64,000 bases of DNA from Geosiphon pyriformis uo1 (taxonomy: Eukaryota > Fungi > Glomeromycota): positions 434,001 through 498,000 of the forward strand of contig JAAOMT010000586.1 of the NCBI GenBank assembly GCA_016748015.1, in the 5' to 3' direction. A program made the position numbers and the translations under genes. The notes below the pieces were generated by a model, which did not search any database, had not been told where the DNA came from, and was given only the letters and a program-made list of their open reading frames with translations. Each line of letters begins with the position of its first letter. Positions within the stretch are counted from its first letter, which is position 1. Below are positions 1 to 64,000 of this stretch, one piece after another.

Positions 1-128
1 TAAACCGCTGGTTAATATTTCTAAACTAGAAAAATCAATACATGTCGTATTTTTAGAGACCAACTAACACACTACTCGTTGATTTTGAAACCTTGCCTGT
101 ATTCTGACAAATTTCCTTCTATTTTCAG

Positions 129-1982
129 TAGCTAGGCCTTTGAGAAGAACACGAAGTCAATATAGCAGCAGAACTGACTCTGTTTACCAAATGACAAAGA
201 TGGATAAATCAGAAAAATCTTCTGCTCATTCTTCGACTTCCTTTGTCGGGAGAGAAGTTGTTTTCGGTATGTAACGGAGGTAATAAATTTTTTTAAGTAA
301 GTAAATATAATTGAGCAGTTTTTCATTTTAACTTAAGTGGATCCTCGAGACAAAAATGAAAAGTTTTGGTGGCCAGCTATGGTAAGCAACTTGCTAAATT
401 AGATCCTGGTTTATACACCATGCCTTAATTTTTTGTTTACTTCAATAGATTGTGCCACATGGAGAGGTAGACGAGTCAATGGGATTCGACGAGTTGGGAC
501 CTAATGAAGTTATTGTAAAATATTTTGAAGATTGTACATAGTAAGTGCTCTCTTATCGTAATTTCACCGAATGTTTTAGACTTTTTAATCTCTTCCCTAT
601 TTTGAGATTAATTTTTGATGAATATTTTCAGTTCTGCTGTTCCTTTAAAAGAGATAAAGCGATTTGATGTACATCATGATCCTTTCCTTAAATATAAAAC
701 GAAATATGGCAAAGAATTTCTTCACCATATCGGCGTTCGAAATGCATGTAATTGTCTGGCAAATGGAGAACCCGATCCAGAATTCAAATGGGATTACTGG
801 ATGCGACCTGCAGAATTAGTCAATCCTTCAGCCAGAAACGTTTACAACACATTAATCATATCTGATGAAATTGATCTTCCAGTAATGACTCGAAAATCAA
901 TGCGTGCTAGAAAGGGCAAAGAAGGTGCTGATTACGATATGGATGGTATTAGTGAAGCTAAACCCCTGAGATCCCGGAAAAAAGTGGTTGCACCAAGAAA
1001 AATTGGCTCCTCAGTTTTAATGATTCTTGATGAGGAAGTTAAAGTGGAGGCTGAAGAAGTAATTCTCAAATCCACAAAACATCCTCGAAAAGCAAATTCA
1101 AGAAAACAAAGTATTTCATCTAATAAGTCTACCGAATTATTCCCTGAATTCTTGTCCGAGACAATTTATGAAAAATCATCTTTGGAAGATGTTTCCCTCA
1201 AAAAGAAAACACTGGTATCGCAGCGGCATGTATTTCCACAATCATCTGAAGAAATTGATGAATCGGTTGTTGATATTGAAGGGATCTCACCTGTTGATAC
1301 TGGAAATCCTGTGTTAGAAAAATCCTTTTCAACTAAAAAGCAAACTGGTAAAAGACCACGGGAACTTTTTTCTGATCAATCTAACGACGAGGGATCACAA
1401 GTTAGGAAGGCGCCCAATCTTCGAAAAGGCAAAACATTCAAAAAGTCGCGTTCAAAAAAACAGAACATAAGTGTGGAATCATATACTTCTCCACGCATTG
1501 AAGATTCAGAGATGCTTTCTAGAACTAGCAAAGTAAATGATGTCCCTGCACGTAAGCCCAAAATGGGAACAAAAAGATTGCGCACACCCGAGCCACATAT
1601 CCTAACATATAATGAGCTTTCAGAGATTTCTAGACGCAACATCGATCGTTTTGATTTTGCAGACCTTGCGCCAGAAGAAAAAGAACCATTATATCAACAA
1701 GGCTTTAAATCTCTTGATTTATTAGGACAACGATATCGTCAGATTGTAAAGACAAAGGAAGAACTGGAAAAGAAACTAAACAAGAAAAAAGCTGATAAGC
1801 GAAGATCTCAAAAATTACAAGAAAGGGCTAATCAAAATAAACCCTCAAACCCTCTCGATAAAGAGCAGGAAGAAATATCACCCGAGGAGGACTCTGACCG
1901 ACATTATGAAGATGAAGAGCAAGAAGATGTCAAAATTAAAGAGGATGGAGAAGAGGAAAAAGCGTGCTCGGGTATCAATTAA
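129..1982 (+). CDS. PWWP-domain protein with long low-complexity C-terminus; 5' end probably upstream of window
   Basis: Exons 129-266, 338-381, 449-540 and 632-1982 join in frame through GT-AG introns, giving FVGREVVFVDPRDKNEKFWWPAMIVP...VIVKYFEDCTYSAVPLKEIKRF. WWPA plus VKYF is the PWWP fold signature. Confidence 0.75.
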
Positions 1983-3820
1983 TGCACCCCAACAATGGGG
2001 ATTCCTTCCAAATCATCTTCGTTCACACAATTAATAAAAATCACCGAGAAATATTCACTATTAAAAAATGGTATTTAGGATCAATGGTTTGACTAAATTC
2101 AAAGTTTGCCTCTGTTATTAACAGTATCAAATGTTTAAGGCTTTCATCAGAATATACTCGCTTGTGTTCGCTAGAATCAAATGTGCCCTTGAACGGCTCG
2201 ACTATGGTAACTTTGAGGATTTGTGCTTGAATTGTTCTCTTGCAGATTATTTATTTGTTGGTGTTTTTCCAAAGTGGATGGGAGAGGAAATCAAGAATAT
2301 CACAACGCAAATTTTAATTCAGTTTCACAATGAGATCAGATTGGAAAACCAAGAAATTTTGGTTCTTGTGAGGATTACCAAGTTTGATAATTTGCAATCT
2401 TAATTTACTTGTACAATTTGATTCTTTCTATGATATTTGTTTGGATGAAAGACCTATTCAAACGCCACTTGCTAATTTTGACAACAATTAATTGTTCTTA
2501 ACTTTTTATATGACCAACAAAAACGAAAGGGATCGAGCCTTTGCCTATTTTTTTATATACAATGTTGAAAGAGTTTTCGATTTAAATTATATATGTTGCA
2601 AATTTTTAATATGGTATCAGATTTAATAAATTTAGTTTTCGTTGTCTTTTATTTTATATTTTAGTAAATAATCTAATATTAATATTTTAAAATAATATTA
2701 TAATGTTTTTTAATGTTATTAAGTTTACATTTATCCATTTATCTGAAGTGACAAAGTTAAAAATAAATAACAATTTAAATTTAAAATTTTTTTGGATTTA
2801 ATGTACATAACGATAAAGAATTGGTATTTAGAAATGATTTTAAGCGAGTGAATCAATTAAATAGTGAATCTTCATCGGAAACCTTCAATACTAAATCCCA
2901 CATACGATTCTTGTTTGCGGAGATTTTTCTCTTTTCTATATTCAACACGAAGCTCAAAATTAAAGACATTCTAAATAGGGGTTCTATATTATTGTTTTAT
3001 ATTTAATATATAAATTGTTTATAATTTTTATTGTTAATAACTTAATTTATATAAATACAAATATATAATTTATTAAAAACTATTAATAATTAATTAAAAA
3101 TATTTTAAATAAAGACCACAAACTTTTTTTTCAATAATGTTTTTTATACTGTTAATACCAACAAATTAATTTATTATATAAATACTGTTATTACTTTTTA
3201 ACTATCATTTTTGTTGAAAAAAAATACATTAAAAAATCCATTGCTAATATCAAAAAAAAGTTTGAAACATTTTTCTGCTTTATTATTTTCATATCTGATC
3301 TATTCGCATTTGTTAGCTTCTTAAAACCTCTTTTGTCTTTTCATTGCGAGCAGCTGTTCACTCGACCTGTTTTGAAATCGTTTCATTTTGAGCGAATTTA
3401 TCCCAATATCTTCTCAGCTGCTCAAACTCCATACTGCATTTATCAGCAAATTTTTTTTCGGATCTTATTCTTCAGATTTTAGGTAAAAATCACCCACTCG
3501 TGATGTCACAATCACAAGTTCACTTTGCCTGGTTTTGTTACAGCAAAACCCCATATATATATTTTTAATTGAAAACATCAAAATTAACTTTTTATAAATA
3601 CACATAATTAAATATTTGTTGATTTGATTTTGTACATAAGAAATATTGATTAAACGTCACCACCTTTATTTATCTTTCAAAAAAAAAAACGGGAAACTTG
3701 AGAAGTTAAAATAATATGATTGAGGAAGATCATAAATATGAGTCACAAATCTTGGTTGATGGGATCTTTTTTTGGACAAATTTCATTTAGCAACTCTCAT
3801 ATTAGACCTGTTAAAAAAAG

Positions 3821-5416
3821 ATGTCAAAATTACCAACTAAGATTTTTAAAGGTTTCGGTTTACCACGTATACGATTCAATGTGACGACTGAAAGCGTAGC
3901 TGGTTGTTCTTTTTTTATTGATTCTAATTAGAGCATTCGATGATTTCCAGAAAAAAATATAAAAATATAAACTATTTTTAAAAATGATGTTTAGAGAACG
4001 CGGTAAAAGCGATGAATTTGAAAGATGATGTGACAGTGATTGAAGCACATACTGGTTCGTGATACTCCAAAAATCATTTATGAATGATGTTATACAACAT
4101 TTTTACTGATCATAGTCATATTCTTATTCAAAGGCTTTGGCGTGCTATCACAAGCATTGTTGAAAAATTCAAAAGTCAAAAAAGTTTTGGCATTCGAATT
4201 TGAGAAGAAACTTCATCCTAGAATGCAAGTGAGTAATAGTTCCTATTTCAATAAAATAAATAACATTGATCAAAGATCTTATACGTCCCCGAGTAGTTCT
4301 CTATAAAAAAAAAATTTCATTTCTCAGGCATTAGCAGCCAATTCGCAAGGTCGTTTGGAATTTTTTCCGTACAGTTTGACAAGATATGTTTCTCACGATA
4401 AACTGGCTCAGCCGTTGGCTCACATATCAAAACATCAATGGATCGAACGTATAACATTTTAATTCGAATTTGGAATTCTTATTATAGACGTGATACTTAC
4501 ATCTATACTTTTTTTAGCACATCCTTCTTTGGTATTCATCGGTCAAGTGCCAATGTCCATCAAAGAAAATTTATTGAATACTTTGATGAATCTACTTGCA
4601 ACAAAGAGCAGTTTTTTTGTATACGGACGCGTCGAAATGTACCTTTTATGTCCGGAAGCTCTTGCCAAAGTATTTATAATGAGTATGTATTAAATGATTT
4701 TTAGTGTAATCTTTCTCTACTGAATGCTTCGATATTTTACGCTTATTTAGAGAATCCTTCCCAATCCAACGGATGAAGCTAAAAGTACAACGAATGTGAT
4801 TATTCACGCTTTAACAACGTCCAGCCTTCTAATGAAAATACCCAAAGAAAATGTTCAGCCTGAGGTATTCTAATGATTAGGCTCTTTGCTGTAAAATTCC
4901 AATTTTATTCAAAGATCAACTCATCTACGAAAAATATAGGAAACTGGTGAAGTCTCGCTACTTAGAATAACACCTCTTTTGGAAGCAAAACTAGATGGTA
5001 TGTCTTCAAAAGTTCATTTGGTAGAATGCTTTGAATTGTTTTTATTTTTGAGACGTACATTTTGAGAATTTCTCTATACTGTTACTATTAGAATCAAATT
5101 GGGAAACGTATCGATACGTGACGCGTCTGATGTATTCAGTACCAAAGAAACCATTATCTAAAGTAATAAGGTAGCTTTTAGTGTGATTATATAAGTTATT
5201 TTGTTTTATTTTTACTTAATAATATTATGAAATAATTACAGAAGTTTAGCTGCAGGGGCGGAAGAGCTATTGCCGAAATTATCGTTCGACCCAGATATCC
5301 CAACTGGCTTGATGTCATTGGAACAAATGTGTGAATTGACAACTGTATTTGACAAATGGCATCTTCGCCCTATCCATCTAGATGAGAAGATGAATGATCA
5401 TTCCAGGAGATTATGA
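3821..5416 (+). CDS. MTF1: Mitochondrial transcription factor Mtf1/TFB-like (rRNA adenine dimethylase family), about 9 exons
   Basis: Spliced product contains VIEAHTGFGVLSQALL (SAM-binding motif I), KKVLAFEFEK, HPSLVFIGQVP, FVYGRVEMYL, LLRITP and C-terminal FDKWHLRP. All introns are GT-AG. Confidence 0.75.
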
Positions 5417-5490
5417 AAGGATCAAACGAGATAACATTAGGATAAACTAAAATATTTCAATTATTACAATTATTATTATTATTATTATCC

Positions 5491-5988
5491 CTATCTATCA
5501 TAGTAACCTGGGGGCGGTTTGGGCCCTTGAGAATTTTTGCCCCAGAATCCCTTTAAAATTTTAACTCCAGCATTACTCTTTTGAGGCTGTCCGTTTTTCG
5601 GTTTCCATAATTCAGTTTTTGGCAAAGGCCTTTTGTATAGTTCCACATTGAATTTATTAGTTTGATGAAGCAGCCATATTGGTTTTGTGATTTTCCCGTC
5701 CACAACTCCCGCGAGAGGGATCGGGGTTTTTGCAGGCGGACAATTGGTCAAGTCAGACTCTTTCAAGATTTTCTTTTTCAAAAGTCCCTTACCAAGCATG
5801 CTGTTTACGATTCGATGTTTCAAATAGTTTAGCGAGACTAGTTGGGGAAACTCCTTGGAGAAGTTTTCATAAATTTGAGTTGTGGTCATCGGACCTCGTG
5901 TGATAAGCAAGTGACCGACTACTCGGGACGGAGAGGGATGATATTTTTTTCTTGGAGTGTAATCTTTTAAGTTTAATGTCTTCAACAT
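5491..5988 (-). CDS. Basic 165-aa hypothetical protein (intronless)
   Basis: Clean ATG-to-stop ORF with coding-like composition, lying between recognisable genes. No family recognised. Confidence 0.65.
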   Translation of the reverse strand: MLKTLNLKDYTPRKKYHPSPSRVVGHLLITRGPMTTTQIYENFSKEFPQLVSLNYLKHRIVNSMLGKGLLKKKILKESDLTNCPPAKTPIPLAGVVDGKITKPIWLLHQTNKFNVELYKRPLPKTELWKPKNGQPQKSNAGVKILKGFWGKNSQGPKPPPGYYDR

Positions 5989-6378
5989 CTTGAAACCCTA
6001 GAAAATGGTCGTGTCGGCTTATAATATGAATAGAAAGCAGTCGGGCATTCAACAAAGTCGAACTCTAAAGTGAAGAAAGGTGTATTGTCAAGGAAAATTT
6101 CATGATTGGTGATCAGCATCTGCTTTGACTAATTTCAGACTTTTGATCTAATAATCGATTTTATTTTAAAACTATTTCTTTCGTGATCACGTTAAAAGGT
6201 TTATACGGAACTGATATCGAGAGCTTGAAAATTTCCTCGTCTTCTTCCTTGAGGCCTTGAGGGAGTGATTTAGAGATAAAAAATTTTTGCAAAGACCAAT
6301 TTTCAGATTCACTTGACTTGGGAATCCCGGTTTGAGCAAACAGGTCAAGTTTATTAAAGCACATATTCACAAATAATT

Positions 6379-7818
6379 CTAACAAGAATCAATAGCATGT
6401 TTCCTGTACTCCCAGTACTTGCGGCGTATTGTATCATGCTCTTCAGCCAAAAGGATACAATTCTGGTAAAGCGCTCTTAAAATTCAGCATTGAATGTACA
6501 AACCTTGACAAAATTGACAACACCTTAATGAAAAGAACCTCACCTTGATACCCTCCAGCTTATCCTTTTCAGATCCTTCACGAGCTCTTTTCTCATAAAT
6601 ATCAACGAGACAACCCAAAACGTGTGCAGAAACAATATTCTTCTCCTGAATTTCTTTGCAAACCTCCTCTAAAATACCGATATCTTCACCCAATCTTGTG
6701 ATAAGCCTACATTAAAAAAAATTATGGTTAACAGAAGGTAAGTTAACTATTAGCAATTGATTCCCTACCCTTTAATATAATTCCATGGACTAATATTGTT
6801 TGGAGCTATCATGATTTTTTCTGTCGAATATCTAAAATGAACAGAATGATTTGGGAAGATTAAATTTAGCGTATCCTTCAGAGTTGAAAAATAAAATAGA
6901 ATTACCGTAATTCCAAATTCAAAGTTTCTTTGGTGAATTCTTCAGGTTTGTGAAAAATCACATAATATCGGTGATTCCATGCTGAATTATTTCTTACATC
7001 CTCTACCAACAAAGAATCGACAAATTGTAATTCTTCATCCCACAGATCAAACCTTTTATTTACCCATTGCCTTTACACCCATTTTTTGCAAATGGACTTG
7101 TAATATGAGTCGGATAACAGTTTTCAAAAAAAAATAAAACATCACATACCTATAGGACCAAGCATGATAATTTTTCGAATCATCAATAAGGATACGGCTT
7201 AAGAAAGATAATTCACGCGAACTATCATTCAACTTATCTAAAATGAGTTGCCGATGGTGCCTATCAAAAAATTCACACTTATAAAAAAACCAGAGAAAAG
7301 AATGCGTTAGAGCGGAGAATCACAAACCATAGTTGGTAGTTTTTTGGGTTGGCTTCAGCTAAACTTTGTACAAACTCCAATTCCTTGTATAAGTCTTTGT
7401 CTAAGGAAAATAGTATTTGTTGACGGTAATTCCTAAGGTTAACCCAAAGATATATAGTTTAGTAAATTATTATATTTTTTAATTAGCTCTCAAGAAATGA
7501 AAGTTCACCAAATTGTATAATGAGCAGGATTGAGTTCAATTATATGTTCGGTCAACTCCAACGCCCTATCACTAAGTTCTCCTTTTCGAGAAATAGCACG
7601 AAAATAATCCATGGCGTTGGAATCTGGGGTTGTTTGAAATGAATGGAGATTAACCATAGAATTTTCCATTTATGAAAACCCATCAAATGTTAACAGAGAT
7701 GCTTACACTCTTTAGCATAGGCTATAGGAGCCAAGGGGTCTGGACCATCATCTTGAGGAATGGGAATAACGTCATTCCACTCTGCTCTTTCATTATATGG
7801 AATTGTGAAGCCGGACAT
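6379..7818 (-). CDS. RAM2: Protein farnesyltransferase/geranylgeranyltransferase-I alpha subunit, 8 exons
   Basis: [22 protein letters not shown]; PFTA repeats [44 protein letters not shown] and [10 protein letters not shown]; C-terminal [11 protein letters not shown]. Confidence 0.95.
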
Positions 7819-8470
7819 TTCGTCAATTAAATAATTTTTAAGACCACTCGAACGTTTTGAAAACCAATCGCAGTAGTTAATAGATTTAAACACCCCAATA
7901 CCTTAAATACTTTCCTGACATTTCTTTACGATTCTGATTGGTTGCTATAAGTAGCATAAAAGCTCGAAGATGGATCGGCCAACATGAAAATCTTCTAATT
8001 TTGGAACAGATCAGAATATGTCCCACCTTTTTTTAAAGGAGATTTTTTAATATACCCCCTGAATCTTTTAATCTTTCTCCCCGTGCCTTACATCACATTT
8101 TGCCTTTGTACTTCAAATTATCTTCTCCTCACCCTGACCTCTAGTATAACTTAACCTTTGACTATTGACAAAGAAACAAAAATTGTGTATATTTCATTTT
8201 TTCTCAAGTTAAAAGCTATTGTTTTGTAGCTCAATACTTGATTTTTTTCAAGGCGCTCCAAAGTTACGCGGAATTTGTAAAAGAAAAAGTGGCCCAGCTA
8301 TTACTTTTTGGTTAACCAATTAACTAGCATAGCTTAAAACCCAAAATCCATACGAGAAGCCTGGGATTCAAATATCTTTGGTTTACTGTTACTTAGAAAC
8401 TTAGCTCAATCCCTAAAGACAAATCGCAATTGAGACCTCGCATCGTATCGCTTCTAATAGGTGTTTCAGA

Positions 8471-9544
8471 ATGTCGTCCCCAACTGAAGACAGTGCCCAA
8501 ACGACAAACAGGTATAAACGAGTAGGTTTCTCTTTCATCTTATTAAAAGAACTTGAGACTTATTCGTTGGTCTATCATTTACAGCGTTGTACTGAAAGTT
8601 GGGATGGTTGGTGACTCGCAGATCGGAAAAACGAGTTTAATGGTAAAATACGTTGAAGGATCTTTTGATGAAGATTATATTCAAACTTTAGGTAAATTAA
8701 TTAAATAATTGACTGGCTTAATTTCATTTCTTGCGGCTAAAATAGTATTTTTCTCAGGGGTCAATTTTATGGAGAAAACCATCTCCATTCGAAATAATTT
8801 GATAACTTTCAGTATATGGGATCTTGGTGGTAGGTGTCTTCCCTAGTATTCTATATTATGAAAATGGTTAAAGAGATCGTTTCATTTATTATTGGGATCA
8901 CTTTTCTCAATTTTAGGACAGCGCGAATTTGTTAACATGTTGCCACTAGTCTGTAATGATGCCGTTGCCATTCTATTCATGTTTGATCTATCTCGAAAGT
9001 CTACTTTGAATAGTATCAAAGAGTGGTTCCGACAGGCTCGGGGATTCAATAAAGTTTGCAATTGATATTTTCCCAGTTTTTGCCCATATTTTTTATATTT
9101 CCATTGTTTGATCAAAAAAATCAAAAATTATAGAACGCAATTCCATTTCTGATTGGGACGAAATACGATAACTTTGCAACCTTTCCTGATAAGGAAAAGG
9201 AAGAGATTACGAAACAGGTAACTAGTATTTTTTCAACCTTTCCAAATTTCTCCAATCTAGTTTGAACCTGCTAACATCGATTCCAACCAATAAAAAAGGC
9301 ACGAAAATTTGCGCGTGCGATGAAAGCCCCACTGATTTTCTGTTCAACGTTACATTCGATCAATGTGCAAAAAATTTTCAAAATTGTGCTCTCAAAAGCT
9401 TTCGATCTCAGATGTACCATTCCAGAAATTAAGGAAGTGGGTGCCCCGATCTTGGAGTACATTTCGGTACCCACAACCTTGGGATATGAAGGGAAAAAGG
9501 AGGAGAAGCCGGACAATGAAAAGAAGATTCGAGTTGGTGTGTGA
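8471..9544 (+). CDS. TEM1: Tem1/Spg1 small GTPase (mitotic exit / septation initiation network)
   Basis: [69 protein letters not shown] and [18 protein letters not shown] across 6 GT-AG exons. Confidence 0.95.
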
Positions 9545-10088
9545 GCGAAGGGAGTTTTTACTGACAATTTTATTATTCAGGAAAAGTTTCAACCTTTCCT
9601 GCAATAATGTTGACATCGGCATTGGCTGTCTTTTTTTTTTTTTAATAAACATTCATTTTACATTTATTATTTCATACTATCAATCAATACTCTTTTTTAC
9701 AATATATACATATTTGTATTAATTGTCATGTAATTTTAATATCAAACTAATTTTTTAAAAATAATAGTCATAGGCGTTCCTTTTGAACATTTGGATCATG
9801 AAAATATCTTTCTAATTCACAACTATAATAATTTGAAATTTTTTGGGCGGTTAAACAATCTTTGAAAGCTGTATACAATAAAACTGCATTAATGAATAAG
9901 CTCTTGAATCTTAATTCGGCAATAAATTATCCCTTTATTATAAGACTGAAGCATTTTGTTCAGAAAGATACGATATCTTGGTTTGGTGGAAAACCACAAT
10001 TTCTAAAGGAACATGATATTTCTCCCAAGGATTTCAGTCGGGCATCACCTACTCATCACATGATGAAAGAAATGGATATCTCAGATTT

Positions 10089-11258
10089 TCATGCATAGCT
10101 AGCTTCTATTATGGTACAATTCGTACAATCATAATAGCAGAGAAGATGAACTTTGAATGCTGCGACTTTTATCATAAGTTGTTTCTAACATGAATAATTT
10201 TATCAAATAAGTAGAGTTTTTATGCCAAAAAAACTGCATAATTTTTTACCTACCAATAAATGGGATTGATTCGAATTCAATACTTGCCCAGGGCTACATA
10301 TAACAAAATCCTGATCGATCACTATATTCCCATTTCGTAGCAAAGTAGGCAATCCTAATTTACGCAACTCCGTTTCCATCGAGGGTGGGCATGGTTCAGG
10401 TGGGCTACCACGGCAAACGACTCCTGCTGGTATCGTAACCTCTTGATTATTCAAGTGTCCGGATCGGGCGTAATCAGCCTCTTCAAAATCTTGAAAATAC
10501 ATTACTATGGAAGAAACTGGTAGCTGGGTGAATAATAAACCTACTTCTCCAGTTAGACGCTATCAATACAAACTTATTAGTAGAAAAGGGTTTTAAAGAT
10601 GGACAAACCATAGGTATGAAAAAGGAAAAAGCGATATGAATTTTAATCAAGGAATTCGGATACCTTGCCAAAAATGTCTAGGTTAAATTTGTATGCTGTT
10701 TCCTTGGTCTTACCAAATGCCTGCTGTATCACCTTATTATTACCAAAGAAGAATCTAAAAATTGATGGAAAATAATTATTCGAACAAGAAAGAGAAAACC
10801 GTTTAAAACATCAAGTTTTTTAATTTTCATACTTACCGGTTATCATTTAATTGTCTTCGAACAGTTTTTAGATGATTGTTGCGCATGTTCTTTACACTAA
10901 ATAGCCAAATGTATTGGAATTTTTCTACACATTCTCTTATCTTTAAAAAATTAAATTACCTTAGTTTAGTGTATTGTGATAGGCCAAAAATTTTTGTTTA
11001 GACCTATAGCCTTTGAAAATTAAAAGATATAATACGTTTTTAGTAAGGCCCAGTTTTTTGGAAATGACTCCTTTATCATCTGGGCTTTTTGAAGCTATCC
11101 AAAAAAATATATAATAAGGCATTCAGTTCAAAAGCATTGAGTTAGTTGTATGAAAAGATTGAAAAGACAACTTCACTAAACCCATAAGAATGAAAAGTTA
11201 ATTTACCAAATTGGGTTTTACGTTTTCTGAGTTTTGTTACTCTTTTCGATACGCCCAT
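10089..11258 (-). CDS. MRT4: Ribosome assembly factor Mrt4 (uL10/P0-like)
   Basis: IRECVEKFQYIWLFSVKNMRNNHLK, FFFGNNKV, GEVGLLFT, DYARSG, SMETELRKLGLPTLLRNG, ICSPGQVLNSNQSHLLKQL. The N-terminal exons are less certain. Confidence 0.85.
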
Positions 11259-11701
11259 GGTTGTCTTTGTTGGTGGAAAGAGGTAAGCGACTGGTTTTAG
11301 TTAATAGGAAAATCTAAGTTGTAAATTGGGCAAAAATCTCGAAAATAAATTCAAAATCTCCGATGATTTTTTCCTCTTCGAAATCAATTGGCTAGGATGA
11401 ATCTATGATTCACCTAGTTGACTTTTGAGTCTAGACATTAATAAGCTTCGTGCAACTGTTCCAGGGAACAGGGGTTTAATGAAAGGAGAAAATTTTCCGC
11501 CTTGTCAGACCAGGAAAAGATTAACTCCGCGACATGAGTATTTATCATGAGAAGCCCTTTCGATGTGGAATATTTATTCAATTTTTTCTCTTTAATGTGG
11601 CCCAACTACCTTTTCATTTTCAAATTGGATTTTGAGCTTAACATATTCTTATTTAAAATAACCAATAAAAAAATCAAGTTTTATTGAACAAGAGTGAACT
11701 C

Positions 11702-13033
11702 ATGGCGTTTACAACAGTAGAAGCAAGTGGACATTCACAAGTTTCTAATGCGTTTCCCGACCCTTCAGAAGATCTTTTTTGGCAAAAAGCAAAGAGTGCT
11801 GTTGAAGACGCTCATGACGTTAGTATTAGTTGCAACTTATAAATTGGAGAAGTTCATAAAGGTTTTTTTCCCTAGTCTTAGATTTACGATTAAAATCAAT
11901 TGTTAAATGGAGAGGACGTTGTTCTTTAATGATTTTTGTCAAAGAGTTATATTTAAGTGAAAATATATCAAGAAAACCTTAAAAATATACCATTACTCAA
12001 ATTTTACTTTTTTTCAATTTTACGTTTGCTTCAAACATTCCTTTTTAGCCTGATAATATATGGAATCCTGAAAAAAATCAAGAGCCTTTAAATATTAAAA
12101 ATTATAGATTAGGAAAGAATAAAGAAAAGGAAGAGGCAATAACACCACCACTTCCTCCACCTCCCTCAATTATGAGTTCTAATAATCCATCACGCCATTC
12201 ACGTAAAAGTAGTAGAGTGAATTGGAATTTGCAAACGGAATCAGAGAAACATGTTGAACTATTAGGTATTCTTAAAATAGATTTTGATATTAAAGAATGA
12301 TAATAAGTTTTAACCTGTTTATTTTAAATTTAGAGACTAAGTTAAAAGATGTAATTGCAAGTAGTACAAAATTGAGATCTCCGACTGCGACTGATTTCGA
12401 TGGTAAAAAAATTATTTCATTTCTATTCCCCTATATTTCAATTTATTTATTTTTAATTTAATATCCTTTTCAGGTACCACACTTGCCACACTTGGATATC
12501 ATCCTGAAGAATCAACCACAATAGCAACCGCATTATCAGCTACTATATCAGCTGAAAATGGAGATCAAGATGAGAATAATGATGAAATGGATAAATGCTT
12601 TATAGGAGGAGATGGGAATATTCCACAAGAATATGATGAAGGGTTATGGCTGTTATGGAGGAACAATATACAATCATTATCGGTATCATCATCATCAGAA
12701 ATCAATAGGGATCGAAGAATGAGCTTCTTATTACCTTTATTAACGAGAAATAGTAATAACAACAACAATAATAATAATCAGAATCAGAATCAGAATCAGA
12801 ATGATGAAAGAATTGGCGAAGGAGATTTGGGTGTTTTAGGCGAATATTATGAAACAGAAGAGATGGATGCAGCACAAGATGAATTTTTATTTGACAGTGC
12901 ACGTAGAAAATTAGAAAAAGAATATTTATGGGGAGCTGGATGGTGGTGGTGGTGTGCTGCTGCTTTTACACAGCGATGGATTGGATGTGGGATTTGTGGG
13001 CTAGAAGAAGATGAAATTATTGGGATTTGGTAA
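11702..13033 (+). CDS. Hypothetical protein, possibly CCDC32-like; 4 exons
   Basis: Exons from ATG 11702 (MAFTTVEAS...DLFWQKAKS) join by GT-AG introns to ...ESEKHVELL|ETKLKDVIASS and the terminal ORF ending at 13033. It includes an N/NQ microsatellite. Confidence 0.6.
12755..12802 (+). repeat. Coding microsatellite (AAY)n + (AATCAG)4
   Basis: aataacaacaacaataataataatcagaatcagaatcagaatcagaat, encoding NNNNNNNNQNQNQNQN. Confidence 0.85.
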
Positions 13034-15323
13034 TTTTCTTCTTTTTTGTAAAACAATTGTAACTATTAAAATTAGGAATGAGGATTTTTTTGAATATTTT
13101 TTGTTGTGTAAAAAAAACCAATATTTATTATGGGCTTTTGTTCATGTTGAAATATAATGACTTGAGAATTTTAAAATAAATTTTTAAGTTATAAATTAAA
13201 AATTATATTATAATTTAAAAAAAAAACATGTTTTTGCAAATTATTGTCAAGATTAAATTTCATATCGTTTAAAAACCATTATTTGTTTCAAAAATCACTA
13301 CCAAATTAACGGATGGTTTATAAAACATCAATAATAAGCAATACTAAGCATTGCTATGTGACGCTTATTATTTCCTGCATGATCACCGTAGAACTAACCA
13401 ATGCCCGGAGGAAGATACCTCGAGCACCGTTTTCATCCCTATTTATCACAATCCGATAATTCGGGTAATCCGAAAAATACTTTGTCGGGCTATTATCACT
13501 TTCGAAACCTTCTGATTATCAAGGCCGAGGAACTCGAGGTTCGTGATATTATCCAGAACGAAGCTTAAATATTCAAGACTTGTAGTTAATGTGGCAACAT
13601 CCCAAAAATCGGAGGGTCAGATTGTACAATCATTTAATATTTCTTGTCTTGTGATTCACCATGTCCGACACTTCAAAAGGAAGAATGACTTCGAATTTGT
13701 GGGTAAACAATCTAACTGATTTCCCGTAAATTTCATTTCGGATATGTATAACTTTTCGCCGCATCCAAAAAATCGCCTTATCGAGCCGCCGGGTTTTTGG
13801 AAATGAAATTATCCAAGTACTTCAAAATGCAAACTATACGTCCAATAGAAGAGTACCATGTAAAACTTTACGGACGCCGAGATCAATGGAGACCGCATGA
13901 ACAGAGCCAGGGCCATCCGTTTGGGGTTTCGCGAAGCTGTTTTGCGTTTCGCATACTTCCACTCGTTAGTTTTGCGATAGTAGGTGAGCTTGCCATCCGA
14001 CATTAGCTTGTGAGGAACGGCCGCCTATTATTATGCCTCTTTTTTTTCGAAATGAAGGGGCTACAAAGCACGCTCGTCATTATCCAGAATGGTGGTAGGT
14101 CAACAATTTATCAAAAACCGAAAGCGATCAAGCTGAAATTTGATTTCATTGATGGTTAAATCATATTTAAAAGGATTTCAATCAAAGTGATTGTTCATAT
14201 ATTTACCTACAGACTTTACAAGATTTTCACCTTGAAAGTCTTTGGGATGTGCAGTAAGCATCGACGGATTATTGAAATGAATGATACCATGTGGATTTCG
14301 AAAATTTATGTCCACAACTTGTCGAGATCGAAATGATGGAGTGCTGATAGACCTTGCCGATACGCATTACGCTTAATTACTTCTTCCCTACCGATCAATG
14401 CTTCATTGATTGCCTCATCGATTATATTCGCGGACGCTTTGCCGTGCATACTCCGAAGCAACATTCCGATTCATCGATACGTACAAAAGCAGCGATTTCG
14501 AATCCAGTAAACAGCAGTATTATAAGCAAATCTCGTCAAACCCAGAGCATTTAATTATAGTAATAAGTAATATTATATACAAAAACCACCACTTCAAGAG
14601 TTTTAAAGGATGGTTCGGATACACTTTGCTTGATTAATAGTGTACTGTTGAGAGTATCTTCCATCTTCTGACGTTTTACGATGAGCTGCTGTCGCTTTTC
14701 CATTGCATCTTTCACCTGTTCTGACGCTCTCGTTGATTGCGGGTAGCTCTCCTTCCCTGCATACGACAGATAAAGACTCTTTTGATGGCAAGAATGTCTT
14801 GTGAGAGTTCATGCTCGTCGGAGGTTACATCCTCGATGAGAACCACGAGTTTTACAGAATAGAGGAAAAAGATTTATTGGAAGAGGCCGAAGGCAATCGG
14901 CAAAGTTTATCGCAGTGGGTGACCACAATTTCCGAAATCATTTCGTTCTAATTGGGTCTTAAGTCCTGATCGTTTGAAATTGATACCTGACCCGATATCG
15001 CTGGAGTTCGTAGGTTGGAAATCGAGGGAGTAGTTGCTTTTTGTCGCCCAAGATCCTCTTTTTTGCTTTGCACTAGAGACATGGCGTAGAGGTAACCTTT
15101 CTTGGTAGTAGAGGTGGCGGTGATAGTAGTAGCATTTTGAGAAATTAGCTCAGAAAAGGGACGAGAAAAAGGTGGATATTTATTTTCGCGATTTTGAACC
15201 TGATAAGCATTACTAAACAAGCAAATCTTTTCATCGGTCAGAATGACAATCATTTTCATCCTTTCCTTTTTTTCCCCTACATATCACGGTAATTAATAGT
15301 TTTCGTATTGCCACCCTTGTATT

Positions 15324-16124
15324 ATGTCCAAAAAATCTGATCGAAGAATGAGTAAATTTGCTCGTTTCATTTTGTTTCTCTGGTTTGAGCTTCAACTTAT
15401 GATTCACTGAAGCAGGCAATATTCTTCGCCGCCAATATTTAATTCCCGAATAAGCCGTTCTTGACGAGACTGCCAGACAGCGAAACGTTCAACGCCATTT
15501 GAACGAACTTGAACGCGATAACTATGCCGAAGTTCCGGAGTTAGAGATAACAGGAACTATCACAAAGCCACGAAGAACTTCTGAAGTTGATTTGAGTCAA
15601 ACAAGTAAATTTATATTCTCTTTGAAGGCTGAAAATTTTAATTTATTGACTCCTTATTTTTTCATATGATTTTGATCCCGACAAATTGAATTCAGATCAA
15701 AAAAAGAAGGCTCGTTCCAAGAAAGAGCTTCTAAAACAATTGACGATAAAAAAAAGTTTAAATGTATTATTAGAAGAATCGGTATGCAACAATTAATCTA
15801 TTATTTTAATGAATTTTGGCATATTCTAAAAGAAGTTGTTCATTTTATTTAGCGAATCGAATTACTTCCCCCGGATACTCCGACATATCTAACAGCTGGT
15901 GCCTCTCCTTCAAGATACCCACCACGAAAATTCTGCTCTGTTTGTGGTTTCTTATCCAAATACAGCTGTAAAACATGTGGCATGAAGTATTGCAGTACCA
16001 AATGCAAAGAAACCCACGAGGAGACGCGGTACATCGAATTTAATTATTTCAATAAATCTTTCATTCTCAAATTATTTAATCTAGAAATTTCATCTCTCTC
16101 AGCTGCATGAAGTATACCGTCTAA
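15324..16124 (+). CDS. VPS71: SWR1 complex subunit Vps71/Swc6 (zf-HIT)
   Basis: RQRNVQRHLNELERDNY, TYLTAGASPSRYPPRKFCSVCGF, CKTCGMKYCSTKCKETHEETRCMK across 5 exons. Confidence 0.9.
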
Positions 16125-16217
16125 GTTCTCTCAAGTAAAAAGTATGATCTTTTCCAAGAAAGTAAAATTTGATCCTTCCAAGAAAAATATAGATCAAAGT
16201 ACTCATTATTGTTTTTA

Positions 16218-16803
16218 CTAATTTTCTAACAGCACTTGGGAAATTACATATTCTCCATCGTGTGTAACCGAAACATGAGCATTGATTGTAGTAATTCCAA
16301 TTTTTTTGCTATCAAGGAAGAATAAATGAGGTTTCTCTTTAAGGAGTGTGTAATAGTTTTTAATTATTATCGTTATTGTTACAAGTTCCCAATGAAAATA
16401 ATTAAAAAGATAATTACCATCCTTTTTAGTCACTATAATATCTTTCCAGGTTAGTCGATAATGTGGATAAAGAGCTTTGTAAGCTGCTTCTTTTAATGTC
16501 CATCTATTTCTTCCAAAAACTGGAGACGATTTGAATGATGAGACTTCGAGATGAAAATTATAGGAAATATTTTTAAATTCACCTCGTTGCCAAGAAAACC
16601 AATTTCTTTTTATTAGTATCATCATCATCATTTATTTTTTCATGTTTAATATTTTTGTTTCTAATTAGACTCGCGTGAAATTCTCCGAGTTCCTTGTTTG
16701 TCAAGATTCGTTTTGCAAATTTGTCGAAAAAATTTGGTTTGCGCGTAATCAACGCGGCAAGGCGGGGTAAATGAAGTATGTCTATCCCGATACCTAAAAT
16801 CAT
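16218..16803 (-). CDS. PPT2: AcpS-type 4'-phosphopantetheinyl transferase (Ppt2-like)
   Basis: MILGIGIDI, RILTNKE, FLATR|WTLKEAAYKAL, HVSVTHDGEYVISQVLLE; two introns. Confidence 0.9.
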
Positions 16804-17212
16804 TTAAAACTCAATTAAATAGAGTATTTATTTGAAAGTCCTTATTAATTGTTAAAGGTCGACGCAAATATTCAAAAATTGATTAGTATATAGCAGATTA
16901 AATACGTATTGAGACAGAAGAATATCAAAATTATTGTTTTGGAAATTGAAAAAATTAATGGTCATGTAATAAAATGATTATGGATAAATTCGTAATTTAC
17001 ATTTTTTGAATTGTTCAATTATCCTGAAATGTTTTGGTAGTTGTGTATGATTTTGGGAAAAAAAAAGGTAAAAAAATCTCTACAATTTTGTACAAAACAG
17101 TTTTCTGTACTGCGAAAGATCCGATGATAATGATGATAATGATGATAATCAGATATCAAAGATCCATGGATAAGAATTATGTTGGATATCGTTCCCGATG
17201 ACAAATAATCTT

Positions 17213-17901
17213 TCAAATCTTGTTTTGAAACTTTAATACGGTTGGGACTATGCCAAAGGTTATGTATATAAAATTTTATTAATTCCACTGAACATGAGAT
17301 CATCAATAATATTTTTAAAGGATGTAAACTTACTGATGATGGCAGCCAAGATAGCGATAATGGTTACGATGAGGATAATAGTTATTTTCGCATCTTTCCA
17401 CCACATTTTATTTTTAGTTTCTTTCGCTGTAGTCGTAAATACGCCAGCGGTCTCTACAAGCATGGCTTTCAACACAAAATATTTCATAGAATTAAACGGT
17501 CAGAGTGACAAACCTTTTTTAAGAACTAACACCTAAAGTCAAATAAAACTATTTAAAAGACATACCAGTCGTTTCCTCGAGGTCTTCTAATTTTTGACCA
17601 CGTTGTTGCAAACCCTTTAGAGTTTTATTTAGGTGACTTTTTGTTTCTTCAATTTGCATTTGAACCATTTGAGTTTTGGTACCCGTTTGTCTAGGTGGTA
17701 GACCACCTGGCTCGGGTCGGTGAGGGGATTCCCCACGAGAACGTGAAACATGTGAGTCATAAAGTTTTTCATTATCAGAAGACCTTTATCGCATGTTAAA
17801 CAACAAGTCGGTTAAAAAGTTTCACATTTTAAAAAGAAGGTATAGCTTTCAAATTTTCAGACTTTGAGTTAGATTTATTTTTATTTTTGAAATACTAACA
17901 T
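17213..17901 (-). CDS. Synaptobrevin/VAMP R-SNARE (Snc1-like); start codon split by intron 1
   Basis: AT|gttagt...gataaag|G start; SNARE motif QMQIEETKSHLNKTLKGLQQRGQKLEDLEET; KNKMWWKDAK followed by a transmembrane segment IILIVTIIAILAAIIIP. Confidence 0.85.
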
Positions 17902-18559
17902 GGTTCTCGGGGATCTTTTGGGTTTATTTGGGTTCGAAAAGAGAGACAGCGTGACGGATTTCTGAAGTTATCACAGAGTATAGAAGTAGTTCACGAGCGG
18001 GCGGTGTTTGCTACAATCAATTTTTTGGACGAAGAGCAAATTTTGCTGAAGAGGCTGTACTTTACGCGACTAAGCCACCATAAGCGGTTTTGATCCAACT
18101 TTTAAAAAAAGTTATCAGGAATCGTGATTTAAAGGATGGAAATCTTTCAGTGCCCCTTGCGCCTGCACTATGATAGCGTGCTAATAATGTAATTTCTTCG
18201 GGGAAGGGTCATTTGATCCATTTCTTTGTCGAAACGAGTTAAAGATGCATAACACTTACAGGGGTCTGATACGCGTGGACGTGAAACTATAGAAGTTAAG
18301 ACAATCAACTGTTAGTTGGGAATACCAATAACAGTCTACTAAAAGGAAAGATTTTCATTAAAATTTGAATTCTTTATTGAGTTTTCGCAATAGAGATTTT
18401 TGTTGCTCTGATTTATCCAGCCCGTTATTGAAATCCAAAAATCCAACAGCCACTTTGTCACCTCCCTCTTAACGAAGTTTCTCCGCCCATTATTATAAGA
18501 TTTTTGGTGATATCATCCAACCATCCCAAATGTTTCTAGCCTCATTAAGAACATAAGAA

Positions 18560-19877
18560 TTTTCGTCTTATTGTCAAATAAGGAATTTATATTTATCAAC
18601 TAAAATTACAAAGAAAAATTGTTACAAGTTTTGTTGTCTTTTTTTGTTTATTTATTAAATATTATATTTAATTAATTATAATATTTTTTGTAATATGGTT
18701 TTTAAATTAATATGTTTATTTTATATAAAATATGTTGCAACAAAACCAAAAAAAATAAATAGTGACTTTAGTAATTGAAAAAATATTGTCTTTTTTATTA
18801 ACATTTATATTATTGCTATTATTTTGGTCATAATTAAGATGATTAAAATTAATTATAAAAAAATATTTAAATAAAAAAATTATTTTTGTTTTTTTATCTT
18901 AAATTTTAACATGGTTTTTTTTCATAATGTTTAAAATTTTGTTATTAAACTGTATTTTATTTGATACTTAATATATATTTAAAAAATAACTTAACTACAA
19001 TTTTAAAATTACAATAACTATTAACAAAAACCAAAAAAAGTTTAAATTCTTTATTTATAAATTTTTATTGTTATTTAATTAAATTTTAATAGTAAATTTA
19101 TAACAACCATTTTTGAGTTCTATTTTTTATTAATTTTTTTAATATTCTTTTAATTTAAACATAAATTTTTAAATATTATAATATTAATATTATTAAATAA
19201 ATAAATTTTAATAAAAATATTTATATTATTTATATTATTATATAATTTAATTGTAATTTTTTAACAATAATTTTATTTTAATTGAATTACAAAATTTATA
19301 TAATTATTTATTATATTTTTTATATAATAATAAATATTTTTTTATTAATTTTAATAAAATATTTGTATTATTATAATAATTATATAAGTTTTTATTAATA
19401 ATTAATTAAAAAATATTATATTATTCAAATTTAATAAATTTAATAACCAAATTTTATCATATTTTTTTAATATTATAATAATAATTATTTTTATTATGAT
19501 TTTTTTAAATGTTTTTATTTTATTAAAATAATTTGTAAATATAATTTTATTTTTAATAATTATATATATTTATTTTTTTATAATTTTTTTATAAAACTTT
19601 ATTTTAATATTTTGTAAATTTTTTATATTATATAATTTTTTATAATTTAATTAATATTATAAAAACAAAAGTTTTAAATTTAATTTTAAATTAAAATAAG
19701 CTTTTAAATAAACTAATAACCAAATTAGATTTAATTTTTTAAAAACTATAAAAAAATAACTAAATTTATTAAATTTTAAATTTTTGAAATTTAAGTTAAT
19801 TGTTTTAATTTTATTAATTAGATTATTATTAAATTAATTAGTACTTTGATTATTTTAATTATTATATTATTTAATAC
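18560..19877. other. Extremely AT-rich tract (probable ancient decayed repeat) at the gene/TE boundary
   Basis: About 90% AT by eye, no ORFs. Confidence 0.6.
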
Positions 19878-22800
19878 TTTTTTTTTTTTTTTTTTATTAC
19901 AAATTTTATGAGTGAAATCCAACTGCTATCTAGTACATAAAACCAAACTAAGTAAATCAAACTAAATGCAGTTCATGTACTGATTATATATGACTAGCCA
20001 CTTGGGCCAGACAAGGCTACACTACATGTCTATACTAATAAAAGCATCACCACCCAAGCCTGAAAAAAATTGACACAATTTGCACCTATCAAATCCAACA
20101 GCAAAAGATTCCACAATGCCAAACATATAGACAACTCCAGTTGACAGCCTAGAAATTATGCTATAAAACAAGCCAGAAACTACACCAGTATTCTTAATTA
20201 AGCCAGTCTTCTCTATATCAACTCTATGTTTGGCTCTGGCAGCCTATATTTTAGCACAATATAATCCTACTACAAACTTAATAAACCCCACAAGAACCAG
20301 AGCAGCATTACTTTTCCTTTTAAAATTCAAAGTAGCTTCAGTATACCAATCTCTCATTACAAAACTTTTGCAAACAGCAGTATACAAACTTCTATCCAAG
20401 AAGTATGCCACAAGTGAGCACAAAATAGTGAAATCAGACAAACATGAAAAATTGAATAACAACACCCATTTCGCAGTGGCCTTAACCAAAATATCTTCAC
20501 AGAGACTGTAGTTACTACAACAAGTAAAACCATGATCTGAGAGCTCCACCTTATCACACAGCAGACATAACACTCCAGGATAACTTTTGTCATATAATCT
20601 CTTTCTAACTGCAACTGGTAGTCTCCTATAAACTGCTTTTATTAAATAAATGCACAAATTGGCCGAATTCCTGCTAGTAAACTCTGAAAACATATGTGAA
20701 TTAGGGTGCTAAACCATTACAGTATGCCCCCAATCTATCTTCTCAATTATAGTACTTGGAACTATGTTAAAACCAGAACCAGCCTCCCAATAGACATGGC
20801 AAATTGATTGGTACAGATCATGGACAAAATGACGAGCATTGCCAGATACAGCATTTTTCTTAGCTACCAAAAACCTTTCCTGAATTCTAACTGGCAAAGA
20901 AAAGAAAGAGAAAGTTGCAATACCTGCCAATGCATTAGTTTTAACATTGCTAGACACATTCGAATGACTTTTAACTTTAACCCACTTAATTAAAATGTTT
21001 TAGACTTAAAAAGATTAACAATCTGCAATCTTTCAATCCAACATTGGTTATAAAAGTCAGGCACAAATAGAAAGACCTCAGATACACAGGCATCAATTGC
21101 CAATTGGCTATCCAAGTACAGAACCACAGAGCAAAAAGATGGAACACACTCCAAAGCCAAAGCCACTGCTTGCAGTTCAGTTAAAGTAGAGGACAAAAGC
21201 CTAGCCACCCTAACTCCAATACTCATATCAGCAGCTGGAAAATACACAGCTGCCCCATCTGCCACTTCAACAAAACTAGCACCTTTTAGAGACTCATCCA
21301 TGTAGATCTCAATACAATCAAACCATACTTCCAGCAAACTATTGTGAACAAAAAAAAACTTTTCAGAAATCAGAACATCCATCATATCTTCCCTAAGGAC
21401 AGCAGCAGTCCCAACTTCTAAAGGAACAGGATTGTACATGAAATCAGATGCTAATATAAACCAGCAAGGCACAAGACCCCTTGGATCCAAACATTTTTAC
21501 TGCCAAAATGTCTTCCAGTTCATTACCTTTTCTTTCTTGTCAAGAAGTCTGTTACCAAATACAATGCTGAACCATCTTAATGAAAAAACTGATTTATAGT
21601 ATAAAGACTGGCCCAAAATACCAGACATTGGAAAAACACCAGGCTCACAGAAGGCACAAGACAAATTGTTTGTTAACAATAACTCATTCACCAAAAGGAT
21701 TTTTACTACCTCTACCAAAAAATTATTCATAGGGCTAATACATAACTTGACAGAAAATTGCAGGGGGTTTAGAAGAGACCAACCCAACACTTATAAATTC
21801 AGAAATCTGTGATCAAACAAACATCTGAGAATGCCACAACTATTGGAAAACAGAATTAAAAATGCCAGCTTTTCTTCAGACTGCATTTGCTTAAAAGGCT
21901 TCAAACCATACAAAAATAGGTGATGCAAAACCTTACTGGAAAAGTCACATGGTAAACCAGTCTTGGACCTAAGACTCTTTCTAATTATCATGTTCCACTT
22001 ACGACACATGCCCAAAGAAATGAAACTAAACTGTGTATAATAGCTAATAATTGGTTGTAAAACTGCTGAAACCAAGTAGCAGAATTGCTTATCTGTAATA
22101 GCCTTTCTTAACACTACATTAGAAAAAAACCTGACATCTTTATGAGCTTGAACCAAGCTGAGTACAGAGAAACCTTCAGTTAATAAAAAGATATCCAGAT
22201 ATTGATATGACATACTCTTTTTAACAATCAAAATCGGCAATTTATTAATCAGCAGAAAAGCATTTTTAACACCTTGATTGATGGGAATAGCTACTATCTT
22301 GTCATTATTTATTGAAATATTGTTAACCATAAAAAACTTACTAGCAATGTTCAAAATATACTGTATAGAAGCCTAACAGCTCCCAACCCAAATTGTATCA
22401 TCTATAAAAACACCAGCAGCCAAAAAAAAAGTTTTTCCTTTAGTCAATTCAACCCTGCCAAATTTCACCACAAATCTAGTATCTATTCTGTATTTACACA
22501 AGTGCTTGTGTCTCTTTATCTCACACAAAAGTGGATCATAAAAAATCCTCCAAAATAGCAGAGAAAAAACCACACCCTGGTTTAACCTATTATGTATTTT
22601 ATAACTTACTATAAGCCCAAAGTCAGTTATTACTCTGTTAACCCTATTTTTATGAATGCCACCAAAAAACTGGATGAACTGCTTACACATCTTGATGTGA
22701 TACAAGCTCATTCTTAAATAATACCAGCCTACTGAATTGTAAGCTTTGTGCATATCCTGCAACACCAGCCAAAGTTCTCTATTCTTTTCTATAGTATCCT

Positions 22801-23325
22801 TAACAATGGAACCAATTGCAAAAATAAAAGACTAGATAGAAGTACTTTTTAACACCAAAAAATTATCACCACAAAGAACATCAAACTTGCTACAAGCTGA
22901 AGATATCTGGTCAGAAAGAATTTTAGATAAAATTTTATGTGCAGTATTGACTAAAGCAATAGGCTTAGTATTTGTTAAAATGCCATTCCATTTATAAGAC
23001 TTTGAGATTATCAAAATTCATGCTCTTTTCCAGGTAGCTGGGACCGTGCCCAAACTCAAACACGAATTCAGCAGCTCCAAAAGACAGGCCAACATCTTCT
23101 TACCACAATGTTTCCAAAGTTCATTAGGTATTTCAAACATATCAGCCACTTTACCATTAGGCAAGCCATCAACAATTAAAAACAATTCTGTTATATTAAT
23201 CACTTTTATCACACTAAAGAAGGCATCATTATCTACATAATTCAGAGGCATGTATTGACAAAACCACAGATCAGGCATTTTGGGGAGCACCAACTGCCTT
23301 CTTGTCTATCCTTCTATTATCTCAT
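19878..23325 (-). mobile_element. LINE 3' part: RT, RNase H, C-terminal zinc finger, polyA tail (pseudogenised)
   Basis: T18 at 19878-19895 is the polyA. RT motifs KPIALVNT, QDMHKAYNSV, QGVVFS, FIDD. RNase H IYMDES...ELQAVALAL...YLDSQ. CLLC-x6-HGFTC. Many stops. Confidence 0.9.
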
Positions 23326-26300
23326 TGTTACAGATAATTATTTGAGATCTCAAAGCAAATAACAAACTCATAACTTGGTGCTCAATTGATATAATGTTGT
23401 TGGTAATATCTGAAGGTGTTGTTTTATCTGAAGGTTTTGTTGTAGAGTCCTTTGTATAATAGACAAAGATTCATTATAATTGGTTTTGGTTGATTTCCCA
23501 AGTCATTTTCCCAATTTCTGTCTTCAGCATGGTGGCTGGTTTAATCTGGCAGTTATGCTTTTCTGGTAAGCTATCTGTTAATATATATAATTCTACTCTT
23601 ATTTCTGGGTCTTTTACCAGGCTATCCTTGACATCAATTACTCAGTGTTTAATCTCTTTAATCAGTAGTAAGTTAACAAACAAAAGAAAATAAAATAAAA
23701 GAAAAGAAAATAAAAAGAAAATAAGAAATTAGAAATAAGCCAAAGCAATTCAAGTTAGTATCTTGTCAATAGCCATAATCAAGAGCTATTGTTTCAGTGT
23801 GGTTAAGTGTTAGATTTTATTAACATGAAGTGTTAATAAATGGAAGAGTGATTATATTTTCAAACAAACGACAATAACATGGATTTGAAGAATTAGAGAG
23901 ATCTTTTATTTATATAATTTCATTTTGGTTGATAGCAACTATCCTTGAAATGAGAATTAATAAATAGAAAAGAAAGAGAATTGTTCTAAATTAATAAAAC
24001 TCTATTGAATTCTCTAGGAATTACTTTTTCTGCTTTTAATACTCTTGCTATTACCAGTAGAATTTTAGCTATTAATTAGCATGAAATTACCCTTATAATT
24101 CCTATAATTCATTAGTATATTAATATCATTTCAAATTATCATTTATTATTTAATCAATTATCACATATCACAATTCAATTAAATAATCTAATTAGTATAA
24201 CAAAAAGTAGGATGATCAAATTACACAATACCCTGAACTTTGTAACATTCAAAAATTCGCCAAAATTTACAGAAATTCGCCGAAATTATGAATAGTTTAC
24301 CCAAATTAATCAATAGTTCAGCGAAATAACTTGTAGTTCATTAAAATGTATCTTTAGTTTGCCGAAATTTGAGCAAAGAGAAAAAGTGCAAGTTCATAGA
24401 CTAGTACTACAACAAGCTGTATAAAAGAAGAGCTTTTCTCTTCAAGAAAATGTATCTTACTTTAAATTTATCACTTAGAACCATTTCTATACACACAAAA
24501 AAAAATAAATATCAAATAAATTCGAAAAACCAAATTCTTTAATTATTGCACTTAGAAAATCCCCAAAACCCAACTAACGTTTTGAAATTGATTAGCTACC
24601 AATTTCAATAAACTGTTAGTGACTCTAGGCCTGGATAGAAAACATTTCTCTTGATAAAATTCTATTTCTTTTACATTTCTTTTATTTTTCTTTTCTTTTC
24701 TTATTACAATTATTANNNNNNNNNNNNNNNNNNNNNNNNNNNNNNNNNNNNNNNNNNNNNNNNNNNNNNNNNNNNNNNNNNNNNNNNNNNNNNNNNNNNN
24801 NNNNNNNNNNNNNNNNNNNNNNNNNNNNNNNNNNNNNNNNNNNNNNNNNNNNNNNNNNNNNNNNNNNNNNNNNNNNNNNNNNNNNNNNNNNNNNNNNNNN
24901 NNNNNNNNNNNNNNNNNNNNNNNNNNNNNNNNNNNNNNNNNNNNNNNNNNNNNNNNNNNNNNNNNNNNNNNNNNNNNNNNNNNNNNNNNNNNNNNNNNNN
25001 NNNNNNNNNNNNNNNNNACAAACACCAAATTTACCACTCAACCGTTTCTCTAGACCAGAAGATTTTCAGTCACCTAGAAACCCTACTCAACAGCAAGAAC
25101 CAATATCAACAAGTGCTAATATCATTGATTACTTACAGGAAAACGAAAGTAATCATTCAGAAAGCTTGGAAAGTAAAGAAACCGAATCAGAACCAAAAGA
25201 AATTACAGAAAAAGAAAAAGAAATGACAACTGCTTACATTGCAAAAATCCCAGAATTCACTGGTGAAGACAATGATACCAGTCTTCAAGAATGGCTTGAC
25301 AAAGTTCAAAAAGCAGGAGATGCTAATGGTTGGATTGTAGCAAGAATGCTCAAAGCAATTCCCTACTTTCTCCAAAGAACAGCAGGAGAATGGTTTGAAA
25401 ATTTAGAATTTGAAAACTGGCAAGCATTCAAAGATGCTTTTCTACAACAATTCATTAACAACAATACCTCTATCACTCTCAGAAACTGCTTTCACAATAT
25501 CAAACAAGAAACATCTGAATTTGTTATAACTTATCTTAGAAGATTTAACAAACTTCTTAGATGAATCTAACAATTAGAAACCAATGATTACTATTTTGAT
25601 GCTTAAATTCTGGATCAGTTTATAGCAGGGTTAAAAGACAAACTGATTAAGAAAGTCTGTCCACATGCTCCAGCAGACTTAGCAACTGCTATTAGACATG
25701 TAAAGATNNNNNNNNNNNNNNNNNNNNNNNNNNNNNNNNNNNNNNNNNNNNNNNNNNNNNNNNNNNNNNNNNNNNNNNNNNNNNNNNNNNNNNNNNNNNN
25801 NNNNNNNNNNNNNNNNNNNNNNNNNNNNNNNNNNNNNNNNNNNNNNNNNNNNNNNNNNNNNNNNNNNNNNNNNNNNNNNNNNNNNNNNNNNNNNNNNNNN
25901 NNNNNNNNNNNNNNNNNNNNNNNNNNNNNNNNNNNNNNNNNNNNNNNNNNNNNNNNNNNNNNNNNNNNNNNNNNNNNNNNNNNNNNNNNNNNNNNNNNNN
26001 NNNNNNNNNNNNNNNNNNNNNNNNNNNNNNNNNNNNNNNNNNNNNNNNNNNNNNNNNNNNNNNNNNNNNNNNNNNNNNNNNNNNNNNNNNNNNNNNNNNN
26101 NNNNNNNNNNNNNNNNNNNNNNNNNNNNNNNNATCAGACACCATCCACTCAACAATATCAAGTACCAGCAAGAAGATTGGTTCAACATAACCAATTCACA
26201 CCCCAAAATCAATTGCAGAGTAACCACAACAGAATCAATCCAAATAACCAGTTGGTTCCCCGAAATTCTGGTCAACAAAGACCTAATCACTATCACACTT

Positions 26301-27829
26301 AACCCAGTTATCTTACAATACCAGAGGAATCGGATTTTCAACAAACTGCACTTTTTGAAGATGAAGTTTCAGTACCAAGATCAAATCCTTCCAACCATAT
26401 CATTCCACCAGCTCAAATTGCCCAAAATGCCAATCTGTCAGATATATTTCCATTTGAATTTGAAGCAAATGAATCACTTTTTCTGCTTAGTAATGCAGCA
26501 GTCAATGAACAGAAAGCAATTACTGCTATATACACAGAAGCTACAGTGGAAGGAAAGCTCATTTGCTTAATCTTAAATAGTGGATTAGCTGGAAGTATCA
26601 TTACTTACCAGCTGATACAACAACTCAAACAAAATGTAGACAGACCAGCTCAAACAGTTATTGTCACAGTTGATGGTATGAAGAAGACTCTAGTAGGAGA
26701 AATTGATGATTTCTCTTTTTCAATTAATAGAATCACCATTCCAGTTAAAGTTCTTGTTATGAATGCACCCCAATATCAAGCTTTAGTCGGAAATAATTGG
26801 CTTTTCAAGGCCAATGCAAACCTGAACTGAGAAACTCAAGAACTTAAAATCTCATACCAAGGACAATATACCATAGTACCTGCAATCTGTGGTATCTTTA
26901 ACAAACAATCAGAAAAAGCTTCAGTATTTGAATTTGAAGAGGAGAAAGAAATGCCACTTACTGAAACCTACATGGCTCTTGGATTAACATCCAATTGGGC
27001 TAAAAAAACAGAACAAGAGATTTTTAAAGAATCAAGGGGATGGAAGAAAGTTAGATATTCTACACCAGAACCACGGAAACAACCACTCTATATTCCACTC
27101 AAATGCAAAGATTGCAACAAAAAACTTTCATCAATGGGAGCATGTATTTCTCCAAAAGAGGAATATGAAACTTGTATCTGTTACTTTTGCAAAGCATGCC
27201 ATAGAGAATGATTTGGATCTCCAAAAAGAAGTGGAAAGTGGGACAACACACCTTGCCTTACATGTGGAGAAATGCTACCAGAAGAATGCAATTGAATTGA
27301 TGTAGTAATAAAAGAAGGAGTATGTGATCAAATCTGTTAATATGCTCTATCAATTTCGGAAAAAGTCAGAAGAGGAACACCATTTGATGCAGCATACAAC
27401 AGTGCTCTCAATAAACTTTACCACTACTCTCATAATGCTAAAATGATTTTTGACCTAGCAATGGCATTAATTAATGGAGCCACCCAAGAAGATGTTTGCC
27501 AAATGAAAGAAGCTAAATATATTGAGTATACTATGAAATTAGCTGGATTGGATTATAAAGATGAAGTAGAAACCTACCACCAAATTGCAAGCCACACATA
27601 TCCGACCAAAGAAGCTCAAATTCAACAATTAAAGCAAATAAACATTCAATTATGTGAAGAATGTGTTATGCCTTGTGATGACCAATAGTATTTAGAATGT
27701 TATGCTCTTAGCATTCCTCTGCCAGATGGAAATGATGAAAATGAAATCGAATTTGGAGTATCTGAACTAGTAGAAGAACTACCAACCACTCCCATCTATC
27801 TTCTTGAAAAGCAACCACCTCTACAACTT

Positions 27830-28260
27830 AAATATTTTGACAACCAAGGCCAAGGAATCAGACCAGAAAAAGCACATGAAATTGATGCTAGATATGACCT
27901 AAGATACCCAGAAAAAGATACTTTGGTTCTCCAACCAAAGTTTTTGACAAAAATTAATTTCAAAATTGCTCTTGAAATTTCACCAGAAGCAATGGTTCAA
28001 ATTGCCTCCAGATCATCATTGGCAAGCAAAAGAATCAATATTAGAGGAGGAGTTATAAATGCAGGATATACTGGAGACATTATCATCATGTTACAAAATA
28101 AGACAGACAAATCATTCAAAATTGAACATGCTGAAAAAATTGCCCAAGCAATTTACTTACCCTTAATAACCATTTCGAGTTTACAATCAGTAAACAACAG
28201 AGAACAATTGGGAAAAAGTGAAAGAGGAACTCAAGGTTTTGGTTCAACTGGACGATTTAC
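27830..28260 (+). pseudogene. dUTPase domain of B1 pol
   Basis: ARYDLRYP, QIASRSSLAS, GGVINAGYTGDI, KIAQAIYLP, ERGTQGFGSTG (motifs 1-5). Confidence 0.9.
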
Positions 28261-30147
28261 AGTCCCAATAAACATAGCTCTTAATACACAAAATAAATCT
28301 CACCAGATTTTTCAACTTCCCCAACCAATTACCATTTTATCTTTTGGAGAACATCACAAAATTTACACCTGACGACTACCCAACAAATCTTTAAATCCAA
28401 TGAACAAATTTGTTTGAAGCATGAAATATCGATTTCAAACGTTTATATTCTCAAAAGAATGAAAAAATTTCAAGTTACATTCTACAACCCCAATAATTAT
28501 CCTATTGTCTTATTAAACAAATTAGAAATTGGAATCATACACAGCAATATCTTTCAAGATGAAAATCCTCAAACTGTCTCTAATTTCATCGAAATTGTAA
28601 AGCACACTCTACTCCCAAATCCAAATATCATTCCCATTACTGAAAACTACCACTTGCTGGAAAAAAAACTCTCTCGAATCAATATGGGTTCCTTAAAACC
28701 TCAACAACAAAGACAACTAAAACAATTGATAACTAAATTTGCAGATATATTTGCAAAAGACAACAATGATTTGAAAAAAACAGACATTGTTCAACATCAG
28801 ATCCATACAGAAGATGCTTTACCAAAACGTCAACAAGCTTATCAAGTGCCACCTATAAGCCACCAATTCATCAGAGAAGAGGTCCAAAGAATACTCAATA
28901 ATAGATTAATTCAACCATCAAGAAGTTCTTGGGCCTTACCAGTAGTTTTAGTTAAAATGAAAAACGGAAAAATCAGATTCTGTGTTAATTATAGACAACT
29001 GAATAGTGTTACAATTGGAGATGCCTACTCTCTTCCAAGAATTGATGACATGCTAGATGCTCTAGGAAAAGCCAAGTTCTTTTCAACTTTAGACCTGAAA
29101 AGTGGATACTGGCAAGTCAAAATGGACTCAAAAGATAGACCCAAAACAGCATTCACCACTCAAAGAAGAAACTATGAGTTTAATGTTATGCCTTTTGGAC
29201 TCTGCAATGCACCAGCAACATTTCAGTGACTCATGGATGTTGTCTATAAAGGGCTCTTGTGGCAATCAGTAGTTGTCTATCTTGATAATACTGATGTATA
29301 CTCACCAAGCTTTGAAACCCATCTCATTCACCTGCAAAAAGTTTTTCAATGATTACGGAAAGCAGGATTAAAGTTAAATATTAAGAAATGTCACTTTGAA
29401 AAAACAAGCTTAATCTTTCTTGAACACATAGTTAGTAAAGATGGAATCAAACCAAATCCAGGAACAATCAGTGCTGTCAAAAACTTTCAAACCCCCAGAA
29501 ATACTACAAAACTAAGAGAATTTGTGGGATTAGCCTCTTACTATCAAAAATTCATAAAAGGATTCTTAGAAATTGCCAAACCACTCAATTATCTTACCAA
29601 CAAAAACGTACCATATAAATGGACTGAAAAACAACAAAAAGCTTTTGAAATTCTCAAAACAAAATCGACAACAGCCCCAGTTCTTGCTTACTCAGACTTC
29701 AACAAACAATTCCAATTAGCCATTAATGCTTTACACATAGCATTTGGTGCCATCTTATCACAATTGAATGAAAATGGCCAAGAACAAGTTATTGCCTATG
29801 CCAGCAGAACACTTAAGCCAACAGAACTCAAATATGGCTCAATTGAATTAGAAGCTGCCACAGTTATTTGGGCTCTTAAACATTTTCAACAATATCTGAA
29901 GAATGGAAAAGAATTTGACATAATAACGAACAACATTGGCCTCAAATGGCTCAATAAAAAGAAAACTGAACAAAATGCCAAACAGTCTCGATGGAATGAC
30001 TTTCTAGCAGACTACAGATATATTGTATATTACAAACCAGAAAAACTACATACTAATGTTGATAGCCTCTCAAGAATGAAACAAGATTAATACCAACAAC
30101 AATTCCACCACAACTTACCAACTTACCAACAAAATAACCAAACAAGA

Positions 30148-31482
30148 ATGGACTCCAGAAATTACAGCAATCTTAAAAATTATTTGAAGACTCTTACCAT
30201 GCCAGAAAACTGGTCTCTAAGTGAAAAACACTGCTTACAACACCAATCAAAACAATATTTCATACACCAGAACAAAATCTATTATAAAAATCACAGAAAA
30301 CCAAGCCAGTCACTCAGATTAGTACAAGAGAATAAAAAAAAAACAATTTTATACAACATGCACACAGATCCGTCTTCAGCACACTTGGGAAGAGATAGAA
30401 CAATTCAAAGAACCCTTGAACATTATTTTTGGCCTCACATACAAAAAGACATTTGACAATATGTAGAATCTTGTGATAGTTGTCAAAGAAAAGGAAGAAC
30501 TTGCCCCACAGAACCTTTAAATCCAATCAAAGTTAGACAACCTTTTGACAAAGTTGGAATTGATTTAGTCAGACCATTACCTATCACAACCCAAAAGAAT
30601 CATTATATTGCAGTTGCAGTGGATTATCTTACCAAATGGCCTGAAGCTAGAGCCATCCAAAAAGCAGATGCAAAATCAGTAGCAAATTTCATTTATGAAG
30701 ACATTATCTGTAGACATGGATGCCCAATTGAACTCTTATCTAATCAAGGAACACATTTTGTAAACAACTTGATACAAAAAATTTGTGAACAATTCAATGT
30801 CAAAAGACTTCTATCATCACCATATCACTCTTAAACAAATAGACTTGTAGAACGTTTCAACAGAACATTGTGTGAATCTCTAGCCAAAGTCTCAACAAAC
30901 TTTGAGCAGGAATGGCATATCTTTATTCCATCAGTGTTACTAGCATACAGAACACTAAAACAAAATACTATGAAACACACATCATTTAATTTTACTTATG
31001 GAAGGACAGCAACATTACCAATTAATTTCACAGTGGAAACATACCCAGTGCAACCAATCAATGAAGAAAACTTTCAAGAGACACTCCAAAGAAGAGCCTA
31101 CACTCTTTTTACTACACTGGAAGGAAAAAAAAAAATAGCAGCAACTCATATTGAACATTCCCAAGCTCAACAAAAAAAAAGACATGACAACAAATTACTA
31201 CTTATTACCAACGAATTTAAAGTTGAAAATAAAGTTCTCTTACACAGAACTAAGGCTGAAAAACAATGGAGTGGAAAATTTGAAAACAAATGAGATGGAC
31301 AATTTTATATTCACGAAATTCTAGGTAATGGATCATATAAGTTAAGACTTGATGACAAAATACTAGCAAAAGTTGCACATGGAAACAGATTGAAGCACTA
31401 TCATTCCAGAAACAATCCTGAACTATTAATTCCACAAATTGATACACATTCCCTTTTAATTAATCCTAAAGATATTCCCTAA
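30148..31482 (+). pseudogene. B1 integrase (separate ORF after the RNase H stop)
   Basis: HHCC (MH...AHLG...CDSC), VGIDLV, DYLTKWPEA, NQGTHF, GLVERFNR-like, W-GQFYI (GPY/F). No chromodomain seen. Confidence 0.9.
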
Positions 31483-31717
31483 AATTTAGAACCAATAATT
31501 ATAATAGAACAACAACTAAACTTGAACACTTAAATTTTACAATAATTCTCTAATAAAAACACCAAAACAAAAATAGTAAATAATTACAAAACACTCAAAC
31601 CCAAAAACAAATAAAAACTCCATATCCAAAAATAATTTTCTTTATTCTCTCTTTTCATAATTAGTTAATTTTATCATGATTATTCCTCGAAATATTTAAC
31701 AAATATCCCAAAAATTA

Positions 31718-32383
31718 ATGTTAGCCTTAAAAACACTCCCTAACTTATCTATAACAATTAATGGAAGTCAAATTAATTACATTCAGAAAGAAACCACAGC
31801 CCCAGTAGCAAATTATTTACAGAACTATCACCCCTATAGAAAAAAAACAAGAAGTCACTCTGAAAATAGATTATCAAGACTTTTAAAGCAAGCACTAGAA
31901 GAAAATCTTTTAATTGCCCCTATTGACATTCCACCAAATGCTACAATGTAACAAAAACTTCTACTACTTCTCAATAAACAAAACAATAAACACACCTCTA
32001 TCTATAAATACTTTTACATTGGAAAAACACTTTATGAATGAAAACTGGAACTTGAAGCAACAAATCTCACTCCTGAAGTCATACAAAAACAAATCCACAA
32101 TAAATTCAAAACAGCAGCTGGACCAACAAACACTCGCTACAAACTTAGAGCAGCTCTTAAACTCTATGACTTGTTTAATACTTGTGAAAATGTACTACAA
32201 AATCCAATACTGCAACCAATGAAAGTCCAATATATTGGCAAACTTACAAAACTGAAATTTCAACAATTTTCAGACCAGATTACTTCAATTATTTTGGATC
32301 ACTATCTCAATATTACAGATAGTGCTTGGACTTTGACGGAGCTCAGTCTTGAGGAGGAGATTATGTTACCAATAGAATTTTAG
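31718..32383 (+). pseudogene. B1 ORF3 (about 220 aa, unknown function, no transmembrane segment) running into PPT/3'LTR
   Basis: One reading frame with 2 internal stops. Homologous ORFs occur in B2 (37408-36743) and C (54302-54865). Confidence 0.7.
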
Positions 32384-33796
32384 TTATTAATTAGCATGAA
32401 ATTACCCTTATAATTCCTATAATTAATTAGTATATTAATATCATTTCAAATTATCATTTATTATTTAATCAATTATCACATATCACGATTCAATTAAATA
32501 ATCTAATTAGTATAACAGAAAGTAGGATAATCAAATTACACAATACCCTGAACTTTATAATATTCAAAAATTCGCCGAAATTTATAAGAAATTCGCCGAA
32601 ATTTACAGAAATTCGCCGAAATTATAAATAGTTCACCCAAATTAATCAATAGTTCAGCGAAATAACTTGTAGTTTATTAAAATGTATCTTTAGTTCGCTG
32701 AAATTTGAGCAAAGAGAAAAAGTGCAAGTTCATAGACTAGTATTACAACAAGTTGTATAAAAAAAAGCTTTTCTCTTCTGGAAAATTTATCTTACTTTAG
32801 ATTTATCACTTAGAACCATTCCTATACATACAAAAAGAAATAAATATCAAATAATTCGAAAAAAAACCAAATTTTTTAATTATTGTACTTGGAAAATCCC
32901 CAAAACCCAACTAACATTTCGAAATTGATTAGCTACCAATTTCAGTAAACTGTTAGTGACTCCAGGCCTGAATAGAAAACGTTTTCCTTGACAAAATTCT
33001 ATTTCTTTTACATTTCTTTTATTTTTTTTTCTTTTCTTCTTACAATCATTAGGGTAGCTTACAGACAAGATTTCTGTAGAAGAGTTGACTTTCACAGCAA
33101 AGTAACTACATATTTTAGTAAGCTTCCAGATGAGCAATTCTTGGGAAAAGGTTGACATTTACTACAACATAACTACATAAAGTAACTGGCACGGAATTGG
33201 CCATTCCACTTATAAGCCCAGCAGTTCAAATTATAAGAGATAATTTGAAGATAAATTCAGTTATTGGAGGTTCAACCACATCCAGAAAACGTGAAATCAC
33301 AATAAACAGGCATCAACAACATTTAAAAAAAGAGACCAAAAACCTCCGGTAACATCGCTATATATATATAATTTATATTATATAAGATTCTGCACATTTG
33401 TGAGCAATGTGCCATGATTTCTCAAGCAATGCTTACATTGCTGAGCAATGTGTCTGTAATTTCTGACAATGTGCTCATTGCTGAACAATGTGCTGTGATT
33501 CTCTGACAATGCTTCACATTGTTGAGCAATGTGCTCACATACTAAATACTATTCTCTTATTGGTCTATTTTTTCTATTTGTTTTTCCTACTATTTTCTTG
33601 TATTCTTTTTCTATGAGTAACATTATTCTCTCTTTTAATATTGAGCTCCTGCAAAATCTTCTAAATTTCTCTTTTGTATCAATGTTGTTGCTGTAATTTC
33701 TATTGCTATTTATAAATCTAATTTTATATGTTGTTACTTATAAAAAGAAAATAGGTATGGAAAATAGCAAACCAATAAGAAAATAGTATTTAGCAT

Positions 33797-33990
33797 GTGA
33801 GCATATTGCTCAGCAATGTGGAGCAATATCAGAAATTATGGCACATTGTTCAGCAATATGGAGCAATGTTAGAAAACATAGCACATTGCTCAGCAATGTG
33901 GAGCAATATTAAAAAAGTAGAGCACATTACTCAGCAATGTAAGCATTGCTCAAGAAATTATAGCACATCACTCAGAAATATGAACAATCT
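33797..33990 (+). repeat. 40-41 bp tandem repeats with palindrome CACATTGCT-C-AGCAATGTG in LTR U3 (type 1)
   Basis: About 5 units in the C 5'LTR and about 3 in the C 3'LTR (54945-55050). Also present in the A1 LTRs. Confidence 0.85.
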
Positions 33991-34784
33991 CGTAGAACAT
34001 CAATTATGTATAAATAACAGTAGCATTAGAAGGGAAAAGCAGAATCCTTTAGTTAGAAATCTTCAATTCAAAAATATTGAATAAATAAATTATTTACCTT
34101 CCAAATCCATTCTTCACTATTAACATTCTATGTTGATAGCAATTGATACTTAACCACACTAGAACAATAGCTCTTGATCATGGCTATTGATAAATACTAA
34201 TTTGTGCATTGCCTTGGCTCATTTCTTTATGTCATTTCTTTTATTTCTTGCCTTAATTGTTGTTATTACTAACTCTATTAAGGATTAACACGCGAAGTAC
34301 TGACATCAGAATATAGCACTGGTAAAAGACCCAGAAATAAGGGTAAAACACTCAATTAAGGATAGCTTATCAGGAGGAATACCAGCCATCAAGCTGAGAA
34401 AGAAATTGATGAAACTGCAGTTTTGGGAAGCTACAGATAAAACTATTATCACTGAGTCTCTGTCTATTATACAAAGAACTTAACCAAAGCCTTCAGATAA
34501 ACACATCTTCAGATATTACTAACAATATTATATCAATTGAGCACCAAGTTACGGGTTTGTTATTTGCCTTGAGACCCTAAGTAATCATTTGTAACATTTG
34601 GTGTTCCCTATGAGGTATAATCTTACAGAAAATCAGTACTAACAAATAAATCAACAGTAACAGAATCAGAAAATATAGGAGCAAACTATTTAGGATTTGC
34701 GAAATCCTTATTTTAATACTACTGTCAACACTTGGGATTAACTCTGAATTACATATTAACAGAATTAGCCTTCAACTTTTACAT

Positions 34785-35763
34785 TGTTACTCATAGAATA
34801 TAGGAAGTATATTAGCATATAAATTAGCTAATCAGAGATAGACATAGTAAATATGGAATTTCAGGATTTCTCTTAAAGGAATTGCAGGATTCCAGGAATT
34901 TCAGGATTCTTATATGAGGAATTGCAGAATTGCAGAATTCCAAAATTCCTCTCAAAAGAATTGCAGGATTCCAGGAATTCCAGGATTCCTGACATGAAGA
35001 ATTGAGGAATTGAAGAATCTCAAATATATATATATAGCAGTAGTATCAGAAGTTAGAAAATGAGTCAATGAGACTTGGAGTCAATTAATTCGTGGAGTCA
35101 ATTAGACTCATAGAATCAATTAAACTTGCAAAATCATAATTATTAAAATTACAAAAAAAAAAAGAATCTTTTAGTGAGATCTCTCAAGTTTAGATTTAAT
35201 CTTAGCAACTCTCCAAATCATAACCATCTAATAAATAACTATTTGTTATCTTAAATCTATTTCCACTATCAACACTTCATGTTGATAATAATTAACACGT
35301 AAACACACTGAAACAATAGCTCTTGATCATGGCTATTGATGGAATACTAACTTGCAAATCACCTTGGCTTATTTCTTTTCTTTCTTTATTTTCTTTTTCT
35401 TTTCTTCATTTTTTTGCTTTGAGTTTATTGTTGTTTACTAACTCTATTGAGAATTAGTGCATAAGGCACTGATGTCAGAATAAATGTGACTAGTAAAAAA
35501 CCCAGAAATAAGGGTAGAACACTCGATTGAGGATAGCTTACCAGGAGAAATACCAGCCATCAAGCTGAGAAAAAAATTGATGAAACTGCAGTTTCGGGAA
35601 GCTACAGATAAAACTATTACCATTGAATCTCTGTCCATTATATAAAAAACTCAACCAAAACCTTCAAATACAAACCTTCAGATCATCATCAACTGTGACT
35701 CAATTTGAGCACCAAGTTACGGGTTTTTATTTAATCCAACAAAAGAAATATTCACCTGTAACA
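34785..35763 (+). mobile_element. Solo LTR D in the gag of element C
   Basis: TGTTACT...TGTAACA, flanked by ACAT/ACAT. U3 carries GGAATTGCAGGATTCCAGGAATT repeats. Confidence 0.9.
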
Positions 35764-35767
35764 ACAT

Positions 35768-38700
35768 TGTTACCAGAGGTTTTTGGTCTTTTTTCTTGAA
35801 TGTTGTTACTGTTTGTCTGTTGTTAATTTCACGTTTTCTGGAAGCAATTGAACCTCCAATAACTGAATTTATCTTCAAATTATCTCCTATAATTTGAACT
35901 GCTGGGCTTATGAAGGAAATGGCCAATTCTTTGCCAGTTATTTTATGTAGTTATGTTGTAATAAATGTCAACTCTTTCCCAGGAATTGCTCATCTGGAAG
36001 CTCACTAAAAAATGTGTAGTTACTTTGCTGTGAAAGTCAACTCTTCTACAGAAATTTTGTCTGTAGGCTACCTTAATAATTGTAATAAGAAAAGAAAAGA
36101 AAAATAAAAGAAATGTAAAAGAAATAGAATTTTATCAAGAGAAATGTTTTCTATCCAGGCCTAGAGTCACTAACAGTTTATTGAAATTGGTAGCTAATCA
36201 ATTTCAAAACGTTAGTTGGGTTTTGGGGATTTTCTAAGTGCAATAATTAAAGAATTTGGTTTTTCGAATTTATTTGATATTTATTTTTTTTTGTGTGTAT
36301 AGAAATGGTTCTAAGTGATAAATTTAAAGTAAGATACATTTTCTTGAAGAGAAAAGCTCTTCTTTTATACAGCTTGTTGTAGTACTAGTCTATGAACTTG
36401 CACTTTTTCTCTTTGCTCAAATTTTGGCAAATTAAAGATACATTTTGATGAACTACAAGTTATTTTGCTAAACTATTGATTAATTTGGGTGAACTATTTA
36501 TAATTTCGGCGAATTTCTGTAAATTTCGGTGAATTTCTTATAAATTTCGGCGAATTTTTGAATATTATAAAGTTCAGAGTATTGTGTAATTTGATCATCC
36601 TACTTTCTGTTATACTAATTAGATTATTTTAATTAAATCGTAATATGTAATAATTGATTAAATAATAAATGATAATTTGAAATGATATTAATATACTAAT
36701 TAATTATAGGAATTATAAGGGTAATTTCATGCTAATTAATAACTAAAATTCTACTGGTAACATAATCTTCTCCTCAAGACTGAGCTCCGTCGAAATCCAA
36801 GCACTATCTGTAATATTGAGATAGTAATCCAAAATAATTGAAGTAATCTGATCTGAAAATTGTTGAAATTTCAGTTCTGTGAGTTTGCCAATGTATTGGA
36901 CTTTCATTGGTTGTAGTATTGGATTTTGTAGTACATTTTCACAAGTATTAAACAAATTATAGAGTCTAACAGCTGCTTTAAGTTTGTAGCGAGTGTTTGT
37001 TGGTCCAGCTGCTGTTTTGAATTCATTGTGAATTTGTTTTTGTATAGCTTCAGGAGTGAGATTTGTTGCTTCAAATTCTAGTTTTCGTTTATAAAGTGTC
37101 TTTCCAATGTGAAAGTATTTATAAATAGGGGTGTGTTTATTGTTCTGTTCATTGAAAAGTAGTAGAAGTTTTTGTTACATTGTAGCATTTGATAAAATAT
37201 CAATAGGGACAATTAAAAGATTTTCTTCTAGTGCTTGCTTCAAAAGTCTTGGTAATCTATTTTTAGAGTGACTTCTTGTTTTTTTTCTATAGGGGTGATA
37301 GTTCTGTGAATGATTTGCTACTGGGGCTGTGGTTTTTTTCTGAATGTAATTAATTTAACTTCCATTAATTGTTATGGATAAGTCAGGAAGTGTTTTTAAG
37401 GCTAACATTAACTTTTGGGATATTTGTTGAATATTTCGGGGAATAATCATGATAAAATTGACTAATTATGAAAAGAGAAATAAGGAAAATTATTTTTGGG
37501 ATATGGGGTTTTTTATTTGTTTTTGGGTTTAAGTGTTTTTGTAATTTATTTACTATTTTTGTCTTTGTGTTTTTATTGGAGAATTATTGTAAAATTTAAG
37601 TGTTTAAGTTTGGTTGTTGTTCTATTATAATTATTGGTTCTAAATTTCAGGGAATATCTTCAGGATTAATTAAAGGGAAATGTGTACCAATTTGTGGAAT
37701 TAATAGTTCAGGATTGTTTCTGGAATAATAGTGTTTCAATCTGTTTCCATGTGCAACTTTTGCTAGTATTTTGTCATCAAGTCTTAACTTGTATAATTTA
37801 TTGCCTAGAATTTCGTGAATATAAAATGGTTCATCCTATTTGTTTTCAAATTTCCCACTCCATTGTTTTTTAGTCTTAGTTCTGTGTAAGAGAACTTTAT
37901 TTCCAACTTTAAATTCATTGGTAATAGGTGATAATTTGTTGTCATGTCTTTCTTTTTGTTAAGCTTGGGAATGTTCAATATGAGTTGCTGCTATTCTTTT
38001 TTTTTCTTCTAGTGTACTAAGAAGAGTGTAGGCTTTTCTTTGGAGTGTTTCTTGAAAGTTTTCTTCATTGATTGGTTGCACTGGGTATGTTTTCACTGTG
38101 AAATTAATTGGTAATGTTGCTGTCCTTCCATAAGTAAAATTAAATGATGTGTGTTTCATAGTATCTTGTTTTAGTGTTCTGTATGCTAGTAACACTGATG
38201 GAATAAAGATATCCCATTTCTGCTCAAAGTCTGTTGAGACTTTGGCTAGAGATTCACACAATGTTCTATTAAAACGTTCTACAAGTCCATTTGTTTAAGG
38301 GTGATAAAGTGATGATAGAGGTCTTTTGACATTAAATTGTTCACAAATTTTTTGTATCAAGTTGTTCACAAAATGTGTTCCTTGATTAGATAAGAGTTCA
38401 ATTGGGCATCCATGTCTACAGATAATGTTTTCATAGATAAAATTTGCTACTGATTTTGCATCTGCTTTTTGGATGGCTCTAGCTTCAGGCCATTTGGTAA
38501 GATAATCCACTGCAACTGCAATATAATGATTCTTTTGGGTTGTGATAGGTAATGGTCTGACTAAATCAATTCCAACTTTGTCAAAAGGTTGTTCAACTTT
38601 GATTGGATTTAAAGGTTCTGTGGGGTGAGTTCCTCCTTTTCTTTGACAACTATCACAAGATTCTACATATTGTCAAATGTCTTTTTGTATGTAAGACCAA

Positions 38701-41700
38701 AAATAATGTTCAAGAGTTCTTTGAATTGTTCTATCTCTTCCCAAGTGTGCTGAAGACGGATCTGTGTGCATGTTGTATAAAATTGTTTCTTTTTCATTCT
38801 CTTGTACTAATCTGAGTGGTTGGTTTGAGTTTCTGTGATTTTTATAATAGATTTTGTTCTGGTATATGAAATATTGTTTTGATTGGTGTTGTAAGCAGTG
38901 TTTTTCACTCAGAGACCAGTTTTCTGGCATGATAAGAGTCTCCAAATAATTTTTAAGATTGCTGTAATTTCTGGAATCCATTCTTGTTTGGTTATTTTGT
39001 TGGTAGATTGGTAAGTTGTGGTGGAATTGTTGTTGGTATTAATCTTGTCTCATTCTTAAGAGGCTATCAACATTGGTATATAGTTTTTTTGGTTTGTGGT
39101 GTACAATATATCTGTAGTCTGTTAGGAAGTCATTCCATCAAGACTGTTTGGCACTTTGTTCAGTTTTCTTTTTATTGAGCCATTTGAGGCCAATGTTGTT
39201 CGTTATTATGTCAAATTCTTTTCCATTCTTCAGATATTGTTGAAAATGTTTAAGAGCCCAAATAACTGTGGCAGCTTCTAATTCAATTGAGCCATATTTG
39301 AGTTCTGTTGGCTTAAGTGTTCTGCTGGCATAGGCAATAACTTGTTCTTGCCCATTTTCATCTACTTGTGATAAAATAGTACCAAATGCTATGTGTGAAG
39401 CATCAGTGGCTAGTTGAAATCATTTGTTGAAGTCCAGGTAAGCAAAAACTGGGGCTGTTGTTAGCTTTGTTTTGAGGGTTTCAAATGCTTTTTGTTGTTC
39501 TTTAGTCTATTTGTATGGCACATTTTTATTGGTAAGATAATTGAGTGGTTTGGCAATTTCTGAGAATCTTTTGATGAATTTTTGATAATAGGAGACTAAT
39601 CCTACAAATTCTCGTAGCTCTGTGGTATTTTTTGGAGTTTGGAAGTTTTTGACAGCACTAATTGTTCCAGAGTTTGGTTTGACTCCATCTTTGCTAACAA
39701 TGTGTCCAAGAAAGATTAAGCTTGTTTTTCCAAAGTGACATTTTTCAATATTCAACTTCAATCTTGCTTTCCATAATCATTGAAAAACTTCTCACAGATG
39801 AATAAGATGGGCTTCAAAGCTTGGTGAGTACACATCAGTGTCATCAAGGTAAACAACTACTGATTGCCATAAGAGTTCTTTATATACAACATCTATGAGT
39901 CGTTGGAATGTTGCTGGTGCATTGCAGAGTTCAAAAGGCATAACATTGAACTCATAGTTTCCTTTTTAGATGGTGAATGCTGTTTTGGGTTGGTCTTTTG
40001 TGTCTATTTCGACTTGCCAGTATCTACTTTCCAAGTCTAAAGTTGAGAAGAACTTGGCTTTTCCTAGAGCATCTAGTATGTCATCAATTCTTGGAAAAGA
40101 GTAGGCATCTCCAATTGTAACATTATTCAGTTGTCTATAATCAACACAGAATCTGATTTTTCTGTTTTTCTTTTTAACTAAAACTACTGGTGAGGCCCAA
40201 GGACTTTTTGATGGTTGAATCAATCCATTATTGAGCATTCTTTGGACCTCTTCTCTAATGAATTGGTGGCTGGCAGGTGGCACTTAATAAGCTTGTTGAC
40301 GTTTTGGTGGAGCATCTTCTGTATGGATCTGATGTTGAACAATATCTGTTTTTCCCAAGTCATTGTTGTTTTTTGCAAATATATCTGCAAATTCAGCTAT
40401 CAATTGTTTCAATTGTCTTTGTTGTTAAGGTTCTAAGGGACCCATGTTGATTCGAGAAAGTTTTTTTTCCAAAAAGTGGTAGTTTTCAGTAGTGGAAATA
40501 ATATTTGGATTTGGGAGTAGAGTGTGCCTTACAATTTCGATAAAATTAGAAACAATTTTAGGGTTTTCATCTTGAAAAATATTGCTGTGTATGATTTCAA
40601 TCTCTAGTTTTTTTAATAAAACAATAGGGTAATTATTGGGATTGTAGAATATAACTTGAAATTTTCTTATTCCTTTGAGAATATAAACGTTTGGAATTGA
40701 GATTTCATGCTTCAAACAGATTTGTTCATTGGATTCAAAGATTTGTTGTGTGGTGGTGGGTTTTGAGCAAGTATAAATTTCGTGATGTTTTCCAAAAGGT
40801 AAAATGGTAATTGGCTGGGGAAGTTGAAGAATCTGGTGAGATTCATTTTGTGTATTAAAAGCTATGTTTACTAGAACTGTAAATTGTCCAATTGAACCAA
40901 AACCTTGAGTTCCTCTTTCACTTTTTCCCAATTGTTCTCTGTTGTTTACTGATTGTAATCCCGAAATGTTGATTAAGGGTAAGTAAATTGCTTGAGCAAT
41001 TTTTTCAGCATGTTCAATTTTGAATGGTTTGTCTGTCTTGTTTTGTAACATGATGGTAATGTCTCCAGTGTATCCTGCATCTATAACTCCTTCTCTAATA
41101 TTGATTTTTTTGCTTGCCAATGATGATCTGGAGGCAATTTGAACTATTGCTTCTGGTGAAATTTCAAGAGCAATTTTGAGATTGATTTTTGTCAAGGACT
41201 TTAGTTGGAGAACCAAAGTATCTTTTCCTGGGTATCTTAGGTCATATCCAGCATTAATTTCGTGTGCTTTTTCTGGTCTGATTCTTTGGCCACAGTTGTC
41301 AAAATATTTAAGTTGTAGAGATGGTTGCTTTTCAAAAAGATAGATGAGGGCAGTTGGTAGTTCTTCTACTAATTCAGATACTCCAAATTCGATTTCATTT
41401 TTGTCATTCTCATCTGGCAAAGGAATACTAAGAGCATAACATTCTAAATACCATTGGTCATCACAAGGCATAACACATTCTTCACACAATTGAATGTTCA
41501 TTTGCTCTAATTGTTGAATTTGAGCTTCTTTGGTCGGATATGTGTGACTTGCAATTTGGTGGTAGGTTTCTACTTCATATTCATAATTAAATCCAGCTAA
41601 TTCTATGGTATACTCAATATATTCAGCTTCTTTCATTTGGCAGACATCTTCTTGGGTGGCTCTATTAATCAATGCTATTGCTAGGTCAAAAATCATTTCA

Positions 41701-44700
41701 GTATTATGAGGGTAGTGGTAAAGTTTATTGAGAGCACTGTTGTATGCTGCATCAAATGGTGTTCCTCTTCTGACTTTTTCCACAATTGATAAAGCATATT
41801 GACAGGTTTGATCACATACTCCTCCTCTCATTGCTACATCAATTCAATTGCATTCTTCTGGTAGCATTTCTCCACATGTGAAGCAAGGAGTTTTGTCCCA
41901 TTTTCCACTTCTCTTTGGGGATCCAAATCGTTCTCTATGGCATGTCTTGCAGAAGTAACAAGAGCGAGTTTTGTATTCCTCTTCTGGAGAGATACAAGCT
42001 CCCATAGATGAAAGTTTCTTTTTGCAATCTTTGCATTTTAGTGGAATGTATAGTGGTTTTTTTCATGGTTCTAGTGTGGAATATCTAACTTTCTTCTATT
42101 TCCTTGATTCTTCAAAAATCTCTTGTTCTGTTTCCTTAGCCCAATTGAATGGTAATCCAAGAGCCATGTAGGTTTCAGTGAGTGGCATTTCTTTCTCTTC
42201 TACAAATTCAAATACTGGAACTTTTTTTGATCATTTGTTAAAGGTACCACAGGTTGCAGGTACTATGGTATATTGTCCTTGGTATGAGATTTTAAGTTCT
42301 TGAGTTTCCCAGTTCAGGTTTGCATTGGCCTTGAAAAACCAATCATTTCCGACTAGAGCTTGATATTGGGGTGCATCCATAACAAGAACTTTAACTGGAA
42401 TAGTGATTCCATCAATTGTAAAAGGAAGTTATTAATTTCTCTTACTGAAGTCTTCTTTATACCATTAGCTGTAACAATAACTGTTTGAGCTGGTTTGTTT
42501 ACATTTCATTTGAGTTGTTGCATCAGCTGGTAAGTGATGATATTTCCAGCTGATCTACTATTTAAGATTAAGCAAATGGGTTTTCTTTCTACTGTAGCTT
42601 CTGTGTACAAAGCAGTAATTGCTTTTTGTTCATTGACTGCTGCATTACTAAGCAGAAAAAGTGATTCATTTGCTTCAAATTCAAATGGAAATATATCTGA
42701 CAGATTGGCATTTTGGGCAATTTGAGCTGGTGGAATGATATGATTGGAAGGGTTTGATCTTGGTACTGAAACTTCATCTTCAGAAAGTGCAGTTTGTTGA
42801 AAATCCGATTTCTCTGGTATTGTAAGATAACTGGGTTGAGTGTGATAGTGATTAGGTCTTTGCTGACCAGAATTTCGGGGAACCAACTGGTTATTTGGAT
42901 TGATTCTGTTGTGGTTACTCTGCAATTGATTTTGGGGTGTGAATTGGTTATGTTGAACCAATCTTCTTGCTGGTACTTGATATTGTTGAGTGGATGGTGT
43001 CTGATATGGCTGAATTGGTAAAGGTTGCTGATATTGTTGCTGCATTGGTTGTGGAGCTGGTGGATAGTAACTGTTTTGATTTTGTAGTCTTGGTAAATAA
43101 TAGGTTGGTGGTGGAGATTGATAATATGATTGTTGTGGTGAAGAGTAACGTTGATTACTCCTGTTTTGTTGGTCTCTTTACAGTTTTCTGCAATCTCGTT
43201 TTCAGTGTCTTGGAATTCCACAATAATGACAATTTTGAGGTTAGTTGTTAGAAGGTGATCCAAAATTGTTTTGGTTGCGTCATTGTGGTGGTTAATATCT
43301 TTGTGGTTGTTGCTGCTGTTGTTGTTGGTTTGTAAAATAGCTTTCAACTTTCTTTGTGAGTTGGTCTATCTTTTCTTCAGCTGCTAAGCTGGTTTCTCCA
43401 ATTGCAAGATTTACAAGCTTGGTGTGATTTGCTTCTTCTATTGCCATTTCATAGCTCTTTACATGTCTAATAGCAGTTGCTAAGTCTGCTGGAGCATGTG
43501 GACAGACTTTCTTAATCAGTTTGTCTTTTAACCCTGCTATAAACTGATCCAGAATTTGAGCATCAAAATAGTAATCATTGGTTTCCAATTGTTAGATTCA
43601 TCTGAGAAGTTTGTTAAATCTTCTAAGATAAGTTATAACAAATTCAGATGTTTCTTGTTTGATATTGTGAAAGCAGTTTCTGAGAGTGATAGAGGTATTG
43701 TTGTTAATGAATTGTTGTAGAAAAGCATCTTTGAATGCTTGCCAGTTTTCAAATTCTAAATTTTCAAATTATTCTCCTGCTGTTCTTTAGAGAAAGTAGG
43801 GAATTGCTTTGAGCATTCTTGCTACAATCCAACCATTAGCATCTCCTGCTTTTTGAACTTTGTCAAGCCATTCTTGAAGACTGGTATCATTGTCTTCACT
43901 AGTGAATTCTGGGATTTTTGCAATGTAAGCAGTTGTCATTTCTTTTTCGTTTTCTGTAATTTCTTCTGGTTCTGATTTGGTTTCTTCACTTTCCAAGCTT
44001 TCTGAATGATTACTTTCGTTTTCCTGTAAGTAATCAATGATATTAGCACTTGTTGATATTGGTTCTTGCTGTTGAGTAGGGTTTCTAGGTGACTGAAAAT
44101 CTTCTGGTCTAGAGAAACGGTTGAGTGGTAAATTTGGTGTTTGTGGTTGAACAAGTGAAATTGGAAATGGTGTAATAGAAAGTGGTAATTTGACACTAGT
44201 TCCTTGTTCAGGTGTTTGCAAGTGTTTGGCAGGTGTTTTTTGTAGTGTTGGAGTGTTTGGAATGGTTCTTAAGTATTGTTTCAATCTTTGTTTGTCTTTG
44301 TTGCTTGTTTCTGTCTCTGATTCAAAGTCAAAAGAGTATTTAGACTGTACTGGATATTTTTTTTCACAATACTCAATAATGTTAAAATTAAGTTCTTGGA
44401 AGTAGGTAGCAAGTATTTCACTGTTCAGGTTTTCTGTTTCCAATTGTGAATAGTGCACTAAATTATTGTAGAGGTTGCTTCTAACTTCTGAAATGTTGTA
44501 GTTTCCAAAAAGATAATTGTTGATATGGTTTTTAATGTATTGGTATACTGATTTCTTGACAACTTCAATTCCATCTGGAATATTGAATCTTTGCTTGCAG
44601 TGGGTGTAAATTGACTGGTAATACTCTAGAGTTGCTGTCTCTGGTGTGGTCACTACTTTGAATTTGTTGTTGCTGTGTTATTTCTGTGGGAGAGCACCAA

Positions 44701-45674
44701 ATATTACCAGAGGTTTTTGGTTTCTTTTTTTGAATGTTGTTACTGTTTGTCTGTTGTTAATTTCACGTTTTCTGGAAGCAATTGAACTTTCAATAACTGA
44801 ATTTATCTTCAAATTATCTCCTATAATTTGAACTGCTGGACTTATGAAGGGAATGGCCAATTTCTTGCCAGTTATTTTATGTAGTTACATTGTAGTAAAC
44901 ATCAACTCTTTCTTAGGAATTGCTTATCTAGAAGCTCACTAAAAATGTGTAGTTATTTTGCTGTGAAAATCAACTCTTCTACAGAAATTTTGTCTGTAGG
45001 CTACCCTAATAATTGTAATAAGAAAAGAAAAGAAAAATAAAAGAAATGTAAAAGAAATAGAATTTTATCAAGAGAAATGTTTTCTATCCAGGCCTAGAGT
45101 CACTAACAGTTTATTGAAATTGGTAGCTAATCAATTTCAAAACGTTAGTTGGGTTTTGGGGATTTTCTAAGTGCAATAATTAAAGAATTTGGTTTTTCGA
45201 ATTTATTTGATATTTATTTTTTTTTGTGTGTATAGAAATGGTTCTAAGTGATAAATTTAAAGTAAGATACATTTTCTTGAAGAGAAAAGCTCTTCTTTTA
45301 TACAGCTTGTTGTAGTACTAGTCTATGAACTTGCACTTTTTCTCTTTGCTCAAATTTTGGCAAATTAAAGATATATTTTGATGAACTACAAGTTATTTTG
45401 CTGAACTATTGATTAATTTGGATGAACTATTCATAATTTCGGCGAATTTCTGTAAATTTCGGTGAATTTTTGAATATTATAAAGTTCAGAGTATTGTGTA
45501 ATTTGATCATCCTACTTTCTGTTATACTAATTAGATTATTTTGATTGAATTGTGATATGTGATAATTGATTAAATAATAAATGATAATTTGAAATAATAT
45601 TAATATACTAATTAATTATAAGAATTATAAGGGTAATTTCATGCTAATTAATAACTAAAATTCTACTGGTAATA
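35768..45674 (-). mobile_element. Element B2: full-length (9.9 kb) decayed copy of the B family, inverted relative to B1
   Basis: 3'LTR 35768-36762, 5'LTR 44702-45674, PBS TTTGGTGCTCTCCC. Gag with a CCHC knuckle interrupted by a stop (CHYCGIPRH*KRDC), PR, Cys-rich region, dUTPase (AGYDLRYP, GVIDAGYTGD), RT (YLDD), RH, IN 38981-37650 and ORF3. TSD ACAT/ACAT. Confidence 0.93.
44688..44701 (-). promoter_or_regulatory. Primer-binding site of B2 (TGGTGCTCTCCC); related PBS in C (34597) and A1 (56823)
   Basis: TGG lies 2 nt after the LTR end and is complementary to a tRNA 3' end ...GAGCACCA. It does not match the initiator-Met type. Confidence 0.75.
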
Positions 45675-48600
45675 ACATCAACAAAAGAATTGCCTACTTA
45701 TTAAGAACAACAACAAATACTGAATTAGCAAAGGAAACTTTTTACAACGAATTAATCCAAAACAGCAGCTTACCAACAAACTATAATTTTACATTCATTA
45801 TCACTGAGATTAATAAAAAAATTGAACATCACACACAACAGAGATATCCAATCACCTATGCAAGTAAAGGCAAAGGAAAACTACAAATACTGGCAGTAAC
45901 ACCCTAACGTATTCAACCACCCACTTGGAAAAAACACAGAATTGAATCACCTACAAATCTATCATATCATTATACTCCTGGAAGTGCCATCAATATTGCA
46001 GTAGCAGGCGTGTTTACATCAAACGCAATATTAACATTTGGACAATTTTCATTTCAAAGTAAACAAAGAAAAGAAGACCTATTAGGACCATATGGCGCGT
46101 ATTTTGAAGAATTTAAATCATGATCGCCAACACCATCAGGATTTCGATCACTGTCATCTCAACCAGATTTCGGAACTGCAAGTCTTTGGGAAGTCACAGA
46201 ATTGAAAGAAGAACAAGAAGAAAAGGAAAAAGAATCTGAGGATCAGGAATTTATTTACCAAAACCTGATCCTAGAAAATCCAAAATTTGAAACCCCAAAT
46301 GTTCAAACTCTGAAACATCTAAATCTAGAAAATCTGGAAATTGAAACTCCGAATTTTCAAATGCAGTACAATCAAAACAATCAAAACCCTAACATTAATA
46401 ATCAACAACACTTATCTCCAGTAATTGGGATCAATCCATCACCAGCTCCACCAAATGCTGAACAACAACAACAGTCACAACTGCTACCTCAACAAAACCA
46501 GCAGCAACCACAACAACAACCAATGGCTTATGCTCCAATCACCAAAATCAAGAAATTTACTGGGGAAGAAAACAACACCCAAGTATGGCTCAATGATGTG
46601 GAAAAAGCCATTGCAGTCAATGAATGGAACAATAACAGAATCCTTTAAGTGATTCCCTATTTTCTACAAGATACTGCCAACTCATGGTATCAGAGCTTAG
46701 ACATTAAACCTTAAACATTTCAGGAATTCAAAACTGCATTTTTGGGATATTTTAGTAATAATAACAGTATTAATTGCTTAACCAATACCTTCACCACAAT
46801 TAAACAAGGAGAAACTGAAGCAGTTACCACTTACTTAGGACACTTCCATAGAAATCTGCGCCAAATCTAAGCAATTGATGCCAACTATTTCACAGTGCCA
46901 CAGATCCTCAACCAATTTATCTGTGGTCTGTGCAGCAGCATTTTGCAACATGTACATCTGTTGTATCCAGGCACTTTTCAAGACACAGTTACATGCACCA
47001 GAGATTTTGAATCAGTTGAGTCAGAAGCCAACCATGCCCAAGCCATTAATCTAGTAATGAATAAATCATCTGAATTGGATTCCAAATTGAAACAATTCAG
47101 TGATTCACTTAATCAGAAATTGGAGGGATACTTAGTTGACAATTGTCCAATTTATCAGTCTCTTCAATAACATAATAATCAGGGAAATGTGAATTGTTTC
47201 CAAAATCAGTCGCATCCATCATCATCAACAAATCAGCCATGGCAACAAGAAATGTGAATTTGCCACAACTGTAGTAAACAAGGTCACCTTAGAGCCAATT
47301 GCTATGCTTATAGTAACCAATGATTGGAAAATTAATATCAAAACCCCAATCACCAGTTCCCAATTCCGAGTTACCAATCCAATCCAGCCCCATATCTACC
47401 AACTTACCTGCCAATGACACAACAGCCAATATATCAACCACCCACATATCAACTTCTAGTTTATCAACCACAGCCACCAATAATATATCAACCACCACAG
47501 CCACAAATAATTTATCAAACATCCATAGTTCAAACACCACCATCAAATCCAGCTCAAATGACATTAAGAAACCCTAGATCAAGAGTTATCCAAAACTGGA
47601 GATCGGCAATAGTTGTTTACTAACCAATCCTTAATTCATCCAACCAGCCATCAAGATCATGACAGAGGAGTTCAAGAACTGGGTATACTCAAAACCTGAG
47701 TTCCCAGAACTATTTAAGTCTTTTGGTTACCTCAGAAAACACTTCACCCAACACTTGGGAACCCAAACAGAAGCAATCATTTACCAATATTCCGTCAGCC
47801 ACTGTCACAGAAGACAAGTCTCTAGCAGCTATATTTCTTTTCAAAATCGAGGAACCAACAGAAACCCCTTTGTTCAGTGAAGCTGCACTCGAGAAAAAAC
47901 CTATTATGGTAATGTACATGGATGCCAAAATTGATAGTCAGTCTATTAAGCTGATCCTAGATAGTGGATCAGTGGGCAGTATTATCACAAGACAGCTCAT
48001 GAACCAATTAGATCGCTGAGTTGATTGAGCTGCCAGTGCAAAAATAATCACTGCTGATAAAGCCACCAAGACTCCAATTGGTGAAATAGATAACTTGCCC
48101 ATAGAAATCAATGGTATCACAGTACCAATCAAGATATTAGTCATAGAAACTACCTAATACCAAGCACTAGTAAGTAATAACTAGCTGTCCAAAATCAACG
48201 CAACACTCAATTGGAACACTTAAGAGCTCCAGCTTAGCCAGAATAGATAACACACATGTGTACCAGCCATGTGTGATTATTTCAAACTCATTACCATGCC
48301 ATCAGCTCCATTTATCGAATTCGAAGAAGAAAAAGAAAAAGAAAAACCTATCTGAGAAGTGTACCAAGTCTCTTGGGCCAATGAAGACCACAATGAGTTA
48401 CCACTGATACTTTCTTGGAACAACAAGGGAAAAAAGAAGGAAAACAAAGAACTTACCTAAAATACTAACCAAAACTGGGAAACTGATAATAACCAAGATG
48501 AACCAGCAAACTGGAAGTAAGAAGAAATTGATAAGAGAAAGGGAAAGGAGAAAGATAAAGAAACCACTCTCACCAGCAGCACGTATAGTTTATATGCTTA

Positions 48601-51600
48601 CACTTTAGCACCACCATCCAATTATCATTAACCAAAATTGGAATGCATTGATTGTGGCAAAAAATTGTCATCAATAGATGCATGCTGTGGCGATGACAAG
48701 GAATACTCCATGGCCACAAGCTTTTACTGCTGCCCATACATCATAGAGCACTTTGGACGACCAAAATGACAAGAAAAGTGGGATAACCAATTATGTCTCA
48801 CATGTGAAACTATTTTACCTGACAAAAGAATGTGGAATGACATTCCTGGGTGTGGAAGAACGTATAATGAGACATGCCAGTACACCATACTGATAAATAA
48901 TTGGGTAAGCAAAGAAACACCAATCAATGACACCTGGAAATGAGCGTTGCAATGATTGGAAGAATATTCTCACAATGAAAATAAACTATGGAGAATGGCA
49001 TATGCGAAAGCAGAAGGTGTGACCACTAGTGAATTATTAGAAATTAAAAACAACCCTTTATCTCTTCCTAAACCCGAATATGTCCAAACTTTTGATGTCT
49101 TTGGCAACATTAAAGATGACCCAGAAGAATTTCATAAACATTACCAGTGTTTGGCATCTATTAGGGAAGAACAGGAGCAGCATTTAGAGCAGTTGAACAC
49201 TCAATTATATTAACATTGCTTAATTCTCTGTGACTTTCAGTATTGTAATAAGTGTGACCTTATTTACAATCTACCACCATGCATGATCTACACAATCCCA
49301 GAAAAAGATGAACCAATAAGCAACTGCCCATCAGAATCGGAATCAGTTTTCAATCCTGATTCAAACTCCGACAATGACAACAACAAAAACACTGGTTCCA
49401 GCTCTGTTCAAAATAACAACAAAAACAACAGCAATTGGGACTCTGATTTAAACCCAGAAATATATATCACACTCCTTGATCTCACCAAGGAGCAGACCTT
49501 GAAATGGTTCAATGATAATGAAGAAGGGATCATGCCAGAACATGCACATGATACTGATACCAGATTTGATCTGAGGTATCCAGAGAAAGATGTCATCAAA
49601 TTAGAGCCACATTTGTGCATCTGTATCGATCTGAAAATAGCATTGGAAATACCAGCAACAACTATGGTTCAACTAGCTTTCAGAAGTAGTTTAGCAAAAA
49701 GAGAGATTAATATAAGAGAAGGAATAATTGACACCAGATATGTAAAAAATATAATGGCAATGCTACAAAATAACTCAGAAAAGACCTATATAATAGAACC
49801 AAATGAAAAAATAGCACAGGCGATATTCCTGTCTCTGGTTAGAGTAGTTCAGTTAGTATCAATAAAAAAAAGGGAAGAATTAGGAATAACAGCTAGAGAA
49901 ATATAGGGATTTGAATCAACAGGTAGAATAAATATACCAGTTAATATGGCAAAAGAAAAAAAGATTGACCAAGGAGAAATTATTTCAACCAGTCAAGTAA
50001 TTTCCATTCCATCATATGACCAGTACATAGTAATTATAGAGAGAAAAGTAAAAGATAAGAATCAGATTTTTGAAGCAGAAACAAGCCTTTGTGAATCAAG
50101 AGAGATTGGACTCATTAATCTCCACATACCAGCCAAAAACCACAACCATATCAAAATTTCCATTTACAACACCACAGGAGATATTATCATAATACCAGAA
50201 GAAATTATCATTGGATACATAAGCACTAAATTAGAAAATTAACCACCAAGCATTATTCCAGATTTTTCACAGCTATGCAGATATGTAGATATTATGTCAC
50301 AAACAATCTATGAATGAAATGAATGTTATTTGCTCCAACCAGAATAATTGAAACAAATAAACATATAAAATTTGGATTCACTTCAATATATACAACTCAA
50401 GATATTACTCAACAACTTCAATAACATTTTCGCTAGTGAAAACAAATTTGGCAGAACTGACATCATCCAACATCAGATCAAGACTGGAGATGCTATGCCA
50501 ATCAAACAATAAGCATACAGAGTACCACCAGCCAGCCATGAAATTATCCATCAAAAGATCAACTGAATGCTTAACAACGGACTAATTCAGCCATCTATGA
50601 GCCTATGGTTATTACCAATGGTACTTGTTCAAAAGAAGAATGGAAAGATCAGATTTTGTGTGAATTACAGAAAACTCAATGGAGTTACCCGTGGAGACAG
50701 CTATCCAACTCCACAAATTCAGAAGCTATTCAATGCTTTTGGAGGAAATAAATGGTTTTCAATACTGGATCTAGACAGTGAATACTGACAAGTAGCCATG
50801 GATCCAGCAGACAAAAAAAAAATGGCTTTTATGATGAGAGAAGGGAATTTCGAGTTTGAAGTTATGCCATTCAGCTTGATGAATGTTCCAGCCACATTTC
50901 AACGGCTAATGAAAATAGTATATACTGGATTATTGTGGAAATCAGTAGTCATTTATTTAGATAACACCAATATGTTTTCCAAAACATTCAATGATTATTT
51001 GCATTATCTACAACAAGTGTTTGAAAAACTATGATAAGCAAGGCTAAAGTTAAATGCCAATAAGTGCTTCTTTGGTAAGACAGAATTAAACTTTTTAGGG
51101 CACATAATAAGCAAAAACAGCATTAAAACAGATTCAAAAAAGATAGAGATAGTCAAGAACTTTCCAGTACTAACTAATGTAACAGAGTTGAAGTTATTCT
51201 TGAGATTTGCAGGCTATTATCAATGCTTTATTAAAAACTATTCTAAGATAGTCCAATCACTCAATCATCTCCAAACCAAAAATGTGAAATACAAATGGAC
51301 AGAAGCACAACAAGAAGCTTTTGATATTCTAAGAAGAAAGCTTATACAAGCTCCAGTACTGATTTATCCAGATCACAATAAACCATTCATTATTATTACC
51401 AATGCATCAGGCCAAGCATTGGAAGCAGTATTATCACAGAGAGGACTAGATGGAAGAAAACATCCAGTTGCATATGCCAGCCGAGGTTTAACTCCAGCTG
51501 AAAGAAATTATGGAACACCAAAACTAGAACATTTAGCAATTTATTGGGCAGCCATGAAATAGAAAGAATACTTAAGCCAGAAGTTTGAGGTGTATACAGA

Positions 51601-51732
51601 TCACAAAGGATTGACATCACTCCAAAAACAAGAATTTGGAGATGGCAGACAATCCAGATGAAAAATAGCACTCTCACCATATATTTATATCATACATTAT
51701 AAAAAGGGAAAAGACAATGGAAATGTGGATGG

Positions 51733-52702
51733 TGTTACCAGACAAAATTAAAGATATTGCTTAGCATAAAATTACTTTTATAATTCTTATCATTAATTAA
51801 CATTTCAAATTATCACTTATTATATTAGCAAAATATCCAAAATTATTATTTAATTAAAAACCCAATTTGTACATAACACAAATGTAACCTAATTGCAATG
51901 ATTAATTATGCAATATCTCGAAATATGTAACATTCAAAAAGTTTGCCAAAATTTGTAGAAATTTGCCGAAATAATTGATAGTTCACCAAAATATCTAATC
52001 GTTTGCAGAAATAACTTGTAGTTTGCCGAAATGTAGCTTTAGTTCAGCAAATTGTAGAAAAAAACAAAGTTCAAGTTCATAGAATAGTGTTATAACAAGT
52101 TGTATAAAAGAAGAGCTTCTTTCTTTGAGAAAATGTATCTTACTTTAGATTTATCACTTAGAACCATTCTTATACACACAAAAAGAAATAAATATCAAAT
52201 AATTCGAAAAACCAAATTCTTTAATTATTGCACTTGGAAAATCCTCAAAACCCAACTAATGTTTTGAAATTAATTAGCTACTAATTTCAGTAAGCTGTTA
52301 GTGACTTCAGGCCTGGATAGAAAACACTTCCCTTGATAAAAATCTTATTTCTTTTACATTTCTTTTATTTTTCTTTTCTTTTCTTATTACAATCATTAGG
52401 GTAGCCTACAGACAAGATTTCTGTAGAAGAATTGACTTTCACAGCAAAGTAACTACACATTTTTTAGTGAGCTTCCAGATGAGCAATTCCTGAAAAAGAG
52501 TTGACATTTACTACAATATAACTACATAAAGTAACTGGCAAGGAATTGGACATTCCACTATAAACCCAGCAGTTCAAATTATAAGAGATAATTTAAAGAT
52601 AAATTCAGTTACTAAAGGTTTAACCACATTCAGACAACATGAATTCACAACAAACAGGCATCAACAACATTTAAGAAAAGAGACCAAAAACCTTCAGTAA
52701 CA
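51733..52702 (+). mobile_element. Solo LTR F (B family) in element C at the end of RNase H
   Basis: TGTTACC...AGTAACA, similar to the B1/B2 LTRs, flanked by ATGG/ATGG. It splits N-V-D|G-L-S. Confidence 0.9.
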
Positions 52703-55700
52703 ATGGTTTGTCACAAATAAGACAAATCTAAGAACATTTTAACCTAAAAATATAACAAAACCAAACCAAATCCAACGAAAATATAACAAAAGATAAACAC
52801 ACAAAAATACCAACAATTCAAACATTATATAGATACTCAACAGTTCAAGGAGAAATTATCTCAATCAGAACAAAATAGTATTAAACAACAATCGAAATAC
52901 TTTATCACTTACCAAAACATACTTTATTGGAAAAATAGACAAAATCCAGATCAACCAACTAGAGTAGTTACAGAACCAGAGAAAAAAACAATACTGTTCA
53001 ACATGCACTCAAATCTAACAGCAGAACATTTCCACAAAGAAGCAACTATAAAAAGAACCAGAAAAAGATACTATTGGCCATCAATGTATCCAGACATTAT
53101 CTAATATGTCCAAAATTGTGATTCTTGTCAAAGAAAAGAAAGAACAAAACCCAGTAAACCACTGAGACCAATCAAAGTGAGACAACCATTCAATCACATT
53201 GGAATTGACTCAGTCAGACCATTAACAATTACCAGCAGAGGAAATAAATATATTGCAGTAGCCATAGACTATCTCACTAAATGGCCAGAAGCAAAAGCAA
53301 TTCAAAGAGCGGATGCAGAATCCATTGCCAAATTCGTTTATCAAGATCTGATTTGTCAACATGGATGTCCAAAAGAATTATTATCAGACCAAAGAACTCA
53401 CTTTGTGAACAGAACACTAGCAGAATTGAGCCAAAGATTCGGAATTAAAAAACCACTATCATCACCATATCATTTATAAACAAATGGTTTAGTTGAAAGA
53501 TTTATTAGAACATTGTGTAAAGCAATTGCCAAACTCAGCCAAGAAAACCAGGACGAATGGGATTTGTTTATACCATTAGTACTATTTGCTTATCAGACAA
53601 TAAAGCAAGACACTACACAAGCAACACCATTTAAATTAGTATATGGTAGAACAGCAACATTACCAGTTAAGATAGAAGTCAACACTTATCTAACAGAACC
53701 AATAACAGAAGAAAATTTCCAAGAGACATTGTTAAGAAAAACATATAACTTAATAGAAATATTTGAAAACAAACAAAGAAGAGCAGCTGATAACATACAA
53801 AAGTCACAAGAGAAACAGAGAAAAAGACATGATAATCAACTACCAAACAAACCAGTTGAATTCAAGATTAAAGACAAAGTACTTCTACATCATACTAAAG
53901 TGGAAAAACAATGGAGTGGAAAATTTGACCCCAAATAGGACAGACCATTCCACATTGAAGAAATTCTTGGAAATAGAGCTTATAAATTAAGATTGAACAA
54001 CAAAATTTTGACCAAAGCAGTACATGGTGATCAACTGAAACCATATCACCAAATAGCATCATCATCCACCAATAACATTCCACAATTAGGAGTATAATGA
54101 ATACTAGTTCAACCAGACAAGATTCCATGAGATCTGGAACCAATCATAATTATTGGACCAAACACATAAAATCAAACAATAAAAGAGTATATAAAGACAC
54201 AGTATATGTAACAAAGGCAACCAAGAAAAATAGAAATACCAGATCATATTCACATAATAGCTCAACAATTGTTTCAGGCTTTAAGTTAACAACAGTTAGA
54301 TATGGAAATTATCATTAATAACCAAACAATTTGCTATCAAAACACTAAAAAAAAGACAAAAAATACACCATATCAGTGTTTACCAAAGCATGATAAAAAC
54401 TGGTCAGATAACATAATTGAAAAAATAAAGAACACTTTTGGAAAATTACCTATTATGGCACCAACAGAAGAATTTACAAAAGAGAATTGGAAGCAATAGA
54501 CAGAACAACTTCTAATATCATATTGTTACTACCAATTAGGTCAAAAGTTGAATATTCAGAAATTGTATATTGACAAATTCAAGAAAGTATTTAACCAAAA
54601 CATAATACAGCAAATTGAAGAATTCATTGGAAAAAAGATGAACTCAACACTATATGTGAGAACAATTTATTGACTACACAACATATTTCAGAACTATCTA
54701 GAAATACTGTTACACTCCGACATAGAAACCATATCCATTAACCAATGAGGAAGAATGAACAATACACAAGTAAAAGATGTGAAAAACAGAGTCGAACAAA
54801 CAATACTTGAAAAAGAAATATTAAAATTAATTCAAAACAAAGATTTTAATGGAGCTCAATATTAAAGAAGGAGATAATGTTACTCATAAAAAGAAAATAG
54901 CTATGGAAAATAGCAGACCAATAAAAAAATAGTATTTAGCATGTGAGCACATTGCTCAGCAATGTGGAGCAATGTTAGAAAAGTAGAGCACATTGCTCAG
55001 CAATATAAGCATTACTCAAGAAATCATAGCACATTGCTCGGAAATGTGAGCAATCTTGTAGAACATCAATTATGTATATATAGTGGTAGCATTAGAAGAG
55101 AAAAGCAGAATCTTTTAGTTAAAAATCTTCAATTCAAAAATATTGAATAAATAAATTATTTACCTTCCAAATCCACTTTTTACTATCAACACTTCATGTT
55201 GATAGCAATTGATACTTAACCACACTGGAACAATAGCTCTTGATCACAGCTATTAACGAATACTAACTTGCATATTGCCTTGGCTTATTTTTTTTATTTC
55301 TTGTCTTAATTGTTGTTATTACTAACTTTATTGAGAATTAATGCACGGGATACTGACATCAGGATATAGCACTGGTAAAAGACCCAGAAATAAGGGTAGA
55401 ACACTTGATTGAAGATAGCTTACCAGGAAGAATACTGGCCATCAAGCTGAGAAAAAAATTGATAAAACTGCAGTTTCGGAAAGCTACAGATAAAACTATT
55501 ACCACTGAATCTCTGTCTATTATACAAAAAACTCAACCAAAGCCTTCAGATAAACACACCTTCAAATATTACTAACAACATTATATCAATTGAGCACCAA
55601 GTTATAGGTTTGTTATTTGTCTTGAGACCCTAAGTAATCATCTGTAACAACGTGACTGGAGTTTTTAACTATAGTGGTCTGTTCAAAATATTAATTTCAA

Positions 55701-55828
55701 ATCTTGCATTTGTATTATGTGTATGTTCAGGCATAATGCCCTTATTATTATCACTGAATTTAGTTAATTCCTGCTTCATTGTAAGATCTAGAAACATGAT
55801 ATATTGTTCAGTGTTTAAAGTGGAGTTT

Positions 55829-55995
55829 GAATTTGTTGTTGGCAGAGTTTAAATCATTGTTGTTATTAGTGGAGTTTGAATTGTTGTTGTCATCAGTGGA
55901 GTTTGAATTGTTGTTGTCATCAGTAAAGTTTGAATCATTATTGTTATTAGTAGAGTTTGAATCATTGCTGTCATTAGTGGAGTTTGAATCAGGAT
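55829..55995 (-). repeat. 27-bp tandem repeat (about 6 units, DSNSTNNNN-like) inside A1
   Basis: GGAGTTTGAATTGTTGTTGTCATCAGT period; an expansion of the NPDSNSDNDNN linker seen in C at about 49350. Confidence 0.8.
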
Positions 55996-56264
55996 TAAGT
56001 TCTGATTCTGATTTTGATTTGTTCTTGCTAATTGGCTCTTCTTTGAATATATGACACATGGAAGTAGATTGTGACTACGTTCCAATATTCTGACTCAGAG
56101 CTGTTAAGTGAGTTTTGCTGATTTATTGGTACTGTGCAAATTAGGTTTAATTGGGTTATTAGAGGTAAGTTTCCTTGTATGATCGCAGGATTTGGAATTT
56201 ATTGGACTTCAAATGTTCAGGTTTTTGAATAATTCCCAGAGTTTGAATTGCTAAAGGTTTAATA

Positions 56265-56690
56265 AGTTTTAACAAGTTTATCAAAGGTAAGTTTCGAATG
56301 TTTGGGGTTTTAATGATCAGGTTTTGAATAAACAAAGTTTTAATTTAACAAGTTTTTAATGAATTTATCAACAGTAAGTTTTGAATGTTCAGGATTTTAA
56401 TAATTGGGTTTTGAATAAATGGAGTTTTAACAAATTTATTAATAGTATGTTTCAAATATTCAGGGTTTTAACAATCAGGTCTTGAATAATCAGAGTTTAA
56501 TTTAACGAGTTTTTAATAAATTTATCAATGGTAAGTTTTGAATATTTGGGGTTTTAATGATCGGGTTTTGAATAATCAGAGTTCTTAATTTAATGAGGTT
56601 TAACGAATTTATTAACAGTAATTTTTGAATGTTCAGGATTTTAAAAATCAGGTTTTGAATAATCGGAGTTTTAATTTAACAAGTTTTTCA
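56265..56690 (-). repeat. 70-87 bp tandem repeat (about 5 units) inside A1
   Basis: Recurring TTAAC.AATTTATCAA..GTAAGTTTTGAATGTTCAGG.TTTTAAT.ATCAGGTTTTGAATAA. Confidence 0.75.
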
Positions 56691-57810
56691 AAGGTAATGA
56701 TGAAATAAGGATTTCGCAAATCCTAAGTAATTTTCCCTTGTTTTTTCTTGGTCTGCCATTTTCCTGCATGGTTGTTGTTGGTACTGGTTCTCTGTTGGAT
56801 TATACCTAACAGGGAGCACCAAATGTTACAAGTAATTATTTGGGGTTTTAAAACAAATAACAAACCCATAACTTGGTGCTCAATTAATATAATTTTGTTA
56901 GTAATATTTGAAGGTATTGTTTTATCTGAAGGTTTTGTTGTGGAGTTTTTTGTATAATGGACAGAGATTCACTATAGTTGGTTTTGGTTGATTTCCCAAG
57001 TCGTTTTCCTAATTTTTGTCTTCAGTGTGATGGCTGGTTTAATCTGGCAGTCATGCCTTTCTGGTAAGCTATTTATTAATATATATAATTCTACTCTTAT
57101 TTCTGGGTCTTTTACCAGGCTATCCTTGACATCAATTACTCAGTGTTTAATCTCTTTAATCAGTAGTAAGTTAACAAACAAAAGAAAATAAAATAAAAGA
57201 AAAAAAAATAAAAAGAAAATAAGAAATTAGAAATAAGCCAAAGCAATTCAAGTTAGTATCTTGTCAATAGCCATAATCAAGAGCTATTGTTCCAGTGTGG
57301 TTAAGTGTTGGATTTTATCAACATAAAGTGTTAATAAATAGAAAAGTGATTATATTTTCAAACAAATGACAATAACATGAATTTAAAAAATTGGAAAGAT
57401 CTTTTATTTATATAATTTTATTTCGGTTGATAGCAACTATCCTTGAAATGAGGGTTAATAAATAGAAAAAAAAGAGGATTGTTCTAAATTAATAAAACTC
57501 TATTGAATTCTCCAGTAATTATTTTTTCTGTTTTTAATACTCTTGCTATATATATATAATTTATGTTATATAAGATTCTGCATATTTGTGAGCAATGTGC
57601 CATAATTTCTCAAGCAATGCATACATTGCTAAACAATGTGCCTGTAATTTTTGATAATATGTTTATTGCTGAACAATGTGCCATGATTCTCTGACAATGC
57701 TTTACATTGCTGAGCAATGTGCTCACATGTTAAATACTATTCTCTTATTGGTCTATTTTTTCTATCTGTTTTTCTTACTATTTTCTTGTATTCTTTTTCT
57801 ATGAGTAATA

Positions 57811-57954
57811 TTGTCAACCTTAAGCTTTACCTTCTCAGGTTCTATCATCATTACATCATTTACCACTAGATGATCCAAGATCACTTTGCGAAATGGACAT
57901 TCCAAAACACTCTTAATCATCTGACCCTTGTCAGAACAGAAGTTTTTCATATGC
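57811..57954 (-). mobile_element. LINE ORF2 middle fragment (144 bp) between LTR insertions A1 and E
   Basis: MKNFCSDKGQMIKSVLECPFRKVILDHLVVND...EKVKLKVD. It joins ...IRKTINW upstream (58902) and EIIEG*TRR downstream (23325) once the TSDs are removed. Confidence 0.85.
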
Positions 57955-58901
57955 TGTTACAGATGATTATTTGGGGTCACAAAGCAAATAAAAAATCCGT
58001 AACTTGGTACTTGATTGGTATTCTGGTGTTGATAATCTAAAGGTTTTGGTTGATCTAAAGGTTTTGTTGTAGAGTTTTTTATATAATGGACAGAGATTCA
58101 CTATGGTTGGTTTAGATTGTTTTCTCAAGTTGTTTTCCCAATTTCTGTCTTCAGTGTGGTGGCCAGTTTAATCTGGCAGTTGTGCCTTTCTAATAAGCTA
58201 TCCATTAATATATATATAATTCTACTCTTATTTCTGGGTCTTTTACCAGGCTATCCATGACATTAATAACTCAGCACTTTAATCAATTAGTAAATCTGAA
58301 AGAAATAACCAAAAAAAAAAAAATAATAAAAAAATAAAAGAAAATGAATGAACAAGTAAAAGCAATTGCAAGTTAGTATCCTGTCAATAGCCATGATCAA
58401 GAGCTATTGTTCTAGTGTAGTTAAGTATCAATTACTATCAACATGAAGTGTTGATAGCGAAAAATAGATTGAGATAATGAATAATTATTTATTGATATTT
58501 GCGAATAGAAGGTGTTTTTAAATCAAATCTAAACTGGGAGGTTTCTAACTAAGGATTCTGTTTTTGTAATTTTAATAATTATGATTTGTGAGTCTAATTG
58601 ATTCTATGAGTCTAATTGACTCCGTGAATCAATTGACTCTGAGTTTTATTGACTAATTTTCTAACTTCTGATACTACTGCTATATATATATATTTGAAAT
58701 TCCTCAATTTCTTAATTCTTCATGTCAAGAATCCTGGAATTCCTGGAATTCTGCAATTCTTTTAAGAAGAATTCTGGAATTCTGGAATCTTGCAATTCCT
58801 CTTATAAGAATCCTGTAATTCTTGGAATTCCACATTTACTACATTTATCTATGATTGGCTAATTTATATGCTAATATACTTCCTATATTTTATGAGTAAC
58901 A
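57955..58901 (-). mobile_element. Solo LTR E in LINE ORF2
   Basis: TGTTACA...AGTAACA, flanked by ATGC/ACAC. U3 resembles D and U5 resembles A1. Confidence 0.9.
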
Positions 58902-61900
58902 ACACCAGTTAATAGTCTTTCTAATTTTAGCATCTTCAGCCAATTTAGACTCAAAATACTTAAACTTCTGATATTTTCTCTTTACCACCAATAAATGCTT
59001 GACTAAATTACTCAAACCAACACTATCTAAAACCATGCCAACAATCTTAGATGCCTCAATGCCATCAATAGACATCCAAACCTTAACAAAGTAATCAAAA
59101 TTCAGAAGATTACCAGAGTTCCAGCATCTCACAATTTTAACAATAAGCAGTTTCAGCTTATGAAATTTTGACAATTGCTTGTTTTTTGAACAATTATATA
59201 CACTATACCAGCTTTTAGAGAACATCTTAGTTGCAGTTTGCACTATGGCACCCTCTAACAGACTCCACATCAAATTCAAGTCACTAACATTCTGTGCGAC
59301 CTCAAATTTGTCTAAACTGGCCAACAATGTAGCAGAAAAACCCTCCTTAAAATGTAACCACTGAACCTCATTAGCATTCTCTAACTTGAACTTCTATTGA
59401 TTACAGTTGGTCTGCTTATAAACACTGATAAGATGAGTATCCAGAAGCCCACCCAAACCAATTGAGACTGAAACTGACTTATGATTTGTATCAAAAAATC
59501 CAAACATCTCATTGACTGTATGCAACACAACTGCAGATGCCAGGTTCTTACTTATAAAAATAAAATTTATAATTCTCTCAACACTCTTAAAATTGTTCCA
59601 AGTAAGAGTATTGGCTAATGCATGTTCATTGAAAGTATTGACTAGACTCAAATCCAACCAGAACCTAAAACTAACACTCCTCTTAGATTCATTCTCATTA
59701 AAATCACCACTCAGAATCACAAAAAAGCTGGAATTGACTGCTTTAGAAACCATAGAATTAATATCAGCAGCTTGGCCAAAATGCATACTGGTAGATACAC
59801 CAGCATAAAAACCCAAGATTGTAACCAAAAGTTTGTTCTTAAACAAAAGGTGCATAAAAATTAAATGGCCAGAAATCTTTTCCACTTTTGACACATGTTG
59901 AGCCAAAGAATTGTCTATAATTACAGTAACTTCAGCACCACAAAAACCAACATCCAAACCAGTTGTGAAAACTCAGATGTTTGCAAACTTATTCATAATT
60001 CAAGGCCTAATATTAGACCTCAATTTTGTCTCAGTAATAATAGAAACCACATTATCCGAATTCTTATGCCACCAAACAATATAATCCTGTTTAACCAAAT
60101 TTGTCATGTCCCTAACATTACATATGACCACTCTTCAAACTAGCTTAATTATTGATGTGAACAATATACCAAGGAGCCTGTATTTACACACAACAGATTT
60201 AACTTTCTCAAAATTGAGCTAATAGAAACTTCAAGAGCTACTATCTTTGATTCCAAACCACCAACTTTAAAAGTAAGAACTTTTGAACTACTCAAACTCA
60301 AATTCACAGTGCTGTATACAACATCAGAAGATGGAAAAGGAAATAAAGACAGTAAAATATCCAGAACCATATCAGCATCTGACATCAACACCACAGAAGC
60401 AGAAACAACTGGAGATCCAACTTTGGAGACAGACACCAGAGGCACTAGCTCTATACCATCCAACCTGCACAATATATCTGACACTTGATCAGCTAGCAGT
60501 TCCAAGGAGTGTTCCAGTAAAGCCAGATGGTCATTAATTGAAGAATCATCATTACCAACCAGTATGTACCTTTTACCATGCAAAGTCCCACCAGGAGAAA
60601 AACCAGACTTAAAACTAAAATTGGAATGAGAACCACCTAAAAAAAAAAAATCAAGCAAAACCACCTGTGCCCAAGACTTGCCACCAAAGGCAGCAGGGCA
60701 GAAAATAGGAACATACTTTTTTGCATACAGTTTAGCCAGCTGAAAATGATGCACTTCAAAAGCAACTCTTTTAATGAACTTTTGATGCATAGTATTGGGT
60801 GTAGTTGCTATATCACATTTCAAAGTAGAATGACCAAAATGCTCACAATTCTCACAGTGAACCAAATCCAATCTAGTCCAAGAGAGTTTAATACCATTAA
60901 ATATTGGCTCAGTACAATATGCAAACTTTAATGCCTTATCAGAATTGAAACAAACAACAGCACAACAGATTTTATTGCCAGTTTCCAATAAACAATTAAT
61001 GAAGCAGATTTTCTCACCAGCCTTCTCCAGAAGATGCCCAAGATTATGTGCTATTGTTCCCACAAGCAGAGTAAACAAAAATGCTCTAAACTGATTCCTA
61101 GATACCCAAATCTCATAATCACCTACTGTTTTGGCTACACACACAGAATTTTTACCAATCAGAAATGACCACTTTAAGGCCAACAAATCAGCTTGGTCCA
61201 ATTCAGCAAACTCTACCACAGTTTTTTGCCATATTCCAATTAATTGAATCTTGATTGACTTAATTTTTCCAAATTCAAATACTGTGGTGACAATCATGTC
61301 TTTAGGTGTATTCATGGAAATTTCTCTGATTATCACAGCCTAATCTGACCTCATTCCTTGTCTCTTAAGATTACTGTTTACATCAATCTCTTTTTCTTTA
61401 ACCAATAATACGGCCATTTCTATGCTCTTTTCTGAAGTGAAGATAAATCTGATGATCTCCTTAAATTTTGAGGAGGTAGTGGCCCCCCCAAAACCATTGA
61501 CTGAAGAAAAAATTTTCCTGATGAATTGAGTCTTTGCTATCATTGACTTCTCATCTACAGTACTAAGATTGATATCAAGAGCAAAGAATTTCTTGGTAGA
61601 CACTTCAATCTGAGTTTTAATAATTTTTGGGTCTATCTATTTTTTTTCTAAGAAAATAGGGAGGCAAAGGAGAAGAATAACTTTTTTATCATCATCCATA
61701 ACAAAATTAGGAGAACTGAGAGGAAAACCAAAAATAGCACTAATATCAATATGCTTAGCTTTGGGAGTATTGGCAGCTGAATTCAGAAGAGACCCAACAT
61801 TAATATCAGTTATGTCAACACCTTTTTTATCACCAGACAAACTATCTACATTAAAGAACACATTATCACTAAGCTCAGACTTGCTGAGAGAGATATCTTT

Positions 61901-62151
61901 TTCATTACCTGAATGTTTAACGTTTCCAAGCACGACTTTCTTTTTTTATGAAAAAAACCACCTGCAAGGCCATGAAAAGCACCTTTTGGTGCTTTCTTTT
62001 TAGACATGATGCCACTAAAAACAACTTTCAGATTCACAAAGAAGAAGTTATTGGAAAGAGAAATTGTAAAATACTAAAAAAAATAAAAAATAAAAACTTC
62101 TTTTTTAGAAAAATGCTTTTTGAAGATTTGTGGAAGTAAGAAAGAAAGAAG
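58902..62151 (-). mobile_element. LINE 5' part: 5'UTR, ORF1 (RRM-like + CCHC + coiled coil) and ORF2 AP-endonuclease
   Basis: ORF1 fragments 62037-60149 with CENCEHFGHSTLKC. ORF2 from about 60152: CNVR, ILSGDFNE, TW, IINFIF, DTNHKSV. The reconstructed LINE is about 6.8 kb. The 5' boundary is approximate. Confidence 0.85.
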
Positions 62152-62159
62152 TTTTTTTT

Positions 62160-64000
62160 GCAATCTTTTTTTTGTTTTATATAAAGAGTTAAAAAGTATA
62201 ATTAAAATTATTTAAAATAAAATTTTTGTTTTTAGTAAAGCTTTAAATTAAGTAAACAAAAGCAATTAAATTTAAGATTAAATATAAATTTAATAATAAT
62301 AATATAAATATTTTTGATAATATTTTTAATTTAAATATATTTAATTAGTTAATATCTTATTAAAAATATTAATTATTTAGTATTAAGTCAAATACAAATA
62401 AATTTATTAAATAAATAAGTAAAATAATTATAAATAATAGTATTTTGGTTGCTTTTATATATGTTTAATTACATATAAAAAACATATAAATTATATTTAA
62501 TTTGGATTATTTAATTTAATATATTATATTAAATAGCAATTAAATTTGTATATTAAATAAAAAATTTAAAAGTTTTTTACCAAATATATATTTTATATCA
62601 AGTATTAATTTAATAATTTTTTTATTTAAATATAAATTATTAATAATAATAAATAAGTTTAAAAAAATAAAAATAAAACAAGCTTTATTATTAATTTAAA
62701 AAACCAAATTACTGAATTTAAAAACTATATAATTAAAAAAAAATTAATTGATTTGTTTTAAAAAACAAAAATTTTTTATTATTAAATTAAATTAATACAT
62801 AAATATAATATTAATAAATTTGAAAAAAAATTAAAACATATAATAATATATTATTATAAATTAGTAAGCTTTAATTTAATATTAAAAATTTTACCAAAAT
62901 ACTAAAAATATTATATAAATCTATAATAATAAAAACAAAATTAAAACTAAATATTATAAAAAATTTTACAATTTTTAAAATAATAAAAAAAAAATCAATA
63001 AATATAATTAAATAATAATATTTAAAAAAACTTAATATTATTTTTAATAATTAATTTTAAATTAATAAAATTAAATAAAATTAAATAAAATCAAAAAAAC
63101 AATCTTAATATAAATTAAATTAATTTTTATGGTTTTTATTAAATTTTAAAATAAAAAATATTTATTTAAAATATTTTTAATAACTTATAATTATTTTTAA
63201 ATATTAAAATTAATAATATTTTAAAGTCTGCTAACTTAGAACAATATGTTATTAATAATTTAAAGAACTTTTTTTCTGTTGTTGCTGCTTTTAATAACTA
63301 GTTTATATTGATAAAAAAGAACAATATTCAGATTTTTTCTCTTTTTAATAAAAAAAAATTCATTATTTTTCAAGATTCTTTCAAAATTAAATTGATTAAT
63401 CTTCTTTTTAATTGTACTGTTTTTGAAATTAATAATATGATTTTTTAGATTAGTAATCATATTTGCTTTATTCCTTATTTTTCTAATTTGTATTATTATT
63501 AATACTTTATTATTGTTATTTTCAAGTTTTATAAAATATTAGAGCTTATTATTGTAAAAACTAATACTTTATACAAGTATTATATCTGATAAAAACTTTT
63601 AAGTATTGTTGCTATTACAAATATCAAAGTTTAAATTATTTGTCTGCTAATTATAAGATGTTTTTATTTTTTTTTAAGTTATTTTTTAAGTTTATTGTTA
63701 ATTTTAGGTCTTTTGTGTTTTTTTTTGCTGTTAACAAATTTTATACTAAGACTTCTGCTTTTTTGGCTCTTTTTTCTGTTGTTTTTCAGGTTGTTTTTGT
63801 TGTTAATTTTTTTGTTAAGTCCAGAATAAATTTTTTAAAAACTCAAAATTTTAATTTAACTGTTCTATTAAAATTTGTTGTTAAATTTTTTGTTTTTTTG
63901 TTTTTTTTGGTTATTAGTCTTTTGAATAAACATATTAATAAGGCTTTTTAAATAGAAAAAAATCTGTTTATTATAAAATATACTGCTAATAATTTTGTTA
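62160..64000. other. Extremely AT-rich decayed tract
   Basis: About 88-90% AT by eye. The only ORFs are low-complexity F/K/N artefacts. Confidence 0.6.

Follow-up and report, generated by a model that had tools for sequence, protein, structure and literature searches.

What determines where long terminal repeat (LTR) retrotransposons insert in the genome of the fungus Geosiphon pyriformis? We investigated a window of one contig, that is, the whole 64-kb stretch of DNA analyzed, which contains seven nested LTR insertions, each with a 4-bp target-site duplication (TSD). An earlier note on this DNA had proposed that integration is centred on CpG, possibly methylated CpG. The coordinates it gave for the seven insertions and their 4-bp flanks were all borne out by our sequence check, and the LTR termini of all seven read TGTTAC...GTAACA or a transition variant (e.g., TATTAC, GTAATA).

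Insertion A1 (23326-57810, minus strand; TSD TCAT at 23322-23325 and TTGT at 57811-57814) is a non-autonomous LTR element of approximately 3.5 kb without its nested inserts and is interrupted by B1 and C. Its LTRs lie at 23326-24048 plus 33359-33622 and at 56824-57810 (pieces 92-93% identical), with the primer-binding site (PBS) TTTGGTGC at 56823 and below and the purine tract adjoining 33622. B1 (24049-33354, plus strand; TSD TTGC at 24045-24048 and TCGC at 33355-33358) is an autonomous Gypsy element sitting in A1's LTR, and the LTR pieces on its two sides abut on A1's other LTR with a 4-bp overlap. Two assembly gaps, at 24716-25017 (302 N, standing for approximately 860 bp) and 25708-26132 (425 N, standing for approximately 450 bp), are both internal to B1 and leave its junctions unaffected; the three B1 pieces are collinear with B2. 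C (33732-55649, plus strand; TSD ATGT at 33728-33731 and ACGT at 55650-55653), another autonomous Gypsy element, sits in A1's internal region and has LTRs at 33732-34596 and 54878-55649 (90% identity). Within C, solo LTR D of the A/C/E LTR group (34785-35763, plus strand; ACAT at 34781-34784 and 35764-35767) occupies the leader, and B-family solo LTR F (51733-52702, plus strand; ATGG at 51729-51732 and 52703-52706) occupies pol. Immediately outside A1 lies E, an A-family solo LTR (57955-58901, minus strand; ATGC at 57951-57954 and ACAC at 58902-58905). The autonomous Gypsy element B2 (35768-45674, minus strand; ACAT at 35764-35767 and 45675-45678) encodes gag, dUTPase, protease, reverse transcriptase (RT), RNase H, and integrase, and its LTRs (35768-36762 and 44702-45674) are 96.5% identical, their 34 differences all being transitions, with 6 of 9 LTR CpGs intact. 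The target of B2 was D's right-hand TSD copy, which the two insertions have in common. Preferential insertion beside LTR ends was considered on this account, but GTAACA-N4-TGTTAC junctions occurred at 8 loci genome-wide versus 9 for the control pattern, and the sharing is therefore attributed to chance.

As judged from their sequences, the elements are Ty3/Gypsy LTR retrotransposons. B and C are autonomous and carry gag, dUTPase, protease, RT, RNase H, and integrase; A is a derivative that lacks autonomy, and the remaining three (D, E, and F) are solo LTRs. All families have the PBS TTTGGTGC and a purine tract in addition to their TGTTAC/GTAACA ends, and the terminal hallmarks of Ty3/Gypsy elements were found: LTRs of the form TG...CA, the PBS following the 5' LTR, and the purine tract preceding the 3' LTR. 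Pfam domains in the elements comprised dUTPase (in C at 49283-49906), protease, RT, RNase H, integrase H2C2, and rve. The pol domains of B1 follow the Ty3/Gypsy order (Pfam: protease and RT, 28414-29229; RNase H, 29524-30090; integrase H2C2, 30091-30453; rve, 30457-30831). The earlier note had seen no chromodomain, and our search of the integrase C-terminal pieces agreed: in the decayed copies B1 and C, seven pieces free of stops that follow rve gave no Pfam match at E values up to 0.05, and for two more intact metagenomic relatives only H2C2 and rve were listed. No env-like ORF was recognized by Pfam in these elements. Among the matches listed for B2's 468-aa ORF, 120 of 120 homologues were G. 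pyriformis proteins. The nearest long integrase homologue was in an unrelated large eukaryotic genome, and closer ones were short metagenome contigs without both LTRs; L021, an integrase relative in another eukaryote, has TGTTGC...GCAACA LTRs and ATAT flanks. No unrelated LTR family was present as a control in the 264 kb examined.

The two central TSD positions were strongly constrained. In 264 kb, all 82 outer LTR ends defined by BLAST had a pyrimidine-purine (YR) step at TSD positions 2-3, against a background of 22.8%, and at other offsets in the same flanks YR made up 16-32%. Genome-wide pattern searches gave YR centres in 429 of 437 ends (98%) sampled from the first 100 matches of each search (CA 183, TG 154, CG 36, TA 56, other 8); these tallies were counted by hand, with a possible error of one or two, and a few flanks recur in the end lists from segmental duplicates. 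Comparing genome-wide TSD centres with background dinucleotides was a check named beforehand, and the centres lay far from background. The probability of a CG, TG, or CA centre per site, guessed earlier as 0.14, was measured as 0.141 in the whole window and 0.148 in the transposable element (TE) nest, giving p ~1e-5 for the six distinct window sites with such centres. Position 1 of the TSD logo was A.46, C.28, G.15, and T.11, and position 4 mirrored it; T at position 1 (0.11) and A at position 4 (0.13) were both depleted relative to a background of 0.36. The central positions carried approximately 1.1 bits each in a symmetric motif, M-Y-R-K, and the third base outside the TSD was A or T in 92%. 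The target is a high-information palindrome of 4 bp, as in errantivirus-type sequence-specific integration. Its consensus is V-Y-R-B, with (A/C)CG(T/G) the best sites; the central step is obligately YR and favours C over T, and centres other than YR hardly occur.

Within this rule, CpG holds a special place. At least 18 of 67 TSD pairs were CG at insertion, since one copy still has CG or the copies read TG versus CA; as the earlier note had observed, the window pairs of A1, B1, C, and E differ as CpG decay predicts. Among present-day centres, CG accounts for 8% (12% in the younger B family; background, 0.5-1.1%). Under a simple decay model, the maximum-likelihood share of CG at insertion was 0.40 (95% interval 0.26-0.58). 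CpG is thus strongly favoured, receiving approximately 40% of insertions while constituting 0.5-1.3% of dinucleotides (approximately 1.3% in fresh LTR DNA), and its use per site is roughly 7-17 times that of TpG/CpA. Of all insertions, approximately 55-60% used TpG/CpA as such, a few used TpA, the least used YR step, and approximately 2% used anything else. The insertions examined were old, fixed ones, and their TSDs have decayed: of 33 pairs curated locally, 21 had unequal copies, and 57% of CpG columns differed between sister LTRs, compared with approximately 22% in other contexts. Two particular routes of decay were considered and rejected. Deamination of single-stranded gaps at integration (CA upstream, TG downstream) fitted one case, with five opposite (not significant), and RIP with a CpA preference behind the change of TG/CA to TA did not match C/T differences, whose frequency was the same whether A, C, or T followed, so that the decay is not specific to CpA.

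Paralogous copies of the host elements preserve empty sites that reveal what some targets were before insertion. The empty target of B1 in A1's other LTR (57543-57546, plus strand) now reads TTGC, and the spectrum at this site over 51 A-family copies (TG 21, CA 14, TA 12, CG 2) indicates that the ancestral target was CG. For the C target, the eight empty sites known from paralogues are ACAT (3), ACGT (2), ATGT (2), and ATAT (1), and the CG ancestry suspected earlier at the B1 and C sites was confirmed in this way. Nine sites paralogous to the D target (ACAT 4, ACGT 3, ATGT 2) imply that it also derives from CpG; the ACAT that B2 duplicated was already ACAT before that insertion. For A1 and E, one paralogous empty site each spans both flanks. 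Other targets carried no such history. The GCAC target of locus L002, within a primer-binding site, has CA in 20 of 20 paralogues, and that of L014 has TG in 13 of 13; paralogues also identify as never CpG the targets of L003, L007, and the window's F, the three empty sites of the last reading TG or TA only, with no sign of CpG.

Could this pattern come from something other than the integrase? The genome is AT-rich and repeat-rich, and a few flanks do recur, so base composition, the definition of LTR ends, or repeated copies of few insertions might in principle mimic a target rule. However, other offsets in the same flanks stayed at background, two independent methods (BLAST-defined ends and exact terminal patterns) agreed, mirrored control patterns gave only 0-9 matches, and p for the YR pattern was < 1e-50; the probability that we assign to chance or artefact is negligible. 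Post-insertion selection, a formal possibility with old, fixed insertions, is hard to picture acting on two central bases. A stricter version of the CpG proposal, in which CG was the target of every insertion and any TG, CA, or TA centre reflects later deamination, draws on the four of seven window pairs that differ exactly as CpG decay would have it, on the rapid decay of CpG in sister LTRs, and on several concordant pairs at sites that were once CpG in the host family. Against it, concordant TG/TG and CA/CA pairs outnumbered discordant TG/CA pairs by 32 to 6, where CpG decay predicts 1:1 (p = 1.2e-5), the all-CG model was rejected (2 delta-LL = 24.8), and paralogous empty sites had one non-CG form only (besides the two loci above, in 4 of 4 and 3 of 3). 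Furthermore, the young B2, with most of its LTR CpGs intact, has ACAT on both sides, and D's other TSD copy is ACAT as well. We consider strict CpG targeting very improbable: the excess of concordant pairs and the never-CpG targets together show that CpG is not obligatory. Of the original proposal, the strongly constrained centre and the heavy over-use of CpG stand, but not the claim that the centre is always CpG.

Methylation poses a subtler question. The YR rule might be intrinsic and the extra CpG preference arise because methylated CpG is read by the integrase or a methyl-binding host factor, whereby new copies would be drawn to silenced TE islands. The genome contains several loci for C5 cytosine methyltransferases, the CpG observed/expected ratio is 0.20 in TE DNA versus 0.95 in adjacent genes, and TEs are highly CG-methylated in the related fungus Rhizophagus irregularis (bioRxiv 10.1101/2021.03.30.436303). 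In addition, nearly all insertions seen fall inside other TEs, although CpG is rarer there, and PMC5408687 lists a title from 1992 that deals with in vitro retroviral integration and methylation of CpG. Conversely, Pfam found no methyl-binding domain or chromodomain in the elements; T carries the same methyl group as 5-methylcytosine and should serve equally, yet among YR steps TpA is used least; and accumulation in TE nests is also expected from purifying selection against genic insertions. On balance, we regard methylation-assisted targeting as unlikely. Its fuller form, slightly more doubtful again, runs as follows: the extra CpG preference would be one for methylated CpG, the integrase or a bound host methyl-reader would route a chromodomain-less Gypsy element into silenced TE islands, and the hits would erase themselves by deamination of the duplicated CpGs. 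The earlier suggestion that CpG targeting steers copies into TE islands and spares CpG-rich genes is weak without methyl-specificity. CpG makes up 2.7% of dinucleotides in the neighboring genes and 0.5% in the TE nest, a fivefold difference, so a plain CpG preference would favour genes.

The explanation that we find likely is that Ty3/Gypsy integrases cutting with a 4-bp stagger have a strong intrinsic preference for a YR centre, C over T, and that the TSDs decay afterwards. In the observed targets, position 2 favours C over T and position 3, symmetrically, G over A, and both T as the first base and A as the fourth are disfavoured. By analogy with foamy-virus and MLV intasomes, the target may be sharply bent and unstacked at its central step; such a bend would need a flexible YR step, to which direct base contacts could add the preference for C/G. 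After insertion, the two TSD copies decay independently through C-to-T and G-to-A changes, fastest at CpG, leaving many duplications hidden.

The closest known rule is that of retroviruses with 4-bp duplications, which the Geosiphon logo matches but far exceeds in strength. According to the part of PMC4422553 drawn on here, these retroviruses show central YR enriched by 63% on average and a bias against T at position 0 and against A at +3, a pattern attributed to the bend in the middle of the target bound by prototype foamy virus (PFV). PFV, MoMLV, PERV, and XMRV share with the Geosiphon elements the 4-bp stagger with a central YR step, a bias against T as the opening base of the TSD and against A as its final one, and a symmetric palindromic motif reaching beyond the TSD. 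However, as far as that part goes, central YR is found at approximately 36% of retroviral sites, compared with approximately 98% in Geosiphon, the ranking CG > TG/CA > TA is not reported there, and the outside A/T preference is one base further out in Geosiphon (third base).

LTR elements have palindromic target motifs that are specific to each clade (PMC3276498), and in the Drosophila Gypsy group they are ATAT (412/mdg1 and Idefix/297 clades), TATA (gypsy), and CGCG (ZAM) (PMC3276498, PMC5408687). The Geosiphon elements resemble this group in their 4-bp TSD and in a high-information palindrome set by integrase lineage. The register of ATAT, A-Y-R-T, is also that of the Geosiphon optimum ACGT, whereas the Geosiphon centre prefers C/G to A/T, and the purine-pyrimidine centres of CGCG and TATA represent the opposite register. 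The comparison with ZAM and Tirant made previously is loose in this respect, as the CGCG target has a GC centre (PMC5408687). The Geosiphon elements further differ from the Drosophila group in being fungal and in having dUTPase and no recognized env-like ORF. Chromoviruses, the chromodomain-bearing Gypsy elements of fungi and plants (PMC2864245), are similar in that they include fungal Ty3/Gypsy elements, carry dUTPase in some cases, and accumulate in repeat-rich DNA; in the Geosiphon elements, by contrast, no chromodomain was detected, and target choice is visible in the DNA sequence rather than in chromatin marks.

We found no earlier report in the literature of a YR-centre rule in Glomeromycotina. 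With 98% YR centres and a graded preference for C over T, it is among the strictest sequence rules observed in integrases of LTR retrotransposons, and the Geosiphon elements offer a natural system for studying the way in which intasomes recognize the step at the target centre. If the link to cytosine methylation were true, it would represent a new way of homing to heterochromatin. Because transitions erase many TSDs, pipelines that demand identical TSDs will discard and misdate genuine elements. CpGs inside other TEs are predictable insertion hot spots, and those hit repeatedly include the CpG of a CCGG close to the LTR ends of the B family and that of an ACGT within the A/C leader. When B-family TSDs were split by the LTR-end CpG (CCGG versus CTGG/CCAG), CG centres did not differ in frequency (2 of 18 versus 9 of 80), and the CCGG, CTGG, and CCAG variants at LTR ends are probably inherited subfamily markers.

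We examined seven LTR insertions nested between 23.3 and 58.9 kb of the window (C659:434001-498000 of the 128-Mb assembly of Geosiphon pyriformis, Glomeromycotina). Element A1 is split by elements B1 and C, C is split by the solo LTR D, element B2 and the solo LTR F, and the solo LTR E lies directly outside A1. In all insertions the LTR termini read TGTTAC...GTAACA or a transition variant thereof; the primer-binding site TTTGGTGC is common to all families, whose purine tracts end in ATAA or ATTA. B and C are Ty3/Gypsy elements, in which Pfam identifies dUTPase, protease, RT, RNase H and the integrase domains H2C2 and rve; no chromodomain was detected by Pfam in their integrases. The A family comprises LTRs of ~1 kb enclosing a short non-coding interior, with units of 3.4-3.7 kb present elsewhere in the genome; LTR similarity of 70-80% to C identifies it as a non-autonomous relative of that element. 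An initial genome search returned 3,600-5,700 candidates per LTR query, and one element-encoded ORF had at least 120 homologues, all G. pyriformis proteins among the matches listed.

The 4-bp target-site duplications (TSDs) listed in an earlier note for the window insertions matched exactly on re-check, and since the background frequency of CG, TG and CA together is 0.141-0.148, such centres at six distinct sites correspond to p ~1e-5. A BLAST-based search for LTR ends in the window and twenty 10-kb loci around A-family LTRs yielded 124 ends, 82 of them outer. In all 82 outer ends, TSD positions 2 and 3 were occupied by a pyrimidine followed by a purine (YR); at other offsets of the same flanks, YR occurred in 16-32% (background 22.8%). 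Genome-wide, adjoining bases were read from pattern searches on exact LTR termini, with primer-binding-site flanks, purine-tract flanks and obvious duplicates removed. Among the matches listed, the centres of 437 ends were CA (183), TG (154), CG (36), TA (56) and other (8), a YR share of 98.2% (hand-counted, with an error of one or two possible), and the mirrored patterns used as controls produced 0-9 hits altogether. The constrained TSD centre thus holds beyond the nest as a family property.

The two TSD copies differed in 21 of the 33 local pairs because of pan-cytosine decay, and every difference was a transition. Similarly, 714 transitions and 47 transversions separated the sister LTRs of ten elements (B1, B2 and C in the window; L004, L005, L007, L008, L011, L016 and L018 at loci elsewhere in the genome). 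The share of C columns with a C/T difference was ~21-24% where A, C or T followed and 57% where G followed; by preceding base, it was 32% after T and 15% after G. This spectrum appears to reflect pan-cytosine deamination and not CpA-specific RIP; RIP signatures were reported to be absent from another AM fungus (bioRxiv 10.1101/2021.03.30.436303). Upstream of their protease, the autonomous elements have a dUTPase domain (PF00692, E = 3e-20), at 40425-41831 (-) and 49283-49906 (+), and hundreds of copies in G. pyriformis bear the annotation hypothetical protein. Some Gypsy elements of basidiomycetes and of Tuber are known to have dUTPases (PMC2864245); in the Geosiphon elements, the presence of this domain alongside heavy C-to-T decay of the copies may merit attention.

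The earlier note had read integration as centred on CpG. We assembled 67 TSD pairs, 33 at the local loci and 34 paired by coordinate within the pattern lists, with the centres CG/CG (2), CG/TG (6), CG/CA (4), TG/CA (6), TG/TG (17), CA/CA (15), TA/TG (8), TA/CA (5), TA/TA (3) and CT/CT (1). Fully decayed pairs from CG targets are expected to be discordant (TG/CA) as often as concordant at any age, whereas 32 concordant pairs (TG/TG, CA/CA) stood against 6 discordant ones (p = 1.2e-5). A decay model put the CG share of insertions at 0.40 (95% interval, 0.26-0.58); a model with CG at every insertion was rejected (2 delta-LL = 24.8). Direct evidence on the past target state was obtained from the empty sites of host-sequence paralogues. 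The target GCAC of L002, within a primer-binding site, was CA in 20/20 paralogues, and that of L014 was TG in 13/13; these were never CpG, nor were those of L003, L007, L004 (two sites), L020 and F in the window. Conversely, the sites of B1 (51 copies: TG 21, CA 14, TA 12, CG 2), C and D/B2 (ACAT 4, ACGT 3, ATGT 2) were ancestrally CG, as were L015, L018, L009, L010 (two sites) and L016 (two sites). Four of the concordant pairs in the local set derive from CpG, at three sites since D and B2 share one, which equals the number predicted from the discordant pairs in that set, also four. CpG therefore received about four-tenths of the insertions, possibly half, and genuine TpG/CpA most of the remainder; CpG is favoured but not obligatory.

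CpG makes up 0.5% of dinucleotides in the loci, 1.1% in the window and an estimated ~1.3% in freshly inserted LTR DNA (CpG-derived columns of the ten sister-LTR alignments), with backgrounds of 12.5% for TG+CA and 9.9% for TA. Relative to TpG/CpA (set to 1), use per available site was ~7-17 for CpG, ~0.04-0.26 for TpA and ~0.005 for non-YR centres. The target logo was symmetric: the base abutting the LTR terminus was A (.46), C (.28), G (.15) or T (.11), mirrored at position 4, and the third base outside the TSD was A or T in 92%. The target rule can be written V-Y-R-B, and sites of the form (A/C)CG(T/G) are best.

That the CpG preference is a reading of methylated CpG, a possibility raised in the earlier note, is less likely. 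The genome has several C5-methyltransferase loci, CpG observed/expected is 0.20 in TEs versus 0.95 in neighbouring genes, and Rhizophagus TEs are CG-methylated (bioRxiv 10.1101/2021.03.30.436303), which makes methylated CpGs a plausible substrate. However, a methyl group acting as the signal predicts that T equals 5mC, yet TpA was the least-used YR step. A CpG preference without methyl-specificity would favour CpG-rich genes rather than spare them, and the pile-up in TE nests may simply reflect selection against genic insertions.

Integration shows a 4-bp stagger, an obligate central YR (98.2% of 437 ends), a graded preference for C over T, and symmetry. In retroviruses with 4-bp duplications (PFV, MoMLV, PERV, XMRV), central YR is likewise enriched, and T at position 0 and A at +3 are disfavoured (PMC4422553), but the average increase of 63% is modest, whereas the Geosiphon rule is nearly absolute. 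A severe bend in the PFV target complex unstacks the central step, which flexible YR steps permit (PMC4422553); by analogy, the Geosiphon target may be bent and unstacked at its flexible central YR step. Drosophila LTR elements have clade-specific palindromic target motifs, ATAT, TATA and CGCG (PMC3276498, PMC5408687), of which ATAT shares the A-Y-R-T register with Geosiphon ACGT. Near the closest long integrase homologue, in another eukaryote (L021, GCA_030710605.1), sits an LTR element (14408-19632) with TGTTGC...GCAACA ends and ATAT on both flanks, in the same register but with a T/A centre. In light of the retroviral YR rule, the Drosophila palindromes and this element, we read the Geosiphon rule as an intrinsic integrase preference of a known kind; its centre, which favours C/G, is unusual. 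In B1, ~500 codons (30835-32363, +) separate the integrase core from the purine tract, with counterparts in B2 and C and no Pfam match whatever; a targeting or reader module, if the element has one, would sit there.

Both assembly gaps fall within B1, whose pieces 24046-24715, 25018-25706 and 26133-33354 are collinear with B2 45677-45007, 44144-43456 and 43005-35768; by this comparison, gap 1 (302 N) represents ~860 bp and gap 2 (425 N) ~450 bp. Public short contigs of one sample bridged neither gap. The left LTR of B1 and the piece between the gaps (24049-25706) are 97-98% identical to B2 (43456-45677), the remainder only 92%, and the left LTR, 90.6% alike to the right one, is nearer to the LTRs of B2. 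This pattern could stem from gene conversion between B1 and B2, which are neighbours in inverted orientation, or from mis-scaffolding at the gaps. No junction is affected; each sits in uninterrupted sequence. The A1-LTR pieces flanking B1 fit the other A1 LTR with a 4-bp overlap, and one of the public contigs confirmed the left junction of A1. The A1 interior contains a tandem array (56191-56688) with units of roughly 85-160 bp that are 72-81% alike. The block of genes and TEs lies between two very AT-rich stretches (GC 12-17%), at 18950-19900 and 62170-63270, which show an inverted match to one another (65-68%) and are probably low-complexity repeats.
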